A stretch of DNA of 64,000 bases. Origin: Gammaproteobacteria bacterium. GTDB lineage: Bacteria; Pseudomonadota; Gammaproteobacteria; Steroidobacterales; JBFFHS01. Of the stretch, positions 1 through 64,000 are shown piece after piece (within the stretch, counting starts at the first letter, position 1; every line of letters starts with the position of its first letter). Location of the stretch: the NCBI GenBank assembly GCA_041556855.1, contig JBFFHS010000009.1, positions 1,891 to 65,890 of the forward strand, given 5' to 3'. The position numbers and the translations under genes are program-made. The notes below the pieces were generated by a model. The model searched no databases, was not told the origin of the DNA, and was given only the letters and a program-made list of their open reading frames with translations.

Positions 1-1437
1 GGCGCTGGCAATACGGGTATTCCGGCTGCCATCCAGGCAGCCGACCTGGGCGCCAAGGTGCTATTGCTGGAGAAAAACGCCTTTGCGGGCGGGATGCTGA
101 CCATCTCCGGGGGGCACGTTAGCGCAGCTAACACCAAACGCCAGATTGCGAAGGGCATAGAGGACTCGCCCCAGCAACATTACCGTGATGCCATTCGCCT
201 GGGCCATTACAAGAGCAACTCCGAGTTGTTGAAGGTTGCGGTGGAGAACGCCGCTGCCATGGTGGACTGGCTCGAGGAGATCGGTGTCGAATTGACGCCC
301 GAATCCCCCTTTTTCGAGGATGATCACGAGCATTACAGCGTGCCCCGCACCTACATGGGGCCCGACTACGCCAGATCTCTGCTGTTCCCACTGCGCCAGG
401 AGCTCGATCGTCGCGTCCAGCGGGGCGACGTGGCGGTGCACCTGGGCACGCGCGTTACTGGGCTGATCAAAAACAACGATGGTCACGTCATCGGCGTTGC
501 CGCTGAAGATGATGCGGGCAACCAACGCGACCATCTCGCCAAGGCCGTGATTCTTGCCACGGGTGGGTATGGCGCCAGTGCCGAGATGAAGGCGCGATTC
601 AACCCTGCCGTCGTGCCGGCCAGGGTGGTTTGCCTGCCGCATGCTACCGGCGACGGCATCCTGATGGCGGAGGAGGCTGGCGCGCAACTGGTTAACATGG
701 ACAGGCTGATTGCCTTTCCTGGGACTGTCCAGAATCTGTCCGGAGAACCGACCCGGACGCGCCTGCAATTCCCGCCGGATCACTATACCGACGGTATCTG
801 GGTAAACCAGCAGGGGCAGCGTTTCGTCAATGAGGTCACGGACCATCCCGACGAGCGGGAGCGCGCGTTTCTAGCCCAATCGGGTCTGGTTTTTTTCCTG
901 ATCTTCGACGAGCGCATCAGACAGAACCTGGACACGGTCGGTGTCATGTCGTGGGACAAGGAGATGCTTGATAACGAAATCGTGTCAGGTTCTTTGATCG
1001 TGCGAGCGGACACGCTGGCCGAGCTCGCGGGGAGGTTCGGTATCGCCGCCGACCCACTGAAGGCAACCGCGAGCCGCTTCAACGACTTTGTTGCCAGCGG
1101 TGCTGATGAGGATTTCGGTCGTGGAAGACTGCGCTACCCGCTCGGTCGGGGGCCCTTCTACGGTCTGCGGGTCACGGGCAGCGTTTTGATGACCCATGGG
1201 GGCATCAGTGTCAATCATGCCCTGCAGGTCAAGCATCAAAACGACCGCGTCATTCCGGGCCTCTACGCCGCCGGTGAAACTCTGGGTTGCGGTCAACTGA
1301 TGGGTGAAGCCGTCTTGAGCGGGATGAGTGTCGGACCAGCCATTACCCTGGGTCGGCTCGCCGCTCGAAATGCCTATCAGTACGCGCAGACGCGGCGCAA
1401 CGAAGATCTACGTCCTGCAGTGGCCCATTCGACCTGA
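1..1437 (+). CDS. FAD-dependent oxidoreductase, fumarate reductase/3-ketosteroid dehydrogenase-like flavoprotein (5' end outside window)
   Basis: Frame 1 is open from nt 1 (GAGNTGIPAAIQAADLGAKVLLLEKNAFAGG, dinucleotide-binding region), so the N-terminus lies left of the window. C-terminal PGLYAAGE motif is typical of this flavoprotein class. Stop at 1435-1437. Confidence 0.8.
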   Translation, partial: GAGNTGIPAAIQAADLGAKVLLLEKNAFAGGMLTISGGHVSAANTKRQIAKGIEDSPQQHYRDAIRLGHYKSNSELLKVAVENAAAMVDWLEEIGVELTPESPFFEDDHEHYSVPRTYMGPDYARSLLFPLRQELDRRVQRGDVAVHLGTRVTGLIKNNDGHVIGVAAEDDAGNQRDHLAKAVILATGGYGASAEMKARFNPAVVPARVVCLPHATGDGILMAEEAGAQLVNMDRLIAFPGTVQNLSGEPTRTRLQFPPDHYTDGIWVNQQGQRFVNEVTDHPDERERAFLAQSGLVFFLIFDERIRQNLDTVGVMSWDKEMLDNEIVSGSLIVRADTLAELAGRFGIAADPLKATASRFNDFVASGADEDFGRGRLRYPLGRGPFYGLRVTGSVLMTHGGISVNHALQVKHQNDRVIPGLYAAGETLGCGQLMGEAVLSGMSVGPAITLGRLAARNAYQYAQTRRNEDLRPAVAHST

Positions 1438-1479
1438 GTCGACGACCGCTGGACACCGTTCCAAAGATGAGGTTACGAA

Positions 1480-2484
1480 ATGGATAATGCTGATCGGCCC
1501 ACGCGACGCCCACTTCTTGGCTCCGGCCTGGCTTTAAGCCTGGCGCTGACGCTTGCCGCGCCCGGTCCGCTGAGCGCGCAGGAAGCTGCTGCCAGCGGCC
1601 CATGGGCGCCCTTGAAGGTCAAGGATATCAACGCCATGGAATGGGATGACCGGTGGCGCATGGGCAACCAGGGCACCAGCCAGGGCAAGCTCCTCTACTC
1701 CAATGAGCAAGGCGCGTTCATGCTGTATGTCTATTTCGCGCCGGGCTGGGACGCCATCAACGTGGACCCCCACTACCACCACGGCCACGAATGGGTTTAC
1801 ATCCTGGAAGGCGACTTTCCTCTGTATGAGTTCGTCAGCCCGCTGCAGAAAACCGGAACCCTGGTGAGCATGCGCGCTGGCACCTGGATGTCCCGGCCCG
1901 CCTACAGCATCCACGGCAACCGTCCAGAAGTGATGGCTCGACAGAAGGTGCCACCGGGATCGGTGCAGTTAGTCTTTTTTGAAGGCGGTCGAACCATTTC
2001 GCTGAATCCGAAACGGTCCATGTACAGCGATGAATGGAAGAAGGTCGAGCAATTCACCCATGCCCATTTTCAGCACACGGCCAGCACGGATGTTATGGAG
2101 TGGGAGGAGTCTGCCGAGTTGCCCGGGACGAGTGTGAAGTGGTTAAGCGAGGACCTGCAGGGCGGGTTCCGGTCCCGCTTGCGTTACGCCCCTGCCGGTT
2201 GGCAGCATTCGGGTGCGCCCACCCGAAGCTACTTCAAGAAAGCCCAGAGATTTGTTTACGTGCTGTTCGGCGATCTCAAGGTGTGGACCAGCGAGGGTCC
2301 CGAGGATGCGGGAGAGACCATCGTGCTGAACAAAGACTACTTTGTCGATCAGCCGCCCATGAGCATCTGGGGATGGCAGGACGGGCCCCTGTCGGAGCGG
2401 GGCGCCATGTGGCTTGAAGTCACCTATGCCGAGGGCGCCCGGGTGGGGCGGGGACCCATCGAACAAGCCACGGTGCTGCCATAA
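1480..2484 (+). CDS. exported cupin-domain protein (probable bicupin, twin-arginine-like signal)
   Basis: N-terminus PTRRPLLGSGLALSLALTLAAPGPLSAQE looks like a Tat/Sec signal. HYHHGHEWVYILEGDF is a cupin metal-binding motif. 334 aa is long enough for two barrels. Confidence 0.6.
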   Translation: MDNADRPTRRPLLGSGLALSLALTLAAPGPLSAQEAAASGPWAPLKVKDINAMEWDDRWRMGNQGTSQGKLLYSNEQGAFMLYVYFAPGWDAINVDPHYHHGHEWVYILEGDFPLYEFVSPLQKTGTLVSMRAGTWMSRPAYSIHGNRPEVMARQKVPPGSVQLVFFEGGRTISLNPKRSMYSDEWKKVEQFTHAHFQHTASTDVMEWEESAELPGTSVKWLSEDLQGGFRSRLRYAPAGWQHSGAPTRSYFKKAQRFVYVLFGDLKVWTSEGPEDAGETIVLNKDYFVDQPPMSIWGWQDGPLSERGAMWLEVTYAEGARVGRGPIEQATVLP

Positions 2485-2672
2485 GCGCGAGACGTCGCGC
2501 AAAACTTGAGCCGAGGGCAGCGCCGACAACTTTTACCGGCAACGGGTTGCCTGTCCGATCCGGACGGCTATCGTAACCAGGTGATGGCGAATCCCAGTGG
2601 TGGCTGCACGAGTTGCCATCGAGGACCCCACCTGCCATGCATCTGGACGCTGGCGGGTGAGTTCCCGCCCCG

Positions 2673-3539
2673 TCAGGCCTGTTTCATCTGAGTCGCAAGC
2701 TCAGCGGCAAATGCATCAAAGGTCCGCAGCGGATGGCCAACAGCGGCCTCAGAGGCGGCCACGGCCGCTTCATCCGCCGCGGAACCCCCCGCCTGCTGGG
2801 CCAGGAACATCTTCTTCAAGGAGTCCAGCAACCAGGGCGGGATAAACGCTGCGACGGGCTCAGCCCACTTCTCCACGTCGTCTCCGCCATAGTGCACTTC
2901 GCGGCCAAAGTGTTTGGCATATGTGGCTGCCGCGTCCGGGCCGGTGACGGTGTCCGGTCCGTGCAGGGCGTATTCGGTGCCCCCATGGCCATCCTCGGTC
3001 AAGGCGCGCACCGCGCAATCAGCGATGTCCCGGGTATCCACCCGGTTCTGCCCCGCAGTGCCGATGGGCATGGCATAGACACCGTAATCCCGGATGACCT
3101 GCGCGACCGACAGGTCGGTCTGATTAAAAAGATTGGGGCGCAGGATAGTGTATTCGGCACCGCTGTCCCGAATCGCCGCTTCGATGGGCAGCTTGCTGCG
3201 AAAATGGGGTATGGCAGGCTCCTTCTCAGGGTTCTGCACCGAGAGGAACACGATGCGTTTGACGCCGGCGGTCTTGGCCGCGTTCACGGCATTCAGCCCG
3301 CGGGTCGTCTCCGTTTCACCGTTCGCCGTAATCAGGAACAGCCGATCGACTCCAGCAAACGCGGCATCCAGACCGCTGCCATCCTCCAGATCGCCGATCA
3401 CGCCCTCGACACCCTCGGGCAGTGCCGCCAGTTTTTCTTCCGAGCGGCTCAAGGCTCGTACGGATTCGCCTTTGGCCAGCAGTGCCGCAACGGTGGGCCG
3501 CCCCACATTGCCGGTAGCGCCGATTACCAGAATTGTCAT
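2673..3539 (-). CDS. NmrA-family NAD(P)-binding protein
   Basis: MTILVIGATGNVGRPTVAALLAKGESVRALSR Rossmann start. ATG at 3539 preferred over the ORF-track start at 3608, whose extension is Arg/Pro-rich and non-homologous looking. Confidence 0.8.
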   Translation of the reverse strand: MTILVIGATGNVGRPTVAALLAKGESVRALSRSEEKLAALPEGVEGVIGDLEDGSGLDAAFAGVDRLFLITANGETETTRGLNAVNAAKTAGVKRIVFLSVQNPEKEPAIPHFRSKLPIEAAIRDSGAEYTILRPNLFNQTDLSVAQVIRDYGVYAMPIGTAGQNRVDTRDIADCAVRALTEDGHGGTEYALHGPDTVTGPDAAATYAKHFGREVHYGGDDVEKWAEPVAAFIPPWLLDSLKKMFLAQQAGGSAADEAAVAASEAAVGHPLRTFDAFAAELATQMKQA

Positions 3540-3557
3540 GGTTGTGTTTTTCGGTTT

Positions 3558-3573
3558 GCCTGCACGTGCAGGC
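3558..3573. promoter_or_regulatory. 16-bp perfect palindrome in divergent promoter region
   Basis: GCCTGCACGTGCAGGC is its own reverse complement. It lies between the NmrA-family start (3539, minus) and the 3620 operon start (plus). Confidence 0.4.
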
Positions 3574-3619
3574 GTGATACATCCTATATAGTGAGGCGGA
3601 GAATACAAGAAGCCACGCG

Positions 3620-4549
3620 ATGCCTATCCTGAGCGAGATCGAGAACCGCGCCGGCCTGGCGCGAATCACCTGCGGTTGGAAAAAACCCGAGCTGCCGCTG
3701 GACTGGGTGCGGCGCTATTGGCGCGACGTTCACAGTCCGGCGATTACCCGCCGCGCGGGCATCTACGACTACCGACACTTTCAATACGATGATGTGGACG
3801 CGCAGTTGTTTGGCGCCGTCCCGGGAATTGACTTTGCCTGCCCCCAAGACGAGCAGCTGATGTGGGTGTCCGACGTGCGCTACCGGGATGAGGCTGGGCT
3901 CGCGGCGTTCGATGCCTCGCCGCCGGCGGATGTGAAGCCCCACATGCTCGGCGACATCGAATTGATCGTGCACAAGAGCACAACCTACCGGTCGGTGGGC
4001 GCCGATGCATACACCTACGTAGACAATAGCGGCGACGCAACGCCGCAGGGTCCGCCAGACAGGCCCAGCTATGCGATCTTTCTGCGCCAGCGCTCGGTAG
4101 AGGCTGACTTCCGGGGCTGTGTACGGGATCTGTGCCAGCACTGGGCTGAGAGCACCGGCGTAGTGCGCGTGCGCATGAGCTTGTTCGAAGTGCCGGACAT
4201 GGAAGCCGAACGCAAGGCCGGTTATCCCATCAAGACCCATCCGGTCGAGCAGCAGTACCAGGCTATGATCGATCTGGTGATCGAGGATCGTGCTGTCGCG
4301 AAGCAGCTCATCGACCCGGCGAGAGGTGTCGATGTGGCCGCAGATATCAGCACAATCCACGCCTATCCGGTGGCCGCATGCTACACCAGCGTCTATGGGG
4401 GTCGGCCCACTATTGTCGGGTTGCGGGGCTACCCGGCCCACCAAGCCATCGAGGCCCTCGGCGCGGCGAATCAGAAGCAGATCAGTCTGCTGGAGTGGAT
4501 CTACGGGCCGGTAGCCAAGGACGGGCCCTTCCAGGTGGAAGGCCAATGA
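3620..4549 (+). CDS. hypothetical protein, possibly tandem EthD-like (dimeric alpha/beta barrel) domains
   Basis: 309-aa ORF whose stop overlaps the next start (ATGA at 4546-4549). LPLDWVRRYWRDVHSPAI resembles the EthD-family W..H.P signature. The second half (YAIFLRQRSVEADFRGCVRDLCQHWAE) looks like a repeat of the fold. Confidence 0.5.
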   Translation: MPILSEIENRAGLARITCGWKKPELPLDWVRRYWRDVHSPAITRRAGIYDYRHFQYDDVDAQLFGAVPGIDFACPQDEQLMWVSDVRYRDEAGLAAFDASPPADVKPHMLGDIELIVHKSTTYRSVGADAYTYVDNSGDATPQGPPDRPSYAIFLRQRSVEADFRGCVRDLCQHWAESTGVVRVRMSLFEVPDMEAERKAGYPIKTHPVEQQYQAMIDLVIEDRAVAKQLIDPARGVDVAADISTIHAYPVAACYTSVYGGRPTIVGLRGYPAHQAIEALGAANQKQISLLEWIYGPVAKDGPFQVEGQ

Positions 4550-5907
4550 ACATGACCGTTGCTGAACGCCTGGTCGCTTTTGCCCAGGACTATCGGGCGG
4601 GCGGCGTGCCGGACGACGTGGCTCATGAGGCCAAGCGCCTGTTGCTCAACCAGCTCAAGGCATCCGTGGGCGCCACCGATCACGAGGCCATCCGGATTTT
4701 GCACGACTGGGCCACAGCGACTGCCGGTGCAGGCGACGCCCAGATCCTCTGGTTTGGCACGGGCACCGAGCCCGGCCGTGCCGCCCTGGTCAACGGCGCC
4801 TTATTCGAGGTGCTGGATTTCCACGATACCTACATTCCCTGTTTCATGCATGCCACGTCGGCGGTGCTGCCCGCTGTGCTGGCCGCCGCCCAGGTGGGTG
4901 GGCAAAGCGGTCGTGAGGTGGTGGATGCCCTGGCGTTAGGGATGGAGGTAGAGCTGGCCGTTGCCCGGCTGCTGATGCCCACGGCCTATTACCGGGGGTA
5001 TGTGCCTGCTGGCCTCACAGGCGGAGTCGGCGCGGCGGCCGCCTGCGGGCTGCTCGCCCGTCTCGACGCGGAACGCTTGCGCAATGCCATCGGCATTGCC
5101 ATGTGCACCGCCTTTGGCACCTATGAATCCGTTGGCAGCATGACCCTGTCCTACATCACAGGCGCCACGGCCCAGTCCGGTCTCGCTGCGGCGCAACTTG
5201 CCGCGCGTGGCTTTGACGCGCCGGCCACCGCCTTTGAGGGCGACAAGGGCATGCTGGAGTCGCACTCGGATGAGCCGCGAGAGAAATTCGCGGAGGTGCT
5301 GGATGCCTTGGGCAAGACCTGGCGTATTCATGGCCAGAGCTACAAATCTGTGCCCACGGAAACGATTACCCACGCGCCCATCGAATGCGCTCTGGAGCTC
5401 TTGCCGCGCGCAAACGGCCGGCAGGTTGAGCGCATGCGCTTCGGCGTGCAGCCCATTGTGGTGGAGATTTGCGACGAGCGCATGGAGCGCTTCGGCGATC
5501 CCCATAGCGAGCTCACGGCCCGCTTCGACCTGTGTTTTTGTGCCGCTGCCGCCTGGCAGCGGGGCCGGTTTACCTTGGATGAGATGCGCGAGCCGGCCTA
5601 CACGGATCCCGATATTCTCGCGTTGCGCTCCCGTATCGAGCTGGTGCCCGACGAGACCAGGGAAAGCTTCGACGGCTGCTCCCTTCAGATCCAGTTCACC
5701 GACGGCTCCAAGGAATCTACCAGCGTGGATGCTTTCCTGGGCAGTCCCGGCCGACGCATGACCGATACAGAGCTGGCAGACATTTTTCGGGCGCAAGCCG
5801 AGGGCATTTTGCCTAATGGCCGGGTAGACCAGATTCTTGAAGCCGTCTGGGGCCTGGACGAGGCGCCTGATGTCGGTGCCCTGATGGCTTTGTGTCGCGT
5901 ACCGTGA
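4546..5907 (+). CDS. MmgE/PrpD family protein (2-methylcitrate dehydratase superfamily)
   Basis: Start MNMTVAERLVAFAQDY...VPDDVAHEAKRLLLNQLKASVGA is typical of PrpD N-termini. Length 453 aa. ATGA coupling to the upstream ORF. Confidence 0.85.
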   Translation: MNMTVAERLVAFAQDYRAGGVPDDVAHEAKRLLLNQLKASVGATDHEAIRILHDWATATAGAGDAQILWFGTGTEPGRAALVNGALFEVLDFHDTYIPCFMHATSAVLPAVLAAAQVGGQSGREVVDALALGMEVELAVARLLMPTAYYRGYVPAGLTGGVGAAAACGLLARLDAERLRNAIGIAMCTAFGTYESVGSMTLSYITGATAQSGLAAAQLAARGFDAPATAFEGDKGMLESHSDEPREKFAEVLDALGKTWRIHGQSYKSVPTETITHAPIECALELLPRANGRQVERMRFGVQPIVVEICDERMERFGDPHSELTARFDLCFCAAAAWQRGRFTLDEMREPAYTDPDILALRSRIELVPDETRESFDGCSLQIQFTDGSKESTSVDAFLGSPGRRMTDTELADIFRAQAEGILPNGRVDQILEAVWGLDEAPDVGALMALCRVP

Positions 5908-5917
5908 TGCGGTCAAT

Positions 5918-6739
5918 ATGACTACTCTGTCGTTGCCCGGCGGCGAGACGCTCTGGTATCGGTGCGTGGGCACCGGCGTGCCCGTCCTGCACATCCACGG
6001 CTCGGCTTTCGGTCACCGCAATTTTGAACGGCTGACGCCGCTGGTGGCGCGGGATTTTCAAGTCATCGACTTCGACCTGCCCGGCTTCGGTCAGAGCCGG
6101 GGCGATCCCCGGCCCGGTGGACTGAATGGCGTTGCTGAGCAGGTGTTCGAGTTCATCGACGCGCTGGGCGTGGCCCCGGTCCACGTGCACGGTACGTCCT
6201 TTGGCGCCATGGTGGCCATGATCCTGGCGGCCAAGTTCCCCGAGGCCATCGATCGCCTGATCTTGAGCTGTTTCCTGGCCCGTTATGATGGCGCCGCGCG
6301 GATGATGCGCAGCACCTGGAAGCGGGCAGCCCGGGACAGCGGCATGGCGGCGGTGGCGGATCTTACGGCGGTGGCCGGGTTTGCCCGCGCGTTCTATGAG
6401 CGGCCCGATGCCCAGGCGCAGCTGGCGTCCATGCGCGAGGCCTTCAGCCACACGGATCCGGAAGCCTTCGTGCGCGGCACACAAACCCTGGAGCAGACCG
6501 ATCTCAGTCCGCTGGCCCGGCAGGTGGCAGCGCCCACGCTGCTGATCGCGGGCGACGAGGACAACATGACGCCGTTCAACCCGGCGCCCAGTGGCGTGGG
6601 TTTTGCCCAGATCAAAGACGTGATCCCGGACTGCGAGACGGTGGTGCTGCCGCAATGCGGCCACTACCTGGTTCTGGAACAGCCGGAGCCGGTGGCCGAT
6701 CTGGTCAAGGCATTTCTCCAGCCACAGGTCACGCAGTGA
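5918..6739 (+). CDS. alpha/beta-fold hydrolase
   Basis: HGSAFG oxyanion-region and nucleophile elbow GTSFG (GxSxG). 273 aa. Stop overlaps the next start (GTGATG at 6736-6741). Confidence 0.8.
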   Translation: MTTLSLPGGETLWYRCVGTGVPVLHIHGSAFGHRNFERLTPLVARDFQVIDFDLPGFGQSRGDPRPGGLNGVAEQVFEFIDALGVAPVHVHGTSFGAMVAMILAAKFPEAIDRLILSCFLARYDGAARMMRSTWKRAARDSGMAAVADLTAVAGFARAFYERPDAQAQLASMREAFSHTDPEAFVRGTQTLEQTDLSPLARQVAAPTLLIAGDEDNMTPFNPAPSGVGFAQIKDVIPDCETVVLPQCGHYLVLEQPEPVADLVKAFLQPQVTQ

Positions 6740-8037
6740 TGGCGAGCCCGGCGATGGCAGCCAAACCGTTTTCCGTGAGCAGTTCCTATCGGCGCTACGT
6801 GCTCGGGCTGTTGCTCGTGGTCGCCACCTTCAACTATGCCGACCGCTACATGCTCGGCGTGCTGTTGCCGGACATTAAGGTCGAGCTGGCGCTGTCCGAT
6901 ACCCAGATCGGCTTCATCACCGGCACCGCCTTCACCATCCTGTATGCCGTTCTGGGCGTGCCCATCGCTGCCCTGGCAGATCGCTTCTCCCGCCGCAAGA
7001 TCATTGCGGCGGCACTGGCGGCGTGGAGCGTGATGACGTGCCTGTGTGGCGTGGCAAAGTCGTTCGCGCAGCTGGCGGTCTTCCGCGTGCTGGTCGGTAT
7101 CGGTGAGTCGGGCTGCACACCGCCATCCCACTCGCTGATCTCGGATTACTTCTCCAGGTCCGAACGGTCCTTCGCCATGGCCATTTTCGGCCTGGGCTCC
7201 CCGGTGGGCGTGTTCATCGGTTTTATGGCCGGCGGCTTGATTGCGCAGGCCTACGGGTGGCGCGTGGCCCTGTTTGCCTTCGGGGCGCCCGGTGTGCTGG
7301 TGGCGCTGCTCTTGTACTTTACCCTGCGTGATCCGCCGCGGGGTCACGCCGACGGGTTGTCCCAGATTGCCCGCGCCCCCGATCTGGTAGCCGCATTTCG
7401 CACCCTGTGGGCCAAGGGCACGTTCCGCCACATGGTGCTGGGCGGCAGCATGTACGGCCTGATCATGGTGGCGGTGCTGGTCTGGATCCCGTCCTTCTTC
7501 GTGCGCACCCATGGGCTTGAGATCGGGACGGTGGGGACGTGGCTGGCCTTTACCAATGCGGTGCCTCACGCGCTGGGCACGCTGGCCGGCGGGTTCCTGG
7601 CGGACCGCCTGGCACGGCGCAACCTGCGCGCACCGATTCTGATGTGCGTGTTCGCCCAGTTGGCCGCCGCGCCCTTTTATGCCGTGGTTCTGCTCTCGGA
7701 GCAGCCGGTGCCCGCCTTTCTGTGGCTGGTGGTGCCCTCTTTCGTGGGCGTGCTCCAGGGGCCCGTGCTCTATGCCACCATCCAGGCGGTCGCGGACGTG
7801 CGCAGCCGCTCCGTGGCCTCGGCCCTGATGATCCTGATCATCAATCTGATCTCCGGCATTGTGGGGCCCCAGCTGGTGGGAATCGTGAGCGATGTGTCAG
7901 CCCAATTCGTGGGTGCATCCTCCCTGGGGCTGTCGCTTCTGATTGTCGCTACGATCTGCAGCTTCTGGTCGGCGCTGCACTTCTATCTGGCATCGCGCAG
8001 CATCGAGCGCGACCTTGCGACGTCCCCGGGACAGTGA
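6739..8037 (+). CDS. MFS transporter
   Basis: About 12 predicted hydrophobic helices. ALADRFSRRKI loop motif between TM2 and TM3. ATG at 6739 chosen because the ORF-track upstream extension overlaps the hydrolase. Confidence 0.85.
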   Translation: MASPAMAAKPFSVSSSYRRYVLGLLLVVATFNYADRYMLGVLLPDIKVELALSDTQIGFITGTAFTILYAVLGVPIAALADRFSRRKIIAAALAAWSVMTCLCGVAKSFAQLAVFRVLVGIGESGCTPPSHSLISDYFSRSERSFAMAIFGLGSPVGVFIGFMAGGLIAQAYGWRVALFAFGAPGVLVALLLYFTLRDPPRGHADGLSQIARAPDLVAAFRTLWAKGTFRHMVLGGSMYGLIMVAVLVWIPSFFVRTHGLEIGTVGTWLAFTNAVPHALGTLAGGFLADRLARRNLRAPILMCVFAQLAAAPFYAVVLLSEQPVPAFLWLVVPSFVGVLQGPVLYATIQAVADVRSRSVASALMILIINLISGIVGPQLVGIVSDVSAQFVGASSLGLSLLIVATICSFWSALHFYLASRSIERDLATSPGQ

Positions 8038-8040
8038 CCA

Positions 8041-8895
8041 TTACTCGGCCAACAGAAAGTCGGCAATAGCCGTGTAGAAGCGGCGCCGCGGCCGTTGCAG
8101 GTGGGCGTAGTCGCCGCCATCGGGGATGATGACCAGTGCCTTGTCCCCCGTGGGCAGCTTTTCGAAATACTCGGCTCGTTGTATGCCGCCATGCATGTAG
8201 GCGGCCTTACCTGCTTCGCTGCCGTAGATCATCAGCACTGGGCAGGGCAGCGCAGCTGGGTCCGCCGGAATGCTGCCGCGGGCGTTCTCCCGGCGGATGC
8301 CGTTGGGTGAGCGCGGCTCGTTCGCGGCCACGTAGTCGGCCAGGGCGTGGCGCATTTCCTCTTCGCCATATTCCGCTTCCCGCTCGAAGAAATACTGCCA
8401 GCCGCCACTCCACCAGGGTTCTTCCGGCTCAAAGGGGATCAGGTTGCCACCGCCCAGCGCCGGGTCCAGCAGCACCATGCGGGCCACGCTATCAGGGTGC
8501 TGCTCCCCGTAACGGGCGGCGATACGTCCACCCCAGGACCAGCCCAACAGGTGCGGGCGGGCGTAGCCTTGAGTGTTCAGCCAGTCCACCACGTCCGCCA
8601 GGTCTTCAATGGCCGCGTCGGTATCCACCGTGAGCGGGTCCTCGGGGGGGTCGGATTCGCCATAGCCGCGCAGGGCGAAGGTGACGGCGCCCAGGCCGCG
8701 TGCTACCAGCGCGTCCATCAGCGAATAGTCCGCGCCACCCGGGAAGCTCAGGTCGAAGCCCGCCTGCCCGGTGAGATTCGCGCCCTGGACGAGGATGACC
8801 ACGTGAGCAGGTTTTGCCGCCAGGCCCTTGCTGCGCACCGCCAGTCGGCCGACCCGGCCCGGGATGAATGTGTCTGCCATGAATCCTCCTGGCAC
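8041..8895 (-). CDS. alpha/beta-fold hydrolase
   Basis: Nucleophile elbow GWSWGG, 284 aa, 7 bp downstream of the deacetylase gene on the same strand. An alternative start MADTF lies at 8880. Confidence 0.75.
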   Translation of the reverse strand: MPGGFMADTFIPGRVGRLAVRSKGLAAKPAHVVILVQGANLTGQAGFDLSFPGGADYSLMDALVARGLGAVTFALRGYGESDPPEDPLTVDTDAAIEDLADVVDWLNTQGYARPHLLGWSWGGRIAARYGEQHPDSVARMVLLDPALGGGNLIPFEPEEPWWSGGWQYFFEREAEYGEEEMRHALADYVAANEPRSPNGIRRENARGSIPADPAALPCPVLMIYGSEAGKAAYMHGGIQRAEYFEKLPTGDKALVIIPDGGDYAHLQRPRRRFYTAIADFLLAE

Positions 8896-8902
8896 CGAAT
8901 GC

Positions 8903-9826
8903 TCAAGCAGGGGTCGCGGGGATGTGTTCTTGATGGTGTTTCAAGTACCAGCTGGCCAACTCCTCGCGGGAGGGCCACCAGACCGTGTCCAGGGATTGGG
9001 CGTACTCAATGAATTCCCTGAGTGCGCGGATTCGATAGGCGCGACCGGAAACGTGAGGGTGCAAACCCACGTTCATCATCCGGCCATGGGTAGCACCCTC
9101 TTCGTTGAGCACGGCCAGTTCTTCGATGAGAAGGTCGCGATACTCATCAGTGGTGTGGCCACGTCGCATCAGCAGTGTGAAGTCATTGATCTCGTTGGAA
9201 TAGGGCGTGGAGACGATGGGGCCGTGATCCGTTCGCAGCAAGTAGGGCTGGTCGTCATTCAGCAGATCGCAGTAAAAGATCAAACCCTGCTCGGCCAGGA
9301 TACCCGGCGTGTGCAGGGTGCCCCGTAATGACGACGACAGCCAGCCTTTGGCTGGGTGACCTACGGTTTGCTCGTAGATTTCTAGGGTGCGGGTGATGAT
9401 CTCACGCTCTTTTGCCGGGTCATTGGCGAAGTCCGTGAGAAGCTCCCCCTGTTCGTAATTGTGGGGTACCAGCTCATAGCCCTGAGCCAGCGCGGCATCC
9501 ACGATCTGCCGGCGCCGCTCGCAGGTCAGCGCGTTGACAGGACAGCTGGGGCGCACGCCCAGGCTGTCGAACAGCTCGAACAAGCGCCACACGCCGACCC
9601 GCTGCCCGTATTCCCGCCAGGTGAAGTTGGGAAAATCGGGAACGTTGCCGGGGAGCACGTCGGGCAGAATGGGGGGGCCACCCGCGTAGTAGGGTTTGTC
9701 CGTGTCCTTGAGCAGGTCCCAGGTTTCCAGCGCCAGGGTAATGATCAAGGCGACCCGTTTGCCGCCGGGCCATTGCAACGGTTGTCGTGCTGGGAGGGGA
9801 ATATAGTCGTACACGGCTGGAATCAC
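8903..9826 (-). CDS. polysaccharide deacetylase family protein (PuuE-like divergent deacetylase)
   Basis: WPGGKRVALIITLALETWD N-terminal strand and C-terminal LHPHVSGRAYRIRALREFIEY motif are typical of PuuE-type deacetylase-fold enzymes. 307 aa. Confidence 0.7.
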   Translation of the reverse strand: MIPAVYDYIPLPARQPLQWPGGKRVALIITLALETWDLLKDTDKPYYAGGPPILPDVLPGNVPDFPNFTWREYGQRVGVWRLFELFDSLGVRPSCPVNALTCERRRQIVDAALAQGYELVPHNYEQGELLTDFANDPAKEREIITRTLEIYEQTVGHPAKGWLSSSLRGTLHTPGILAEQGLIFYCDLLNDDQPYLLRTDHGPIVSTPYSNEINDFTLLMRRGHTTDEYRDLLIEELAVLNEEGATHGRMMNVGLHPHVSGRAYRIRALREFIEYAQSLDTVWWPSREELASWYLKHHQEHIPATPA

Positions 9827-9898
9827 CTTATGCCGTCACCTTGAGCGATTGCAGTGTAGCTGGAAACCAAGCAGGCCTTGACAGAAGTGGGCGGCAAG

Positions 9899-9915
9899 CG
9901 TTCATATATTGAACG
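9899..9915. promoter_or_regulatory. inverted repeat CGTTCA-N5-TGAACG, candidate IclR operator
   Basis: aGCGTTCAtatatTGAACGg lies in the divergent region between the deacetylase (minus) and iclR (plus). A perfect TTGACA hexamer is at 9878-9883 just upstream. Confidence 0.45.
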
Positions 9916-9994
9916 GTTAGCCCGCAGAGGGAGCACCGGCGGGGGTCTAAGACAATACGATAGCCCCGCACACACCGTTGGAAAGGTCGGATTC

Positions 9995-10789
9995 ATGAGC
10001 GCGAAATCCAGCACACAAAGCCGTGGCCAAGAGCCGAAAGTACGCTCTCTGGTTCGCGGGCTGGAGATTCTCAGACTTTTGAATGTGGAGGGCGGGTTGT
10101 CAAACGCCCGGGTTGCCGCCGAGACGGGCCTGAACAGAATCACCGCCTATCGTCTGCTGCAAACCTTGCAAGCCGAGGGTTGTGTCCTGCGGGATGACGC
10201 CAAACGCTATCGGTTAGCGCCAGGTGTCCTGGAGCTTAGTAGCCTCTACCCCCGACAAAACTGGATCCTCAAGGTCGCTGCTCCGATCTTGGAAGACCTG
10301 AGTCGCGAGTTGGGTTGGCCGCTGATTCTGGCCACCAACAATGGCCCCTTCATGGTGATCCAGCATACGACCCGCGACAATGTGGGATTCTGGCTGAAGC
10401 TCCAGGGTCCCGGGTCGCGCCTGCCGTTGCTGGACAGCGCCCTGGGTTTTGCGTTTCTGGCTCGGGCGGCCCAGCCGTTGCGCGGCGATTTGATCAACGC
10501 TGCCCTGAAGGTCGAAGACGGCGCTTCCGTCGAACTGAGGCGCGATCGCAAGAAAGTGTACGATCTGCTCGACAAGGTCCACCGGGATGGCTATGCCACG
10601 CTGCGCGATAGCTGGGAGTCGGAAGCCGTGCCCCTGTCAGCCATCGCGGTCCCCGTGAGCGGGGCCGGGGATACCGTGGCCGCCCTGGGTCTGACCTACT
10701 ATCAGGCAGCGTTGACCAATGGGGAGGCGATTGGCCGGTTTGCCGCTCCCCTGCGCCAGGCTGCGGAGCGTATCGCGCGCGCCTCGTAG
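9995..10789 (+). CDS. IclR-family transcriptional regulator
   Basis: VRSLVRGLEILRLLNVEGGLSNARVAAETGLNRITAYRLLQTL is an IclR wHTH, followed by an effector domain. ATG at 9995 preferred to the ORF-track start at 9878. Confidence 0.85.
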   Translation: MSAKSSTQSRGQEPKVRSLVRGLEILRLLNVEGGLSNARVAAETGLNRITAYRLLQTLQAEGCVLRDDAKRYRLAPGVLELSSLYPRQNWILKVAAPILEDLSRELGWPLILATNNGPFMVIQHTTRDNVGFWLKLQGPGSRLPLLDSALGFAFLARAAQPLRGDLINAALKVEDGASVELRRDRKKVYDLLDKVHRDGYATLRDSWESEAVPLSAIAVPVSGAGDTVAALGLTYYQAALTNGEAIGRFAAPLRQAAERIARAS

Positions 10790-10821
10790 GGCTCGCTAAC
10801 CGGCAGCTGGGGCCAGATTGC

Positions 10822-10836
10822 GTTCGAATAGCGAAC
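10822..10836. promoter_or_regulatory. inverted repeat GTTCG-N5-CGAAC, candidate IclR operator upstream of TonB receptor
   Basis: tGCGTTCGaatagCGAACc lies 33 nt after the iclR stop, with a third GTTCG half-site at 10844-10848. It shares the GCGTTCR-N5-YGAAC form with 9899-9915. Confidence 0.45.
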
Positions 10837-10988
10837 CATTGGGGTTCGCCTAAAGGGGGTACGCTGCGTATATTGCGCAACTGTGCGTGCCATATACGTG
10901 GTTTTCGCAACTTGGGAGAGCCCAGCAGCACTCCGAACAGCGATCGGGTAGCAAACAAGACGGCGCGACACCGTGCCTAGGGGGAATC

Positions 10989-13358
10989 ATGTCTAGATCG
11001 AAGCCGCAAGCGCTATTGGTTACGGCCACTGCCACGGTATTTCTACTGACTTCGGGGATCAGCCTAGAGGGTATTGCCCAGGACTCCGAGGGGGCCTTGG
11101 AAGAAGTCGTTGTCACGGCGCGCAAACGCGAGGAAGCACTGCTCGACGTCCCGCTGGCGATCACAGCGCTGAGTGCCGGTGATATCGAGGCGAAGGGACT
11201 GACCGAGTTCAAAGACGTCATCGACTTCACGCCGGGATTCTTCTTCGCGGAGCATTCGGTTGGTCGCGGCGACCGGTCCAATCGCTTGCTGGTTGTGCGC
11301 GGCATGCGTATCAACACGGAAAACGACCATCAGCAGGCCGCCACCGTGTTCGTGGACGGCGTGCCCATGCTGGGTAGCGTCATCGCGGGTCTTGAAGACG
11401 CGGAGCGGATCGAGGTGATCAGGGGTCCACAAAGCGCCTATTTTGGCCGCTCTACCTTTGCCGGCGCCGTAAATTTCGTGACTAAGACACCGGGAGACGA
11501 ATTTACCGGCAAGGTGACTGCTGAGGCGGGGAATTTCGGCACCTCGAATTTCGGGCTGCAGATAGAAGGGCCCATCAGCGACACCCTGTCTTACCGCTTG
11601 TCTGGTAGTCAGTGGCAGACCAACGGACATTGGGATCTCGGTAATGATCCGACGATCACGTTGGGGGCACGCAAGACGACCAGCTTCGCCGGCACACTAT
11701 TCTTTCAGCCCAACGAACGGTTCACCGCCAAGCTGCGCATTCACAACTGGCGTGACGATGATGGACCATCCGCCGCCTTCGGCTACGGCTTTGGCAACGG
11801 CGAATCCTATTTCAACTGCAACCCGCCGGGATCCATCTTGGCGCCGCGCAACGGGCCCAACAATTACATCTGCGGTGAGGCGCCGTTTCCACAACCTTCT
11901 GAGATTCAGGGCGACTTCGTTCTAACGCCGGAGAAGCAGCAACTGTTGAACGGCGTGGCGGATCCCGGACTCAGCCTGGACGCAGCCTTCATTCCGCCTT
12001 TCCTGGAGGGCTTTGGTCTGGAGCGCCGGGCCGAGCAGGCCAGTCTGATCATGGACTATGAGTTCGAGAACGGCATCATGCTGACCTCCGCCACGGCCTA
12101 TCACTCTAACGAGTGGATGGCTCTGGATGATCTGGACCGACGGCATTACGATCCGCTGCCCTCACAGGTTCAGGACACCGCGCTTCTGAACAGTCGCGAT
12201 CTGGAAGATTTCAGTCAGGAAATCCGGGTCACTTCGCCGCAGGACAGACGCCTGCGTTGGACAGTGGGCGTGAGCTATTTCGACTTTGAAGGTGTGCGCA
12301 CCAGTGGTTTCAAAGTTCTCGGTAGCATCCGCTCGTTCAGCTTCGGCAACGTTTTCGATATCACCACAACGGGGATCTTCGGCGCCGTCGAGTACGACTT
12401 CAACGACCAGTTTACGCTGAGCGTGGAGGCTCGCCGACAGGAGGATGACCTGACCGAAGCCAGAACCACGGGCGCTGAATCCGCGTCGGGCACGTTCACC
12501 AGCACGACTCCGCGGATCATTCTGGATTACAAGCCTAATGCTGACCTCACGCTTTATGCCAGCTACGGTGAAGGGACCCGCCCGGGCGCCTTCAACGTGA
12601 ACCTGCTCGGCCAGCCCCAGAGCGTTCTGGATCAGCTTGCAGAAGTGGGGATCGGCACCGAGGTGCCGGAAGAGGAACTGGAGAACATCGAGTTTGGCAT
12701 AAAGGGCACACTGCTGGACGGGCGCGCCCAATTCAGTGCGGCGGTGTACAGCGCGGACTGGGATGCTCAAAGCGCAACCGCGCGCCAGGTCACTCTTCCA
12801 GATGGATCGACCGATTTTCTCTCGGGCAACGTAATTGGCGGAGTGATCGATCTGTTCGGCTTCGAAGTTGAGGGTGTTTGGGCGGCCACCGACAACCTCA
12901 CTCTGGAGGGCACATTCAGCTACAACGAGGCGGAATTCAAAGTATTCGAGGACTGCGGTGATTGCGCCTTCCTGCTGGGAACGACAGACATCTCAGGTCG
13001 CGGCAATGTGAAGAGCCGCAGCCCCGAGACCCAGGCGTCTCTGTCGGGCACCTATCAGGCGCGGCTCAATGATGTCTACGATTGGTTCACCCGGCTGGAT
13101 TTCATTCACACCGGTAGCCGTTATGCGACGGACGCTAACCTGCTGGAGACCGGCGATGCCAACCGCTTCAACCTGCGCGTAGGAATTGAGAACGAGAATC
13201 TGCGTTTGGAAGCATACGGAGAGAACCTGTTCGAGGACCGGACCTTTACGAACTATCAGCTGTTGCTTGATTTCTCCCAATTCGGTCTCAATCGCGTCAT
13301 TACCGCCGGGTTACCCGATGACCGCACCTTCGGTGTCCGGGCGGTCTACACGTTCTAA
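10989..13358 (+). CDS. TonB-dependent outer-membrane receptor
   Basis: Signal peptide and plug region (EEVVVTARKREEALLDVPLAITALSAGDIEAKG, VIRGPQSAYFGRSTFAGAVNFVTK). Long beta-barrel ending in FGVRAVYTF with terminal aromatic residue. Confidence 0.9.
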   Translation: MSRSKPQALLVTATATVFLLTSGISLEGIAQDSEGALEEVVVTARKREEALLDVPLAITALSAGDIEAKGLTEFKDVIDFTPGFFFAEHSVGRGDRSNRLLVVRGMRINTENDHQQAATVFVDGVPMLGSVIAGLEDAERIEVIRGPQSAYFGRSTFAGAVNFVTKTPGDEFTGKVTAEAGNFGTSNFGLQIEGPISDTLSYRLSGSQWQTNGHWDLGNDPTITLGARKTTSFAGTLFFQPNERFTAKLRIHNWRDDDGPSAAFGYGFGNGESYFNCNPPGSILAPRNGPNNYICGEAPFPQPSEIQGDFVLTPEKQQLLNGVADPGLSLDAAFIPPFLEGFGLERRAEQASLIMDYEFENGIMLTSATAYHSNEWMALDDLDRRHYDPLPSQVQDTALLNSRDLEDFSQEIRVTSPQDRRLRWTVGVSYFDFEGVRTSGFKVLGSIRSFSFGNVFDITTTGIFGAVEYDFNDQFTLSVEARRQEDDLTEARTTGAESASGTFTSTTPRIILDYKPNADLTLYASYGEGTRPGAFNVNLLGQPQSVLDQLAEVGIGTEVPEEELENIEFGIKGTLLDGRAQFSAAVYSADWDAQSATARQVTLPDGSTDFLSGNVIGGVIDLFGFEVEGVWAATDNLTLEGTFSYNEAEFKVFEDCGDCAFLLGTTDISGRGNVKSRSPETQASLSGTYQARLNDVYDWFTRLDFIHTGSRYATDANLLETGDANRFNLRVGIENENLRLEAYGENLFEDRTFTNYQLLLDFSQFGLNRVITAGLPDDRTFGVRAVYTF

Positions 13359-13385
13359 ACGTTCGTAGTTATCGTAAAGCAAGCA

Positions 13386-13423
13386 GCGCCGGGTTCCCGA
13401 TTGGGTTCCCGGCGCTTTTTTTT
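13386..13423 (+). terminator. rho-independent terminator/attenuator after the receptor gene
   Basis: GCGCCGGGTTCCC-GATT-GGGTTCCCGGCGC stem (8 GC pairs, 2x2 T-T internal mismatch, 3 more pairs) followed by T8, 28 nt after the stop. Confidence 0.7.
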
Positions 13424-13465
13424 CAGGACAAGAAACCCGTCATCGGGAGGAAGGGGTCGGTCGAC

Positions 13466-15160
13466 ATGAGCGAGAGGTTTGCGTTACCCGTCATTCTCGG
13501 CTTGTTGGGCTTTACGCTGCTCGGCTGCGCGCCTCGGGATAGCGAGAATGTTGAGCAAATGGGTTTGTTGTCAGGAACGGTTACATCGGATCAACCTTTT
13601 AAGGCGGCTCAAGTCACTGCCCGGCACCTGGACAAGAAAGTCATCTATACGGTGTACACAGCGGATGGTAACTACCGCGCTGTGCACATGTTCCCCGGAC
13701 GCTACGAGGTGCGGGTAGAGAAGTCAGGTTTTGAGACTCCGGCGCAGCAAATCGAGATCGAACCCGGCGGCCGGCATGTTGCTGATTTCAAGCTGCAGGC
13801 CGTGGATCCTGAGTCGCTGGCCCAGGAGCAATATGCGGGCTCCAAATTCATGGTCGATGCGCTGCAGCTTGCGTCCTACGATGAGGTTTATCCACCCGGG
13901 CCGGGCAGAGAGTTGGTCGAGCAGACCTGCATCATCTGCCACGGCGTCAATTATCTGCCCGGCGGCCCTCGCAACGAAGCGGCCTGGGACGCCGCCTTGG
14001 ACATGATGATGAACCAGGGTCAGGCCTATGGGGTTGAAGACGGCGCCTCACTGATTGCGCCTGACGTTATTGATGCCCAGGAGCGGGAGGTGCTGCTGGC
14101 CTATCTGACCGAAAATTTCGGTGACGACGACCCACTGCGCGCCGTGCGTATTGACGGGGAGTTTCCCCTGGACGAGGCAGCCCTGGCCAAGGCCATGTAT
14201 GTGGAATATGAGTTGCCCGACACCGAGGACATGACGAATCGTTGGATCCAGGAACCCCATTTCGACGCCGAGGGTAATGTCTGGTTTACGGAGCGCGGGT
14301 TTCCCAGCGCCATGACACGGCTTGATCCGCGCACGGCCACGTACACGGATTTCATGAATCCTGATCCCGCCGGTTCACCCCACGGCGTGGTGGTGGATCC
14401 GGAGGGTTTCGTCTGGTGGGCGGGGCGCGAAGTCCATCTGGCGCGGCTTGATCCAAGCACCGGAGAGGTTCGCGAATATCCGGTGGAGAAGCCGGGGCTG
14501 CACGGCCACACGCCGGTGCTGGACTCAAAGAGCAATATTTGGTTCTCCATGCTGCCGGGGAACCGGATTGGCAAGTGGGACCGGCAGACGGAAAAGCTCA
14601 CCCTTTACGAAGTACCCACGGCTCGGGCCAGGCCATACGGCATCGTTGTGGCTCCCGACGATCAGGTCTGGTTTGCCGAGTTCCATGTTTGTCGCATTGG
14701 TCGTTTCGACCCGGACACGGAGCGTTTCAGCGAATATTCCGGCCCAACCAAGGCCTGCACCATTCGCCGCTTGGGTATGGACTCCAAGGGGATTGTCTGG
14801 TTCGGCTTGTTCAGCGCCGGCAAGCTGGGTCGGCTGGATCCCAAGACGGGGGAGGTGACGGAGTACGAGATTCCGGCACAGTTCTCAGAACCCTATGACA
14901 CCTGGCCCGACGCCGAGGACAATATCTGGATCAGCGACGGCGGTCAGCGGGGCGCCCTGATCAAGTTCGATCAACAGACCGAGACGTTCACCTTTTATCC
15001 GTCGCGCTTGAGGACGGACATGCCCAAACTCGCCATCACCCGTGACGGAGCCATCTGGTACAGTGCCCGCTGGGCAGCTCGCTCCTCCGACACACCGGCC
15101 ACGGTGGGTGTCCTTTACCCGGATATGGACAAGGTCGAGACGCTGGGAGCCTACTACTGA
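13466..15160 (+). CDS. lipoprotein: CarboxypepD_reg-like domain + mono-heme cytochrome c site + Vgb (streptogramin lyase)-like 7-bladed propeller (paralog A)
   Basis: GGGAGGAAGG RBS and LLGC lipobox. FPGRYEVRVEKSGFE Ig-like segment and CIICHG heme motif. Seven repeats ending like IGRFDPDTERFSEY / LGRLDPKTGEVTEYEIP. Confidence 0.8.
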   Translation: MSERFALPVILGLLGFTLLGCAPRDSENVEQMGLLSGTVTSDQPFKAAQVTARHLDKKVIYTVYTADGNYRAVHMFPGRYEVRVEKSGFETPAQQIEIEPGGRHVADFKLQAVDPESLAQEQYAGSKFMVDALQLASYDEVYPPGPGRELVEQTCIICHGVNYLPGGPRNEAAWDAALDMMMNQGQAYGVEDGASLIAPDVIDAQEREVLLAYLTENFGDDDPLRAVRIDGEFPLDEAALAKAMYVEYELPDTEDMTNRWIQEPHFDAEGNVWFTERGFPSAMTRLDPRTATYTDFMNPDPAGSPHGVVVDPEGFVWWAGREVHLARLDPSTGEVREYPVEKPGLHGHTPVLDSKSNIWFSMLPGNRIGKWDRQTEKLTLYEVPTARARPYGIVVAPDDQVWFAEFHVCRIGRFDPDTERFSEYSGPTKACTIRRLGMDSKGIVWFGLFSAGKLGRLDPKTGEVTEYEIPAQFSEPYDTWPDAEDNIWISDGGQRGALIKFDQQTETFTFYPSRLRTDMPKLAITRDGAIWYSARWAARSSDTPATVGVLYPDMDKVETLGAYY

Positions 15161-15230
15161 GGTGATAACGCGTCTGTCCTGCGGGCTCGTTCGGTCCCGT
15201 CTCAGCCCTCTGGCGTCGAGACTCCCGGAT

Positions 15231-16535
15231 ATGAGGGTTATCGCCTGGTTGCTGGTTCTCTGGAGCCTCGCGGCGTCGCTGCCGAGCAGGGCCGAGGAAA
15301 AATATGCCCGGCCGGCGTCATCCCTGATGCCCGTATCCGCAGTCAAGGACGGTTCCCCGGCCGAGCTCGCATACCGGCTCCGCCGGGGCTTCGGCTTTCC
15401 CAATGCCTATGACGCGGTTGATGAGAATCTCTATTACAACCTCCACTGGGAGGAATTCGTTCCCCACAATGTTGTGCGGCGCGCCGGTCCGGTTCGGCAG
15501 TTGGCCGTGGCCCCTGATGTCAGGGTCGGCCAGGTCATCGCGGAGTCATCGCTGGGCAGGATGTCGCTGGATGAGTTGATCGCTGATCCCAGATCCCGCA
15601 TTCAGGGTTTCATTGTCGTCCACCAGGGCCGGATTGCCTACCAGAGCTACCCCGGTATGCGTGAGGACGATCACCACCTGTGGTACTCCACTGCCAAGTC
15701 GGTGGCCGGGTTGCTGGTGGGGCTGCTGGAGGCGGAAGGCAGAATCGACGTCAACAAGCCCATAGATGTCTATCTGCCAGATTTAGCGGACACCAACTGG
15801 CAAGGTATTCCCATCATCGACATTCTGGACATGGCCAGCGGGCTGGATCTGGCGGAGAACGATCAGACCCGGTTCAATCCCGGGCACTCGGTGGGTCAGT
15901 TTTTCCGGATTGAGCTGGGGGAAATGCGCAGCGTTGACACGCTGACCTCCGATGAAATTCTGTTTGCCGTTAACAGCAAGCGCCCACCGGGTCAGCTGTT
16001 TGAGTACTCGTCTCTCAACACCAGGATGCTCGCCTTGCTGGTCGAACGCGTCTCCGGTGCGCGACTGGCGGATTTCTTCACCGATCGGGTATGGTCCAGG
16101 ATCGGTGCGGAGGGCGATGCCCTGATGGGTGTGAATCCCTGGGGCGGTGCCGCCATTTATAGCTGGCTCTCCACTCGACTTCGGGATAAGGCACGTTACG
16201 GCATGCTTTACACGCCCAGCTGGAAGGCGGTGGCGACCCAGCCGGTGGTGCCACCAACCCTGCTCCGCAGCATTCAGCGTGATTGCCGTTCCCACATCTA
16301 TCAGAGTGGTGTCACGGCGGGTACAGTTGATCTGGTTGAGGAAAAGCGGTGCAACTCGCGGCAATGGGACACCATCTTCGTGGACGGTGATCTCTACAAG
16401 GGCGGGGCGCGGGGGCAGGGTCTGTACGTGTCGCCCGCCCGCGACCTGGTCGTTGCCTGGTTCTCGACAACACGTGAGTCTGGTTGGCTGGCCTACGCAC
16501 GTGCTGTTGCCAAGGCCCTGGTGCCAGATCCCTGA
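15231..16535 (+). CDS. exported serine hydrolase (beta-lactamase/esterase fold)
   Basis: Signal peptide MRVIAWLLVLWSLAASLPSRA. SxxK motif in YSTAKSV and a downstream YSSLN (YxN-like). ATG at 15231 preferred to the ORF-track start at 15042, which overlaps the upstream gene. Confidence 0.8.
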   Translation: MRVIAWLLVLWSLAASLPSRAEEKYARPASSLMPVSAVKDGSPAELAYRLRRGFGFPNAYDAVDENLYYNLHWEEFVPHNVVRRAGPVRQLAVAPDVRVGQVIAESSLGRMSLDELIADPRSRIQGFIVVHQGRIAYQSYPGMREDDHHLWYSTAKSVAGLLVGLLEAEGRIDVNKPIDVYLPDLADTNWQGIPIIDILDMASGLDLAENDQTRFNPGHSVGQFFRIELGEMRSVDTLTSDEILFAVNSKRPPGQLFEYSSLNTRMLALLVERVSGARLADFFTDRVWSRIGAEGDALMGVNPWGGAAIYSWLSTRLRDKARYGMLYTPSWKAVATQPVVPPTLLRSIQRDCRSHIYQSGVTAGTVDLVEEKRCNSRQWDTIFVDGDLYKGGARGQGLYVSPARDLVVAWFSTTRESGWLAYARAVAKALVPDP

Positions 16536-16557
16536 CCGGCCCAGACGGGGGGAAGAC

Positions 16558-18654
16558 ATGATTAATCGATCAGAACAGTTGATCGCCTCGTTCCTTGCTG
16601 GTGGCTTGCTGGCGGGCACACTCTGGGTGGAGAGTGCAGCAGCTGACGGCATAAAGCGCAGCTTGCAGCGCTCCGAGGACATCTACAACTATGCGACCAT
16701 CGCCACGGACGGTCCGGGACGGGGGTTAGACCTCTACTATCACAAGTGCTGGAAGTGTCATAACGATCACGCCGTTGCCGCGGGGTCGCCAGCGACGATC
16801 CTCAACGGCCTGTTCACCAGGCCTGCGTTGTTATCCGGTAAGCCAGTCACGGTAGCCAACGTTGCTGCCAAGATCAGGGATGGTGGACCGTTGATGCCCG
16901 CGTACAAATACGACCTCAGCGATCAGGACGTTGCCGACCTGGTCAGCTACCTGGGCGAGGAGGACTGCTGCTATGTAGGTGAGGAACCGCCCGCCAATCC
17001 CAGGTATCGCGCTCATCCCTCGCGAGTGGCTCGCTTGGACGGTCCCCGCAAGCTGACCAGTGGACCACGGGGGTCCGTACGCCTCGACTCCGGCGATCCT
17101 CTGGAAGGGATCGCCGTGCAGCTGATTGCCGACTCGAATGCCGTACGGACTACGGTCTATTCCGATGCCGAAGGTGCCTTTCATTTTCCGGAGTTGCTGC
17201 CGGGAACCTATACCCTGCGGGTCGCTCGACCCCTCGAATTCAAAGCTTTTCAGCGCAACGATCTGCGGATCGACGGAGCGAACCGGCTGGATCCAATTGT
17301 CCTGCAACGGGTTGAGGCCATCGAGGGTCTGGAATATACGGAGCTGCTACCACCCACGGATTCCATCGCCGCGCAGCTGACGGGCTCGGAGTGGCTGATG
17401 AACTTGCCCGGTACCGGCCAGGAGAAGCGGGTGTTCAGCAACGCCTGTGGTTTTGCCTGCCACTCCTATCAGCAGATCTTCCGCAATCGTTACGATGAGC
17501 AGGGCTGGCGACAGATCGTACAGCGAATGACGCGCTATGCGGGGTCCCCGCTTATCGTTCCATTTGCCCAGGGTGAACGGCGGGCAGGAGGCAGTCGCCG
17601 CCTGATCACCTATCGGGAAGAAGCCGAGGACATCATCATAGGCTGGCTGGCCAGAGTGCGCGGCCCTGATGCGGTCGACGCGCCCTTCAAGACCTTACCT
17701 GGACCGCGCGGCCGCGCCACCCGTGTCGTCATTACCGAATATGAGATGCCCAGCTTGCTGCTGGCGCTGCACGATGTAGACGGGGATTCGCAGGGTAATG
17801 TCTGGTACACGTCCCACCGGACGCCCTACATCGGCAAGCTGGAACCCCGAACAGGTGTGGTCACGGAATACCGCGTCCCGAGCACCCCGGGTGCCCTGTC
17901 CGGAACCCACACTGTATGGGTCGATGACGATGACATTGTGTGGCTGTCTGAGGGGTGGACCCACAAGCTCACAAAATTCGATCCCAGCACGGAAAAGTTC
18001 ACTCAATATCCCCTGGCCGTCCCGGGGCGCCCCAAGAACTATCCGGGATTTGGTAATTTCGGCCTGGCTCCAGATGGATTCGTCTGGTACGTCATGGGTG
18101 CTGCGGTCACCAAGATCGACCCCGCATCGGGCAAGTTTCTGGAGCGCTATCCCTTTGAAATCATGCGCTTTACCTACGACAATCTGATCAGCAAAGACGG
18201 TACCTACTGGGTCGGCGGCCAGTGGCCCGGCAACCTCATTGGCGTGCTCAACATCAAGACCGGCGAGTTGCGGGAGTTTGAGACCCGCTCCAAGCTTTCA
18301 AGCCCTGCCAAAGGCGCTTTCGGTTGGGACGGCAAAGCCTGGTTCGGTGGCCGTGGTGGGCAACTCATTGAAATCGACCCGCAGACCGGCCGATCCCAGG
18401 AATACTTTCCGCCCACGCCGTACGTGACTTTCTATGAGGCCATGCCTGATAAGAACGGCGAGATTTGGGCAGCAGAGCAACACGGCGGCCATTTCGCGAG
18501 ATTCAACCCGGCAACGGAGCAGTGGGTGCAATATATGCTGCCAGAGCCTTTCGGGCACAACCGCCGCACCTGGGTGGACCACTCTACAAATCCCGTCACG
18601 GTCTGGTATGCCGACCATAACGGCTACATGGTGCGCGTTGAGCCGCTCGATTAG
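16558..18654 (+). CDS. exported di-heme protein: class-I cytochrome c + CarboxypepD_reg-like + second CxxCH + Vgb-like 7-bladed propeller (paralog B)
   Basis: ATG at 16558 after a GGGGGGAAG RBS; the ORF-track start at 16147 overlaps the hydrolase. Signal peptide, CWKCHN ... PLMPAY, LPGTYTLRVARPLEF and CGFACHS. Seven repeats such as IGKLEPRTGVVTEYRVP. Confidence 0.8.
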   Translation: MINRSEQLIASFLAGGLLAGTLWVESAAADGIKRSLQRSEDIYNYATIATDGPGRGLDLYYHKCWKCHNDHAVAAGSPATILNGLFTRPALLSGKPVTVANVAAKIRDGGPLMPAYKYDLSDQDVADLVSYLGEEDCCYVGEEPPANPRYRAHPSRVARLDGPRKLTSGPRGSVRLDSGDPLEGIAVQLIADSNAVRTTVYSDAEGAFHFPELLPGTYTLRVARPLEFKAFQRNDLRIDGANRLDPIVLQRVEAIEGLEYTELLPPTDSIAAQLTGSEWLMNLPGTGQEKRVFSNACGFACHSYQQIFRNRYDEQGWRQIVQRMTRYAGSPLIVPFAQGERRAGGSRRLITYREEAEDIIIGWLARVRGPDAVDAPFKTLPGPRGRATRVVITEYEMPSLLLALHDVDGDSQGNVWYTSHRTPYIGKLEPRTGVVTEYRVPSTPGALSGTHTVWVDDDDIVWLSEGWTHKLTKFDPSTEKFTQYPLAVPGRPKNYPGFGNFGLAPDGFVWYVMGAAVTKIDPASGKFLERYPFEIMRFTYDNLISKDGTYWVGGQWPGNLIGVLNIKTGELREFETRSKLSSPAKGAFGWDGKAWFGGRGGQLIEIDPQTGRSQEYFPPTPYVTFYEAMPDKNGEIWAAEQHGGHFARFNPATEQWVQYMLPEPFGHNRRTWVDHSTNPVTVWYADHNGYMVRVEPLD

Positions 18655-18684
18655 GGTATGGGTGACGAGACATGAGAGAGACTA

Positions 18685-20001
18685 ATGGGCGTTGATCTGC
18701 GCAAGTTTCTGGGGGACATCCAGACGCAGTCATCCGGGAGTTTCTTGCGAGTGAAGGGTGGAGTGGATCCGCGCTGGGAACTCTCCGCGGTGCAGAAACG
18801 TTTGGAGATGGACGGCGCCTTGCCGGTGTTGCTGTTTGAGCAGGTCGCCGGCTCCCAGATGCGGGTGGTGAGCAATTTATTTGCCCGCAAACGCTACGTG
18901 GGGCTTGCCATTGGCGCGCCCGTGGGTCAGCTGGCCCAGCATATCGCCCAGGCGTGGCAGCGCCCCATTCCCTCTGTGACGGTGACGGCGGGTCCGGCGC
19001 AGGAGGTTGTTCACGAGTCTGACCAGGTAGACCTGCGTACCTTGCCACTGGTCACGCACTGCGAAAAGGACGCGGGACCTTATCTCACTTCCGGCGTGAC
19101 CATCATGCGTGACCCGGACTCGGGATTTCTGAACGCTGGGATGTACCGCAGCCAATATCTCTCGCCAACCACGTGCACCATGAACCTAAGCCCGGTCAGC
19201 CACGGCACCGAGATCGCCAACGCGGCCGAGGCGCGTGGCTCCCATGTCGAGGCCGCCATCGTTCTCGGCCACCATCCGGCGCTCGCTATCGCCACTCAGC
19301 GGCACGGTGTGCCCGGGGAGTTTGAGTTGGACATCATGGGCGCGCTTGTTGGCGAGCCGGTAGAGATGGTGCAGGCCAGGACAGTGGACGTCCTGGTTCC
19401 GGCCAGCGCCGAGATTGTGATTGAGGGCAGGATTCGAACGGACCTCTGGGCGGACGATGGGCCCTTCGGCGATTTCGCCTTCTACTATTCAAAGGTCAAG
19501 AAGGCGCGGGTTTTTGAAGTCACGGCAATCACCCACCGCCATGACGCCATATTTCACGATCTGTTCAGCGCGGGCCGTGAGCACCCGCTGCTGTATTCCC
19601 TCGGCCGGGAAACGGCTGCGTTCAACGAGCTTGAGCCAAAAATTCCCGGCTTGCGCAGCGTGAGCGTGTCGGTGGCAGGCGCCGGCCATCTGCTCTACCT
19701 GAGGATTAATAAAACCGAGAATAATCAAGGCCTCGAGGCGGCTCGCGCGGGGCTTGAGACAGGCAAGTTCATCGGTGTGGTAGTGGTGGATGAAGATGTG
19801 GACATCGAAGATGATCGGCAAGTCGTGTGGGCGCTCATGACCCGCGCCCGAGCGGAAGCCTCTCTGGTGACCATGCCCGGTCCCAGCATCACCCATGCGG
19901 GTATCGACGCCACGCGAACTCTGGATCCCGGCTTTCCCGAGTACGCCCAGCCGCCTAGAGAGCTGTGGAGCAATCTGCAGCTCAGTCGCTTTCTGAAATA
20001 G
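18685..20001 (+). CDS. UbiD-family (prFMN-dependent) decarboxylase/carboxylase, paralog 1
   Basis: LRKFLGDIQ...FLRVKGGVDPRWELSAV...PVLLFEQV... and DLRTLPLVTHCEKDAGPYLTSGVTIMRDPDSGFLNAGMYR match the UbiD family layout. 438 aa. Confidence 0.8.
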   Translation: MGVDLRKFLGDIQTQSSGSFLRVKGGVDPRWELSAVQKRLEMDGALPVLLFEQVAGSQMRVVSNLFARKRYVGLAIGAPVGQLAQHIAQAWQRPIPSVTVTAGPAQEVVHESDQVDLRTLPLVTHCEKDAGPYLTSGVTIMRDPDSGFLNAGMYRSQYLSPTTCTMNLSPVSHGTEIANAAEARGSHVEAAIVLGHHPALAIATQRHGVPGEFELDIMGALVGEPVEMVQARTVDVLVPASAEIVIEGRIRTDLWADDGPFGDFAFYYSKVKKARVFEVTAITHRHDAIFHDLFSAGREHPLLYSLGRETAAFNELEPKIPGLRSVSVSVAGAGHLLYLRINKTENNQGLEAARAGLETGKFIGVVVVDEDVDIEDDRQVVWALMTRARAEASLVTMPGPSITHAGIDATRTLDPGFPEYAQPPRELWSNLQLSRFLK

Positions 20002-20010
20002 AGCGGCGCC

Positions 20011-20772
20011 GTGTCGCAATCATTGCAAGGAAGAACGGCGTTGGTCACCGGCGCGGCAGCGGGTATGGGGCGTTCCCACGCGGTCGTGCTGGCCCAGCGC
20101 GGCGCCGATGTTGTCGTGCATGACGTCAATGGGGATGGCGCCGAGGAGACCGCCGCGGCTGTGCGTGCCGCGGGTCGGCAGGCCCGCGTGATCGTCATGG
20201 ATATTCGCGACACCGACGCGCTGGTCGAGGCGGTCCAGGACGCTGCTGCCCATCTCGGCAGCATCGATGTTCTGGTCAACAATGCTGGTGTTGGGGGCGA
20301 GGGTCTCTCGCTGGAGGACGTCACAGAGGAGATCTTCGATCGCGTCTTTGATGTCCATGTCAAAGGGGCGTTCTTGCTGACCCGGGCCCTCGTGCCAGGG
20401 ATGAAGCAGCAGCGCTACGGCAAGATCATCAACATCACGTCCGTTTTTGCCATGGGCGGCAGCGCCTTCGCGTCCCACTACGCCGCCGCCAAGTCGGCGC
20501 TGACGGGCTTGACCAAAAGCTGGGCGCGGGAGTTGGCGCCGTTCAACATCATGGTCAATGCCGTCGCGCCTGGTGTGCTGGAGACTGATATGACGCTCAA
20601 CAGCGTCGGCAAGGACAGGATCAGGGCCCTGGCTGAGGATATACCCCTGGGTCGGATGGCCAAGCCGATTGATATTTCCTATGCGGTTGCCTGGCTGGCC
20701 TCGCCGGAAACGGACATGTTGACGGGGCAGGTCATCTCCCCAAGCGGTGGCGCAGCCATTGTCGGGATCTGA
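20011..20772 (+). CDS. short-chain dehydrogenase/reductase (SDR)
   Basis: TGAAAGMG cofactor motif, NNAG, catalytic YAAAK. GTG start 10 nt after the UbiD stop. Confidence 0.85.
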   Translation: MSQSLQGRTALVTGAAAGMGRSHAVVLAQRGADVVVHDVNGDGAEETAAAVRAAGRQARVIVMDIRDTDALVEAVQDAAAHLGSIDVLVNNAGVGGEGLSLEDVTEEIFDRVFDVHVKGAFLLTRALVPGMKQQRYGKIINITSVFAMGGSAFASHYAAAKSALTGLTKSWARELAPFNIMVNAVAPGVLETDMTLNSVGKDRIRALAEDIPLGRMAKPIDISYAVAWLASPETDMLTGQVISPSGGAAIVGI

Positions 20773-20792
20773 GTTCGGCGCGCGCTCTGCCC

Positions 20793-22136
20793 TCAGGCAT
20801 CGTACTCGTCCCATCTGCGGATGTAGGCTTTCATGCCCGAGCCGAGAATGACCACGCCGATAATCGAAGCAACGACGGTAACCACGGTCAGCGACATGCC
20901 GACCGACATATCATCCTTGAAATAGAAATCCGTCATGGCCGCGACGGCAGACGGTCCGATAGCCAGACCAATGATGCTTATCGCGAACAGATAGATGGCA
21001 ATGATCTGGCCCCGCATTTCGTTGGGCGTGATAGCTTGGAGGATTGCCGGGGGCATGCCGGTGGGGCCGCCCATGAAAAAGAACGTGAGCGCAAGGCACC
21101 CCAGCGCCCAGTAGGGACTGTCGAAGGCCAGCATCAATGCCAGAGGGATGATCACCAGTATCTGGGAGATCAGAAGAATCTTGGAGTAGGGCGCTTTCAT
21201 CCCGCGCCGCATGAGCCACTGGGTCAGAAACCCTGCGGTCGCCAGCCCGGCCGTGCCAAAGATCAAGACCACCGAGCCAAACCACGGACCAATCTGTCCC
21301 TGATTCCACCCATACTGCCGGATAAACATCGTGGGGACCCAACTGAAAATGGAATAGATCGTGAGCACGAAAAACGATGTGCCGATAATTTGGGAGCCAT
21401 AGGCAAGCCAGTGCTTGCGGATATAGCGGAAGGTCTGTCTCATGCTGACGTCCTGTGTCGTGCTCATCAGTTCCTTACGGGAGGGCTCGCGAACCGTAGC
21501 CATGAGAAGCACGATGGGAAGTCCGGGAAGTCCAACGAGTACGAATGCGATCTGCCAGGGGGCCAGTTCCCCCAGCAGAAAGATATCCTGAGCGCCGCCG
21601 GTCATCGCGAACTGCACAGCGATGCCGCCAAAGATATAGGCCAACCCGGCGCCACACAGAATACCCGCCGAATACATGTTGATGGGCAGTCCCCTTTTCT
21701 CCTTCGGGAAGGAGTCGGAGATAATGGAATAGGCGGCGGGAGAGAGCGCAGCCTCGCCGACGCCGACGCCGACCCGAGCAAGAAACAGCTGCCAGTAGTT
21801 GGACGCGAGCCCACACAGTACCGTCATCAGACTCCAAAGACTCACGCCGGCCATAATGAGCCCTTTACGGTTGTGGCTATCTGCTATCCGCCCGAGGGGG
21901 ATGCCCATGATGGTGTAGAAGATGGCGAAGGCCAGCCCCTGAATCAGGCTGACCTGAAAATCCGTAATCTGAAAATCCGCTCTGATCGGTCCGATGACAA
22001 GCGCCAGAATCTGCCGGTCAATGAATGACAGCGTGTAGGCAAGATACAGGACCCCGACCACGTACCACGCGTAACCAGAGGGTGGATAGGAGCCGGTCGG
22101 GGCGCTTGGAGAACCTGTTGCTGGCTGATCGCTCAC
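20793..22136 (-). CDS. MFS transporter
   Basis: 12-TM pattern and GRIADSHNRKG loop motif. 447 aa. Last gene of the minus-strand array. Confidence 0.85.
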   Translation of the reverse strand: MSDQPATGSPSAPTGSYPPSGYAWYVVGVLYLAYTLSFIDRQILALVIGPIRADFQITDFQVSLIQGLAFAIFYTIMGIPLGRIADSHNRKGLIMAGVSLWSLMTVLCGLASNYWQLFLARVGVGVGEAALSPAAYSIISDSFPKEKRGLPINMYSAGILCGAGLAYIFGGIAVQFAMTGGAQDIFLLGELAPWQIAFVLVGLPGLPIVLLMATVREPSRKELMSTTQDVSMRQTFRYIRKHWLAYGSQIIGTSFFVLTIYSIFSWVPTMFIRQYGWNQGQIGPWFGSVVLIFGTAGLATAGFLTQWLMRRGMKAPYSKILLISQILVIIPLALMLAFDSPYWALGCLALTFFFMGGPTGMPPAILQAITPNEMRGQIIAIYLFAISIIGLAIGPSAVAAMTDFYFKDDMSVGMSLTVVTVVASIIGVVILGSGMKAYIRRWDEYDA

Positions 22137-22156
22137 GGTGGCGATGGTATGAACGA

Positions 22157-23173
22157 TTACTCTTGTTCGCCGATAGGGCCCACTAATACCTTACCCATTG
22201 GCCCGTGGCGCAGGTAGTTAAGCCCTTCTTGGACCTCATCGAAGGGAAACACGCGATCAATGAGCAGCCTGGCTTTGCTGGATTTGAGCACCTGGCAAAG
22301 CGCCGCAAAACCCCGTTGCGATTCCGTCTCCGATTGCATGCTCACCTGGATACCGTGAATCTGGAGGCGCTTGAAGAGAATCTCCATGGGATTGATTTCG
22401 CAGCGGGTGCCGCCCAGTGCGCCAATGACGCACATGCGCCCGAACGGCTTGAGCGCGCCAAGACTGCGGGCGAACGACTCACCGCCGACCAACTCGAGCA
22501 CCACATCCGCCCCGCCCACAGCTTGGATTTTCTCGGCGATCTCGGGGTCATTGGTGTCGAAAACATGATCTGCGCCGAGTTCCAGGAGCTTGGCGCTCTT
22601 GTCGGGATGTCCCGATAGCTCCAGAAGTCCCGTCGCGATGGTCTTGGCGCCCATGGCCTTGGACAGGGCCAGCGCGGCCAACCCTACGCCCCCCGTGGCG
22701 GCCGTGAGCAGGACCGTCTCGCCTGCCTGGAGCTTGGCCACGTCCGAGAGGGCTTGCCAGGCTGTGAGGAAGACCTTGGTGCCGGCTGCCCCATCCTGCG
22801 GCGACCACCAGGGTGGCAACAGCGCCAGCTCGCCTGCCGGGATCGCGACGTACTCCGCCAAGGTCCCATCCCGGGTAATGCCCACGGTGGCGCCCGTGAA
22901 CACCACGGCGTCATCCACATTGAACTTATGGGTCGAGTTGGCATCCACGATTCGGCCGCAGCCATCCCTGCCGACAGAGAACGGGGGTTTTCCGGCGCCC
23001 GGATAACGGCCCATGACGAGAAAGGCGTCCGCTGGGTTCAGTGCCGCGTAGTCGAGTCGGACCAGTACCTCGCCCTCCGCGGGCGAGGGGATCGGTACCT
23101 GCTCCAATTGCAGGTTCTTCACATGACCGAATTCGTGAAAGCGCCATGCGCGCATCGTGGCGCCGTCAGGCAT
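22157..23173 (-). CDS. MDR-superfamily NAD(P)H quinone/enoyl oxidoreductase
   Basis: LDYAALNPADAFLVMGRYPG and TAATGGVGLAALALSKAMGAK (Rossmann). An alternative start MRAWRFHEFG lies at 23155. 8-bp overlap with the ligase stop if 23173 is used. Confidence 0.75.
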   Translation of the reverse strand: MPDGATMRAWRFHEFGHVKNLQLEQVPIPSPAEGEVLVRLDYAALNPADAFLVMGRYPGAGKPPFSVGRDGCGRIVDANSTHKFNVDDAVVFTGATVGITRDGTLAEYVAIPAGELALLPPWWSPQDGAAGTKVFLTAWQALSDVAKLQAGETVLLTAATGGVGLAALALSKAMGAKTIATGLLELSGHPDKSAKLLELGADHVFDTNDPEIAEKIQAVGGADVVLELVGGESFARSLGALKPFGRMCVIGALGGTRCEINPMEILFKRLQIHGIQVSMQSETESQRGFAALCQVLKSSKARLLIDRVFPFDEVQEGLNYLRHGPMGKVLVGPIGEQE

Positions 23174-24737
23174 TCATTTTCTCCTCTTCCATGAGGCGCA
23201 GCTCTCGTTTCAGGACTTTGCCCGATGGCGTTTTCGGTATGTCCTCCAGCTCCACAAACTCAAATACCCGGGGCACTTTGTAGTTGGCCATCTGCTCGCG
23301 GCAGAATTCGCGGATCTCCTCGACCGTTGCGGTGGCGCCGGCTTCCAGGACGATGAACGCTTTGGGTATCTGGCCTTTCAGCTGGTCGGGGATGCCGATG
23401 ACGATCGCTTGCAGCACTTTCGGGTGCTGGATGATATAGCTCTCTACCTCAACGGGGTAGATGTTGTAGCCACCGCACAGGACCATATCGTCTTTACGAT
23501 CTACGATGTACAGGTGTCCCTCGGTGGGGCCACCGTCCTTGATCATGGCCATGTCGCCAGAATGCCACCAGCCGTCAATCAGGCTCGTGGCGCTCTTCTC
23601 CGGGTCGTTCCAGTACATGGGGATCACGCCGGGTCCCTTGCAGCACAGTTCCCCTACCTCGCCGTTAGGCAATATGTTGCCGTCGTCGTCGATGATCTTG
23701 ATTTGCCAGCCCGGCGTTGGCCAGCCGGCGGAGCCCGGGGTCCAATGATTCAAGCGGGTATGGGTTACTGAGCTGCTGCACTCCGTTGCGCCGTAGCACT
23801 CGATGAGCCCCAGGCTGAAGGTCTCTTGCACTCGTCTGCCCATCTCTGCGGGAAGCGCCGCACCGGCACTCTGGCCCAGCCACAAAGATGACACGTCATA
23901 TTGGCTCTTGTTGCGCTCGTACTCATCTACCAGATAGGTCCACATGGTAGGAGCGCCCATGAAGTGGGTGATTTTGAGTTCCGTTACCGCGCGTAATGTG
24001 GTGTCGGCGGCGAAGCGGCGCATCGCGACGACGCAGCCGCCCACATAGAAGACCGGGAGCACGGCTATCACCAGACCTACGTGAAAAAAGGGGAATCCGC
24101 CCATGACCACGTCCTCATCCGTCATGGGAACGATCTGATAGGCGCTTATGGCCGTCAAAGACAGCCAGTTCTGATGGGTTGCCGCGGCGCCCTTGGGCCT
24201 GCCGGTGGTCCCAGACGTATACAGAATAGAGACGATATCTGTGGGCTCCACATCCACGGCGCTGAACTCGTCGCTGTGCTGTGGCAGCAGCTCATCGAAA
24301 TCATAAACGCTCTCGCTCTTCAGAGACTCGGGAACGTCTTCCACCAGGATCACTTTTTCCACGGCGGGCAGCTGATCGAGGATGGGTAGAAGATTGGCCC
24401 GGGCGGGCTCGGTGGACGCAATAATAATGCGCGCGCCACAGTGGTTGGCCAGGTAGTCGATCTCCTGCCGCTTGTTCATGATGTTAAAGGGCACGTAGAT
24501 CGCCCCGGTCTTGATGATCCCCAGCACTGAAATAAGATACTCAGGAATGTTGGGGAGATAGACCGCCACTCGATCCCCCTTTTTTATTCCCATTGATATC
24601 AATGCGTTAGCTAGAGAATTGACCCTCTTATTCAATTCTCGATAGGTGTAGCTGGTAGCGCCATCGGAACTTATCAGTGCCGTGCGATTGGCAATACGCA
24701 GAGCATTGCGTTCCAGGCACTCATGGACGAGATTCAT
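23166..24737 (-). CDS. AMP-forming acyl-CoA ligase (ANL superfamily)
   Basis: ILYTSGTTGRPKGA AMP-binding motif, YGATE, GWWHSGD, and a C-terminal PKTPSGKVLKREL. ATG at 24737 (MNLVHECLERN). Confidence 0.85.
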   Translation of the reverse strand: MNLVHECLERNALRIANRTALISSDGATSYTYRELNKRVNSLANALISMGIKKGDRVAVYLPNIPEYLISVLGIIKTGAIYVPFNIMNKRQEIDYLANHCGARIIIASTEPARANLLPILDQLPAVEKVILVEDVPESLKSESVYDFDELLPQHSDEFSAVDVEPTDIVSILYTSGTTGRPKGAAATHQNWLSLTAISAYQIVPMTDEDVVMGGFPFFHVGLVIAVLPVFYVGGCVVAMRRFAADTTLRAVTELKITHFMGAPTMWTYLVDEYERNKSQYDVSSLWLGQSAGAALPAEMGRRVQETFSLGLIECYGATECSSSVTHTRLNHWTPGSAGWPTPGWQIKIIDDDGNILPNGEVGELCCKGPGVIPMYWNDPEKSATSLIDGWWHSGDMAMIKDGGPTEGHLYIVDRKDDMVLCGGYNIYPVEVESYIIQHPKVLQAIVIGIPDQLKGQIPKAFIVLEAGATATVEEIREFCREQMANYKVPRVFEFVELEDIPKTPSGKVLKRELRLMEEEKMNA

Positions 24738-24885
24738 AGATACCCCCTTCTCTCTACAGGGCACTGTGATTTAAGCAAATGCAGGGGCAATTCGTGTCGG
24801 AAACGCTGTTGCTGGTTGGAGACGGTTCGCTGCGGCAGCCACCGAGCAAGGTACAGTCTGATCTATCACAGTGTTTTCCATGGAA

Positions 24886-26307
24886 TTAATCTAATTGGTA
24901 TTTGCTCCAGTTTTCTCGAACGCTTTCCATCACGTCCTGCGCGGGCCACCCAGCTTCCGGAAACTTGCCCGGATAACCTTCTTCTTCCAATTTTCTTGTT
25001 GCATCCAAGATCAATTTGGAAACACGGGTTCGGCCACCTGTGCTGACGTCGAATCCAGGGCCCGGTAAAGCAGACAAAAGCTCGGTATCTCGCTCAAAGT
25101 CGACTCTTGTTGCAATTGCCCACATGACCTGGGCGGGATCTTCCACGTCAATATCATCATCAACAACAATCACCATTTTTACGATGCTGCTCCAGGGGAA
25201 AGCGAGTATGGCTGCTCCAATTTGCTTCGCCATAAAGGCTCTCTTTTTCCTCACTGCAACCGTATAAACATGCCCTCTGCTGGCGGCATCAAAACTCATG
25301 CGGGTAACCTGCGGCACTACTTTCTGCAATTGAACGCACTGCTGTCTGACCGACAGGTGACGATAGACTTCCATCTCACCTTCCGGCACATGCCCCGTCA
25401 TGCTGGTTTCATAGATAGGATTGTTACGATGGGTAATGGCTTTTACCGCTAAGGTGAAGTTATCTTTTACGTCCGAGTAGTAGCCCTGAAAGTCATTGTA
25501 GGGCCCTTCAGGCTTCAGATTATCACAGTCCATTTCACACTCCAGGATAATCTCAGCCCGTGCCGGCACATCAATATCTATAGTTTTTGCTCGTACAAGC
25601 TCAACAGGCCGTTGTAAAATCGCGCCTGCTTGTGCAACTTCATCAAATCTTCCCGGGAATGGTATTGAGGCGCATAACCAAAGCGCCGGCTCCGCGCCAA
25701 TTGCAACCGCAACCGGTAACTTTCTGCCCATCTTCTGTGCCTTAAGGGCATGTCGCAAAAGGTGTCGGTTTGGGATCCCGAAATTTACATTTAACTCGTT
25801 TTTGCCCCGGACCATAATGCGATAAATGCCCGCGTTACGGCTGCCGTGCTCGGGGTCAATGCTTAAAGAAACGCCCGCCGTAATGTATGGTCCGCCTTCC
25901 TTCTCGCAGAATGTCGGAACAGGGAATTGATCCAAGTCAACCTGCTCCCCAGTTTTGACCACCTCCTGGGACGGGGCATTTTCAATGACTCTTGGCTCAA
26001 AATCTTCTCGTCTGGTTTCCAGGATCTCTGCAACAAATTGGTCCAAATCCGCTTCCTGACACCCGATGGAAAGACAGATCCTGTCTTTTGAAGCGGTTCC
26101 TCCGATCAGAACTGGTATTGATGAGCCTTTGACATTTTCAAATAGAACCGCCCTGTTCTGGTGCCTTGCTAATTCAAGAAAGATAGCGCCCAGCTCTTGG
26201 TTGGGGTCCACTTCGGTGGTGACAGTTTTCAACTCTCCGTTCTGGCGGAGCAAGTCGATATAACCGCGGAGATCTTCATATTTAACTAGAGGCTTGAGTT
26301 CCGACAT
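24886..26307 (-). CDS. UbiD-family decarboxylase/carboxylase, paralog 2 (low-GC copy)
   Basis: Alignable by eye with paralog 1 (DLDQFPVPTFCEKEGGPYITAGVSLSIDPEHGSRNAGIYR). ATG at 26307 (MSELKPLVKYEDLRGYIDLL), 13 nt after the upstream stop. Confidence 0.8.
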   Translation of the reverse strand: MSELKPLVKYEDLRGYIDLLRQNGELKTVTTEVDPNQELGAIFLELARHQNRAVLFENVKGSSIPVLIGGTASKDRICLSIGCQEADLDQFVAEILETRREDFEPRVIENAPSQEVVKTGEQVDLDQFPVPTFCEKEGGPYITAGVSLSIDPEHGSRNAGIYRIMVRGKNELNVNFGIPNRHLLRHALKAQKMGRKLPVAVAIGAEPALWLCASIPFPGRFDEVAQAGAILQRPVELVRAKTIDIDVPARAEIILECEMDCDNLKPEGPYNDFQGYYSDVKDNFTLAVKAITHRNNPIYETSMTGHVPEGEMEVYRHLSVRQQCVQLQKVVPQVTRMSFDAASRGHVYTVAVRKKRAFMAKQIGAAILAFPWSSIVKMVIVVDDDIDVEDPAQVMWAIATRVDFERDTELLSALPGPGFDVSTGGRTRVSKLILDATRKLEEEGYPGKFPEAGWPAQDVMESVRENWSKYQLD

Positions 26308-26320
26308 GAAAACACAGTCC

Positions 26321-28465
26321 TTAAATAAAAATTCGAGCGTCGGCAACAACCACTCGATCTGGATTAGCGAAGATGGGGTTCAAATCCATCTCCCTGATTT
26401 CCGGTAATTCATTGAGAACGTTGGAGACGCCAGCGATGGTCTTGCACAGAGAAGGTATATCAACAGCCTGACTACCACGATATCCCTGCAGTAATTTGTG
26501 CCCCTTTAACTCCATTAACATCTCAAGTGCTTCATCTTCACCAATTGGAGCAAGGCGGTAGGCCACATCCTCGAAAACTTCGACGAAAACGCCCCCCATG
26601 CCAACCATTAGCATCTGCCCAAACTGGGGGTCTTTAACCGCACCGATGATTACTTCCGCGCCCGAGACCATCTCTTGCACCGAGATACCGGTTAATTTTT
26701 CTATTGGCCAGGAGTTTGTGAATTTGGATTCCATCGCATTAAAGGTTTGTGTTACTGCTTCGTGATCTTTTAAGCCAACCGCAACACCGCCGATATCGCT
26801 CTTATGAACCACCTCGTTGGAAACGATCTTCATCACGACCGGGTAGCCAATTGTGTTCGCAGCATCCGTGGCCTGTTGTGCGGTTTCGCAAATGATCTCT
26901 TGGGTGGTATCCACCCCAAAATCGGCCAAGATTCGTTTTACTTCATATTCCAGAATGTAACTACGATCCTGCTGGCGAGCTTGCGCAAAAATCTGTTTTG
27001 CTTGTTGCACTGCTTGTTGGCTGGGGGGTTCCGGAAGGGGCTCCTTAGCGGTCCCGGCTGCATTTCTTTTGGTCACATAAGCAGCGTAATCGCACACCAG
27101 CGAGGCGGAGCGCACTAAGCGACCTGTTGACTCAAATACCGGAATTTTGGCCTGCTCGAGGATTTCCTTATTTTTCGCAGCAATTCTTTCACTCACCCAA
27201 CAAACATAAACCGGTTTAGGTGAGGCATATTTGCTTCTTAAATTAAGAATGACATCGCGAACCGCCTCAATGTGCTCAACGGTTCTGGTTGCTCGTAAAA
27301 CGATGATTGGCACTATGATGTCAATCTCGTCGCTTTCTTGAAAAGCGTCGATGGTGTTCTCCATAACCTCACCATAGGTACCCCATACTGGCGTGGTATC
27401 AACCGGGTTGCGAGCGCTGGCAAAGTCAGGAATCATTTTCTTGATGCGCTGTTGAGTATGCGCGTCAGTTTCTGGAACGAGTAAGCCTGCCTCCTCCATC
27501 AAATCAGTCAGCTCGACTCCCAGGCCGCCTGAGGCAGTGATGATCCCGACGCCGCGGCCTTTTGGTAAAGGCTGCCAACTCAGCACTTTAGAGACATCCA
27601 GCAATTCTTGAGCACTCGAAGTTTCTATCAGGCCCGCCTGCTTGAAGGCGGTGGTATAGGCCGTATGGTCGCCCGCTAAGGCTGCCGTATGGGACGCAGC
27701 AGCTCTGGAGGCACCTTCCGTTCGTCCGATCTTGCAGACCACAATGGGCTTCTCTGCTGAAATCTTCCGAGCCGACTCAAAAAACTTTCGACCTTCCCCA
27801 ATCGACTCAAGAAACAAACAGATCAGCTTCGTTTGAGGGTCGTCGGCCAAGTAGTCCAGGACTTCATAATCGTGAACATCGCTTTTGTTGCCGGACACCA
27901 TGAATTTCCCAAACTGCAGACCTTCATCCCGGCCTTGGGTATAGATCACCTCTCCGCCGCCGCCGCTTTGGGTAACAAAGGAGATCGGGCCGCCCGCCAC
28001 TGAGTCCTGAAAAGAAAAAGTAGCGTTCAATCCATTATGACAATTACGAATGCCAAAGCAGTTGGGGCCAATGATTCTCATACCCGCTGCGCGAGCAATC
28101 TCGAGCATCTTGGCTTCTTTTTCTGCGCCCTCACGACCGGTCTCGCTAAAGCCGGCGGTGGTCACAATCGCGACTTTGACGCCGGCCTTGGCGCAGTCTT
28201 CAACAACATCTAAGACCGCATCCAATGGAACTACAATGACAGCTAGGTCGACCGGTTTGTTGATGGCGCTGACACGCGTGTACGCTTGCAAGCCCAACAT
28301 CTCGCCACCGGACGGATTGACTGGGTAGATCTCCCCTCCGTACTGAAGGAGGTTCTGCAAATAGAAAAAACCAATCTTCCCCTGTTTGTCGGAAGCACCC
28401 ACCAAGGCGATGCTTCTTGGCTCAAACAGTTGGTCTAGAAAGGATTCGCTCATCTCGTCATTCAC
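26321..28465 (-). CDS. ADP-forming (NDP-forming) acyl-CoA synthetase, fused alpha+beta domains (low-GC copy)
   Basis: CoA-binding start SIALVGASDKQGKIGF, GPNCFGI, conserved His segment AASHTAALAG, and a C-terminal ATP-grasp (GYPVVMKIVSNEVVHKSDIGGV). 714 aa, no GNAT tail. Confidence 0.8.
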   Translation of the reverse strand: MNDEMSESFLDQLFEPRSIALVGASDKQGKIGFFYLQNLLQYGGEIYPVNPSGGEMLGLQAYTRVSAINKPVDLAVIVVPLDAVLDVVEDCAKAGVKVAIVTTAGFSETGREGAEKEAKMLEIARAAGMRIIGPNCFGIRNCHNGLNATFSFQDSVAGGPISFVTQSGGGGEVIYTQGRDEGLQFGKFMVSGNKSDVHDYEVLDYLADDPQTKLICLFLESIGEGRKFFESARKISAEKPIVVCKIGRTEGASRAAASHTAALAGDHTAYTTAFKQAGLIETSSAQELLDVSKVLSWQPLPKGRGVGIITASGGLGVELTDLMEEAGLLVPETDAHTQQRIKKMIPDFASARNPVDTTPVWGTYGEVMENTIDAFQESDEIDIIVPIIVLRATRTVEHIEAVRDVILNLRSKYASPKPVYVCWVSERIAAKNKEILEQAKIPVFESTGRLVRSASLVCDYAAYVTKRNAAGTAKEPLPEPPSQQAVQQAKQIFAQARQQDRSYILEYEVKRILADFGVDTTQEIICETAQQATDAANTIGYPVVMKIVSNEVVHKSDIGGVAVGLKDHEAVTQTFNAMESKFTNSWPIEKLTGISVQEMVSGAEVIIGAVKDPQFGQMLMVGMGGVFVEVFEDVAYRLAPIGEDEALEMLMELKGHKLLQGYRGSQAVDIPSLCKTIAGVSNVLNELPEIREMDLNPIFANPDRVVVADARIFI

Positions 28466-28683
28466 CTCTCCGTCCCGCAGAGATCCTGCCTCTTGGCCCG
28501 TGGCGTATCTGCTCTAAGGCTTGGTTTGCCTGCGGGAACGGGGGCGGCTCTTATGGGGTCGCGGAAGGTTGATCGTTCACTCAGTGTTCTCGGAAAATTT
28601 TGGCAGGAAGCCCCTAAGCTTCATCGTAGCGTTCTGGTGCCGGGGGAATCCATCGGGGGCAACCTGCCGGGGTTGAAGCATGC

Positions 28684-30294
28684 CTACTCCAATCGGGCGC
28701 GCATCTGGGCGACGGCATTTTCTTCCCACTCCAGGGGTTCAGCGCGAGGTGGAAAGCTCTCGAACCGTTCAGGCACCTTGACGGTCCCGTCGATCATGAT
28801 CTGCTCGCCGTAGGTCTTGAAACCCGTATATCCGGGTATCCCCGATGGGTCTCCCCAGCCGCAGACACCATTCTCTATCGTAATGGCGTCCGAGACCGGC
28901 CAGGAACGCGTCCCAAGCGCCCACATGACGTCGTTGAAGTCATAGGGATTGATATCCGGGCCAACCACGATCAGGTACTTGGTCGGCGGGCCGATGGAGA
29001 ACCCCGGGTTGCCATGCAGGGCCATCAAGACCTGTTTGCCGTAGTAGGGCATCGGCTTGTCCGCGCCGTCGACCGCTAACTGGATGACGGCGACCTCGCG
29101 GCCTCCGCCCACCATAACGACGTCCTTGACCAGGAAGCCAAGGCTGCGCAGGAAATTGATGGCAACCGGCTCACAGTTCATGAATTGCAGGCCCGTGTGA
29201 GGGCCCTCGTGACTACCGACAGCTTCCTCGCCCATGACCGTGCTGGATCCGGAAGAAGAAAAAGTGGTGGCATCCCAGGTGGGATTCTTTCTGTGGGTAA
29301 TGCAGTTCACCTGGAAGATCGGGCAGAGCTCGCCACCGAACAGATAGCCGGAGGCAATATCCTCAGCGTAATCGGACATTCGTTCGTCCCGAGGCAGAAA
29401 CTCACCCTCGATCACCCATTCCGCATGGGCGGGCACCATCAGCCCGGGGATCGTCTCGGCCGGCACTACCGGCACGGGCTTCCCTCTGAAGCTGCCCACG
29501 AAATCGTATTCATCCCCATCCCCGGGCCAGCGAAATTCCCGGATCGCGGCGACGATGTGGATATCCGTGGGGGTATTGGTCACGAAGGCAGCAGGCATCG
29601 ACCGCTGTTTCTTCTTGTAGTTCTCCCGATAATAGCGGCCGGAATTGGAGGTCATGTTGCCTTCGTACATCAGCGTGGCAAACATTTCCCGCTTGACCTT
29701 TTCCGGGGCGTAGGGCGTTTCGGGATTGGCATTCTTCCACTCGTATTGGCCGACGCGCAGCTTGCCCAGGTTGTGGCTACCCGTTTTTTCGTCATACAGA
29801 ATCACAGTGGAATTGCAGGTACTCCAGGGTGCCTGGTTGAATTCCACCCAGCAGACCGGCAGGTGTTTGTGGATGTCAACGTCATCGCCGCGGATGATGA
29901 CCTCCTTGCAGGGCGCCGTCGCCGGATCTACCACCACCGGGGGGATGCGGCGCTCCTTGATCTGGGCCAGGGCCTGGCAGAAGGTGTCTTTGTTGGCGAT
30001 GCCCATGCCCCGCAGTACCCTGGCACGGTTGGGCCAGGGGTTGACAATCACCGGCACATCCGGCCGGTTGTTGACAGGGTTCTCGATCAGGCCGATGGGC
30101 TTGCCCGGCAGCGTATGCAGATAGCGCACCAGGGCTCTGATCTCCGTCTCTGGCTGCTTTCCAGGCACGCCGTTGCCGATGTCTACGATGTTGTCATAGT
30201 CGCCGCATTTAATCGGCTCCTTGATGCGCAACACATAGCCCAGCTCTTCTTCTTCGGCGAGCCATTCACTGAAGGACTCGTAGGGATAGGGCAT
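28684..30294 (-). CDS. UbiD-family decarboxylase/carboxylase, long-form paralog 3
   Basis: 536 aa. N-terminus FSEWLAEEEELGYVLRIKEPIKCGDYD... and later FQVNCITHRKNPTWD resemble the UbiD core (compare ITHR in paralogs 1 and 2). Confidence 0.7.
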   Translation of the reverse strand: MPYPYESFSEWLAEEEELGYVLRIKEPIKCGDYDNIVDIGNGVPGKQPETEIRALVRYLHTLPGKPIGLIENPVNNRPDVPVIVNPWPNRARVLRGMGIANKDTFCQALAQIKERRIPPVVVDPATAPCKEVIIRGDDVDIHKHLPVCWVEFNQAPWSTCNSTVILYDEKTGSHNLGKLRVGQYEWKNANPETPYAPEKVKREMFATLMYEGNMTSNSGRYYRENYKKKQRSMPAAFVTNTPTDIHIVAAIREFRWPGDGDEYDFVGSFRGKPVPVVPAETIPGLMVPAHAEWVIEGEFLPRDERMSDYAEDIASGYLFGGELCPIFQVNCITHRKNPTWDATTFSSSGSSTVMGEEAVGSHEGPHTGLQFMNCEPVAINFLRSLGFLVKDVVMVGGGREVAVIQLAVDGADKPMPYYGKQVLMALHGNPGFSIGPPTKYLIVVGPDINPYDFNDVMWALGTRSWPVSDAITIENGVCGWGDPSGIPGYTGFKTYGEQIMIDGTVKVPERFESFPPRAEPLEWEENAVAQMRARLE

Positions 30295-30343
30295 GATTTC
30301 TCCTTATCGGTAGGGCGAAGCCGCTGCCGTTGTGACTTTCCTG

Positions 30344-31339
30344 CTAGGTGGTGGCTTTCTCCTGGTGGAGAAAGGGTAAATAGAGAGGGTCCACGTCCTG
30401 CACAGGCTCCGTGATCTGATCCAGTTCTGCCACTTCTTCCGGCTTGAGCCGCGCCTGAGTCGCCGACAGGTACAGATCCAGCTGGTCCGGTCGCATGGGC
30501 CCGCTCAACACGGAACTCACGAAGGGTTTGGCCAGCAGCCACATGATGGCCAGTTGACCGACGGGGTAGCCGCGCGCGGCGGCGAAGGCTTCCAACTGTT
30601 CCAGCTTGTCGAAATTGGATTCGTCCAGAGTGTGTTTGTTGATGGTTGGCGGGTTTGCCATCCGGGTGCCCGCAGGCGGCGGATCGCCGCGGCGATACTT
30701 GCCTGTTAGAAAGCCACCATCAAGCCCGCTCCAGGGGAGAACGCCGACGCTATGGCGCTGGCAGCAGGGTATCAGCTCCTCTTCGATGCGCCGATCGATC
30801 ATGTTGTAACGGGCCTGGGCCGTCACGACGGGCCCCACGTTCAGAACCCGGGCCTGCCAGGCAGCATCGCTGATCTGCCAGGCCGCATGATTGGAGAGAC
30901 CCAGGTAACGCACTTTGCCTGCCCGCACCAGATCGTCCAGAGCGCGCAGGGTTTCCTCCACCGGCGTTGCGGGGTCCGGGATGTGCATCTGATATAGATC
31001 CACGTGATCGGTCTGCAGACGCTTCAGGCTGTCTTCCAGGGCGTTGATGATGTGGTAGCGTGAGGATCCGCGATCATTGACGCTATCGCCCATCACACTG
31101 CCAAACTTCGTCGCAAGCACCACCTGATCGCGTCTGCCCTTCAAAGCATGGCCCAGGTAGGTTTCCGACAAGCCGCCACCGTACCAGTTGGCAGTGTCGA
31201 TAAAATTCACGCCATGCTCGAGCGCGTAGTTCACGGTCTGTGTGGATACGGCCTGATCCACGCGTTTACCGAAGTTCCCCGCGCCCAGAGCGATCTCAGA
31301 CACATGAAGGCCGCTATGGCCCAATCTGCGGTATTGCAT
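30344..31339 (-). CDS. aldo/keto reductase
   Basis: MQYRRLGHSGLHVSEIALGAGNFG..., NFIDTANWYGGG, and LGLSNHAAWQ are classic AKR motifs. 331 aa. Confidence 0.85.
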   Translation of the reverse strand: MQYRRLGHSGLHVSEIALGAGNFGKRVDQAVSTQTVNYALEHGVNFIDTANWYGGGLSETYLGHALKGRRDQVVLATKFGSVMGDSVNDRGSSRYHIINALEDSLKRLQTDHVDLYQMHIPDPATPVEETLRALDDLVRAGKVRYLGLSNHAAWQISDAAWQARVLNVGPVVTAQARYNMIDRRIEEELIPCCQRHSVGVLPWSGLDGGFLTGKYRRGDPPPAGTRMANPPTINKHTLDESNFDKLEQLEAFAAARGYPVGQLAIMWLLAKPFVSSVLSGPMRPDQLDLYLSATQARLKPEEVAELDQITEPVQDVDPLYLPFLHQEKATT

Positions 31340-31419
31340 CGCTTACCCTGCCGGTTTTTGCCCACTTATTCTCATACTTGATCCTACCGATGGGTGCTTG
31401 TCTGCGTCGATCCGCATGC

Positions 31420-31434
31420 GTTCGCTATGCGAAA
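31420..31434. promoter_or_regulatory. imperfect copy of the GCGTTCG-N5-CGAAM repeat
   Basis: tGCGTTCGctatgCGAAAc lies in the 208-bp divergent region between the aldo/keto reductase array (minus) and the Mo-enzyme operon (plus). 4 of 5 matches in the right arm. Confidence 0.3.
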
Positions 31435-31547
31435 CACCACCGAGCTCAAGCGCAACCCTTGGAAAAACAATGGCTTTCTTCGAGCGACTTGCAATAGAAT
31501 CCCAACCCGAATGCCCTGCGGTGCAGGGCTGGGGATTCTAATCAGGC

Positions 31548-32453
31548 ATGAAAAACTCGCTCAGCAAGCAGGGTCGCCTGGACTTCACCGTCTCGCCGAA
31601 ACTGCAGACGATCTGGGGGTTCCGCGAAGCGACGGTGTTCGCCCTTGAGGGCTGGGGCGCCAGCCTTTTTGTAGCTTCCATGTTTCTCAACGTGGTTCCG
31701 GGCATGATTGCCGGAGTCGTCCTGCTGATCCTCGCCGTTTTGTTGCTGCTCTCTCATCTGGGCCATCCGTTTCGGGCCTGGATGGCCATCCGCAACGTTC
31801 GCCGCTCGTGGGTGAGTCGCGGCACCGTGACGATTGGCGGGTTCATCGGCTTGGGAACGCTGTATGTCGGCGCACCCCTGGTGCTGGGCTGGGATATGGG
31901 TGAGGGATTGGCCAACGCGGTGCAGCTGGTCATGGTTTTGGCAGGCGGCTTCATCCTGCTATACCCGGGGCTTGCCATGGCCGCCTCGCCCGCCATTCCA
32001 TTCTGGAGTACTGGTTTGCTGCCCGTGCTCTCAATGGCCAACGGGCTGGCCAGTGGCGGGATCGTCGTGCTGATCTACCTCACCATTGAGCCACAGCTGG
32101 AGAGCCAGCTGGGTTCTCTCAACGCTGCCTGGCTGCAACAGACTTGTCTGATCGGCGTCGCGCTGATTACGCTGGTTTACCTGGTGACCATGCGCACCGC
32201 CGGTACTGCCGCGCACCTCTCGGTGAGCTACCTGGTGAAACAGGAGCCGCTGTTGTTCTGGGTCCTGACGGTGGGGGCGGGTATCGTTCTGCCTATAATT
32301 GCGGTCGCGCTTATCTTTAATGCGCCTGTCGCGCCTCTCGGCCTGCTCTGGGTCGGGTTGGTGGCGCGGCTCGTCGGCGATGTCTGTGGACGCTATGCTT
32401 GGCTGAAAGCAGGCATTTTCGATGCGGTGCTGCAACCGACCCGGAGAGTATGA
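31548..32453 (+). CDS. NrfD/DmsC-like polytopic membrane anchor subunit
   Basis: 301 aa with about 8 hydrophobic helices. Stop overlaps the start of the Mo subunit (ATGA at 32450-32453). Confidence 0.65.
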   Translation: MKNSLSKQGRLDFTVSPKLQTIWGFREATVFALEGWGASLFVASMFLNVVPGMIAGVVLLILAVLLLLSHLGHPFRAWMAIRNVRRSWVSRGTVTIGGFIGLGTLYVGAPLVLGWDMGEGLANAVQLVMVLAGGFILLYPGLAMAASPAIPFWSTGLLPVLSMANGLASGGIVVLIYLTIEPQLESQLGSLNAAWLQQTCLIGVALITLVYLVTMRTAGTAAHLSVSYLVKQEPLLFWVLTVGAGIVLPIIAVALIFNAPVAPLGLLWVGLVARLVGDVCGRYAWLKAGIFDAVLQPTRRV

Positions 32454-35011
32454 ACAAAGCAATGTCTGAACAGGGAGCGGCGACCACCGCCAAGGAAGAT
32501 GCCTGGGTGCCGTCCGTATGCATGGGCTGCTACAACTGCTGTGGTATCCGTGTGCATCGTGTCGACGGTCGGGTCGTGAACATCGAAGGCGATCCGGAAG
32601 CGCCTAATTCTCAGGGTCACATCTGCGCCAAGGGCAAGGCGCGGTTCCTGGATCTGTACGATCCCGACCGCCTGCTGCGCCCCCTCAAGCGCACCAATCC
32701 GGAGAAGGGCCTGGGGGTTGATCCCGAGTGGGAGGAAATCTCCTGGGATGAGGCTCTGGATACCATTACCGAGCGGCTGGCCCGGGTGCTGGAAGACGAT
32801 CCGCGAAAATTGGTGATCGCTCATTTCGATATGCCCGGCTATGGCATCAGCAAAGCCTTCGGCGCCGCGTTCGGGACGTCCAATCTGCATTGGAACCGGG
32901 CCGACTATTGCGGCTCTGCGCCTCATGTGGCCAACCTGTTGCTGAATGGCTCCTTCAACGGCGAGCTGGACTTTGAGCGCTGCCGCTACATGGTGCTGTG
33001 GGGCACGCAGCTCGGCGCGATTGTGGAGACCATCCCGCTGCACAGCGCTAACAAGATGGCGGAGGCCCGCGCCAACGGCGCCAAGCTGATCGTCATCGAT
33101 CCATTCTGCGGAAATGCGGCGGCCAAGGCAGACGAATGGGTGCCGCTGAAGCCAGGCACCGACGGCATTCTGGCGCTGGCCATGCTCAACGTGCTGCTCA
33201 ACGAGCATGGGCTTTATGACGCCGGGTTCCTCAAGTCCTTCACCAACGGCCCTTACCTTGTCGGTGCGGATGGCCACTATCTTCGGGACCCGGCAACCGA
33301 CAAACCCTTGATTTGGGATGGCGCTGCCGGCGAGGCCAGGGTGTTTGATGACCCTGCCCTCAGCGAACCCGCGCTGGAAGGGGAGTACACGGTGGCCGGG
33401 CAGGTTGGGCGGCCAGCCTTTCAGGTGCTCAAGGGGCATCTCGAGCAGTACACCCCGGCAGAGGCTGAACGCATCACCACCGTCCCCGCGGCTACCATTC
33501 GCCGCCTTGCTCGGGAATTCGGAGAGGCCGCCTCCATCGGCAGCACCGTCACCATCGATGGCCATGAGTTGCCGCTGCGGCCCGCCGGAATCCATTTCAA
33601 GCGGGGGTCGGGGGCTCATAAGGGCGGCTGCCATACCTCGCTGGCCATCCACATGCTCAACCTCATGGTGGGCAATCTCGACGTGCCCGGTGGCCAGCGT
33701 GGCGTGAATCCGGTCGGACCGTTCTGGGCACCCGAGAAGGACGCCGACGGCATGCTGGTCCCGGCGCAGCACATCGCCAAGTACTTCAAGCCCTATCCGC
33801 CGCGGGAACCGCAGGTGCCGCAGACGCTGGATCTGAATGAGTTGTTCCCGGCATCGCTGTTCACCCGGGGCATGTTTGCCTGGGGCATCTCCGAGCCCGA
33901 GAAGTTCGGTATTCCCTATCGGGCTGAGGTGCTGCTGCAGGGCCGCACCAACCTGATGATGAACAGTCACAACCCACAGGCGATGGCTGAGACGCTGGCC
34001 AAGGTGCCGTTTCAGGTGTCCTTTGCCACCTTTATCGACGAGACCGCCGAGTTCGCAGATATCGTGCTGCCGGACTCACACGACTACGAGCGCTGGGACC
34101 TGTTTCCCGCCAACGATCCCTACGCCTTTATTACGCCGGGTCCCGGAGAGTGGTACTGGCTGATGCGCCAGCAGGCCGTGGCGCCGCCCGGGGAAGCCAA
34201 ACCCTGGACGGATGTCTACCTGGAACTGGCCGACCGGCTGGGTATCATCGACAAGCTCTACGACATTGGTAACGACATCTGGATCATCGACGAGCAGCAC
34301 AAGCTGGACGCCAGCACCAGACCCTCGGTACGGGAGATTGCCGAGCGTCAGGCCAAGACCCTGCTCGGTGACGACTTCAGTCTGGACCAGATATCCGATA
34401 CCGCCTGCATGATTACGCGGGCCAAGACCATTCAGGAGGCCTATCCGCGGCCATTCCTGGATGCCCGCGTGCCGATCTACCTCGAGCATCTGATCGACAC
34501 CGGCGAGAAGGTCAAGCAAGTGACCGATGAGCTGGGCCTTGAATGGGATTTCCGGCCCTATACGCCGTTACTGTCCTACTTCCCCTGCCACGCCCACGAG
34601 CATCCCGACGCCGAGTACGACCTGTTCGTGGTGAACTTCAAGATCCCGTTCATCACCTTCTCTTTGAATCATAACGTCTGGATCGACGAGCTGGCGCAGG
34701 GTAACCCCTACACCTACAACGTGATGTTGAATCGCGCCACCGCCGAGCAGAAAGGTCTCGAAGACGGGGATCGGATCCTGATCGAGTCGCGCTATGCAAA
34801 AGGCGAGGGCACCGTGAAGGTGACCGAGCTGATTCACCCCGAGTGCATCGGCATACCGGCTACTCTTGGTCACTGGGCGCGCAAGCTGGCCTTGTCAAAA
34901 TACAAAGGTACGGCCTTCAACAACTTCCTGCCCGCTCCCAATGTGGACCACATCGATACGCTCAGCGGGCAGACCGATTCATGCACCCGGGTTCGGGTCA
35001 GGAAAATTTAA
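32450..35011 (+). CDS. molybdopterin (bis-MGD) oxidoreductase catalytic subunit, DMSO reductase family, no Tat signal
   Basis: N-terminal FS0 cluster motif CMGCYNCCGIRVH...GHICAKG. 853 aa. No RR motif before the first Cys. Confidence 0.85.
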   Translation: MNKAMSEQGAATTAKEDAWVPSVCMGCYNCCGIRVHRVDGRVVNIEGDPEAPNSQGHICAKGKARFLDLYDPDRLLRPLKRTNPEKGLGVDPEWEEISWDEALDTITERLARVLEDDPRKLVIAHFDMPGYGISKAFGAAFGTSNLHWNRADYCGSAPHVANLLLNGSFNGELDFERCRYMVLWGTQLGAIVETIPLHSANKMAEARANGAKLIVIDPFCGNAAAKADEWVPLKPGTDGILALAMLNVLLNEHGLYDAGFLKSFTNGPYLVGADGHYLRDPATDKPLIWDGAAGEARVFDDPALSEPALEGEYTVAGQVGRPAFQVLKGHLEQYTPAEAERITTVPAATIRRLAREFGEAASIGSTVTIDGHELPLRPAGIHFKRGSGAHKGGCHTSLAIHMLNLMVGNLDVPGGQRGVNPVGPFWAPEKDADGMLVPAQHIAKYFKPYPPREPQVPQTLDLNELFPASLFTRGMFAWGISEPEKFGIPYRAEVLLQGRTNLMMNSHNPQAMAETLAKVPFQVSFATFIDETAEFADIVLPDSHDYERWDLFPANDPYAFITPGPGEWYWLMRQQAVAPPGEAKPWTDVYLELADRLGIIDKLYDIGNDIWIIDEQHKLDASTRPSVREIAERQAKTLLGDDFSLDQISDTACMITRAKTIQEAYPRPFLDARVPIYLEHLIDTGEKVKQVTDELGLEWDFRPYTPLLSYFPCHAHEHPDAEYDLFVVNFKIPFITFSLNHNVWIDELAQGNPYTYNVMLNRATAEQKGLEDGDRILIESRYAKGEGTVKVTELIHPECIGIPATLGHWARKLALSKYKGTAFNNFLPAPNVDHIDTLSGQTDSCTRVRVRKI

Positions 35012-35017
35012 AGGAGA

Positions 35018-35650
35018 ATGCCAGTGCCCAGGTACGGGATGGTCATGGATCTGGACAAGTGCAACGGCTGCAATGCCTGCGTGATTGCCTGTAAGGTGGA
35101 GCACAATACCGCCAACACGGTCAATTTTACCCGCATCCTCGAACGCGAAATCGGCACCTACCCCAACGCCAACCGGCAGTTTCTGCCGGTGATGTGCAAT
35201 CACTGCGAAGATGCATCCTGCATTGATGTCTGCCCCACCAAGGCGACCTACGCGCGCGACAAAGACGGCATCGTGCTGGTGGACTGGGATAAGTGTATTG
35301 GATGCGGCGCCTGTATCCTCGCCTGCCCCTACGAGCAGCGTTTTCAGATCCTGGATAACCGCACCGTTTTCCCGGACGGGCAGACCGCCTTTGACAAGCC
35401 TGATACCAACCGCGCTCCCAACGGGGTCACCGCCAAGTGTGACCTGTGCTACCACCGCATCGACGAGGGCAAGGAGCCGGCCTGCGCCGAGGCATGTCCC
35501 ACGGATGCGCGGATTTTCGGCGTGGTGAGTGAGGACTCGGCGGAGGACGAGACGCCGTTTCAGAACCTCAACGACCTGATCAGCCGGGCGAACGCTTTTT
35601 CCCTGCTGCCGGAGAAGGGCACCAAGCCCTGCGTTTTCTACGTCGGCTGA
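35018..35650 (+). CDS. 4x[4Fe-4S] ferredoxin-type electron-transfer subunit (DmsB/PsrB-like)
   Basis: Four Cys groups: CNGCNACVIAC, CNHCEDASCIDVCP, CIGCGACILACP, CDLCYHR...CAEACP. AAGGAG RBS at 35011-35016. Confidence 0.85.
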   Translation: MPVPRYGMVMDLDKCNGCNACVIACKVEHNTANTVNFTRILEREIGTYPNANRQFLPVMCNHCEDASCIDVCPTKATYARDKDGIVLVDWDKCIGCGACILACPYEQRFQILDNRTVFPDGQTAFDKPDTNRAPNGVTAKCDLCYHRIDEGKEPACAEACPTDARIFGVVSEDSAEDETPFQNLNDLISRANAFSLLPEKGTKPCVFYVG

Positions 35651-35660
35651 AAACCGCTAG

Positions 35661-36503
35661 CTAGACGGAAGAGAGCCGCACCGAGCTCTCGTTCACGGCG
35701 CCATGCGCCTGCGCGGAGCGGCGCTCCGGGGACACCGCCAGGTTGACCTTGTAGTTGAATCGATCGGGTCGGTAGAGCGCGGCGAGATATTCGACGGGCC
35801 TGTTGTGCTGATCAAATATCAGCTCGTTAACGCTCAACAGGGGACTGGCAATATCAACGCCCAGCAGCGGGGCGACTACGGGGTCGGCCAGCACGGCATT
35901 CACGGAATGCTGGGCGCTGGTCAGTTTGATGCCGCTGGACTCGATGAGCTGGAACAGCGGCTTGTTTGCCAGATCCTCGCGCGTATATCCGCTACCGATG
36001 GATTCGGGAACGTAGGAGATGATGTAGGCAAACGGCTTGGTCTTGTAGCTGCGAATGCGCACCGCCATCTGCACGATATCGCCTTCCCGGCCTTCCAGGT
36101 GGATGGCGATATGGGAGGGCGCCTTGATATAGGCGAACTCCAGGACTTCCGCCGCCGTCTGCAGCCCCATCTGATGCTTACTTTCGGTGAGATCGTCTGA
36201 TGGGATTTCCAGGGGCGCGTCGGGCAGCTGCGGCCTGACGCGGGTGCCCTTGCCCCGTTGCCGCACCACGTACCCGGCATCGGCGAGCTCGTTGAGCGCC
36301 CGTTTGGCCGTGATCCGGGAGACGTCATACATCTCCATGAGTTGCTTCTCATTGGGCACCAGCGCGTGAGGCGGGTAGGTGTTGTCGAGAATCTTGCCCC
36401 GGAGGATCAGGAAGATCTGGTGATACAGCGGGGTCTTGGAATCCCGCAGCACGGTGAGGATCTCCTCATATTCCCGATCCCGATGTCGATGAGAGGGTGT
36501 CAT
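35661..36503 (-). CDS. GntR-family (HutC/UTRA subfamily) transcriptional regulator
   Basis: LYHQIFLILRGKILDNTYPPHALVPNEKQLMEMYDVSRITAKRALNELADAGYVVRQRGKGT wHTH plus a UTRA-like C-terminal domain. Confidence 0.85.
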   Translation of the reverse strand: MTPSHRHRDREYEEILTVLRDSKTPLYHQIFLILRGKILDNTYPPHALVPNEKQLMEMYDVSRITAKRALNELADAGYVVRQRGKGTRVRPQLPDAPLEIPSDDLTESKHQMGLQTAAEVLEFAYIKAPSHIAIHLEGREGDIVQMAVRIRSYKTKPFAYIISYVPESIGSGYTREDLANKPLFQLIESSGIKLTSAQHSVNAVLADPVVAPLLGVDIASPLLSVNELIFDQHNRPVEYLAALYRPDRFNYKVNLAVSPERRSAQAHGAVNESSVRLSSV

Positions 36504-36556
36504 GGTCCCCGCCTGGGCGCTGGTTTCATGAGGGATAAGTTTAGATCATTGTCATG

Positions 36557-36570
36557 GTATATGTATATAC
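36557..36570. promoter_or_regulatory. GTATAT-GTATATAC, candidate GntR/HutC operator
   Basis: GTATATAC (36563-36570) is a perfect 8-bp palindrome of the GT-N-AC type, preceded by a direct GTATAT copy. It sits in the AT-rich divergent region between gntR and the XDH-family operon. Confidence 0.4.
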
Positions 36571-36740
36571 TATTTCAAGGCCTTTCAATTACATAGGGTT
36601 AGACGCGTATTTCTGAGATTCAGGTCCTTTACAAAGCGGCTAAAATGGTCGATAGTTATATCATTAGCAGCAGCCGGGGCGCGGCCCGTTCGCGTCGCGG
36701 TCATTTTTTCTGCGCCCCAGGGCGCTGGTTGGGATTGAAC

Positions 36741-37628
36741 ATGCATTTACCGAATTTTGAATACCTGGCCCCCAGGAATCCCGGGGAACTGGCCACCATG
36801 CTGGCGGAGTATGGCAGTGACGCTCGCATCCTCTGCGGGGGCACGGACTTGTTGGTGCAGATGAAGGACTATGCGCACACGCCCAAGTACGTGATCGACA
36901 TCAACAGCCTGGACTCGCTGGCCACCATCAGCTTCGATGAGCAACAGGGGCTTTATATCGGCGCTACCGCGAAAATGGACGAGTTGCTTCTGGTGCCGGT
37001 GGTCAAAGAACGCTATCGGGCCCTGTGGACGGCTACCGAGACCGTCGGCGCCCGGCAGATCCTCAGCATGAGCAGCATTGCCGGCAACATCTGCAACGCC
37101 TCCCCGGCAGCGGACACGCCGCCGGCACTGGCGGCCTTTGATGCCGAGGTCAAGATCAGCAGCAGCGCGGGCAGCCGCACCATGCCCCTCATCGAGTTCA
37201 TCCTGGGCAACAGAAAGACGGCGCTCAAGACTGGCGAGTATCTGGAAAGCATCACGCTGCCGCCGCCCGCCCCTGATTCCGGCAGCGCCTATCAGCATTT
37301 TCGGGTTCGCGGCGGCATGGAGATCGCCATGGTGAGCGCGGCCGTCAGCGTGCAGGTGGATCCGGATACTGGCGCGGTCGTTGATTCGCGAATCATTCTC
37401 GGGGTGGTGGCGCCGACGCCGATTCGGGCCAAGGCTGCTGAGATGATTGTCAACGGACAGGTTCCGAATGAGGAGTCGCTGCGCTCGGCAGCTCAGGCCT
37501 GTGCAGACGCCTCCAAGCCCATCGATGATTTCCGCGCCTCGGCCGACTATCGCAAGGAAGTGCTCAAAGTCCTCTTTGAGCGGGCTTTCGCCGAGGCCTA
37601 TGAGCAGGCTACTGATAGCGGCGCTTAA
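36741..37628 (+). CDS. xanthine dehydrogenase-family FAD-binding (medium, CoxM-like) subunit
   Basis: ILCGGTDLLVQMK and SIAGNICNASPAADTPPAL motifs. ATG at 36741 preferred to the ORF-track start at 36645. Confidence 0.85.
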   Translation: MHLPNFEYLAPRNPGELATMLAEYGSDARILCGGTDLLVQMKDYAHTPKYVIDINSLDSLATISFDEQQGLYIGATAKMDELLLVPVVKERYRALWTATETVGARQILSMSSIAGNICNASPAADTPPALAAFDAEVKISSSAGSRTMPLIEFILGNRKTALKTGEYLESITLPPPAPDSGSAYQHFRVRGGMEIAMVSAAVSVQVDPDTGAVVDSRIILGVVAPTPIRAKAAEMIVNGQVPNEESLRSAAQACADASKPIDDFRASADYRKEVLKVLFERAFAEAYEQATDSGA

Positions 37629-37660
37629 GCGCACCGCGTATTGATCGGGAGTAGATTGAA

Positions 37661-38155
37661 GTGAAGCAACTAGTCCAACTGAAAGTGAATGGCAACACCC
37701 ACGATGTGATGGTATCCCCCAACGAAACGTTGGCGGATGCTCTGCGCCGTGGTTTGGGGCTGACCGGTACCAAGATCAGCTGCAATCAGGGCGACTGCGG
37801 CGCCTGCACGGTGCTGATTGACGGCAAGTCCCGGCTGTCGTGCATTACGCTTGCCATGTCCAGTCAGGGCAAGGAGATTCGCACCATCGAAGGCCTGGAG
37901 ACCAACGGTGAGTTGGACCCCATTCAGCGTGCCATCCTGGAGAAGCAGGGTGTGCAATGCGGCTTCTGCACCCCGGGTATCATCATGTCGGCGCGGGGCC
38001 TGCTGGATGAGAACCCTCACCCCACACGGGAGGAGATCAAGCGCGGGCTGTCGGGCAACTTGTGCCGCTGCACGGGGTACACCAAGATCATCGAAGCGGT
38101 AGAAGCAGTGCGCGACGCTGAGTACGAAAAACCACGCCTGGTCCAGGTTCAGTAA
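37661..38155 (+). CDS. xanthine dehydrogenase-family [2Fe-2S] (small, CoxS-like) subunit
   Basis: [18 protein letters not shown], and CRCTGY cluster motifs. GTG start preceded by GGGAG. Confidence 0.9.
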
Positions 38156-38175
38156 CGAATTTCGGGAGAACTGCT

Positions 38176-40665
38176 GTGAGAAACGAACGCGACGTCCAAG
38201 AGCAAGTCCTGGCCGATACCGCTGAGCTACAAGAGACGCGAGCGGAAGTGCAGCCGGTTGTGCAGCTGCGAGAGCTGGAGCCGGTGGTTCCCGATACCGT
38301 CGTTGAAGAACAGGTGGAAGACGAGTTTGCTATCGTCGGTAAAAGCATTCCGCGCGTGGAAGGTTTCGACAAAGTAACCGGGCGCGCGATGTATACGGAC
38401 GACATCGATCTGCACGGTCTGGTGTATGCCCAGGTGCTGAACAGCACGATCGCCCACGGTTATATCAGGAAGATCGACACCAGCAAGGCGGAAAAGCTGC
38501 CGGGTGTGCTGGCGGTCATGACGGGTCAGGACTGCCCGACTCTCTATTCCGTAAATGAATTGACCCCAACGGAAAGCGCGCTGGCGATCGACAAGGTACG
38601 CTACTTCGGCGAAGGCGTCGCTGCAGTGGTTGCCCTGGACGAGCGCACGGCGGCGCACGCGTGTCGGTTGATTGAGGTGGAGTATGAGGAGCTGCCGCCG
38701 CTGGTGAATGCCTGGGAGGCGGCCAAGTCCAATGTCATGATCCACGAGGGCGCCGATAGCAACATCAATCATCACGCCGAACAGGCGTTTGGTGATGTGG
38801 ATGACGTGATTGCGCGAGCAGACGTGGTCGTCGAAGAGACCTTTTACACCTCCGGCACGAACTGTGCGTTCCTGGAGCCCCAGTCCGTCATCGCCGACTA
38901 CGACCCCGGCGCCGAAAAGCTCACCGTCTACAACTGCAACCAGCTTCCCCACATGCTGCAGCGAACGGTCGCCAAAGTGATGGATATGCCGGTGGAAGAT
39001 ATCCGCGTGATCGTGCCCCATATCGGCGGTGCCTTCGGCGGTAAATCAGAAGCCACCCCCTCGGTGCTTTCGGCCAGCTACTTAAGCCGCAAGCTGGGCC
39101 GGCCCGTCAAGCTCACTTATGGTCGCGATGAGGTCTTTTTCCAGAATAAGAGCCGCCATCCCTGCCATTTGAAGATGCGCCTGGGCTTCAAAAAGGATGG
39201 CACCCTGGAAGCGCTGGATTTGAGCACCCTGTTGGACGGCGGCGGCCACAGCGGCTGGGGTTTTGTCGTGCTGTGGTTCATCGGCGCCCTGACCCAGCTG
39301 CCCTACAAGGTCCCGAATATTCGCTATAACGGTCGGCGGGTCTATACCAACAAGCCCACGCCCGGCGCCCAGCGCAGCTTCGGCGGTGTTCAGGCCAGGA
39401 CAGCGGTGGAGAGCTGTTTCGACATGGCCGCCGAGAAGCTCGGTATGAATCCCTACCAGCTGCGGATGATCAATGCGGTGGAAACGGGCTACAAGGCTCC
39501 GTCGGTCGTCGAATGCCGGCATTCGGAGTTCAAGAAAGCCTTGACCTCCGTCGCCAAGCGCTCAGGCTTCGTCGAGAAACACGGCAAGCTGCCCCACGGC
39601 CGCGGCATCGGCATGGCTGCCGGGCACTACAGCTCCGGTGGCGCGTTCCTGCTCTACAACAGCTCCCGCGCCCATTCCACGGCCAATATTCGCGTCGATA
39701 CGGAAGCAGGCGTCACGGTGTTCTGCGGTGTCACGGATCTGGGCCAGGGCTCCACCACGGTGATGACCCAGGTGGCTGCCGAGGTGCTTGGCGTGCCGGT
39801 CCGCAAGGTTAACTTCATCTGCCAGGATACCCTGTTGTCCCCCATGGACAACGGCACTATGGACAGCAGAGCAACCTATGGTGCCGGCCACGCGGTGAAA
39901 AACGCTGCCCTGGACGCCAAGCGCAAGCTCCTGGAAGTGGCTGGCGTACAGCTTGGCGTGCGGGCCGAGCAGCTCGAGTGTCGCGACGAGACCATCTACT
40001 CCATCTATGACAGCAAGAAGACCATGAGTTTCTGGGACGCGGTCTGGAAGTACCAGGATATCGTCGGCACCGTGTTCGGTACCGGCGACTACACCCCGCC
40101 GCAGCCCAAGGGTGATTACCCGGGCAAGATTATCGGGCCATCGCCAGCGTTCGGTTTCACCGCCCAGGTGGCGGAGGTGGACGTGGATCTGCGCACCGGC
40201 CAGGTGAAGGTCCTGAAGTACTACGAGGCGACCGACTGCGGTAAGGCCATTAATCCGGCCAGCGTAGAAGGCCAGGTGGAGGGCGGTATCTCCATGGGTC
40301 TGGGGCAGGCCCTGATTGAGGAGATCGTCGTGGACCGGAAGGGTCGGATCATGAACGCCAATTTCCACGACTATAAGATCCCCACCACCATGGACATGCC
40401 TGACATGGATACGGAGATCGTGGACAGCTACGACCACACGTCCGCCTACGGCGGCAAGGAAGTGGGCGAGGCGCCCACCGGGCCGGTCTGCGCGGCTATC
40501 TTGAACGCGGTCTACGATGCCATCGGCATCCGCTTTAAGGAGCTGCCGCTGACGCCGGAGAAGGTGTTTAGAGCCATGCGCGGCGAAGACCCGCGGGGTC
40601 CGGAGCTGGAGCCAAATGTGATCGGCTTTGCCAATGCGAACTACAAGGAATTTCTGGAGATTTGA
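38176..40665 (+). CDS. xanthine dehydrogenase-family molybdopterin-binding (large) subunit
   Basis: IVGKSIPRVEGFDKVTG, GGAFGGKSE, and a C-terminal GGKEVGEAPTGPV (catalytic Glu region). GTG start. About 55-aa acidic N-terminal extension of uncertain reality. Confidence 0.85.
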   Translation: MRNERDVQEQVLADTAELQETRAEVQPVVQLRELEPVVPDTVVEEQVEDEFAIVGKSIPRVEGFDKVTGRAMYTDDIDLHGLVYAQVLNSTIAHGYIRKIDTSKAEKLPGVLAVMTGQDCPTLYSVNELTPTESALAIDKVRYFGEGVAAVVALDERTAAHACRLIEVEYEELPPLVNAWEAAKSNVMIHEGADSNINHHAEQAFGDVDDVIARADVVVEETFYTSGTNCAFLEPQSVIADYDPGAEKLTVYNCNQLPHMLQRTVAKVMDMPVEDIRVIVPHIGGAFGGKSEATPSVLSASYLSRKLGRPVKLTYGRDEVFFQNKSRHPCHLKMRLGFKKDGTLEALDLSTLLDGGGHSGWGFVVLWFIGALTQLPYKVPNIRYNGRRVYTNKPTPGAQRSFGGVQARTAVESCFDMAAEKLGMNPYQLRMINAVETGYKAPSVVECRHSEFKKALTSVAKRSGFVEKHGKLPHGRGIGMAAGHYSSGGAFLLYNSSRAHSTANIRVDTEAGVTVFCGVTDLGQGSTTVMTQVAAEVLGVPVRKVNFICQDTLLSPMDNGTMDSRATYGAGHAVKNAALDAKRKLLEVAGVQLGVRAEQLECRDETIYSIYDSKKTMSFWDAVWKYQDIVGTVFGTGDYTPPQPKGDYPGKIIGPSPAFGFTAQVAEVDVDLRTGQVKVLKYYEATDCGKAINPASVEGQVEGGISMGLGQALIEEIVVDRKGRIMNANFHDYKIPTTMDMPDMDTEIVDSYDHTSAYGGKEVGEAPTGPVCAAILNAVYDAIGIRFKELPLTPEKVFRAMRGEDPRGPELEPNVIGFANANYKEFLEI

Positions 40666-40707
40666 TCGATTCTTCGGACGTGAGCGCCGGGCGCAGGCAG
40701 ATACAGG

Positions 40708-42837
40708 TTGATGGGGGGGTTTAGCCGCGAGCATTTCGAGCGGCTGATCAACCCCCGGTCTATCGTGATCGTTGGCGCGTCCAACAGGACGGGCCCGGGT
40801 TCCTATAACCTGATGGAAAATCTCATCAGGGAGGGGATCGAAAAGGTCATCTATCCGGTCAATCTCAGCGCCGACCAGGTGCTGGGCCACCAGGCCTATA
40901 AGCGGGTGTGGGATATCCCCGAGCCGGCAGACCTGGCCATCATCATGGTGCCGCGCACGGCGGTTCCCGAGGCCGTTGCCGACTGTGTCGAGAAGGGCAT
41001 CAAGACGGTGCTGGTGATCTCCCAGGGTTTTGCCGACGCGGATCAGGTCGGGAGCGAACTCCAGAACCAGTTGGTCGAGCTTACCCGCGGCACGGACACG
41101 CGCATCGTCGGCCCGAACACCATCGGGATTGCCAACTCCTTCGACTACTTCCACACGTCGTTTCAGCGCTTTGACCTGGAGCCAAAGCGCAATGCTCTGG
41201 TGTGTCAGTCGGGCATGTTCGTATTGGCGTCCGGCCACTTCACCACCGGCTTAGGCCTGGGCATCGACATTGGCAACGCCGCCGAAGTGGACTTCACGGA
41301 CTTGTTGCCTCACCTTGCAGCTGATGACCGAATTGACGTGATTAACCTGCATATGGAGGGCCTGGCCGACGGCGCTGAGTTCGTCAGGCTCGCTGCCCAA
41401 ATCACGCCCAACAAGCCCATCGTGGCGTACAAGGTCGGTCAGAGTGAGGAAGGGGCCAGGGCGGCCGCTTCTCATTCCGGCGCCTTATCCAGTGAAGACC
41501 ACGTGGTCAGCGCCGCCTTCGATAAAGGCGGCGTGCTCCGGGTGCGCGATCTGGACGAGATGACTGAGCTCAACAAGGCGTTGTTGACCTATCCCAAGAT
41601 CAACGGTAAGCGTTTTGCAGTGGTGACCATTTCTGGCGGCGGGGGCATTACGGTGGTGGATGCATTGAGCCAGCACGGTCTGGAGATTGCCACCCCTTCC
41701 GAAGCCGTGATGGCTGAAATTCAGACTCGGAATCCGCCCTGGATGCCCGTCGGCAATCCGGTGGACACCTGGATGGCGGTTCTCAAGCAGGGATTGGCCG
41801 GCGCGAATCTGGATATCCTCAATCTGCTGCTGCAGGACGCCAACGTGGATGGCGCCGTCGTGCTCCTCAATGCCTATCGCTCTACCGGCTACGAGTCGCT
41901 TCGAGAACTCGTGGACGGCATCGTAGCGACCCAGCAGCGTTTTCCTGACAAGCCGATTGCCCTGTGGGCCTTCGGTATGAACCGCCATGAAGTCATCGAG
42001 GAGGCGGAAAAGAGCGGCGTGGTGGCGGGCTTTGGCAGCCCGGAAAGCGCCGCACGAGCCCTGGCGGGCCTTTATCGTTATCACCACGAGATCAAAGGCC
42101 GGACGCTTGCGGCTGCGCCCGAGTTGGACGATGTTGATGCCGACCGGGCAGCCGCTATCCTGCAACGCGCGGCAGCAGATGAGGTGGAGGTGCTGGGTAC
42201 CGAGACGCTGGAGATTCTCGAAAGCTACGGGATCAATACGGCCAGGGCCGCCCTGGCTGCCGATGAGCGGGAACTGCTCGAGATCGGTGCCGCCCTGGGT
42301 TACCCGTTAGTGATGAAAATCGCCAGTGAACAGATCGTTCATAAGTCCGACGTGGGTGGAGTCAGACTGAACATTGCCGACCCTGAGGAACTGGTGGAGA
42401 GCTTCAGGGAGATGTGTGGGGGCATTCAAGCCCGGTTCAAGGATGCAGTGATCGATGGTGTTCATCTGCAACGGCAGCACAGCGAGGGCGTGGAGACTAT
42501 TATCGGCGCCTCCCGACACGCAGGGTTTGGTCCGATCATCGTATTTGGCTTGGGCGGCATTTTCACGGAGATCCTCAAAGACGTGTCCTTTGCCATGGCG
42601 CCGGTATCACGCTCGGAAGCGGAAACCATGATCAGCAGACTTCGGGCACGGGCTGTTCTGGCTGGCGCGCGCGGCGGGGACGCAGTTGATACCGATGCCA
42701 TTGTCGATGCCATCGTCAGAGTGTCGACATTACTCATGGATTTTCCGCAGATTACCGAGCTTGATATCAACCCATTTACCGTACAGGGGTCGACGGGGAT
42801 CGCGCTCGACGCTCGCGCCATATTGGAACGCCCTTGA
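40708..42837 (+). CDS. ADP-forming (NDP-forming) acyl-CoA synthetase, fused alpha+beta domains (high-GC copy)
   Basis: SIVIVGASNRTGPGS, GPNTIGI, AASHSGALSSE, and ATP-grasp GYPLVMKIASEQIVHKSDVGGV. TTG at 40708 or ATG at 40711. No GNAT tail. Confidence 0.8.
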   Translation: MMGGFSREHFERLINPRSIVIVGASNRTGPGSYNLMENLIREGIEKVIYPVNLSADQVLGHQAYKRVWDIPEPADLAIIMVPRTAVPEAVADCVEKGIKTVLVISQGFADADQVGSELQNQLVELTRGTDTRIVGPNTIGIANSFDYFHTSFQRFDLEPKRNALVCQSGMFVLASGHFTTGLGLGIDIGNAAEVDFTDLLPHLAADDRIDVINLHMEGLADGAEFVRLAAQITPNKPIVAYKVGQSEEGARAAASHSGALSSEDHVVSAAFDKGGVLRVRDLDEMTELNKALLTYPKINGKRFAVVTISGGGGITVVDALSQHGLEIATPSEAVMAEIQTRNPPWMPVGNPVDTWMAVLKQGLAGANLDILNLLLQDANVDGAVVLLNAYRSTGYESLRELVDGIVATQQRFPDKPIALWAFGMNRHEVIEEAEKSGVVAGFGSPESAARALAGLYRYHHEIKGRTLAAAPELDDVDADRAAAILQRAAADEVEVLGTETLEILESYGINTARAALAADERELLEIGAALGYPLVMKIASEQIVHKSDVGGVRLNIADPEELVESFREMCGGIQARFKDAVIDGVHLQRQHSEGVETIIGASRHAGFGPIIVFGLGGIFTEILKDVSFAMAPVSRSEAETMISRLRARAVLAGARGGDAVDTDAIVDAIVRVSTLLMDFPQITELDINPFTVQGSTGIALDARAILERP

Positions 42838-42857
42838 GGCAGCAGGCTGGCGCTTGG

Positions 42858-44159
42858 ATGGAAAAAAAGTTTGATGTTGTCGTGATAGGTGGTGGGGCCG
42901 GCGGCATGTGCGCGGCGGCCTTGCTGGCTCACGCGGGGCTCAAGGTGTTGCTGACGGAGAAGCGGCGCTATCTGGGTGGTCGCTTCTCCACCGTCGATCA
43001 CGATGGTTTTCAGTGTGCTGCCGGCGGAATTGCCGTCCAGGTCAATGGGCAGCTGGAAAGCGTGTGCCAGGAAATCGGTGTCGAGTCGGGCGTCAACCCG
43101 GTCACCAGCGCGGCGTACTGGATTGCTGGCGAATATCACGAAATACCTCTGGAGGGCGGGAGCCTGCGAGCCACCATCAAGGCTCTGGCCGATTCCGAGG
43201 ACGAAGCCGCGCGGGTGTCCGCCGCCGTATCAGACGCGTTCCGCTGGCTGCCGCCCTCGGACGCAATCACCTTTCGGGAATGGCTGGACCAGTACACCAG
43301 TAACGAGCGCATCCACGGTATTTTCCAAGCCACCATCGCCTCCCTGTTGACGGTGAACGCAGACGAGTTGCCCGCCGCGGAGTACTTCAATCTGATCAAG
43401 GCCATCGCGCCATTGCGCTTCGGTTATGTGGAGGGCGGCAGCCTTCGATTGTGGGAACGAATGGCGGATTTCATCAAACAGCGGGGTGGGGAGGTCTGGA
43501 CCCGTTGCGCGGTCGCGAAGATCGCCGTCGAGCAGGGGCGCGTCAGCGGGGTGATTTGCCGCAAGGGCGGGACGGACGTCAGGATCAACGCCCCCGTGAT
43601 CGTCAGCGACACCGGCCCGGAGCGCACCGTGGAACTGGCCGGGTCGAAGCACTTCGAACGCAGTCACCTGGCTCGCTTGCAGACCGACCTCACGCCCACG
43701 ACCATTTTCTGGCTGCACTTCGCCAGCGAAGCGCTGCTGGTGGACTATTCTGCGATCGCCGTGTGCGGCGCACGGCGCGTCAACATGCTCGATGTGCCGT
43801 CCATGGAGTGCCCCGGTGTTGCGCCGCCGGGCCAGCACTTGTATACGGCCGGGGCCGCGCCGCTGCGCCAGGGTGAGCCTTTGGATGTGGCCGCTGAGAT
43901 GGACCTGATCCTGGCGGACCTGCGCGACATCATCCCGGAGTTTGACAGCCGCTGCCGCGTGCTCAGTAAGAGCTGTTTTCGCGGCAAATGGCCCGGTTAC
44001 CGGACCAAGCCCGGCTCGCCCTACCCGGTGCGCACGCCGATCAGAGGTCTGTATAACGTTGGGGATGCCTGCGGGCCGCGGGGTTACGCAGGCTCGATCG
44101 GCGCGGCCTACTCCGCGAAGCTGGCGCGGGATGACATCTTGGCGTCGGCGTCTCAGTAG
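42858..44159 (+). CDS. NAD(P)/FAD-dependent oxidoreductase (phytoene desaturase/amine oxidase-like fold)
   Basis: MEKKFDVVVIGGGAGGMCAAALLAHAGLKVLLTEKR dinucleotide motif. C-terminal GLYNVGDA. Confidence 0.75.
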   Translation: MEKKFDVVVIGGGAGGMCAAALLAHAGLKVLLTEKRRYLGGRFSTVDHDGFQCAAGGIAVQVNGQLESVCQEIGVESGVNPVTSAAYWIAGEYHEIPLEGGSLRATIKALADSEDEAARVSAAVSDAFRWLPPSDAITFREWLDQYTSNERIHGIFQATIASLLTVNADELPAAEYFNLIKAIAPLRFGYVEGGSLRLWERMADFIKQRGGEVWTRCAVAKIAVEQGRVSGVICRKGGTDVRINAPVIVSDTGPERTVELAGSKHFERSHLARLQTDLTPTTIFWLHFASEALLVDYSAIAVCGARRVNMLDVPSMECPGVAPPGQHLYTAGAAPLRQGEPLDVAAEMDLILADLRDIIPEFDSRCRVLSKSCFRGKWPGYRTKPGSPYPVRTPIRGLYNVGDACGPRGYAGSIGAAYSAKLARDDILASASQ

Positions 44160-44279
44160 AGGCTGAGTCCCACACCCCGCGCCCCAACCGGGCAGTGGTC
44201 ACGGCTGCTGTGAGCATTGAGCCGCAGAGGTCCGCAGTTCGATGATCTTGGGATGGGCAGGCTTTATGTGGAGGGGATC

Positions 44280-46220
44280 ATGAGCCCACAGAGCAGATCT
44301 TGGTTTCGTACGTTCGCCAGTGTCGCTTTGCTGGTGGGGACCCTGCCTACCTATGCCGACGTGTTGCCGGGCATGGGTCAGCTGTCCGGCGCCGTTTCCG
44401 GGGGCAGGGCCGGCCTGCTGGCGACGGTCTATGCGCTCAATCTGGAAAAAAACGTGGGCTACATGGTCTATGTCGTGGATGGCAGCTATCGCGCCGTGAA
44501 TCTTTTTCCGGGGCGCTACCAGGTGACCATCAGGCCGGCGGTGGGCCAGGTTTTCAGGGATGGTTTTGCTCCCCAGACCGTGGAGCTGGACGTGGAAGCC
44601 GATGCGCGGGCCACGCTGGATTTTGTGCTCAAGGACGCTCAGTTCGAGCCGGACTACGTGGGCGGCATGTTCTACCGGGGCGGCTGGAGCCCCACGCCCG
44701 GTACCGCACCGTCGCCGGAAGCCAGAGTATTGCCCTACGACGAAATTTATCCGCCGGGTCCCGGCCGGGACGTTATGGAGCGGACCTGCCACGGCTGCCA
44801 TACGCCCAATATGTTTTCCTACAACGTGGCACGCCGCTATCCTACCGGCCGGCCGCTGCACGACAAAGCGACCTGGGCCATCACCGTGGACCGCATGCAC
44901 AAGGGGGTCGCCTTCGGCGTTGCCGGTCGGCCGTCCTACTTTGACGAGCAGCTGCTGTCCGCCAAGGAACGGGATCTTCTGGTCGATTATCTGGCAGATA
45001 ACTTCGGACGCGATTCGGAGCCGCGGGTCATTCAGCTGGAGAGCGAGCCGGAACTGGACGAAGCAGCGTTGGCCCGCGCCCAGTTCATCGAGTACCGATT
45101 GGGCAACTCAGCCGGCAATCCCATGCGCTTCACCCAGCAGATTGACTTCGATGGTAAGGGCAACGTGTGGGTGGCCGATCGCGGGCCCCCGGGCAGTATC
45201 GTGCGCATCGATCCCCGCACCGCCGAGTGGAAGGATCACATGGGCTACGGCGGTGGGCACGGCATCGCCGTGGACACCACCGACGGCACGGTGTGGTTCT
45301 CCAGCATGTTCAGGCTTGATCCTGAGACGGGTCTCGCCGACACCTATGACGTGAAGGGTGGTCCCCCGCTGCGCGCCAACACCCATATCTTTGATTCCAA
45401 CGGCGATTTGTGGATGTCGGCGTTGGCTGCCGGCGTACTGTCCAAATGGGATCGCAAAACCGATTCGATCATTTACTGGGATGTCCCCATATCCCGCAGT
45501 CGGCCCTACGGCATCATCGTGGATCACAATGATGACGTGTGGTTCGCCGAGTACCACAACAGCGGCATTGCCCGCTTCGATCCGGAAACCGAGACCTTCA
45601 CTCACTTTCAGCTCAGCAACTTTTTGCCCACCAACATGCGGCGCCCGGCGGTGGATTCCCGCAATCACATCTGGCTTGCGACCTGGGGCAGCCGCGGTAT
45701 GCAGGAGGGGGCTATCTACCACCTGGATCCGGAAACGGGGGAAGTGTCCGAGCATAAGCTGGATATCCCCTTCACCAACCCGTACACCGCTGAGGCCGAC
45801 GAGTTCGACAACATCTGGATAGGTACTGACAATTACCTGGTCAAGTACGACCCCAAGGCCGATGCGTTTACGCGCTACCCTGTGACTGTGCGCACTGATA
45901 TTCCAAAAATCACCATTGCCCGTGACAGCGCGATCTGGTGGACGCCGCGCAATGCAGGCATTTCCGGCGGCTATGGTGGCTCTGCTTCGGTGCTTTATCC
46001 GGACAAGGATCAAATCAGGACGCTGGCCGCTTACTTCCCCGACGGCAGTGCCCACAATCGCTTGAAACACTACAAGGGTCCGCCGGGGCCCAAGGTCACA
46101 GGGGTAGAGAAGATCTCGCCCTGCGGGGCCCAGAATGCCGGTGAGTACGCACGCGTAATGGGATTGGCTCAGGATCTGGCCGGCTGCAAGGACAGCAGGG
46201 GGTCGGAGGCCTACGAGTAG
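44280..46220 (+). CDS. exported CarboxypepD_reg-like + mono-heme c + Vgb-like propeller protein (paralog C)
   Basis: GGAGGGG RBS and signal peptide ending TYA-DV. FPGRYQVTIRP, YDEIYPPGPGRDVMERTCHGCHT, and propeller repeats (IVRIDPRTAEWKDH, IARFDPETETFTHFQL). About 55-aa C-terminal extension after VLYPDKD. Confidence 0.8.
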   Translation: MSPQSRSWFRTFASVALLVGTLPTYADVLPGMGQLSGAVSGGRAGLLATVYALNLEKNVGYMVYVVDGSYRAVNLFPGRYQVTIRPAVGQVFRDGFAPQTVELDVEADARATLDFVLKDAQFEPDYVGGMFYRGGWSPTPGTAPSPEARVLPYDEIYPPGPGRDVMERTCHGCHTPNMFSYNVARRYPTGRPLHDKATWAITVDRMHKGVAFGVAGRPSYFDEQLLSAKERDLLVDYLADNFGRDSEPRVIQLESEPELDEAALARAQFIEYRLGNSAGNPMRFTQQIDFDGKGNVWVADRGPPGSIVRIDPRTAEWKDHMGYGGGHGIAVDTTDGTVWFSSMFRLDPETGLADTYDVKGGPPLRANTHIFDSNGDLWMSALAAGVLSKWDRKTDSIIYWDVPISRSRPYGIIVDHNDDVWFAEYHNSGIARFDPETETFTHFQLSNFLPTNMRRPAVDSRNHIWLATWGSRGMQEGAIYHLDPETGEVSEHKLDIPFTNPYTAEADEFDNIWIGTDNYLVKYDPKADAFTRYPVTVRTDIPKITIARDSAIWWTPRNAGISGGYGGSASVLYPDKDQIRTLAAYFPDGSAHNRLKHYKGPPGPKVTGVEKISPCGAQNAGEYARVMGLAQDLAGCKDSRGSEAYE

Positions 46221-46224
46221 CGTT

Positions 46225-47247
46225 GTGAGGAGATGCTCGCGCTGGTCCGCCGGGCGGGTTGCAGGGCTGGTGATGTTGGCTGCCGTGGCCGGTATGGCCC
46301 ACGGGGGGGCGCGGCTGGATCAGATTCGCGAGCGTGGCTATCTGGTCTGCGGGATCACGACGGAAGTGGCCGGGTTCGCTACGGTCGACGGGCAGGGCCG
46401 GTATTCGGGATTCGAGGTGGATATCTGTCGCGCAGTGGCGGCGGCCCTGTTCGGCACCCCGGAGCGAGTCAACTTTCTGGTGGCCGGGTCGGTAGGCCAG
46501 TTCAAGCGTCAAGAGGATATCGATGTCGTTGCCCGGCGCTTGACCTGGACGCTGACCCGCGAAGCCGATCATGGGCTGCTGTTCGGGCCAATCATTTTCT
46601 TTGACGGCGCCGCCTTTATGGTGCGGGCCGGCGCGGATTTTCAAGAGCCGCAACAGCTCACCGGCCGACCGATCTGCTTGCGCGGGGATTCCGAGACCGA
46701 GCAGGCTCTGTGGACCTATGGGCAGAGCACAGCCTTTGAACTGACCTGGAGGCCCTTCGCGAGCAGCACGGAGGCGGCCCGGGCGTTTTATGCTGGGGCC
46801 TGCGACGCGCTGGCGGGTGATCTGTCCGAACTGGGTGCGGAGCGGGCGGCCCAGGATGCCGGGTGGCAGCGCTATCGCATCCTGCCCCATCTGATTTCCA
46901 AAGAGCCGCTGGCGATGCTGATGCGGCAGGGCGATGAGGATTTTTTCCTGATCGTCAGATGGACTTTCTTCGCCTTGCTCGAGGCCGAAGAATTCCATGT
47001 GACACAGAGCAACGTGGACTCGCTTGTCGAAAGCGGGGTGGGAAAGGTGCGCGCACTCCTGGGCGCTGATACCGGCAGGGCGCTCGGACTCGACGAACGC
47101 TGGGTTGCTGCTGTTATCCGGGGTGTCGGCAACTACGGCGAAATTTTCGCGCGGCACCTGGGAAGAAACAGTCCGATCAAGTTGGAGCGTGGGCTTAATC
47201 GGCTCTGGACGTCTGGGGGCTTAATGTATGCGCCACCGGTACGCTGA
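46225..47247 (+). CDS. periplasmic solute-binding protein, family 3 (amino-acid ABC type), orphan
   Basis: LDQIRERGYLVCGITTEVAGFATVDGQGRYSGFEVDICRAVAAALFG is typical of polar amino-acid binding proteins. GTG start 4 nt after the upstream stop. No permease or ATPase nearby. Confidence 0.7.
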   Translation: MRRCSRWSAGRVAGLVMLAAVAGMAHGGARLDQIRERGYLVCGITTEVAGFATVDGQGRYSGFEVDICRAVAAALFGTPERVNFLVAGSVGQFKRQEDIDVVARRLTWTLTREADHGLLFGPIIFFDGAAFMVRAGADFQEPQQLTGRPICLRGDSETEQALWTYGQSTAFELTWRPFASSTEAARAFYAGACDALAGDLSELGAERAAQDAGWQRYRILPHLISKEPLAMLMRQGDEDFFLIVRWTFFALLEAEEFHVTQSNVDSLVESGVGKVRALLGADTGRALGLDERWVAAVIRGVGNYGEIFARHLGRNSPIKLERGLNRLWTSGGLMYAPPVR

Positions 47248-47276
47248 CTGAGCATCCAGGGTAAGCTGTTGCCACC

Positions 47277-47735
47277 ATGATAACTGTACTGTTGATCTTT
47301 CACGGTCTTGCAGCAGTGCTCCTGCTCGGAGCGGTGACCCATCAGGCGATCGTTGTTTGGCGACGCAAGGCCATGCCGCCAGTCACATTTTTGAGGCGGT
47401 TGGTCAACGTGCAGGGCGCCTCCTACACCAATGCCACTATCGCTCTTTACGTTCTGGTGATGATCCTGGGCGGGGTGATCTATCCCAGCTACGTCCTGGA
47501 CGTAAAGGGCAGCCTGACCGATGCGCGCATGTTGAGCGCCATCGGCGCTTTCGAGATCAAGGAGCATCTGGCTGTCATCGGGCTGGCCCTGCTGCCCGGG
47601 TACTGGTACGTCTGGCAGCGAACGGCCGCCGAGCAGCTGCTGGCCCGCCGTCTTAACACGACTTTGTTGAGCGGAATCGTCTGGTGGAGCTTTCTGATAG
47701 GGCATATCCTCAATAACATCAAGGGCCTATTATGA
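47277..47735 (+). CDS. hypothetical 4-TM membrane protein
   Basis: 152 aa with four hydrophobic segments. His at positions 9, 22, 97 and 143 within or near the helices. ATGA overlap with the next ORF. Confidence 0.55.
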   Translation: MITVLLIFHGLAAVLLLGAVTHQAIVVWRRKAMPPVTFLRRLVNVQGASYTNATIALYVLVMILGGVIYPSYVLDVKGSLTDARMLSAIGAFEIKEHLAVIGLALLPGYWYVWQRTAAEQLLARRLNTTLLSGIVWWSFLIGHILNNIKGLL

Positions 47736-48058
47736 AAAAGACGTTGGCTCTGGCGGTGTTTACCGGGGTTTTCGCCGCGGTCTATCTGGCCAGCTTCCTC
47801 AATAGCTGGACCTGGTTTCGCTACTATCCGCTGACCGGCCAGTTCACGATGGCGGATCTGCCGCGAACCGCAGGACCTGCCATGGGCTGGTATGCGTGGA
47901 TTGCCCAGGGCGTGCTGGCAGCGGCCGTGGCGACGTTGCTGGTGCTAATGCTGCCGCGTCGCTGGACAGACCGGGCTTGGGCGGGGCTGGGCGGTTTCCT
48001 CGCCCTGTTAGTCGTGATGTACACCTTCTACGTGGAATGGCACTGGTTTCAAGGGTAA
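47732..48058 (+). CDS. hypothetical 3-TM membrane protein
   Basis: 108 aa, Trp/Tyr-rich hydrophobic protein, translationally coupled on both sides (ATGA at 47732, TAATG at 48056). Confidence 0.5.
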   Translation: MKKTLALAVFTGVFAAVYLASFLNSWTWFRYYPLTGQFTMADLPRTAGPAMGWYAWIAQGVLAAAVATLLVLMLPRRWTDRAWAGLGGFLALLVVMYTFYVEWHWFQG

Positions 48059-48510
48059 TGGCGCGGGCATTACTGGTTGCTCTCATTATCGTGGCTGGTA
48101 TCGATACCGCCTTGAGTAACGGCGATGAATTTTTCCGGGACGACGCCTTCTCCGACGACAAGCCTTTGGCGACTCAGGTCATCTTCAGTGGTAGCGTGAA
48201 AGACGCCGCCGGTCGTTACGTGGAAGACGCCACCATCACCGTGGCCGTCACGGTGGCCACGCCGCGTGGCGAAAGGCGCATTGCTTACAATGCGTACACC
48301 AACAACATCGGTCGCTATCGGACCCTGGACGTGGCCAGCGTCGTGCTGGTTATGGAGGAGGTCGAGGTCACGGTCGATCCCCGGACGGTGGAGCTCAGCG
48401 TGGCAAAGCCCGGATACGAGGTCACCCGGCGCCTGGACCGCAGCCGCGCGGGACAGGCCAGCGGTGTTTTCGAGGTGGATTTCTGGATGGCCAGGACAGA
48501 CACGGAATAG
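48058..48510 (+). CDS. hypothetical exported protein with single CarboxypepD_reg-like beta-sandwich
   Basis: N-terminal hydrophobic helix MARALLVALIIVAGI. FSGSVKDAAGRYVEDATITV...AKPGYEVTRR pattern resembles the Ig-like module of the heme-propeller paralogs. Confidence 0.5.
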   Translation: MARALLVALIIVAGIDTALSNGDEFFRDDAFSDDKPLATQVIFSGSVKDAAGRYVEDATITVAVTVATPRGERRIAYNAYTNNIGRYRTLDVASVVLVMEEVEVTVDPRTVELSVAKPGYEVTRRLDRSRAGQASGVFEVDFWMARTDTE

Positions 48511-48579
48511 AACTAGGGCCCCACTCTGACGTCTGCACCGACAGATGCCGCTTATGCAGAGTTCGCGCACGCTAAACAC

Positions 48580-49278
48580 ATGACCCTGCCAACCATTGCC
48601 CTTTCCAGCCTGGTGCTGGCTTTCATACCGAGCTTAGCCCTCATTGTCATCATGCATTGGTGGTCCCTGAAGGCCCTGACCGCGGTTTATGCCAATCTCA
48701 GAATGCTGGTTCAGTTGCTCGTCATCGGCTACGTGCTTAATTACATCTTCGCCACCGAGCAGCCTCTCATCATCGTGGCCGTGGTGCTGGTGATGATTGG
48801 TGTCTCGGCCTGGATCGCGCTGCGACCTCTGAAGACTCATGACGCGCGCCGCTATCTGGGCTCGCTGGCGGCAATAGGCGCGGCGGGTCTGACCATGCTG
48901 GTGCTGATTACCGAGGTGGTTCTCGATATGCCGCGTTGGTTCGAGCCGCGCTATGTGGTGCCGCTGGCCGGGATGATCTTTGCCAACGCCATGAATACGG
49001 TGAGTCTTGCGGCGGAGCGCTTCGAGGCCGAGCACGGCAGGGGCATCGACTATCCCACGGCCCGGCGGGTGGCCCTGGACGCGGCGCTGATACCCCAGAT
49101 CAATGCGTTACTGGCCGTGGGCCTGGTGTCCTTGCCGGGCATGATGACGGGTCAGATTCTGTCCGGGGTGGATCCCCTGGTGGCGGCTCGTTATCAAATC
49201 ATGGTGATGTGCATGATTTTTGGCTCGGCGGGACTGGCGGCCGTCATCTACTTGCTGTTGCAGCGGCCGGATGAGTAA
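48580..49278 (+). CDS. FetB/YbbM-like (UPF0014) ABC-type permease, orphan
   Basis: 232-aa polytopic protein. LRMLVQLLVIGYVLNYIF and LPGMMTGQILSG resemble the YbbM/FetB family. No partner ATPase adjacent. Confidence 0.55.
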   Translation: MTLPTIALSSLVLAFIPSLALIVIMHWWSLKALTAVYANLRMLVQLLVIGYVLNYIFATEQPLIIVAVVLVMIGVSAWIALRPLKTHDARRYLGSLAAIGAAGLTMLVLITEVVLDMPRWFEPRYVVPLAGMIFANAMNTVSLAAERFEAEHGRGIDYPTARRVALDAALIPQINALLAVGLVSLPGMMTGQILSGVDPLVAARYQIMVMCMIFGSAGLAAVIYLLLQRPDE

Positions 49279-49348
49279 TCCGTCACGGGTCTGATCAGCC
49301 AAGCGGCTTGTCGTTAGATTACCGTTGCAGACGTTCTGATCAATCGGT

Positions 49349-49888
49349 TCAGGCATCCTCGCGGTTTTTCAGGGTTTCCATGTGCTCGATTAGCGCATCG
49401 ACCGTTTCCTTGAGCAAATCCAACTCTTCCACCGAAAGATCTTCCAGACGCTCCAGGTTGTATTCAACCGTATCGATGATTTGACTGGCAGGGCGCTGCA
49501 AGGGGCGCATGAAATAGCTGGTGATGGTGGCAACGATGGTCCCGAAAAAGATAGCCGAGCCAACGATGATCCAGATTCCACCGATCAAGCGCGCCAGATC
49601 CGAATCGGGTGTGTTGGCGATACCGGCGGTGGAGAACGCAGCAACGCCCCAGTAGAGCGCGGCACTGAAAGAATCAATGCTGCTGCCTGGCACATCCCGT
49701 TCGATGAGATAGAGGGCTGCGGCAAACAGAACCCACAACACCAACAACAGCAGAATGGTCTGCAGAAGGTAGGTTTCGCTGGCGATGGAGCGCAGATACC
49801 TGCCCATGCGAGGTGTATGGGCAACCTGCAAATGCACCGACGGCTTACGCCGCCGGCCCTTGCTCTTCCGGCGTTTGGTTTTGGCCAT
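49349..49888 (-). CDS. 2-TM pore-loop ion channel family protein with non-canonical filter
   Basis: Basic N-terminus, TM1, pore helix + filter-like SFSAALYWGVAAFSTAGIANTPDS, TM2, and a helical C-terminal tail. TAGIAN replaces TVGYGD. Confidence 0.6.
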   Translation of the reverse strand: MAKTKRRKSKGRRRKPSVHLQVAHTPRMGRYLRSIASETYLLQTILLLLVLWVLFAAALYLIERDVPGSSIDSFSAALYWGVAAFSTAGIANTPDSDLARLIGGIWIIVGSAIFFGTIVATITSYFMRPLQRPASQIIDTVEYNLERLEDLSVEELDLLKETVDALIEHMETLKNREDA

Positions 49889-49915
49889 CCTTTCTGCCTC
49901 GCTGCAGCCCGCTTA

Positions 49916-51607
49916 TCAAACCCCCTCACGCCGAGCAGCGAGCGAGCTGATCTTGCTCTTATCGGGATACAGCACACCGATACCGCCGTTGGCTATGGCC
50001 CGGGTGCTGTACCAGACGTGCCCTTCGCTGGATACATCCATCTTGGGGAAGTCGCTGCTGCGCGGTGAGGGATAGTAGGTGAAACGCTCCGTGCGCGGAT
50101 TAAACTGCACGATCGCCCCGCCCTGGCCGGCGTCGCTCATCCACACCAGATCGGTCTTGCGGTCGCGCCAGACGTCGTAAGGCTCCGAAAAGCGAGACGC
50201 CATGTCGTACTCGTCCCGTTCGCCGGTGCGCAAATCCAGCTTGCCCAGGCGCCCCTGGCTGAATACGCCGTACCAGACCACGTCCTGGGAATCGATCCCC
50301 AAGCGCCGCGTGACGCAGGGGGGGTCCACCAGCGCCGGGTATTCGGTGAAGCTTTGCTTGTCCGGATCAAACACGGCAATGGCGCAGCCATAGAGCTGGG
50401 CCATGACGGGCTTGCCGTTGGGGGCGACGTCCAGCCCGTAGGGCATGGAATTCTTGGTGGGCACGCGCCAGACCTCCACCGTCTCGCTGGCGCGGTCCCA
50501 TTTGCCCAGGCCGTCGCCGTAGATCAGGGTGAACCAGACGTTTTCCATGGCATCCAACACCGGGGTGTGGCCCCCCAGAAAGCCCAGTTCGCCCGTGGGG
50601 TCGTAGGGGAAGCGGGTCATGTCGCCGCTGGCGGGATCCAGCCGGCCCAGATGACCACCGTCCACTTCGGCCCAGTACACGTAGCCCTGGGAGTCGATAG
50701 TCAGCCCATGGGGGTCGGCGGCCGGTTCCGGCAGCTCCCATTCGGTGATCTCCCCAGTACGCGGGTCCAGCCGGCCGAGCGCATTGGGCAGGGTCCGCTC
50801 CGCGTACCAGACGTTGCCCGAAAAATCGATGTGCACCTCCTGCAGCCAGCGTTTCGGCCTGTCCTCGTCCAGCGGCAGCACGTATTCCACCCATTGGGCC
50901 TGTGCGAGGGCTGCCTCATCCAGGGGGATCTCGATGTCGGCCTTGATGCGCCGATCGGGGCTGTCCTCGCCGAAGTGGGTGGCCAGGTATACGGCCATCT
51001 GCTTGTGCTGCTCTGGGCTCACCTGGCCCGGCGGAATACGGTTCACGAGCATGGCGCCTATGGTGGCGTCCCACTCTTCCTCGTTGCGATGAAAAAAGGC
51101 CAGGTAGCTCTTGCCATGGCATTCGATGCAGGTGCTCTCGATCAACGGTTTGATGGGGTCGTCCGGATACAGCTCGTCGTAGGGAACCAAAGGCGCTGAG
51201 CTGAGCCGCTCACCCATGGCCATGCCCATGAAACGGCCCTGTCCCGGCGTCTCCGCCTCGGCCCGGCGCAGGGTGAAGTCCGCGCTGGCGACGCCGCCGG
51301 CGGCAAGATCAACCGTTTTGCGGTCGCTAGTGAACCCGAGCTTCTCCACCCACACCTGATACCGGCCGGGGAACATGGCGACGGTCTGATATTGCCCGGC
51401 GGCGGTGTAGACCATGTAGATGATGTCCCGGTCCGTATGCCGCGCATAGACCTTGGCTGCCTTGAATTCGGCGGGTGCAGTGACGGTACCGCTCAGACTG
51501 GCCAGCTCCGCGAGCGGGTCCTGTTCGCCCGGTTGCCCGCAGGCTGTCAAGAAGCCTGTGAACAGCAGGGGCAGAACGATCCGGACGGGAGACGCTGTTG
51601 TTGTCAT
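49916..51607 (-). CDS. lipoprotein: CarboxypepD_reg-like + mono-heme c + Vgb-like 7-bladed propeller (paralog D)
   Basis: LTAC lipobox, FPGRYQVWVEKLGF, and YDELYPDDPIKPLIESTCIECHG. Propeller repeats LGRLDPRTGEITEWELP and LGKLDLRTGERDEYDM. Roughly half of residues identical to paralog A by eye. Confidence 0.8.
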   Translation of the reverse strand: MTTTASPVRIVLPLLFTGFLTACGQPGEQDPLAELASLSGTVTAPAEFKAAKVYARHTDRDIIYMVYTAAGQYQTVAMFPGRYQVWVEKLGFTSDRKTVDLAAGGVASADFTLRRAEAETPGQGRFMGMAMGERLSSAPLVPYDELYPDDPIKPLIESTCIECHGKSYLAFFHRNEEEWDATIGAMLVNRIPPGQVSPEQHKQMAVYLATHFGEDSPDRRIKADIEIPLDEAALAQAQWVEYVLPLDEDRPKRWLQEVHIDFSGNVWYAERTLPNALGRLDPRTGEITEWELPEPAADPHGLTIDSQGYVYWAEVDGGHLGRLDPASGDMTRFPYDPTGELGFLGGHTPVLDAMENVWFTLIYGDGLGKWDRASETVEVWRVPTKNSMPYGLDVAPNGKPVMAQLYGCAIAVFDPDKQSFTEYPALVDPPCVTRRLGIDSQDVVWYGVFSQGRLGKLDLRTGERDEYDMASRFSEPYDVWRDRKTDLVWMSDAGQGGAIVQFNPRTERFTYYPSPRSSDFPKMDVSSEGHVWYSTRAIANGGIGVLYPDKSKISSLAARREGV

Positions 51608-51637
51608 GGGGTGCTCCTCGTAGTCAGTGCCACCCTT

Positions 51638-52681
51638 CTAGGGGGCGGTCGCGGTCGTCACCACCGAGACGCGGTCGCCGAAAAAGGTGCCCAGGTAAAG
51701 CTTGTCCCCCTCTACCAGCGCCACCGACGGACCCGGGATGCGTCTCTCAGAGTGCGCGTAGATCGTCTCCACTGCAAGGGTCAACGGGTCGATCACGGCG
51801 ACGGCGAAGGGGAACGCACAGGATACGTTGCCAAGCTCCCCGCAGCCGCGGGTGCCGAACCAGGGCGTGCCCGTATGGCCTGCGACCAGCAGCAGCCCAT
51901 CGGCCGTCCAGGTCAGGTTGTCCGGCTGCAGGGGCAGGGGGATTCGTTGGCGGTTGCCGCCGTCGGGGTCGACGGCGGTGAGATCCTGGCCATAGGTGGA
52001 TGCGACAAAGATCCGTCCGGAGGCGGGATCGGTTTCGATACCGTTGGGAAATGCGGCGTCGGTGCCGGGGATGACCCGCCAGCCATCCTGGGGATGCCAA
52101 CGTGCGGCATAGCCTGTATCAAGGCGCAGCAGCAAGCTGAAATTAAGCAACCGGGTGCGCGGCGGTTTGAACATGTGGCTGATGACGAAGCCGCCGTCGG
52201 GGAGGGCGGCGACGTCGTTGGGCGTGAGGTACGCCGGCACGTCGACGCAGCCCTGCCAGATCAGGCCTGGCACCGGGCCTCTAGTGACCGCAAAACGTTC
52301 AATCCGCACCGCAGGGCCCCCGTTGACGACGAGCAGCGTCGTCTGGTCGCCGCTGGTGCTCAGATGAAAGCCCCGCGGCTTCAGCTGCTCAGGTGGCGGT
52401 CCACAGATGGCGCGCTTGCGCTCGTCGCTCGGCGGTGCCACTGCGGGTTGAAGGCGGACCACGCGACCATCGCGACGATTAAGCGCCGCCACGTGACCCG
52501 GTTCCATGCCGTTCCCCAATTCGCTGATTAGCAACCAGTCGGTGCCGGGCAGAAACGCCAGGTCTTCGGGTTTCGCAAACCCGCAGACCACGTGGATGCC
52601 GGGGCTGGGTGCGCAGTCCGGGATGGCGGTCGGCTGGGTGCAACCTGCCAACAATGCCGCTGCGCCCAGGGTCATGGCCAT
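51638..52681 (-). CDS. lipoprotein, six-bladed propeller of the SMP-30/arylesterase (paraoxonase-like lactonase) type
   Basis: MAMTLGAAALLAGC lipobox; ATG at 52681 preferred to the ORF-track start at 52807. AFPNGIETDPASGRIFVAS and PDNLTWTADGLLLVAGH resemble paraoxonase/SGL blades. Confidence 0.6.
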   Translation of the reverse strand: MAMTLGAAALLAGCTQPTAIPDCAPSPGIHVVCGFAKPEDLAFLPGTDWLLISELGNGMEPGHVAALNRRDGRVVRLQPAVAPPSDERKRAICGPPPEQLKPRGFHLSTSGDQTTLLVVNGGPAVRIERFAVTRGPVPGLIWQGCVDVPAYLTPNDVAALPDGGFVISHMFKPPRTRLLNFSLLLRLDTGYAARWHPQDGWRVIPGTDAAFPNGIETDPASGRIFVASTYGQDLTAVDPDGGNRQRIPLPLQPDNLTWTADGLLLVAGHTGTPWFGTRGCGELGNVSCAFPFAVAVIDPLTLAVETIYAHSERRIPGPSVALVEGDKLYLGTFFGDRVSVVTTATAP

Positions 52682-52912
52682 GATCGGCGGCAGCGGCAGA
52701 CGGTAGGTGCCGGAGGCTTCTGGGTTGCGACCCCTGTTATGGCCGTTCTTCAAGACTGAAAGCCACGCAAAAAACCCTGCAAGTAGACGGCGACCAACCG
52801 CTAGCATGGGGCTTATCGTACCGCCTCGGGGATACTGGGGTGGAACATTCCGCTCTGCCGAGAGTCCGATAAAGGCGGTATCATCGCGCTTGCCACTGCA
52901 AAGGACACGCCT

Positions 52913-53515
52913 ATGAGAGTTATATCGCTGGCCGCGCTGGCCGTTGCCTTCGCGGCGGCCACGTCCCCGTCGGTTGAGGGGGCGTCGGAGGATACAGCGA
53001 TCACGACGTTCGCCGGCGGCTGTTTCTGGTGCATGGAAGAGGCCTTTGAAAAGGTAGACGGTGTGGTCGAGGTGGTCTCAGGTTACATGGGCGGCAGCGT
53101 CGAGAATCCGACCTATGAACAGGTTTCGGCGGGCCGCACGGGCCACGCGGAGGTGATCCAGATTACCTACCGCCCCGATCAGGTCAGCTACGCTGAGTTG
53201 CTGGATGTGTTCTGGCGCAATATCGATCCGACTACCCCGAACCGACAGTTCTGTGACGGCGGCAGCCAGTATCGGGCCGAGATTTTTTTCCATGGTTCCG
53301 AACAGCAGTCGCAGGCGGAAGCCTCCCTGGCGCAGTTGCGCGACACCAAGCCCTTTGCGAAGCCGATCGTCACGGCCGTCAGCGCCGCCAGCGAGTTTTA
53401 CCCGGCGGAGGACTACCACCAGGACTACTACAAGAAGAACCCGACCCGCTACAAGTTCTATAAGTGGAACTGCGGGCGGGCGCAGCGGCTGGAGGAACTC
53501 TGGGGAGCCGGCTGA
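52913..53515 (+). CDS. msrA: peptide-methionine (S)-S-oxide reductase MsrA with N-terminal signal peptide
   Basis: GGCFWCME active-site motif, HAEVIQITY, and YHQDYY. Preceded by MRVISLAALAVAFAAATSPSVEG. Confidence 0.9.
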   Translation: MRVISLAALAVAFAAATSPSVEGASEDTAITTFAGGCFWCMEEAFEKVDGVVEVVSGYMGGSVENPTYEQVSAGRTGHAEVIQITYRPDQVSYAELLDVFWRNIDPTTPNRQFCDGGSQYRAEIFFHGSEQQSQAEASLAQLRDTKPFAKPIVTAVSAASEFYPAEDYHQDYYKKNPTRYKFYKWNCGRAQRLEELWGAG

Positions 53516-53523
53516 GGGTATTG

Positions 53524-54531
53524 TTAGACTGCCGCTTCGATCACCGCCACTCGCGCGGGCTCTGCCGTCGGGTGCACGGCTTTCAGGGTAAGGCCGGCCT
53601 GCTCGAACAAAGCGCTGTACTCCGCCACGGTTCGTTCCCGGCCGTGGGTGAGCAGCATCATGCCGACGTCCTGGGCCTTGATGGGGTCCGGCGCATTGCC
53701 CGGCTGGATGATGGCCTCGACGACCAGCACCCGGCCCCCCGCCAACATGGCGTCGCGGCAATTTCGCAACAATGTCACGACTTGCGCGTCTGTCCAGTCA
53801 TGCAGAATTCGTTTCAACAGGTAGAGGTTCGCGCCGGCCGGCACCGCGGCGAAGAAGTCGCCGGACACCAGCTGGCAGCGCCGCAGCAGGTTGTCATTCA
53901 GAAAAGACGGCTCCTCAAGCACCTGAGGCTGGTCGAAGAGCACCGCCTGAATGTCCGAGTAACGCCGTAGAATCGCAGCCAGTAGGCCACCTCGGCCGCC
54001 GCCCACGTCCACCACGGTGTCGTAGGCGCCAAAATCGAAGGCCTCCGCAACGCACGCATCTTCCGGCTCCGAGATCAGGGCCATGGCTGCGTCGAACAGG
54101 CTGCCTGCTTCCGGATTGGCTGCCAGGAAATCGAAGAAGGGCATGCCATGGGCTGCATCGAAGGCGGGCTCGCCGGTCTTCAGCGTGTGAGGCATCTGCA
54201 GGTAGGTGGCCCAAACGATGTCCTGCCAGGGTTGCCGCAACAGGTCGCGAATGGATGCCGGTCCACTGGCCAGCACTGAGGAGAGCGGCGTCGGATGGAA
54301 GCGGCCATGCTCGTCCTCGGCGAAGATCCCTTCCGCCGCCAGCATCCGCAGCAGGCGATGAACGGCGCCGGCATGCAGGTTGAGGGCCTCGGCCAATTCA
54401 ACGGGGGTGTGGGGATGCGCTTCGATGTGGTCGGCGATGCCCGTCTCCACCACCAGGGCGATTGCGCGTGCCAGCTGTGCCTGCCCGGTGATGTGAAGAA
54501 TCCGGCCGGCGGGAGACATGGGCTTGCTCAT
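53524..54531 (-). CDS. SAM-dependent O-methyltransferase (family 2, small-molecule type)
   Basis: Dimerisation/wHTH N-domain, VVDVGGGRGG SAM motif, and ILHDW. ATG at 54531 (MSKPMSPAG), overlapping the upstream stop (ATGA). Confidence 0.85.
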   Translation of the reverse strand: MSKPMSPAGRILHITGQAQLARAIALVVETGIADHIEAHPHTPVELAEALNLHAGAVHRLLRMLAAEGIFAEDEHGRFHPTPLSSVLASGPASIRDLLRQPWQDIVWATYLQMPHTLKTGEPAFDAAHGMPFFDFLAANPEAGSLFDAAMALISEPEDACVAEAFDFGAYDTVVDVGGGRGGLLAAILRRYSDIQAVLFDQPQVLEEPSFLNDNLLRRCQLVSGDFFAAVPAGANLYLLKRILHDWTDAQVVTLLRNCRDAMLAGGRVLVVEAIIQPGNAPDPIKAQDVGMMLLTHGRERTVAEYSALFEQAGLTLKAVHPTAEPARVAVIEAAV

Positions 54532-54857
54532 GGCGTCAGCCGATTGCGCTGTTGCTGCGCACCTTCGCGGACGAACAGATAGGCGGGGAGGGCGCAGGAC
54601 AGCCCGACGAGAAGATTGAGGAAGATGAACAGGCCCGGGTGCGGACCTTGGCGCAGACGGCGCTCCTGGAGCATGAGCAACCAGAACACAAAGGACGCTA
54701 CCAATAGATCGGTGGTTAAGCCGCTGGCGGCGGGATTGGCAAAGACGGCGGCCATGAAAGCCGGCAATCCCAAGCCCTCCGCTGTGAAATGCTGCATGAA
54801 AAACAAGTACGGGCCGATGGCGCCGAGGATGGCCAGGATCAGATACGTCGTCCGCAT
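54528..54857 (-). CDS. small 3-4 TM membrane protein (DUF2834-like)
   Basis: 109-aa hydrophobic ORF translationally coupled to the methyltransferase. Confidence 0.55.
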   Translation of the reverse strand: MRTTYLILAILGAIGPYLFFMQHFTAEGLGLPAFMAAVFANPAASGLTTDLLVASFVFWLLMLQERRLRQGPHPGLFIFLNLLVGLSCALPAYLFVREGAQQQRNRLTP

Positions 54858-54908
54858 GACAGCTCCCGATAACGACCGGTCTAAGACAGTACCGCTGGTT
54901 GCGCGTGC

Positions 54909-55400
54909 TCAGTCCGTTGCCAATGCCTCCGGCGCTGGGTCGGCGTGCCGCTCTTGCCAGGCCTGCCGCCGCTCGGCGAGTCGGCTCTCGATCAGAGTGA
55001 TCTGATCGGGGCTGAGGATGGAATAAATTGCGTTGCGCATCTCGGTAACGGTCCGCACCCACTCAGCCGCCGCCTCCGCAGCAGCCTGGGCAGCAGCCTC
55101 CGTGTCCGAACTGTACTGCGGATTCTTTGGCGCCACGTCCATCAGCGACCAGGCGACCGCGATGCCCTGGCGGGTGATGGTTTTCAGGCGCGGACCGTAA
55201 TCCTTAAGGATGTCGGCAAGAACCGCCTGCTGCTCGATGCTCAAGCCCAGATCCTCTTGCAGGCGAGCCAGCAACCGCTCCAGCGCGGTGGCGTCGCCGT
55301 AAGCGTAAGGGCTGGTGCCGCCGACGCCGTCCTCAACCTCGGCAAGCAGGGGCTGGGCGACCAGGATCAGCAGGGCCAGGATCAGGCGGGCGGCGGTCAT
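54909..55400 (-). CDS. hypothetical periplasmic helical protein (Spy/CpxP-like)
   Basis: Signal peptide MTAARLILALLILVAQPLLA. Ala/Glu/Gln-rich helices with LSIEQQ / LSPDQI (degenerate LTxxQ-type) motifs. Start uncertain (55400, 55433 or 55508). Confidence 0.5.
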   Translation of the reverse strand: MTAARLILALLILVAQPLLAEVEDGVGGTSPYAYGDATALERLLARLQEDLGLSIEQQAVLADILKDYGPRLKTITRQGIAVAWSLMDVAPKNPQYSSDTEAAAQAAAEAAAEWVRTVTEMRNAIYSILSPDQITLIESRLAERRQAWQERHADPAPEALATD

Positions 55401-55555
55401 GGGGTTGAGTGTACGCCAGGTGGAGTGCCTCATAAATTGGGACGCCTGGGCAGGCGGCGGGGGAAGCTCCCTGCGATTGCTGGCCAGCGCGCTGTGCAGG
55501 CGAAGCACCCTGGCGGTGTTTTTCAGATACGGTCATCACCTATCGCGCCCGTATA

Positions 55556-55990
55556 ATGCGCGCCATGCTGCGCGTGGATGACCAAATCACCATTCCCGAA
55601 GCCGAGTTGGCGTTTTCAGCCGTACGTGCCCAGGGTGCCGGCGGCCAGAACGTCAACAAGGTGGCTACGGCCGTTCACCTGCGCTTCGATTCCCAGGCGT
55701 CTGGGGCGCTGCCTGCCCATATCAAGGCGCGCATTCTGCGGCTCAACGACCAGCGGGTTACCCGGGACGGGGTCATCGTGATCAAGGCCCAGAGTTCGCG
55801 CAGCCAGGAGCAGAATCGCGCCGCGGCCTTACAGCGGCTCAAGACACTGCTGCAGAGTGTGCTCCGGGAACCAAAGCCGCGCCGTCCGACGCGGCCGACG
55901 CGGGCAGCGCAGCGGCGCCGCGTGGAGGAGAAAAAACATCGCGGCCAATTGAAACACAGCCGCGCGAAAGCGCGCCTCGACGATGTTTGA
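55556..55990 (+). CDS. arfB: alternative ribosome-rescue factor ArfB (peptidyl-tRNA hydrolase, GGQ domain)
   Basis: IPEAELAFSAVRAQGAGGQNVNKVATAVHLRFD with a GGQ motif and a basic C-terminal tail. The start may be MLRVDD at 55565. Confidence 0.9.
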   Translation: MRAMLRVDDQITIPEAELAFSAVRAQGAGGQNVNKVATAVHLRFDSQASGALPAHIKARILRLNDQRVTRDGVIVIKAQSSRSQEQNRAAALQRLKTLLQSVLREPKPRRPTRPTRAAQRRRVEEKKHRGQLKHSRAKARLDDV

Positions 55991-56396
55991 AGCCGTCGTC
56001 CAGTTCTTTGTCGCCTACGCCGGATGGATTGCTGTGGGCTCCCTGTGCAGCCTGTTGGTGGGTATCCTGTCGCTGCCTTTTCTGGTGTCGCGGATCCCGG
56101 CCGACTATTTTTCCCACAGCCATCGGCACCGGATGTCGGAAAGCTCGCGGCATCCTCTCGTTCGGCTGTTTTTTGCCGGCATCAAAAACGCTATCGGCGC
56201 CGTCTTCGTGCTGGCGGGACTGATCATGCTGGTGCTGCCGGGCCAGGGTTTGCTGACGTTGTTCGCAGGCTTGATGATCATGAACTATCCGGGCAAGTTC
56301 GGCGTGGAACGCTGGCTGATCCAGCGTCCTTACGTCATGCCTGCCGTAAACCGCTTGCGAGCCCGCTACGGGCACCCGCCTCTGCAGGACCCCTAG
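55983..56396 (+). CDS. hypothetical membrane protein (PGPGW-like)
   Basis: 137 aa, 3 hydrophobic helices, LPGQGLL motif. 8-bp overlap with arfB. Confidence 0.5.
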   Translation: MFEAVVQFFVAYAGWIAVGSLCSLLVGILSLPFLVSRIPADYFSHSHRHRMSESSRHPLVRLFFAGIKNAIGAVFVLAGLIMLVLPGQGLLTLFAGLMIMNYPGKFGVERWLIQRPYVMPAVNRLRARYGHPPLQDP

Positions 56397-56430
56397 AGCC
56401 TGCCAGCCGGCATTGTGCAAGGGCGGGTGG

Positions 56431-57417
56431 TCAGCCGTTGGGCAGCAGAATGATTTTGCCGTTGCGCTGCTCACCCGTTTCCGCCTCGTGGGCAAAGGCC
56501 TGCTGAGCCTGGTCCAAAGTATAGGTGGCGGCAATCCGGGCGCTCAGCTTGCCGGCGGCAATCATCCCCGCCAGCCGGGCGTACTCATTCGCGAGCTGTT
56601 CGGGTGTACGTTGCACGGACATGTTCATGCCCACCAGCTTGATCTCGCGCAGGAACATGTCCTGAAACGCCATCTGGGAATTCTCGCCGGTCATAAAACC
56701 GTAGTTGACCACCGTACCACCCGGTGCAAGGCATCGGGCCACGCCGACCGTGGCGGTGCTGGCCACGCAGTCGATACCCACGTGAACGGGCTCGCCCCCG
56801 GTGGCGCGGCTTACCATGGCGGCCAGCTCGTCCGGGTCGCCGGGATCTACGAGCACCGCATCAGCGCCCAGGTCCTCGAGCTCGGCGATCAAGGATGCGC
56901 GGCGCACCAGATTGATGGTCTTGACGCCCTTCTCGCGGGCCAGCACGATCAGAAAACGTCCGCAGCTGGAGTTGGCGCCGTTTTGCAGGAGCCACTGGCC
57001 GGGCTTGACGCCGTACTCCTCGAGCAGGATCAGGGCGGTGCGGGCATTCACGGTCATCAGGGACAGCTGCAGAGCATCGCCTTCCGGGGCCGGGATGCAG
57101 TCGGCCGCGCGGACCGCGACCTGCTCGCGAAAGGTACCGCAGCCCACCGGCAAAAAGACTCGATCGCCGTTGCTGAAACGGCTGACCTGCTCCCCGCATC
57201 GGATGATCCGTCCGATACCCTCATGGCCGGGCCAGCGCGGCATGGTGTACCAGCGAAACCCGGGATCGCCGTTGATCAGCTTGAGATCTGCCAGGTGCAC
57301 CGGTGCCGCTTCCACTGCCACGATGACCTCGTCCGGCTCAGCCTGAGGCGCGGGGACGTCCACCAGACTGACGACGTCGGGTGGGGCGCCGTAGGCGGTT
57401 TGTTGCAGGGCTCTCAT
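56431..57417 (-). CDS. MDR-superfamily NADPH-dependent enoyl/quinone reductase
   Basis: MRALQQTAYGAPPDVVSLVDVP...PVHLADL and LQNGANSSCGRFLIVLAREKG Rossmann. ATG at 57417 preferred to the ORF-track start at 57681. Confidence 0.75.
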   Translation of the reverse strand: MRALQQTAYGAPPDVVSLVDVPAPQAEPDEVIVAVEAAPVHLADLKLINGDPGFRWYTMPRWPGHEGIGRIIRCGEQVSRFSNGDRVFLPVGCGTFREQVAVRAADCIPAPEGDALQLSLMTVNARTALILLEEYGVKPGQWLLQNGANSSCGRFLIVLAREKGVKTINLVRRASLIAELEDLGADAVLVDPGDPDELAAMVSRATGGEPVHVGIDCVASTATVGVARCLAPGGTVVNYGFMTGENSQMAFQDMFLREIKLVGMNMSVQRTPEQLANEYARLAGMIAAGKLSARIAATYTLDQAQQAFAHEAETGEQRNGKIILLPNG

Positions 57418-57433
57418 AGGCGTGCTCCCGGCC

Positions 57434-57847
57434 TCAGGCGGTGGGGCGCGTCGGGAACTCAGGCAGGCCCGCTGCGGGGCAGGACCAGCTGCTGCGGGAA
57501 CCCATGTAGATGTGCGCTTGCGGCTTGAGCGCAGGTTCCGCATCCAGCGAGCCGGCTGGGATGAAGACGGCGTCCATATCCGGGATAAAGCGGGGTAGCC
57601 GTGATCCGCAGGTTCGGCAGAAGCAGTTGGTGAACCGCGCGGCCTCGGGCACCTTGTAGCTGGCAATAAGACCCTCGCCACTGTGGAAGGTCAGCTGGCC
57701 TGCCACGAAGAGGTTGGTCGCGTGGCCGGTGCCGGTGGCTTTCCGGCAGCGCCCGCAGTGGCAGTGGTAGAACCGCTGGGGCGTGCCGACCACGGAATAG
57801 GTCACCTCGCCGCACAGACAGCTACCGGTCAGTTTCTGTTCGTTCAT
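57434..57847 (-). CDS. GFA-family (CENP-V/glutathione-dependent formaldehyde-activating fold) protein
   Basis: GSCLCGEVTY...YHCHCGRCRKATG zinc-Cys motifs. 137 aa. Confidence 0.85.
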   Translation of the reverse strand: MNEQKLTGSCLCGEVTYSVVGTPQRFYHCHCGRCRKATGTGHATNLFVAGQLTFHSGEGLIASYKVPEAARFTNCFCRTCGSRLPRFIPDMDAVFIPAGSLDAEPALKPQAHIYMGSRSSWSCPAAGLPEFPTRPTA

Positions 57848-57867
57848 GGCAGCCTCATTTGTTCAGG

Positions 57868-58257
57868 TTATCCGCCGAGCGTGTTGTCACCGCTCATCCA
57901 AATGGAAATGCGTTGAATTCCGGATCGCTCGAATTGGAACAGCGTCAGGTTGTGTACCTCTACCGCGCTGCCGTCCGCGTCGATACGCCGCACCGTCAGG
58001 CGTGTGGCGACTCTCCAGGCTTGGGTATCGACTGTGTGCTGAAAATCCCCGTGCCAGGATTTTTTCACCCGTTTGGCGCGCCGCTCGTAAGTGGCTCGAA
58101 TAGCCTCAAGGCCTTCCTGCACAGAGCCGTGGTTGACGACTTCCAGGACGCAAGCAGCGGTGAGATGAGCCAGGATGGCGTCCGTGTCAAAGCGATCCAC
58201 GTCCCGAAAATAGTCTTCGACGCGGCGGATCAGATCCGCTTGGTTAGCATGAGTCAT
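57868..58257 (-). CDS. NTF2/SnoaL-like fold protein
   Basis: 129 aa. LIRRVEDYFRDVDRFDTDAILAHL pattern is typical of SnoaL-like domains. Confidence 0.55.
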   Translation of the reverse strand: MTHANQADLIRRVEDYFRDVDRFDTDAILAHLTAACVLEVVNHGSVQEGLEAIRATYERRAKRVKKSWHGDFQHTVDTQAWRVATRLTVRRIDADGSAVEVHNLTLFQFERSGIQRISIWMSGDNTLGG

Positions 58258-58499
58258 GGGCGAAGCGTAGCATCATCCGCCGCGGCAGTTCCCCCGCTCG
58301 CCGCAGCAGTGCGCAGACCGGTCTGGGGCGCCGTCGCGCCGGCCCCTTAACGATCAGCCGAGCCGCCGGCCTGAAGACCAGAGACCAGAAATTGACGCCG
58401 TCGCCATGGCTGACAATCTGTTTACCGTGGTCGCCAATGACCTGAACGAGGGGTTCTTATTGGCAGCGTCTTGCGCGCCTGTTGCAGCCGTCTTGCGCG

Positions 58500-59165
58500 C
58501 TATTTGATGCCGTCCACCTTGTCGGCATGGATGCAGCGATACAGCTTTGCCGGGCGATGGGCGCCGTCGCGCTGCTGCCCGCCGGTCGGCTCGATGAGCC
58601 CGAGCGCCAGGATCCGCTTGCGGAAATTTCGCTTGTCCAAGTGCTCGCCAAGGATGGATTCGTAGACCTGCTGTAACTGGGGCAACGTGAACTCCCGGGG
58701 CATGAGTTGGCAAGCGATGGTCGAGTCGTTCAGCTGGGCCTTCAGGCGCTGCTGCGCCAGCTTCAGGATGTGGGCGTGGTCAAAGGCCAGGACCGGCAGC
58801 TCGGCCAGTCCGAACCAGCCCGCCGCCCTGGCGTCGCTGGCGGCCCGAATCCGGGCACGGTCTGGGGGGAGGAGTGCGGAGTAGGCCACCGTGATGACCC
58901 GTTCCCGGGGGTCCCGGTCAGGCGCGCCGAAGGTGTAGAGCTGCTCCAGATGAACGCCCTGGATCCCCGTTTCCTCCTGCAGCTCCCGGCGCGCCGCCGC
59001 GTCCAGGGACTCGTCGATCTCCACAAAGCCGCCGGGCAGGGCCCAGGCCCCCCCATAGGGATCCTCGGCCCGCTTGATCAGTAACACCCCAAGCTCGTTG
59101 TGGCAAACGGTAAAGACCACGATGTCGGTGGCCACCGCTGGGTGGGGATGGTCGTAGCTGTACAT
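58500..59165 (-). CDS. NrtR-family Nudix-related transcriptional regulator
   Basis: Intact Nudix box GGFVEIDESLDAAARRELQEETGI. C-terminal wHTH signature FTLPQLQQVYESILGEHLDKRNFRKRILALGLIE. Confidence 0.8.
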   Translation of the reverse strand: MYSYDHPHPAVATDIVVFTVCHNELGVLLIKRAEDPYGGAWALPGGFVEIDESLDAAARRELQEETGIQGVHLEQLYTFGAPDRDPRERVITVAYSALLPPDRARIRAASDARAAGWFGLAELPVLAFDHAHILKLAQQRLKAQLNDSTIACQLMPREFTLPQLQQVYESILGEHLDKRNFRKRILALGLIEPTGGQQRDGAHRPAKLYRCIHADKVDGIK

Positions 59166-59173
59166 GGATAGAC

Positions 59174-59194
59174 TTTGTGTAATCAGTACACAAA
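59174..59194. promoter_or_regulatory. 21-bp palindrome TTTGTGTA-ATCAG-TACACAAA, candidate NrtR operator
   Basis: Perfect 8-bp arms with an inner GT-N7-AC core. The proximal edge lies 9 bp upstream of the NrtR-like gene start codon (59165, minus strand). Confidence 0.5.
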
Positions 59195-59256
59195 ACTAAT
59201 ACATCGGTGCGACTGAGCGCAAGGACGAACCGCAGACGGGCGGCGCGCTCAGGGTG

Positions 59257-60264
59257 TCAAGTCAGATACTCGGCCGTCAGTTGGGTAGACGCGCTCCACA
59301 AGCGTTGCGCCATGGCCGCATCTTCGGAGTGTCCGCCGGGTCGGTGGGGATTACAGTTTTTGAAAAACAAGCCGCTCACTTCGGCAAGCGCAGGATTCGT
59401 GGCGACATAGCAGGTGGTTGCCGCGCCTTGGGGAATCGAACGCATGAAGGCCCAGCCGAACAACCTTGCGGTAGTGATCTTCCACCAGGGCATGTGCCGA
59501 CCCAGGTTGGTCATGATGACGCCCGGACTGACAGCATTCGCTGTACAGCGGCTGTTCGCGGCGCGAAAACGGCGCGCGAGCTCCAAGGAGAACAGGACGT
59601 TGGCCAGTTTAGAGTGGCCATAGGCTAAACCGGGGGTATAGACGCCTTCCAGCGAGAGGTTGTCGAACAGGATGCCGGCCTCCGGCGCTGATCGGGTGGC
59701 CTGCCCGCTGGCCAGAACAACGACCCGCCCCTGAGGTGCGGCCTCAAGCTGTGACCGAAGCCCATTGACCAGAATGAAATGGCCGAGATGGTTGACGACG
59801 AAGTGGCGCTCCACAGCGTAGACCAGCTCACGCTCGGGTAGCTCCATGATGCCCGCATTGCAGATCAACATGTCCAGAGGCCTGTTCAGCGCCCGTACCG
59901 TGTCCACAGCGGACCGCACCGATGAAAAATCCGATAGCTCCACGGCCAAAGGTGTCGTCTGCCCGGCGACGCTGGCGCACGCAGCGGTGGCTTTGTCCAG
60001 CGTGCGGGCTGCGCCGATCACGTGGGCGCCACGCAGCGCCAGGACGCGCATGGTTTCATAGCCCAGTCCCGAGTTCGCGCCGGTCACCAGCGCCGTCTTG
60101 CCACTCAGATCCAGCCCGGCAGTGACCTGTTCGGCCGTGGCCTCCGCCGTGAAAGCGCTCCTTGGCACGTCCTCCGGCAGGGGGAGCGGCTCGTCAGAGC
60201 TGCAGGCCACGAGATTGGCCGTGACGGTGGCGCCGGCGGCTGCAAGGAAATCGCGCCGGTTCAC
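59257..60264 (-). CDS. SDR-family oxidoreductase with twin-arginine signal and lipobox
   Basis: MNRRDFLAAAGATVTANLVAC (RRxFL + LVAC), then TGANSGLG cofactor motif and YGHSK catalytic pair. Confidence 0.8.
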   Translation of the reverse strand: MNRRDFLAAAGATVTANLVACSSDEPLPLPEDVPRSAFTAEATAEQVTAGLDLSGKTALVTGANSGLGYETMRVLALRGAHVIGAARTLDKATAACASVAGQTTPLAVELSDFSSVRSAVDTVRALNRPLDMLICNAGIMELPERELVYAVERHFVVNHLGHFILVNGLRSQLEAAPQGRVVVLASGQATRSAPEAGILFDNLSLEGVYTPGLAYGHSKLANVLFSLELARRFRAANSRCTANAVSPGVIMTNLGRHMPWWKITTARLFGWAFMRSIPQGAATTCYVATNPALAEVSGLFFKNCNPHRPGGHSEDAAMAQRLWSASTQLTAEYLT

Positions 60265-60273
60265 GGGTGCCCC

Positions 60274-61593
60274 TCAGGGCGTTGTTTCCAGGGCTGTGGG
60301 CCGGCCTGGCCGATACGTCTCGCCCAGAGCCCAGATGCTGCCCATGCCGATCAAGGTGAGGATGACCATGTAGAGCGGCACCGGCCAGTAAGCACCGCCG
60401 GTCGCAGCCAGCAGCGCTGTAGAGATGAACGGTGCCAGGCCGCCACCCAGCACCTGACCGACCTGATAGCCCAGCGAGGCTGCCGAGTAGCGCACGTTAG
60501 CCACGAACAGTTCGGCGAAATACGCGGCGATGGGACCGTACAGGGCGCCGAAGGCTAAAAGCCCCGCGCTCATGGCCAGCCAGATCAGGGCGGGATCGGC
60601 CGTATTCACCATCCAGAACATGGGATAGGCATACAGCAGCATGAAAATGCCCCCACCCATGAGCACCGGCAGCCGTCCCACCACGTCGGAGAGGCTGGCA
60701 AACGCGATGCACGCGACAATCTGCACGGCTGAGGCGATCAGCACGCCGGTCAGCATGACGTCCCGGGGCACGCCCAGGGTGGTCGTACCCCAGGACAGCA
60801 TGAAGGACACGATGATGTAGTAGGGGCCGCTGACCAGCACGAACGCACCGGCCGCCAGGACGATTTGCCGCGGATAATTCTTGATGGCGGTCAACAACGG
60901 AATGTGGGCGTCGCTGGCTTTCTCCTTCACGCTTTGAAAGACGGGTGTCTCATCGATCTTCAAGCGGATATACAACCCCACCAGCACGGGCAGGATGCTG
61001 AGAATAAAGGGCACCCGCCAACCCCACACCAGGAACTGGTCCCCGCTGATGCGCGCCGATAGTCCCAGGACCGCCGTGGCGATCAGGAAGCCAAAGGGCA
61101 CCGCGGATTGGGGGAATCCGCCCCAGAAACCGCGCCGGTTCTCGGGCGCGTATTCCACCACCATAAGCACGGCGCCGCCCCACTCGCCGCCGTAGGCCAA
61201 CCCCTGGATGAGCCGCAGCACGACCAGGAGGATGGGGGCCAGAATGCCGACCTGCTCGTAGGTGGGCAGCAGTCCAATCAGGGTGGTGGCCACACCCATA
61301 ACGATCAAGGTGAGCACCAGCATGGGCTTGCGGCCCAGCCTGTCGCCATAGTGCCCGGCGATGATGCCGCCGATGGGGCGTGCCAGAAAGCCGATGCTGA
61401 AGGTGGAAAACGCCAGCAGCGTGCCGATGATGGGATCGTCACCGACGGGAAAGAATAATTGGCCGAAGACCAGGGCGGCAGCGCTCGCGTAGAGCAGAAA
61501 ATCGTAGCCCTCCAGGGCTGTACCGATGAAGCTTGCAGCAGTGACTCTTTTGATGAGGTGTCTCCCCTCGCTTCGCCGCCACTCATATAGCAC
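60274..61593 (-). CDS. MFS transporter, metabolite:H+ symporter (MHS) type
   Basis: FIGTALEGYDFLLY N-terminal signature and GHYGDRLGRKP loop. 439 aa. Confidence 0.85.
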   Translation of the reverse strand: MLYEWRRSEGRHLIKRVTAASFIGTALEGYDFLLYASAAALVFGQLFFPVGDDPIIGTLLAFSTFSIGFLARPIGGIIAGHYGDRLGRKPMLVLTLIVMGVATTLIGLLPTYEQVGILAPILLVVLRLIQGLAYGGEWGGAVLMVVEYAPENRRGFWGGFPQSAVPFGFLIATAVLGLSARISGDQFLVWGWRVPFILSILPVLVGLYIRLKIDETPVFQSVKEKASDAHIPLLTAIKNYPRQIVLAAGAFVLVSGPYYIIVSFMLSWGTTTLGVPRDVMLTGVLIASAVQIVACIAFASLSDVVGRLPVLMGGGIFMLLYAYPMFWMVNTADPALIWLAMSAGLLAFGALYGPIAAYFAELFVANVRYSAASLGYQVGQVLGGGLAPFISTALLAATGGAYWPVPLYMVILTLIGMGSIWALGETYRPGRPTALETTP

Positions 61594-61728
61594 GGCAGGG
61601 CCCGAATGTCCCCCGCCCGGCGGTTTTAGAACGCGATGCCCTTGGCCCTGAGCTTGTCCGGCAGACCAGCGGCTGCGGCCGCCACGCCAATGGATGTTCG
61701 TCGCGGAATGGTTTTTGGCCCAGGTGCC

Positions 61729-62826
61729 TCAGCTACGACGGCGCGCCTGCTTCAGCTTTTCATAGAGCTGCCGTTCACCGCTGGACAGCGTTTCCGGGAG
61801 GTGGACGGCGATGCGCAGCTTTAGATCACCGTGCCCGGAATCACCAAAACGGGGCAGGCCCTTGCCGCGCAGGCGCAGGATGTCATCGGGCTGCGTGCCG
61901 GCCGGCACGGTGACCTGGGCTTCGCCATCAAGCGTCGGTATGTTCAGCTCCGTGCCGAGCACCGCGTCGACCACATCCAGGGTGACGCCCCGCCATAGAT
62001 CGGCGCCGCGGCGCTGAAAACGCGGGTCTGGCGCGGCGACGACCTGCAGCAGGAGATCACCCGCGGGCTTGCCCGCTTGACCCGGGTGGCCGTGGCCGGC
62101 GACGCGTAACACCATGCCATCCTCGATGCCGCGGGGGATACTGACCTTCAGGGTTTCCATTTTTGCTGTCTGGCCCCGTCCGCCGCAGGTGGGACAGGGT
62201 TCTCCCGGCTGGGCGCCTCGGCCCTGGCAGTCCGAGCAGACCGTGATCTGCTGGATACGGAAGCTGCGGCCTTCTTGCTCATTGCGTTCGCTGGCTGAGA
62301 CGCGATGCCCGGTCCCGCCGCAGGCGGGGCAGGGCGGCGCCGGCGTCCCCGAGCGCGTCCCGTAGCCATGGCAGGTGGCGCAGGGCAGCTGGCGGGAAAA
62401 ATGCACATCTTCCTTGCCGCCTTCAGCAATGCGTTCCAGCGGCACCTCCAAACGGATGGTCAGATCCTCGCCGCCGGCGGCGCGCCGCCGGCCGGCAAAG
62501 AAGCGGTCGAACACGCTGTCGCCGCCTGGTCCGAAACCGAAACCGAAATCGCCGAAGATGCTGCCCAGGTCTACATCGCGGAACAGGTCGTCGCTGGTGA
62601 AGTGGGCGACCCCTTCTTCACCGGTGGCGTCATAGCGGGCGCGCTTCTTGGGGTCGGATAGCACGGCATAGGCTTTCGCGATCTCCTTAAAGCGGTCTTC
62701 CGCATCAGGTGCCTTATTGCGATCCGGATGCCACTTCATGGCGAGCCGATGGTAGGCGTCCTTAAGGGTCTTTTTGTCGGCGTCCCGGGGAACCCCCAGA
62801 ATGTCGTAGTAGTCGCGCTGGGCCAT
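61729..62826 (-). CDS. dnaJ: DnaJ-class (type I) co-chaperone paralog
   Basis: J domain DYYDILGVPRDADKKTLKDAYHRLAMKWHPDRN. Four CxxCxGxG zinc-finger repeats (CATCHGYG, CPACGGTG, CSDCQGRG, CPTCGGRG). No dnaK or grpE adjacent. Confidence 0.8.
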   Translation of the reverse strand: MAQRDYYDILGVPRDADKKTLKDAYHRLAMKWHPDRNKAPDAEDRFKEIAKAYAVLSDPKKRARYDATGEEGVAHFTSDDLFRDVDLGSIFGDFGFGFGPGGDSVFDRFFAGRRRAAGGEDLTIRLEVPLERIAEGGKEDVHFSRQLPCATCHGYGTRSGTPAPPCPACGGTGHRVSASERNEQEGRSFRIQQITVCSDCQGRGAQPGEPCPTCGGRGQTAKMETLKVSIPRGIEDGMVLRVAGHGHPGQAGKPAGDLLLQVVAAPDPRFQRRGADLWRGVTLDVVDAVLGTELNIPTLDGEAQVTVPAGTQPDDILRLRGKGLPRFGDSGHGDLKLRIAVHLPETLSSGERQLYEKLKQARRRS

Positions 62827-62976
62827 GGGCCAATCAGAATCGCTGTTGCTCCTGCAGCATGGTAGTGGGACGAGGCTGGAATGACTATCGCCGCCGCCGT
62901 GCCGGCCGGTCGTCCATCACCCTGCCCTTCCCCAACGCAGTGAATGTCGCCGTGGCCGAGCCACGTCCGGCGGACG

Positions 62977-63555
62977 CTACTGCGACAGGACTTTCACCAT
63001 CAGCAGGGCGTTGCCCGTGTGGTGGATCAACGGGTGGGGCACCACGGGCTCGCGCGCCACGACTTGATAGCCCAGGCGTTCGTAGAGCCGCTTGGCCCCG
63101 TCATTCTGCTCAAAAACGATCAGGCTGAGTTTGTTCAGACGGCGCTCGCGAGCATGCTGTTCCGCCAGCGCCATGAACCGTTGCCCGATTCCCCGACCGC
63201 GCCACTGCGGATATACAGCGACTCCACAGACGTAGTAGCTGTTGTCCTCTTCCAACCTGCTGTAGGGGGCGAGCACGGGGTCCGCTTCTTCATAGTCGGG
63301 GTCCACTGCCATCGGAAAGGCAACGAGCATCCCGATCAACCGCCCGTCCACCATGGCTACCGTGCAGTTGTGGTAGCTGAACACCGACTCTTCCCGCTGA
63401 TACCGACGGGTGCCCACGTCCAGGATGTCTTCTCCGGGTGCCGCCAGGGTCGTCCAGATGTAGTCCGCCACGCCGTCCGAGGAGATGCTGTACAGCTCGG
63501 CAATCTGGCGGCACTGCGCCTTGGTGGCGGGCAGGAATTCGACACTGGTGTCCAT
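62977..63555 (-). CDS. GNAT-family N-acetyltransferase
   Basis: VAVYPQWRGRGIGQRFMALAEQHARE acetyl-CoA binding motif (Q/RxxGxG). 192 aa. Confidence 0.8.
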   Translation of the reverse strand: MDTSVEFLPATKAQCRQIAELYSISSDGVADYIWTTLAAPGEDILDVGTRRYQREESVFSYHNCTVAMVDGRLIGMLVAFPMAVDPDYEEADPVLAPYSRLEEDNSYYVCGVAVYPQWRGRGIGQRFMALAEQHARERRLNKLSLIVFEQNDGAKRLYERLGYQVVAREPVVPHPLIHHTGNALLMVKVLSQ

Positions 63556-63567
63556 GGACGCTTGATT

Positions 63568-63933
63568 TTATCGCGCCAGGGCCCGGTTGGCGGCACTCTG
63601 GGCGCTGCCGGCCAGGCGCCGGGCTTCGCTCGCCTCCCGGCGGGCGGCGGCCGCCTCAGCCTGGGCGCGGCGTACGTCCTGCGCCAGCCGGGTGACCTCC
63701 CGTTCCAGTCGAGTGATGGCAGCCTGGGCGCGCTGGCCAGTCTCGGCGCTGGCCAGGGAGCCAGGGCCCTCGGTGGTCCGCGCGGCGAGCCGGGTTTGCA
63801 GGGCAGCGACCTGCTGCTCGAGCTGAGCCATGCGCTGCGCCAGCGGGGCAGCGGGTTCCTGAGCAGCGGTTCCGGCGCCCAAAGGTATCAACGCCAGGCT
63901 GACCAACAGCGCGGCAAGCCTAATTCTTTCCAC
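63568..63933 (-). CDS. hypothetical exported coiled-coil protein
   Basis: Signal peptide MERIRLAALLVSLALIPLGAG, then Ala/Gln/Arg-rich heptad-like helices. 121 aa. Confidence 0.45.
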   Translation of the reverse strand: MERIRLAALLVSLALIPLGAGTAAQEPAAPLAQRMAQLEQQVAALQTRLAARTTEGPGSLASAETGQRAQAAITRLEREVTRLAQDVRRAQAEAAAARREASEARRLAGSAQSAANRALAR

Positions 63934-64000
63934 GATGATCTCCTGGATCCTATGGTTGGGGCGGGCCAGCGGGCGCGGCCGGGATCCGACCCGTGTGGCG

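Follow-up and report, generated by a model that had tools for sequence, protein, structure and literature searches.

The described systems closest to the locus reported here are the PadBCD complex (phenylacetyl-CoA:acceptor oxidoreductase), 4-hydroxybenzoyl-CoA reductase (HcrA) and the UbiD-family enzyme HmfF. In Aromatoleum toluolicum T, for example, a pad-type Mo homolog and its FeS and NrfD partners are followed by FdhD, a cyclase, POR_N/PFOR_II, Pyr_redox_2 and TPP+Fer4 genes, a layout that we take to be the padBCD-padEFGHI arrangement. Relatives of these systems lie close together in a 64,000-nucleotide stretch of DNA (the window) from a sediment gammaproteobacterium with a 3.97-Mb, 98%-complete genome, where a sequence-only reading had described positions 10989-52681 as one catabolic island. 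Pfam and NCBIfam scans bore out its enzyme inventory, each family being found at the coordinates given below, and the general logic it proposed (thioesterification, UbiD (de)carboxylation and water-dependent Mo hydroxylation) holds by family membership. The single unit itself did not survive comparison, as only 20793-44159 is linked, and neither operon A nor anything right of 44159 appeared beside this core in any locus compared. In our reading, held with about as much confidence as doubt, the interval is no single 40-kb pathway but a patchwork of five or more transcription units, and comparative-genomic support is limited to a 23-kb conserved core comprising operon B, operon C, a GntR/UTRA gene and operon D through its FAD oxidoreductase. 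In this core, CoA ligases are found together with two molybdenum enzymes of different types, both water-using. As had been anticipated, no described cluster with this enzyme combination was found in the phage/plasmid collections or the literature searched; the Mo-bisPGD/XDH/CoA-ligase pairing is recurrent across several phyla, yet corresponds to no described pathway.

Conservation of the core is illustrated by marine Rhodospirillaceae MAGs, where it forms a single operon (type II; loci L030, L050-L055, L071 and L145/L146) in the order GntR / AMP-ligase, three XDH genes, ADP-ligase, MDR, anchor, Mo and FeS, with gaps of 2-30 nt. The best matches of these genes in the gammaproteobacterial genome all fall within the window (34-75% identity); the nine from AMP-ligase to FeS, whose counterparts there are 55-75% identical, are split over three transcription units, operons B, C and D. 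The closest relatives, L033 and L034 (72-88% identity), are arranged AKR-UbiD3 / anchor-Mo-FeS / GntR / XDH-ligase / FAD oxidoreductase, and a type III arrangement in Acidobacteriota, Vicinamibacterales and Myxococcota joins the XDH trio and anchor-Mo-FeS genes to a CoA-transferase. Of the 83 rows in a Mo-subunit tree, 46 form one well-supported clade, and 21 of these, spread over three distinct subclades, have an XDH ortholog (at least 55% identity) within 10 kb; none of the 37 rows outside the clade does. No XDH lies close to the nearest Mo-subunit orthologs (65-76% identity; Rhodospirillaceae L038-L049), and five genomes with XDH-less Mo orthologs contain no XDH above 38% identity anywhere. 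It follows that the PadBCD-like complex does not require the XDH to function and that their pairing is facultative. Identity to type II loci also differs between the XDH (75-77%) and the Mo subunit (62-64%), indicating separate histories for the two units. These two observations, and the failure to find a shared operator, are what one might expect of unrelated operons lying side by side, the recurring Mo/XDH neighbourhood reflecting shared mobility and not shared function. We consider this unlikely, since the gene order takes three forms across four or more phyla, the tight single operon among them; moreover, orthologs of that operon's AMP-ligase and MDR also lie in this window, and no mobile-element gene turned up in the window ORFs to which Pfam was applied.

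Operon C (plus strand) begins with an NrfD/DmsC-type membrane anchor (31548-32453), recognized by NrfD and DmsC matches and hydrophobic segments, whose stop codon overlaps the start of the catalytic subunit (32453/32450). The latter (32450-35011) is a PadB-like Mo-bisPGD protein by Pfam and its FS0 Cys motif; Cys153 belongs to the invariant alignment columns, and the N-terminus has no twin-arginine motif (Tat-less). A PadC-like four-cluster ferredoxin subunit follows (35018-35650; Fer4_11 and related families). The complex belongs to the PadBCD family, with 34-36% identity between its Mo subunit and the Aromatoleum pad-type homolog and 46% between the ferredoxin subunits; the two Mo subunits fall on different branches of the tree. 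It is not AthL-like, as transhydroxylase is missing from its PDB matches. In some relatives the complex is encoded beside a TonB receptor and FAD_binding_2 with no CoA ligase, and a CoA-ester substrate is therefore not certain for the subfamily.

Divergent from operon D is a GntR/UTRA (HutC-type) regulator gene (35661-36503, minus strand; Pfam), with a 77-80% identical regulator in L030, L033, L034, L053 and L054. A near-palindrome, TGTATATACT at 36562, is a candidate GntR-type operator at the GntR/XDH promoter; no such candidate was seen upstream of operons B or C. Operon D (plus strand) opens with an XDH-family trio: a CoxM-like FAD subunit of 295 aa (36741-37628; Pfam), a 2x[2Fe-2S] subunit (37661-38155; Fer2 + Fer2_2) and a Mo subunit of the HcrA clade (38176-40665). 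The best solved relative of this Mo subunit is 1rm6_A (HcrA; 522 bits, next best 285); it contains the loops GGAFGGKSE and VGEAPTG, and scores 757 bits against TIGR03194, under the cut-off of 994.55. The FAD subunit aligns gap-free to CutM and has four scattered Cys but no Cys cluster; HcrB is not among its matches at E<=1e-20, and unlike HcrB it is without the extra Fe-S loop. In addition, the 98%-complete genome yielded no BamA/Oah above cut-off, no HGD-D (class I benzoyl-CoA reductase) and no BoxB. Because the reductase-specific loop is absent and three markers reveal no benzoyl-CoA route, the XDH, although nearest 4-hydroxybenzoyl-CoA reductase, is more likely to act as a hydroxylase, and the reductase role that had been entertained for it appears unlikely. 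The operon continues with ADP-forming acyl-CoA synthetase 2 (40708-42837; CoA_binding_2 + Succ_CoA_lig + ATP-grasp_5), which is always directly 3′ of the XDH Mo gene in type I and type II loci and 64-75% identical to its counterparts in related loci, and with an amine-oxidase/phytoene-desaturase-type FAD oxidoreductase (42834-44159; PF01593), 71% identical in L033/L034.

Operons C and D place both textbook enzyme families of the Thauera/Aromatoleum-style anaerobic (4-hydroxy)phenylacetate route in one linked set. Such a route would use the ligase, PadBCD for alpha-oxidation to the glyoxylate, and the XDH as 4-hydroxybenzoyl-CoA reductase leading to benzoyl-CoA; archaeal ADP-forming synthetases that use aryl acetates are known and count in its favor. 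However, the genome holds no PadEFGHI-type phenylglyoxylate oxidoreductase (best POR_N match, 28% over 178 aa), and reverse electron flow would require the HcrB Fe-S loop, which is missing from the FAD subunit. Together with the sub-threshold TIGR03194 score, the missing benzoyl-CoA markers and the branch position and low identity of the Mo subunit, this makes the phenylacetate route very improbable.

Operon B (minus strand) runs from an aldo-keto reductase (AKR; 30344-31339; Aldo_ket_red; 72-73% identical to its L033/L034 counterparts) through UbiD-3 (28684-30294), ADP-forming acyl-CoA synthetase 1 (ACS1; 26321-28465; CoA_binding_2 + Succ_CoA_lig + ATP-grasp_5), UbiD-2 (24886-26349; UbiD domains), an AMP-forming acyl-CoA ligase (23166-24764; AMP-binding) and a PIG3/quinone-oxidoreductase-like MDR reductase (22157-23173; Pfam and NCBIfam) to an MFS transporter as last gene (20793-22136; MFS_1). 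The AMP-forming ligase is the ortholog of the single-operon form's first gene (63-68% identity to type II loci), and the MDR is likewise the ortholog of the MDR there (54-58%). UbiD-3 is a divergent family member without the canonical EGPFG(E/D) motif; its best PDB match is only 66 bits, it is 33% identical to the paralog adjoining the genome's only UbiX, and its L033/L034 counterparts are 87-88% identical. The genome contains seven UbiD-family matches in 3.97 Mb, and three of them fall within 11.6 kb, a clustering not attributable to chance (random placement is estimated at about 1 in 1000).

ACS1 and UbiD-2 either overlap or lie almost end to end (the true UbiD-2 start is probably 26307), and GC is 0.50-0.52 over 24-28 kb versus about 0.60. 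The UbiD-2 clade is rare, with about 10 clusters at >=54% identity, and the ligase-UbiD pair recurs in L147, where the ligase is split and the UbiD is 63% identical to UbiD-2. Judged by its foreign base composition, the pair is a foreign two-gene cassette inserted into operon B; it may activate an acid and then decarboxylate it, or carboxylate and then activate. A conserved couple of this kind would fit phthalate-isomer degradation by aryl-dicarboxyl-CoA decarboxylation (PCD/IPCD logic), with ACS1 as ligase and UbiD-2 as decarboxylase. Against UbiD-1 and UbiD-2, however, phthaloyl-CoA decarboxylase gives only 55-63 bits where other UbiDs attain 190-218, and against UbiD-3 it gives 34; the product, benzoyl-CoA, would have no visible downstream route. 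We give this reading hardly any credence, and the phthalate isomers proposed earlier as substrates are, like 4-hydroxybenzoate, unlikely to feed the predicted enzymes.

For the core we instead favor, at roughly even confidence, a putative CoA-dependent carboxylic-acid route that would draw its oxygen atoms from water. The acid would enter via the MFS transporter, and the AMP-forming ligase, ADP-forming ligase 2 or both would turn it into a CoA thioester. The HcrA-clade XDH-type enzyme would then hydroxylate it, probably running as a dehydrogenase because the reductase-specific Fe-S loop is absent. Further oxidation would fall to the PadBCD-family Mo-bisPGD enzyme, predicted to be membrane-anchored and cytoplasm-facing, with electrons passing to the quinone pool. 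The MDR, AKR and FAD enzymes could carry out reductions or dehydrogenations and UbiD-3 a (de)carboxylation, and ADP-forming ligase 2 might alternatively recover ATP from the product thioester. We infer the step order, enzyme directions and substrate; family membership, conserved linkage and, by the three markers, lack of a benzoyl-CoA route are observed. Our best guess at the substrate is an N-heteroaromatic acid of the pyridine-carboxylate type, and our second choice an arylacetic or heteroarylacetic acid, as the gene neighborhoods of relatives give hints of an N-heterocyclic or an arylacetic acid. Directly 3′ of the type II operon are aconitase-like L+S genes, a methylisocitrate-lyase-like gene, hydantoinase A/B and isochorismatase, and type III loci are flanked by amidohydrolases, a cyclase, MmgE/PrpD and HpcH/HpaI. 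On contig C40, the host genome carries orthologs (53-61%) of the AcnL-AcnS-ICL trio. Against this reading, no amidase or ring-opening hydrolase was recognizable in the window except two alpha/beta hydrolases in the left flank.

Operon A (plus strand) lies left of the core, downstream of an IclR-family regulator (HTH_IclR + IclR_C); this gene had been counted within the interval and does exist, but at 9878-10789 it sits just left of the interval's start. The operon encodes a TonB-dependent receptor (10887-13358; Plug + TonB_dep_Rec_b-barrel), a heme-c/CarboxypepD_reg/Vgb-type propeller protein (paralog 1; 13466-15160; Pfam, one CxxCH) with a signal/lipobox-like N-terminus resembling exported lipoproteins, a beta-lactamase-family serine hydrolase (15042-16535, real start probably later; PF00144 at residues 190-355), propeller paralog 2 with heme-c (Cytochrome_CBB3) and CarboxypepD_reg domains (16558-18654; Pfam, CxxCH), UbiD-1 (18685-20001) and, 9 nt further on, an SDR (20011-20772; adh_short). 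UbiD-1 is a short, HmfF-like UbiD decarboxylase with the motif DGPFGD, and among solved structures the HmfF entry 6h6v matches it best (218 bits; full length, residues 5-392 aligned). This match suggests a furan route, in which UbiD-1 would take the HmfF role on 2,5-furandicarboxylate, a ligase would give 2-furoyl-CoA and the XDH would be an HmfABC-role furoyl-CoA dehydrogenase. The XDH does belong to a CoA-ester-acting clade nearest HcrA, and some UbiD-2 relatives are named 'FDCA decarboxylase' by JGI. But 17 kb separates UbiD-1 from the XDH, which belongs to another operon, no related locus has both, no UbiX adjoins UbiD-1 (the sole genomic copy is on contig C103), Pfam reveals no HmfE-role enoyl-CoA-hydratase-family gene or GMC oxidase in the window, and the PadBCD-like complex, the XDH's conserved partner, would be left with no role. 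We therefore regard the furan route as rather unlikely.

To the right of the core are propeller paralog 3 (44280-46220, plus strand; Pfam, CxxCH), a lineage-specific addition to operon D with no counterpart in any related locus examined; an SBP_bac_3 binding protein, small membrane ORFs and a UPF0014 permease-like protein (46225-49278, plus strand; Pfam), also without counterpart in related loci; and, on the minus strand at 49349-52807, an ion-channel-like protein, heme-c/propeller paralog 4 and a 389-aa protein of unknown function (Pfam; CxxCH). All units of the window adjoin and have short internal gaps; of the roughly six heme-propeller copies in the genome, four are in the window, one of them in operon D; and in one Rhodospirillaceae MAG the orthologous Mo complex has a TonB receptor and exported cytochrome-domain proteins as neighbors. 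Each of these points would suit one coordinated pathway across 10989-52681, with exported esterase and heme-propellers and TonB import delivering an aromatic acid to the UbiDs, ligases and Mo enzymes. Yet across 88 related loci the propeller, beta-lactamase-family, SBP, UPF0014, UbiD-1 and SDR genes have no ortholog-level counterpart beside the core, and the TonB receptor has only 31-33% identity matches, in four loci. Similarly, a UbiD-1 match at E<=1e-70 is present in just one of the 399 other genomes sampled from the class, and the ACS1/UbiD-2 base composition is foreign. A whole-interval pathway is unlikely on this evidence; we instead view operon A, together with what lies right of 44159, as lineage-specific additions, which may feed the core.

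The claimed absence of oxygenases was confirmed, in that the Rieske, extradiol, intradiol and flavin-monooxygenase families are all without a match among the interval's long ORFs; the sole FAD_binding_3 match falls below threshold and covers a Rossmann stretch in the 42834-44159 protein. The 'oxygen-independent' reading is valid within the interval but not for its flanks, where possible O2 users are encoded: a BBE/VAO-type FAD oxidase upstream of the window and, just outside the interval, a Cupin_7 protein at 1480-2484.

Open reading frames in the window were called and scanned against Pfam and NCBIfam, and analysis of strands and gaps revealed five transcription units, A to E, plus a separate GntR/UTRA gene. 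The sequence-only reading had proposed a single catabolic island of about 40 kb (10989-52681) for (hetero)aromatic carboxylates. The enzyme families that it listed were all found, essentially where it had placed them, and its statement that the island lacks oxygenases also held, as no long ORF inside 10989-52681 matched an oxygenase family in these scans. A BBE/VAO-type oxidase and a Cupin_7 protein are encoded in the flanks just outside this interval, and an IclR gene (9878-10789) lies just to its left, upstream of operon A. By Pfam, operon A (plus strand) encodes a TonB receptor (10887-13358), a heme-c/propeller lipoprotein (13466-15160), a beta-lactamase-family hydrolase (ending at 16535), a second heme/propeller protein (16558-18654), UbiD-1 (18685-20001) and an SDR (20011-20772). 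Operon B (minus strand) encodes an AKR (31339-30344), UbiD-3 (30294-28684), the ADP-forming ligase 1 (28465-26321), UbiD-2 (26349-24886), an AMP-ligase (24764-23166), an MDR (23173-22157) and an MFS transporter (22136-20793). Operon C (plus strand) consists of an NrfD-type anchor (31548-32453), a Mo-bisPGD subunit (32450-35011) and a four-cluster ferredoxin (35018-35650). The GntR/UTRA regulator (36503-35661, minus strand) is divergent from operon D (plus strand), which encodes the FAD (36741-37628), 2Fe-2S (37661-38155) and Mo (38176-40665) subunits of an XDH-family enzyme, the ADP-forming ligase 2 (40708-42837) and an FAD oxidoreductase (42834-44159), followed by a third heme/propeller protein, a binding protein, small ORFs and UPF0014. 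On the minus strand, operon E encodes an ion-channel-like protein, the fourth of the propeller proteins and a protein without a family name. NCBIfam gave only generic names for the MDR, AKR, GntR, PrpD and hydrolase genes.

The four exported heme/propeller proteins (13466-15160, 16558-18654, 44280-46220 and 49916-51607) are paralogs that each combine a Vgb-lyase-type propeller with a CarboxypepD_reg domain and a single heme-c motif (CxxCH). Three of them share 31-43% identity with one another and the fourth 22-28%. The genome has about six copies of this kind, of which four are in the window; in related loci none adjoins the genes of operons B to D. At the left contig end, a locus that reaches window positions 1-1437 (C9:210-3327) encodes the BBE/VAO-type FAD oxidase and a flavocytochrome-c-like FAD_binding_2 protein; in Aromatoleum and at Acidobacteriota loci, FAD_binding_2 relatives (36-38% identity) are encoded directly 3′ of the Mo complex. 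An O-methyltransferase (53524-55062; Methyltransf_2 plus dimerisation domain) carries an N-terminal extension of about 190 aa without a family match.

For the XDH large subunit and the Mo-bisPGD subunit, we examined the gene contexts of homologs across 80 named genome loci, together with a tblastn matrix. Both kinds of homolog are numerous and without names, and their contexts sort into three recurring arrangements. Type I, comprising the window and two metagenome contigs (72-88% identity), has the order AKR-UbiD-3, anchor-Mo-FeS, GntR, XDH trio-ligase, FAD oxidoreductase. Type II, found in eight marine Rhodospirillaceae loci, places the genes in one tight operon, in the order GntR / AMP-ligase, XDH trio, ADP-ligase, MDR, anchor, Mo, FeS. 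Type III, found in Acidobacteriota, Vicinamibacterales, Myxococcota and Desulfatibacillum, has a CoA-transferase or succinyl-CoA-ligase-like gene, the XDH trio, anchor, Mo and FeS, accompanied by FAD_binding_2, acyl-CoA dehydrogenase, OYE-type reductase, MmgE/PrpD, HpcH/HpaI and amidohydrolase genes. For every gene of the type II operon the best match in the window's genome falls inside the window, with identities of 66% for the AMP-ligase, 64/69/75% for the XDH subunits, 69% for ligase 2, 56% for the MDR and, for the Mo complex, 63% (Mo), 57% (FeS) and 34% (anchor). These matches tie operons B, C and D together, and it is mainly for this reason that we treat 20793-44159 as a single functional core. 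The gene content described by the sequence-only reading was thus confirmed and its interpretation partly supported, while the single island did not stand: the region is a mosaic, in which a 23-kb core is a novel combination of known kinds of enzyme and the remaining units are lineage-specific. As judged from sequence, the core brings together ligases of both the ADP- and the AMP-forming kind, a Mo oxidoreductase of the PadBCD family and a putative Mo hydroxylase of the HcrA clade, and this combination is conserved in three gene orders and several phyla.

In a FastTree phylogeny of 83 Mo subunits, an XDH ortholog was present within 10 kb for 21 of the 46 rows of one strongly supported clade, in three separate subclades, and for none of the 37 rows outside that clade. 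The closest Mo-subunit orthologs (65-76% identity) have no XDH nearby, and five genomes with such orthologs contain no XDH above 38% identity anywhere. The link between XDH and the Mo complex is therefore not obligate. In the XDH-less genomes the Mo complex is accompanied by a set of unknown-PrpD-hydrolase-MFS-hydrolase genes, or by a TonB receptor and FAD_binding_2. The first of these sets has a counterpart at 59-73% identity in the window, at 3620-8895. This block (a 309-aa protein without a family name, MmgE/PrpD, an alpha/beta hydrolase, MFS and a second hydrolase) recurs at 57-73% identity in positions 1-6208 of a Rhodospirillaceae MAG locus (L118), where it lies within 10 kb of an orthologous PadBCD-like complex and two CN_hydrolase genes.

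In a PDB search the XDH large subunit had one clearly best match, the alpha subunit of 4-hydroxybenzoyl-CoA reductase (HcrCAB of Thauera aromatica, 1rm6_A), at 522 bits against 285 for the next structure. The GGAFGGKSE and VGEAPTG loops are retained, and the layout of FAD, 2Fe-2S and Mo subunits and the linkage to CoA-ligases are likewise shared with HcrCAB. Unlike HcrA, however, the large subunit scores 757.3 bits against TIGR03194, below the equivalog cut-off of 994.55. Over residues 36-319 the alignment of the FAD subunit with CutM is free of gaps. The subunit has just four scattered Cys (homologous subunits are 290-299 aa) and does not include HcrB among its matches at E≤1e-20, so the extra [4Fe-4S] loop is absent. 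It is this Fe-S loop in the FAD (beta) subunit that lets HcrCAB work as a reductase. In addition, the three benzoyl-CoA markers searched were missing from the 98%-complete genome, with no BamA/Oah above cut-off, no HGD-D (class I) and no BoxB. Based on these three lines, the window XDH, though HcrA-like, is probably a hydroxylase rather than a reductase, and the role of 4-hydroxybenzoyl-CoA reductase, an example given by the sequence-only reading, is unlikely. By the same markers benzoyl-CoA would be a dead end in this genome, which argues against readings based on 4-hydroxybenzoate, on phenylacetate degraded to benzoyl-CoA, and on phthalate.

The second molybdoenzyme is the complex of operon C. 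Its catalytic subunit has the Pfam architecture Molybdop_Fe4S4, Molybdopterin and Molydop_binding, with the FS0 cysteines C23/C26/C30/C58 and Cys153 invariant, and its N-terminus (MNKAMSEQ...WVPSVCMGCYNCCG) has no RR motif and so no twin-arginine leader, as in an enzyme that faces the cytoplasm. Its partners, with coupled starts, match Fer4_11 and related families and an NrfD/DmsC anchor. This is the build of PadBCD, the phenylacetyl-CoA:acceptor oxidoreductase of Thauera and Aromatoleum (EC 1.17.5.1), which converts phenylacetyl-CoA to phenylglyoxylate with a quinone-type acceptor: a Mo-bisPGD subunit that has FS0 but is not exported by Tat, together with a ferredoxin of four clusters and an NrfD/DmsC anchor. 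Aromatoleum toluolicum T encodes two full-length homologs of the Mo subunit. The first is 34-36% identical over its full length, with 46% for FeS and 34% for NrfD, and is followed by FdhD, cyclase, POR_N/PFOR_II, Pyr_redox_2 and TPP+Fer4 genes, a layout that we take to be padBCD-padEFGHI. As in these organisms, the window complex lies among CoA-ligase genes. Unlike PadBCD, it has the order anchor-Mo-FeS and no phenylglyoxylate oxidoreductase partner: PadEFGHI is absent from the window, and the best match to the POR_N subunit in the genome is 28% over 178 aa. In the Mo-subunit tree the first A. toluolicum homolog is a long branch outside the window's own well-supported clade, which has 57-96% identity inside, includes Pseudomonadota, Acidobacteriota, Myxococcota and others, and has the XDH trio, FAD_binding_2 and MmgE/PrpD as its recurrent partners. 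We therefore place the window complex, by alignment and tree, as a member of the PadBCD family and not as a PadB ortholog. The second A. toluolicum homolog belongs to another Mo-FeS-NrfD set (L116, NZ_WTVS01000004.1), which shares 40% identity with that of the window. It lies apart from the strain's pad-type cluster, and its neighbourhood encodes two acyl-CoA dehydrogenases, a CoA-transferase, FAD_binding_2 and a thiolase that has a DUF35-type partner. Among solved structures the best relatives of the Mo subunit are PsrA/PhsA-type enzymes and ArrA; AthL/RhL (pyrogallol transhydroxylase/resorcinol hydroxylase), which the sequence-only reading had named for comparison, can be set aside, as the transhydroxylase is not among the 35 PDB sequences matched at E≤1e-10. 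Elsewhere in the genome (C98:8717-11596; 3717-6596 of locus L136) a second Tat-less DMSO-reductase-family gene, of 959 aa and with an FeS gene downstream, is by size only a candidate cytoplasmic sulfite dehydrogenase (SoeA-like).

The three UbiD paralogs differ from one another in character. UbiD-1 (438 aa) has as its best PDB match the HmfF structure 6h6v (218 bits, residues 5-392, end to end), followed by AroY at 146 bits; its catalytic loop is the conservative variant DGPFGD. This likeness to the HmfF/HmfABC furan pathway of Cupriavidus basilensis HMF14 extends to the XDH, for which an acyl-CoA substrate is plausible. However, the window lacks an adjacent UbiX and HmfE/HmfH-type genes, and its UbiD-1 and XDH belong to separate units that do not co-occur. 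UbiD-1 instead shares operon A with a TonB receptor, exported proteins and an SDR, and neither UbiX (HmfG) nor other hmf genes lie beside it. UbiD-1 is also rare: among 399 other genomes sampled from the class, only one has a match at E≤1e-70. Its similarity to HmfF would not suffice to prove the same substrate. By its PDB scores UbiD-2 is a generic family member, and its clade is small. The UbiD-2 gene overlaps or abuts that of ligase 1 (24886-28465), and this pair accounts for the one departure from a GC of about 0.60 across the window, namely 0.50-0.52 over 24-28 kb. On another contig (L147) a 63% identical UbiD-2 copy again comes after an ADP-forming ligase, which is encoded there by separate alpha and beta genes. 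The low GC and this recurrence mark ligase 1 and UbiD-2 as a two-gene cassette inserted in operon B; in a related locus (L033) UbiD-3 and one small ORF are followed directly by the MDR, with no ligase 1 or UbiD-2 between. UbiD-3 is very divergent, with a best PDB match of 66 bits and only the name 'UbiD family' in a protein atlas. It retains N...R (NLGKLR) and DEY and has the loop SDYAEDIASGY instead of EGPFGE. In total the genome contains seven UbiD-family matches and one UbiX, the latter on contig C103 (2606-6974) near a 498-aa paralog that is 33% identical to UbiD-3, with an SDR and an RCC_reductase-family protein between. This paralog likewise lacks the EGPFG(E/D) loop, reading IGWHSNPIGYY. 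Phthaloyl-CoA decarboxylase, another of the examples that the sequence-only reading had given, is not supported for any of the three paralogs, which match 8oz5/8pmk at about 63, 55 and 34 bits, scores that rank among the lowest for the UbiD structures listed in the respective search; together with the missing benzoyl-CoA markers this speaks against a phthalate pathway. Both ADP-forming ligases (714 and 709 aa) have the fused CoA_binding, Succ_CoA_lig, ATP-grasp_5 architecture and fall below every equivalog cut-off, those of acetate, 3-hydroxypropionate and 4-hydroxybutyrate ligases.

For the substrate, the neighbours of the relatives' operons offer clues. Directly 3′ of the type II operon are genes for aconitase-like large and small subunits and for a methylisocitrate-lyase-like protein (208-215 bits against methylisocitrate-type lyases, 173 against dimethylmalate lyase), and also hydantoinase B and A, an isochorismatase-family hydrolase and a TRAP transporter. 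Similarly, the neighbours at type III loci include amidohydrolases, a cyclase, MmgE/PrpD and an HpcH/HpaI lyase. Since amide-hydrolysing enzymes and enzymes for branched tri-/dicarboxylates stand beside the relatives' operons, the contexts suggest an N-containing ring, which would be hydroxylated, reduced, opened and cut to central metabolites. The window's genome has no ortholog-level hydantoinase or isochorismatase of the type II loci. An operon on its contig C40 (1921-6940, L157) encodes a TauD-family dioxygenase, aconitase-like large and small subunits and a methylisocitrate-lyase-like protein, with a divergent MFS gene; the aconitase-like pair and lyase are 53-61% identical to the genes after the type II operon.

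An arylacetic or heteroarylacetic acid is a second option, which would rest on PadBCD chemistry and on relatives resembling the clusters for anaerobic indoleacetate degradation (iaa) of Aromatoleum, with iaa-like sets in sulfate reducers. XDH relatives at about 52-53% identity occupy other CoA-ester contexts, one of them with an AMP-ligase and aconitase-like, isopropylmalate-dehydrogenase-like and HMGL-like genes. In the other, on a Desulfobacteraceae chromosome, a 52% identical XDH large subunit is flanked on one side by a family III CoA-transferase and on the other by a B12 mutase, presumably the gene set of iaa clusters. Hydroxylation of a heteroaryl-acyl-CoA would be the common theme; unlike iaa clusters, the window has no mutase, hydantoinase or CoA-transferase.

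The route sketched for an N-containing ring, which we prefer, resembles nicotinate fermentation and is closer to the CoA-dependent isonicotinate/citrazinate route. The latter was reportedly worked out in Mycobacterium sp. INA1 by enzymology in the 1990s, with no known genes, and is said to proceed by two successive Mo hydroxylations, CoA ligation, NADPH-dependent reduction and amide hydrolysis to a tricarboxylate. Such a route would give roles to the window's two Mo enzymes, ligase and MDR, and fits the amidase, aconitase-like, lyase, PrpD and FAD_binding_2 neighbours in the relatives. In INA1, however, both hydroxylases are said to be XDH-type and to act on free acids, whereas the window would pair an XDH with a PadBCD-family enzyme in a CoA-dependent pathway. 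We can thus sketch a putative O2-independent, CoA-dependent and so far undescribed route for a pyridine-carboxylate-type or other N-heterocyclic acid, although taken whole, with its later steps, we consider it unlikely to be correct. Its gene set would be the XDH trio, the ADP-forming ligase, the AMP-ligase, the MDR and the PadBCD-family complex, under HutC-type GntR control. The quinone-linked PadBCD-type enzyme would carry out a second water-dependent oxidation, amidases would then open the ring to give a tricarboxylate, and aconitase-like and methylisocitrate-lyase-like enzymes would cut the latter. If true, such a route would be widely distributed, among Rhodospirillaceae of marine waters, Gammaproteobacteria of sediments and Acidobacteriota of soils, and an orphan type of pathway would gain genes.

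Each enzyme family in the core is already known, and nothing in it is categorically new. What recurs is the genetic pairing of an HcrA-clade XDH with a PadBCD-family membrane molybdoenzyme and an ADP-forming ligase, of which we found no description. In the paper library, no relevant literature turned up on the gene combination, under heteroaryl-CoA names or on the catabolism of isonicotinate/citrazinate. Similarly, tblastn against 72,556 plasmids gave at most 37% identity for the XDH large subunit and 35% for UbiD-1, under generic names, and a Paraburkholderia UbiD-UbiX locus has no XDH nearby. If both Mo enzymes share one substrate series, the core would permit oxygenase-free attack on a stable ring or activated methylene, with electrons passing into respiration, which would be useful at oxic-anoxic boundaries. 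The core is also a concrete gene set for finding the substrate of the large uncharacterised PadBCD-like family, and it opens two large clades of uncharacterised enzymes to testing. For annotation of MAGs, counts of 'UbiD + ligase + Mo enzyme' genes do not by themselves indicate phthalate or benzoyl-CoA metabolism.

The genome is the sole representative of its family in the genome collection, and among 40 order-level relatives UbiD-3 and XDH have no close ortholog (maxima of 37% and 36%). Near-identical window DNA is present in sediment, estuary, soil and marine metagenomes from at least 13 studies, and the pairing of the two Mo enzymes occurs in uncultured Rhodospirillaceae MAGs from marine water columns and in Acidobacteriota MAGs. 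Contigs from RNA libraries (four runs, three studies) span 22157-42156 almost evenly at ≥99% identity, intergenic DNA included; being contigs and not reads, with even coverage, they show neither transcription nor co-regulation and cannot rank genes.

A HutC-type near-palindrome, TGTATATACT, was found only in the gap between the GntR and XDH genes, and matches of this type are not enriched in the window (4 against 5.6 expected). The promoters of operons B/C and D have a single 10-mer in common, and the palindrome search for a shared operator of operons B, C and D yielded neither support for nor evidence against co-regulation. Immediately 5′ of the anchor gene start lies a long imperfect inverted repeat (31487-31545; AGAATCCCAACC...GGCTGGGGATTCT), of which the 10-mer AATCCCAACC reappears inverted just before the start of the XDH FAD gene.

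Follow-up and report, generated by a model that had tools for sequence, protein, structure and literature searches.

Virginiamycin B (streptogramin B) lyase, Vgb (PDB 2Z2N/2QC5), is a described homolog of the proteins analysed here, with a seven-bladed propeller of 19–23% identity to theirs and functional residues on the top face around a central channel, and it consists of a single domain of about 300 aa without signal peptide or heme. CylK and BrtB show that Vgb-fold propellers have taken on different reactions once the catalytic residues of Vgb were lost; in these proteins an N-terminal domain has been added, and the active site forms where it meets the propeller (PMC8916777). CylK itself binds Ca and acts as an alkylating enzyme in the synthesis of cyanobacterial natural products; it lacks heme and is found outside uptake or catabolic clusters. 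A periplasmic propeller active site wired to a class I heme c is known from quinohemoprotein alcohol dehydrogenases and PQQ six-blade dehydrogenases, whose cytochrome is fused or encoded next door; for PQQ six-blade proteins, an adjacent cytochrome c4/c551 has been described, with about 12 Å between the cofactors (bioRxiv 10.64898/2026.07.10.737718). In SorAB, the SorB subunit is the dedicated acceptor of a periplasmic dehydrogenase. Cytochrome cd1 nitrite reductase has an N-terminal heme c ahead of a propeller within a single periplasmic polypeptide, and electrons pass from heme c to the propeller centre. Quinohemoprotein amine dehydrogenase, a further periplasmic dehydrogenase, comprises an alpha subunit with two hemes and Ig-like domains, a seven-bladed beta subunit, and a gamma subunit with CTQ.

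The window, that is, the whole 64-kb stretch of DNA that was analysed, forms a catabolic island: it encodes three UbiD proteins together with CoA ligases, molybdoenzymes, MFS transporters, and regulators of the IclR and GntR types. The features relevant to this analysis are as follows:

9878..10789, + strand: IclR-family regulator (HTH_IclR and IclR_C), about 100 nt before the receptor ORF on the same strand
10887..13358, + strand: TonB-dependent outer-membrane receptor (Plug 52.3 bits, TonB_dep_Rec_b-barrel 108.3 bits)
13466..15160, + strand: P1w, 564-aa lipoprotein with CarboxypepD_reg, one heme-c domain, and a Vgb-fold seven-bladed propeller
13568..13798, + strand: P1w CarboxypepD_reg Ig-like domain, aa 35-111 (PF13620, 46.3 bits)
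13928..13942, + strand: P1w heme-binding motif C155-I-I-C158-H159
14006..14008, + strand: P1w Met181, probable distal heme ligand
14195..15121, + strand: P1w seven-bladed propeller, aa 244-552 (AF2 strands, Foldseek best match Vgb with TM 0.89, conservation)
15231..16535, + strand: exported beta-lactamase-fold (SxxK) serine hydrolase (PF00144, 92.5 bits; STAK motif; signal peptide)
16558..18654, + strand: P2w, 698-aa Sec-exported two-heme member with cytochrome c, CarboxypepD_reg, CX3CH heme domain, and Vgb-fold propeller
16720..16953, + strand: P2w N-terminal class I cytochrome c domain, aa 55-132 (PF13442, 35.8 bits; gathering score 27)
16747-16761, + strand: P2w CWKCH, aa 64-68, in the N-terminal cytochrome c, with Met113 in the same domain
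17068..17268, + strand: P2w CarboxypepD_reg domain, aa 171-237 (PF13620, 44.3 bits)
17446..17463, + strand: P2w internal heme motif C297-G-F-A-C301-H302 (CX3CH)
17725..18645, + strand: P2w seven-bladed propeller, aa 390-696 (conservation, AF2 model, Foldseek)
18685..20001, + strand: UbiD-family (de)carboxylase, 31 nt after P2w and in the same position in locus L086
20011..20772, + strand: short-chain dehydrogenase, last gene in the co-oriented run
44280..46220, + strand: P3w, 646-aa Sec-exported paralog with CHGCH at aa 170 and a C-terminal extension of about 60 aa
49916..51607, − strand: P4w, 563-aa lipoprotein paralog with CIECH at aa 160

An earlier note on this DNA had placed P1w and P2w downstream of a TonB-dependent receptor, set a beta-lactamase-fold hydrolase between them, and counted P3w and P4w as further paralogs; the domain matches and the four exported ORFs listed above bear this out. 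The true start of the receptor is probably near 10989 (MSRSKPQ...), and the true ATG of the hydrolase is at 15231. The extracytoplasmic location proposed for the paralogs agrees with the lipoboxes read from the sequence in P1w (LLGC) and P4w (LTAC) and with the Sec-type signal peptides read in P2w and P3w. Relative to P1w, P3w is 38% and P4w 43% identical. Since promoter and terminator scans of the window performed no better than chance, co-transcription is judged from the gaps of 10–108 nt and from synteny: the order receptor, P1, beta-lactamase-fold gene, P2, and UbiD recurs in L086, and the hydrolase–P2 pair recurs in L092 beside the same UbiD, ligase, and ADH genes. The cluster is a putative operon.

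Pfam profiles recovered the expected domains in three of the paralogs. CarboxypepD_reg exceeded its gathering score of 32.3 in P1w, P2w, and P4w (33.9 bits in the last), and Vgb_lyase (PF24684) scored 123.2 bits in P1w, 81.6 in P4w, and 51.4 in P2w, with a gathering score of 50, whereas P3w fell under both thresholds (22.4 and 42.4 bits). The same module order had been ascribed to P1w and P2w, which is wrong because P2w has an additional N-terminal cytochrome c domain. Likewise, the CxxCH heme-c site claimed for both proteins is present in P1w, but the internal CGFACH of P2w is a CX3CH motif, and this site alternates between CX3CH and CXXCH within the P2w clade.

A search of every six-frame ORF of 70 aa or longer in the 64-kb window gave eight CX2-3CH motifs, five of them in the four paralogs, and the heme motifs in these proteins are not due to chance. 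C155, C158, H159, and M181 of P1w are invariant in 56/56 P1w-type sequences and across both subfamilies; apart from M181 and H159, no Met or His of the heme domain is invariant. CXXCH was found in 119 of 120 P1w homologs, and the motif is kept at aa 140–180 down to about 30% identity (61/71 mid-length cluster representatives). In P2w-type proteins, both heme sites and their Met are invariant (111 sequences; C, C, and H of the internal motif in 111/111): C64/C67/H68/M113 belong to the N-terminal domain, which is followed by an invariant Cys137-Cys138 tail, and the conserved Met324 lies downstream of the internal motif. The conservation expected of a heme motif with a distal Met was thus found in both subfamilies, heme is presumably attached, and His/Met ligation is predicted from this conservation. 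The internal heme domain scored 14–19 bits, below the Pfam cytochrome c gathering score, and its nearest named relatives are SorB-type cytochrome subunits (NCBIfam E 2e-6; PDB 2blf_B), a weak similarity (27.6 bits, cutoff 93; PDB E about 1e-3) in proteins that, compared with SorAB, have no molybdenum domain.

The cytochrome complement varies among relatives, some of which have additional CXXCH domains at either the N- or the C-terminus. At seven loci (L112, L138, L147, L154, L163, L166, and L177), the N-terminal cytochrome c unit of P2w is encoded separately, in a gene that lies 1–105 nt ahead of a one-heme member with its own signal peptide, and the CC...PPxNPRYR tail is present in this split version too. 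A small cytochrome c gene was found within 6 kb in 14/91 P2w-type loci (median gap 37 nt) and also adjoins more divergent one-heme members, while the 76 P1w-type loci showed no adjacent cytochrome. This pattern of fusion and splitting indicates that the N-terminal cytochrome c of P2w is probably a dedicated electron-transfer partner, and it strengthens the quinohemoprotein analogy drawn in the earlier note. Additionally, two family members bracket a SorA-like molybdoenzyme and a cytochrome c in L095, and the neighbours in L096 include a PQQ dehydrogenase, a cytochrome c, and a multicopper oxidase.

The assignment of the propeller to the Vgb type was confirmed by PF24684, by phmmer against the PDB (P1w to Vgb at E 7e-33), and by structure prediction. 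The AlphaFold2 models of P1w and P2w were confident (pLDDT 91.5 and 88.0; pTM 0.90 and 0.89), and the best Foldseek match of both was Vgb (TM 0.89–0.90 on the target, rmsd 2.3 Å). Of the seven signature-bearing repeats that had been counted by eye, the seven-bladed fold stands, but the explicit signature occurs in six copies in P1w, where each end of the propeller supplies a part of the seventh blade, and is far more degenerate in P2w, P3w, and P4w. The conserved central ring, positioned as the functional residues of Vgb are, consists of Q262, R277, H306, H348, Y391, R435, Y477, K521, and R535 in P1w and is His-rich in P2w (H405, H420, H451, Y540, Y626, and R670). H306, Y391, and Y477 plus the basic residues at 435 and 521 are conserved across both subfamilies, which are only about 24% identical, and the pocket is Arg/Gln-rich in the P1w type versus His-rich in the P2w type.

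When compared with the described systems, the window proteins differ from Vgb in being exported and in having an Ig-like domain plus one or two cytochrome c domains. They share with the PQQ enzymes a cytochrome that is fused or encoded next door; in contrast to these, the propeller is of the seven-bladed Vgb type and the heme domain is N-terminal to it. The paralogs gave no PQQ-repeat Pfam match (TIGR03606 matched insignificantly, over one blade), and no pqq genes were seen in the window. The order of heme c and propeller is that of cytochrome cd1, which has eight blades binding heme d1; cytochrome cd1 was not related by sequence or Foldseek among the top matches, and d1-biosynthesis genes were absent from the window. 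Quinohemoprotein amine and methylamine dehydrogenases unite cytochrome c, Ig-like beta domains, and a seven-bladed propeller, as P2w does, but are multi-subunit enzymes, in which dedicated maturation genes produce a separate small subunit that carries the cofactor; no sequence similarity to them was detected, and no such maturation genes adjoin the family loci. The claim that no protein of this architecture has been characterised held in searches of the PDB (phmmer, Foldseek) and the literature, which yielded no solved structure of either subfamily and no paper covering them. On sequence, the four window genes fall within a large family of exported hemoproteins that is uncharacterised, and both of its subfamilies are large and come mostly from uncultured soil and marine bacteria.

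The linkage to TonB-dependent receptors is lineage-specific and does not extend to the family as the earlier note had implied: a receptor lies within 6 kb of the P1w-type gene in 7/76 loci, and a TonB-type outer-membrane protein within 6 kb in 16–17 of 91 P2w-type loci (9/23 lineages). Because many of the sampled loci stem from metagenome-assembled genomes that are related to one another, the locus counts exaggerate the number of independent cases; at 70% identity, the P2w set reduces to 23 lineages. The beta-lactamase-fold partner is no general feature either, being limited to three loci of the window's own lineage; outside it, the hydrolase beside P2w-type genes is an exported amidohydrolase (within 6 kb in 15/91 loci, median gap 108 nt). 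P1w-type genes had no conserved neighbour in 76 loci, the best neighbour cluster reaching 10/76.

Our preferred reading, to which we give a probability of roughly 0.45, is that these exported hemoproteins, periplasmic or anchored as outer-membrane lipoproteins, are oxidoreductases with a built-in heme relay and not lyases. The variability of the neighbours and the bracketing of unrelated enzymes (the beta-lactamase-fold hydrolase here, the SorA-like enzyme and cytochrome c in L095) would also suit a non-catalytic electron carrier or scaffold, whose propeller binds a partner enzyme, the receptor, or a ligand while the protein shuttles electrons or senses redox state. The lipoprotein anchoring of P1w beside a TonB receptor resembles that of receptor accessory lipoproteins. 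NHL-type propellers have been reported to stabilise outer-membrane cytochrome complexes (bioRxiv 10.1101/2022.05.06.490989). Such a role is nevertheless rather unlikely, given that the most conserved propeller residues form a polar ring around the central top-face channel, the catalytic position of Vgb (PMC8916777), a pattern resembling an active or cofactor site and not a protein–protein interface, and that hydrolases such as the beta-lactamase-fold protein need no electrons.

The lyase function proposed earlier, a Vgb-like, Mg-dependent C-O cleavage of an ester or lactone, is unsupported because the Vgb catalytic residues on blades 6–7 (H228, E268, H270, and E284, plus Y18) are retained in none of the seven blade registers. 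In the structural register, their positions are occupied by Y477, M519, K521, and R535, and the NCBIfam Vgb(A)/Vgb(B) scores of 36–80 bits lie far from the cutoff of 600. This non-redox reading, in which Vgb-like or SGL-like C-O cleavage acts on a receptor-imported ester, lactone, or depsipeptide and the heme domain is structural or regulatory, could draw on the unambiguous Vgb type of the propeller, weak SGL (lactonase) Pfam matches, and the frequency of neighbouring ester/amide hydrolases (the beta-lactamase-fold enzyme here; tannase and alpha/beta hydrolases in L002, L087, and L096; amidohydrolases). In one blade rotation, H306, H348, and Y391 even mimic Vgb H228, H270, and Y18, but no rotation retains either of the Vgb glutamates, one of which is the Mg ligand E268, and the invariant heme ligands, added cytochrome domains, and split or fused cytochrome are hard to explain without electron transfer, so we regard the lyase reading as improbable. 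Another alternative is redox chemistry on an imported metal chelate, such as a ferric siderophore: the heme-propeller proteins would reduce or oxidise the metal, and the esterase would open the chelator. Esterases that act in the periplasm to open siderophore lactones are known, a siderophore-receptor subfamily is the best NCBIfam match of the receptor (150 bits), and the His-rich P2w-type pocket with six conserved His would suit metal binding. This alternative is nevertheless very improbable, as the receptor falls below that subfamily's cutoff of 223.5 and all other substrate-specific NCBIfam models, the regulator is IclR-type, the flanks encode UbiD, SDR, MFS, CoA ligases, and molybdoenzymes, the window showed neither iron-uptake ABC nor Fur-type genes, and the family-wide neighbours are catabolic enzymes and solute-binding proteins.

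For the oxidoreductase reading, we infer redox catalysis, the direction of electron flow, the substrate class, and the cofactor as follows. The central pocket of the propeller, whose walls are formed by the invariant His306, Tyr391, and Tyr477 together with basic residues, would bind the substrate and perhaps also a cofactor, either metal or organic, and the His/Met heme c in the SorB-like domain just before the propeller would relay electrons between this pocket and periplasmic carriers, joined in the P2w type by a second class I cytochrome c that is N-terminally fused or encoded by an adjacent gene. In the co-oriented run of receptor, P1w, serine hydrolase, P2w, UbiD, and SDR, a compound may be imported across the outer membrane and cleaved hydrolytically in the periplasm; the compound or its cleavage product would then be oxidised (or reduced) at the propeller enzymes, and the resulting product would enter cytoplasmic aromatic-acid-type catabolism.

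Four open reading frames encoding proteins that combine heme c motifs with a propeller were present in the window at the positions claimed in the earlier note, and are designated P1w to P4w as follows:

13466-15160, plus strand: P1w, 564 aa, with a lipoprotein signal peptide (LLG-C)
16558-18654, plus strand: P2w, 698 aa, with a Sec-type signal peptide
44280-46220, plus strand: P3w, 646 aa, with a Sec-type signal peptide
49916-51607, minus strand: P4w, 563 aa, with a lipoprotein signal peptide (LTA-C)

The CarboxypepD_reg domain (PF13620) scored 46.3 bits in P1w, 44.3 in P2w and 33.9 in P4w, and the Vgb_lyase model (PF24684), named for virginiamycin B (streptogramin B) lyase (Vgb), scored 123.2, 51.4 and 81.6 bits, respectively; the P3w scores of 22.4 and 42.4 bits were below the gathering scores of 32.3 and 50. 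The TonB-dependent receptor noted upstream was confirmed by its Plug (PF07715, 52.3 bits) and 22-strand barrel (PF00593, 108.3 bits) domains, as was the signal-peptide-bearing SxxK hydrolase between P1w and P2w (PF00144, 92.5 bits, STAK motif), a beta-lactamase-fold serine hydrolase (Bla) whose ATG is at position 15231. The class C beta-lactamase NCBIfam models were all far under their cutoffs for this gene, and its assignment as a named beta-lactamase was rejected. P1w and P2w share their modules as had been proposed, but the order differs, since P2w has one more class I cytochrome c domain at its N-terminus (CWKCH at aa 64-68; PF13442, 35.8 bits, above 27). Similarly, the seven blades read by eye were recovered, but the explicit repeat signature occurs only six times in P1w, and strands from both propeller ends together close the seventh blade. 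P3w is extended at the C-terminus by about 60 aa, two of them Cys (46040-46220), a segment absent from P1w and P4w. Between P3w and P4w lies a 204-aa ORF (47896-48510) whose stand-alone CarboxypepD_reg match is weak (E 5e-4, below cutoff), and directly upstream of P4w, on the same strand, is a 389-aa probable lipoprotein (LLAGC; 51638-52807, minus strand) for which the sole match, to an SGL/lactonase-type propeller, was weak (E 0.004).

P3w and P4w are 38% and 43% identical to P1w and belong to its subfamily, while the P1w-type and P2w-type subfamilies are approximately 24% identical to each other. A word-indexed search (E <= 1e-10, clusters at 90% identity) yielded at least 1,460 clusters of the P1w type and at least 819 of the P2w type, nearly all of full length (about 560-570 and 690-700 aa, respectively), and phmmer, run exhaustively against 1.84 billion cluster representatives at 50% identity, returned 8,452 matches at E <= 1e-10 and 663 at E <= 1e-30, the latter count taking in multi-propeller proteins as well. 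Database names are limited to "virginiamycin B lyase", "streptogramin lyase/mono/diheme cytochrome c family protein" and "carboxypeptidase regulatory-like domain-containing protein"; no NCBIfam model names the family, and a full-text literature search found no paper on it or on a heme-fused Vgb-like protein. The earlier observation holds, and the family is large, conserved and unstudied. Its hosts among the representative genomes are almost only metagenome-assembled genomes, including those of marine Rhodospirillaceae, Rokubacteria, Acidobacteriota, Xanthobacteraceae, Burkholderiales, Woeseiaceae, Steroidobacteraceae and Marinimicrobia, with Elongatibacter sediminis CH-27 as the single cultured host. 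Several copies per genome are often found in Acidobacteriota, Rokubacteria, marine Rhodospirillaceae, Woeseiaceae and others, beside uptake systems and exported hydrolases. P2w itself is encoded at 98% and 95% identity on two metagenome contigs (L098, JABAOE010049523.1, and L099, JABAHO010016305.1). Matches to hydrazine synthase and an anammox S-layer protein concerned just the Ig-like domain or generic propellers and were discarded as relatives.

Regarding the heme sites, the CXXCH motifs are CIICH in P1w, CHGCH in P3w, CIECH in P4w and CWKCH at the N-terminus of P2w, while the CGFACH motif of P2w, described earlier as CXXCH, is in fact CX3CH. Eight CX2-3CH motifs were counted across the six-frame ORFs of the window that reach 70 aa; five of them lie in the four paralogs and are not chance occurrences. 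Among the others, CATCH at 61729-62826 (minus strand) was rejected as a cytochrome, being the zinc finger of DnaJ. Conservation of the motif and of a distal Met in orthologs, which had been left to an alignment check, was evident: C155, C158, H159 and M181 are invariant in 56 P1w-type sequences, both P2w-type sites (C64/C67/H68 with M113, and C297/C301/H302 with M324) are invariant in 111 sequences, and the Cys, Cys, His and Met columns of the two subfamilies coincide in a joint alignment. The pattern is that of a His/Met electron-transfer heme, with the Met as the probable distal ligand. Among the 50%-identity representatives, the motif at about aa 140-180 is kept in 61 of 71 mid-length proteins, down to approximately 30% identity, and some representatives carry further CXXCH domains at the N- or C-terminus. 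Of the P2w-clade members, 58 have CX3CH at the internal site and about 44 have CXXCH, an interchange which argues that the longer spacing is a tolerated variant of a working site and not a sign of decay. The internal domains scored 14-19 bits against the Pfam cytochrome c models, below 27, and their profile gave weak matches in the PDB to SorB (E 1e-3) and cytochrome c6 (E 0.05); SorB-type cytochrome subunits and cytochrome c6 are, weakly, the closest named relatives.

The most informative neighbourhood evidence concerns the N-terminal unit of P2w, composed of the cytochrome c, an invariant Cys-Cys and a PPxNPRYR tail. In seven of the sampled loci of relatives (L112, L138, L147, L154, L163, L166, L177), this unit is a separate gene that stops just past the tail and is followed, 1-105 nt on, by a one-heme member with its own signal peptide. 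A similar cytochrome also adjoins more divergent one-heme members. Fusion in one lineage and adjacency in another is classic evidence that two parts work together, here presumably the cytochrome unit and the one-heme propeller member. In six of the seven split loci (all except L147), the cytochrome gene and the downstream member are in frame with one stop codon (TAG, TAA or TGA) between them, and the downstream signal peptide sits at the position of the P2w linker, which suggests fusion or fission through gain or loss of a single stop codon. Selenocysteine insertion or readthrough at the Cys-Cys was rejected, as the stops are of all three kinds and lie after the conserved tail, ahead of a new start and signal peptide. 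The vicinal Cys-Cys and the tail that end the partner cytochrome, fused or separate (16966-17016, P2w aa 137-153), could form a vicinal disulfide or a docking peptide.

The propeller belongs by descent to the Vgb superfamily. Searched with phmmer against the PDB sequences, P1w and P2w matched Vgb with E-values of 7e-33 and 7e-14, respectively. AlphaFold2 models built from alignments of 56 (P1w) and 50 (P2w) sequences reached pLDDT values of 91.5 and 88.0 and pTM values of 0.90 and 0.89, and Vgb was the top Foldseek match of both (TM 0.89-0.90 on the target, rmsd 2.3 A, 19-23% identity), which bears out the Vgb-type propeller predicted by eye. This match spans the propeller alone (TM 0.39-0.49 on the query), and no solved structure spanning the whole architecture was among the Foldseek matches. 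The PQQ-repeat propeller models (PF01011/PF13360) and the rest of the PQQ family in Pfam gave no match in the window proteins, and a match to TIGR03606 covered 34 residues only (19.4 bits against a cutoff of 434).

The catalytic residues of Vgb occupy fixed places in the blade repeat, namely the residue after the Pro that starts the inner strand, the residue two before it, and the residue four after the Trp of the second strand. In P1w, whose numbering is used here, the post-Pro position of blades 1 to 7 forms a ring of H265, H306, H348, Y391, R435, Y477 and K521. The joint alignment showed that H306, Y391 and Y477 are invariant across both subfamilies, with Arg or Lys at 435 and Lys or Arg at 521. 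Other positions distinguish the subfamilies: Q262, R277, H348, R434, D491, Q494, D518 and R535 are specific to the P1w type, while the P2w type carries His at 262, 277, 494, 519 and 535. A polar ring around the central channel is the usual substrate, metal or cofactor site of propeller enzymes, and the conserved ring is a candidate for such a site here. In blades 4-5, the P1w type has two nearly invariant Cys (Cys409 and Cys431, in 24 and 25 of 28 sequences; 14690-14758), which are absent from the P2w subfamily and may form a disulfide.

Our main reading, to which we give a probability of somewhat under one half (about 0.45), is that the family consists of periplasmic oxidoreductases. The propeller pocket would hold the substrate, perhaps with a metal or cofactor, and the adjoining His/Met heme c would carry electrons to or from it, while in the P2w type the second cytochrome c, fused or adjacent, would provide the link to the periplasmic pool. 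The architecture, the export signals, the conserved heme ligands, the loss of the Vgb catalytic residues, the alternative pocket, the fused or split cytochrome and the neighbour counts are observations; heme loading, catalysis, the direction of electron flow, substrate and cofactor are all putative in this scheme. That these proteins serve as a scaffold or carrier without catalysis, an explanation to be weighed against a polar ring kept at the usual active site of propeller enzymes, is considered unlikely.

That the proteins are true Vgb-like lyases or lactonases in which the heme is accessory, close to what the earlier note had favoured, is improbable: the fold is that of Vgb, but the chemistry does not appear to have come with it. 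Reportedly, Y18, H228, E268, H270 and E284 are the catalytic and Mg-binding residues of Vgb. We rebuilt Vgb residues 16-291 from the HMMER alignments and, by counting, obtained Y, H, E, H and E at positions 18, 228, 268, 270 and 284. As the register is ambiguous in sequence alignments of repeats, and slipped by whole blades when Vgb was aligned to the family with MAFFT --add or globally in pairs, the blades were enumerated one by one instead. The end-to-end register, preferred as the only one that fits the Foldseek alignment of about 310 columns to a 293-residue target, places Vgb H228, E268, H270, E284 and Y18 on Y477, M519, K521, R535 and H265, respectively. Across all seven blade rotations, at most three of the five Vgb residues were matched (H306, H348, Y391), and both Glu were missing every time, so that the full set was not retained in any rotation. 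The NCBIfam Vgb(A)/Vgb(B) models gave a best score of 79.8 bits against a cutoff of 600. The window proteins differ from streptogramin lyases in defining traits, namely in their catalytic residues, in missing the NCBIfam cutoff and in not being single-domain, non-exported proteins. The lyase half of the earlier interpretation is not supported; its redox half was strengthened by evidence that had not been available to it. In Vgb, substrate and Mg2+ are held by conserved polar residues of blades 6 and 7, and CylK and BrtB are cases in which a propeller of the Vgb fold has gained an N-terminal domain and been turned to different chemistry (PMC8916777).

Regarding the gene neighbourhood of the oxidoreductase candidates, the window contains a co-oriented run of genes encoding IclR, the receptor, P1w, the Bla-fold hydrolase, P2w, UbiD and an SDR, with gaps of 10-108 nt, which is presumably co-transcribed; a promoter and terminator scan of 9500-22500 found sites no more numerous than in shuffles and carries no weight for or against an operon. 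The receptor passes no substrate-specific NCBIfam model, and redox chemistry on a metal or metallophore is a very improbable function for the proteins encoded beside it. The receptor-P1-Bla-P2-UbiD order is kept in a related locus (L086, P1 80% identical), while the context of P1w is already altered at 70% identity (L087). In another relative (L092, 1-7996), a cluster encoding AKR, UbiD, UbiD, an AMP ligase and a Zn-ADH directly precedes Bla-P2; its counterpart in the window (22157-31339, minus strand) has the order AKR, UbiD, ADP-forming CoA ligase, UbiD, AMP ligase and Zn-ADH, the ADP-forming ligase being absent from L092. Because this shared cluster stands directly before Bla-P2, the periplasmic pair may belong functionally with the decarboxylase/ligase pathway.

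Beyond these relatives, the association with TonB receptors, taken earlier as characteristic, did not prove general, as a receptor was found in 7 of 76 P1w-type loci and a TonB-type protein in 16-17 of 91 P2w-type loci. When about 700 neighbour ORFs from the 76 P1w-type loci were clustered, no family occurred in more than 10 loci, and a universal partner or fixed operon for this subfamily was rejected. The top neighbours were an exported SDR (10), a Bug/TctC-type binding protein (9), SBP_bac_5 (8), Amidohydro_2 (8), DUF1838 (7) and the TonB receptor, and two family members occurred together in 10 of the loci. For the P2w type, neighbours were counted within 6 kb in 91 loci (23 lineages at 70% identity). 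The TonB-type outer-membrane protein, with CarboxypepD_reg and OMP_b-brl_4 domains, was spread over 9 lineages. Fifteen loci (7 lineages, median gap 108 nt) contained an exported protein of the Amidohydro_1/3 type, about 605 aa long, and 14 a small one-heme cytochrome c (median gap 37 nt). In L095 (3427-9055), genes encoding a one-heme member, a SorA-like molybdoenzyme (Oxidored_molyb and Mo-co_dimer), a 178-aa cytochrome c and a P2w-type protein overlap in a single run, which three genes for TonB-type outer-membrane proteins flank, and the bracketed enzyme differs from that of the window. The L096 neighbourhood includes genes for a multicopper oxidase and an alpha/beta hydrolase as well as a PQQ dehydrogenase with cytochrome c. 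A gene for a heme-less Vgb-like propeller of about 320 aa lies directly upstream of the P1w-type gene in four Xanthobacteraceae loci (L035, L037, L038, L067), and the same arrangement, with a 380-aa propeller gene, was seen in an uncultured alphaproteobacterial MAG (L072).

The island in the window comprises three UbiD genes, two ADP-forming and one AMP-forming CoA ligases, XDH-type and DMSO-reductase-type molybdoenzymes, MFS transporters and alpha/beta hydrolases, and genes resembling tannase and pyrogallol transhydroxylase lie near relatives. These contents point loosely to aromatic or phenolic acids, their esters or amides as substrates. In the window, the enzymes would act on a compound that enters through the TonB receptor and that the exported serine hydrolase processes, after which cytoplasmic catabolism would follow. 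The two molybdoenzyme systems are located at 31548-35650, with an NrfD-like membrane subunit, a DMSO-reductase-family subunit and a 4Fe-4S protein, and at 36645-40665, with XDH / 4-hydroxybenzoyl-CoA-reductase-like FAD and Mo subunits followed by the second ADP-forming CoA ligase. In L004, the pyrogallol-transhydroxylase-like Mo enzyme (AhtL) is near a P1-type pair. The GC content falls to 0.50-0.52 at 24001-28000, compared with about 0.60 elsewhere, over the genes for a UbiD (24886-26349) and an ADP-forming CoA ligase (26321-28465), both on the minus strand, and this region may be a recent acquisition within the island.

On present evidence, the family would be a cytochrome-c-wired propeller enzyme on the Vgb fold, not previously known but not categorically new. 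Its fused heme domains and its split or fused partner cytochrome recall the coupling of a cytochrome c module to a propeller in PQQ quinohemoprotein dehydrogenases, an analogy of design and not homology, and cd1 nitrite reductase is likewise similar in design without sequence relation. Quinohemoprotein amine dehydrogenase, which combines a two-heme cytochrome c, Ig-like domains and a seven-bladed propeller, also resembles the window proteins in design and is unrelated in sequence. It is conceivable, although on the doubtful side, that these proteins constitute a newly recognised class of periplasmic "hemo-propeller" dehydrogenases, in which a new redox centre in the His/Tyr/Tyr/Lys-Arg pocket would be wired via the built-in SorB-like heme c to the respiratory chain, allowing oligotrophic soil and marine bacteria to gain electrons, outside the cytoplasm, from compounds that TonB-type transporters take up and exported hydrolases release. 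Candidates for the redox centre are a bound metal, an organic cofactor other than PQQ and a quinone derived from a Tyr of the protein.

The public label "virginiamycin B lyase" invites false antibiotic-resistance calls in metagenomes, and this annotation in archaeal MAGs has been interpreted as streptogramin resistance (PMC10064710). The absence of the lyase residues corrects such a reading, and the cultured host Elongatibacter sediminis CH-27 makes the question accessible to experiment. Propellers wired to cytochrome c, namely the PQQ quinohemoproteins, cd1 nitrite reductase and amine dehydrogenases, are few and well studied, and they pass electrons from periplasmic substrates on to respiration; to this set the present family would add a Vgb-fold version with a different active centre.
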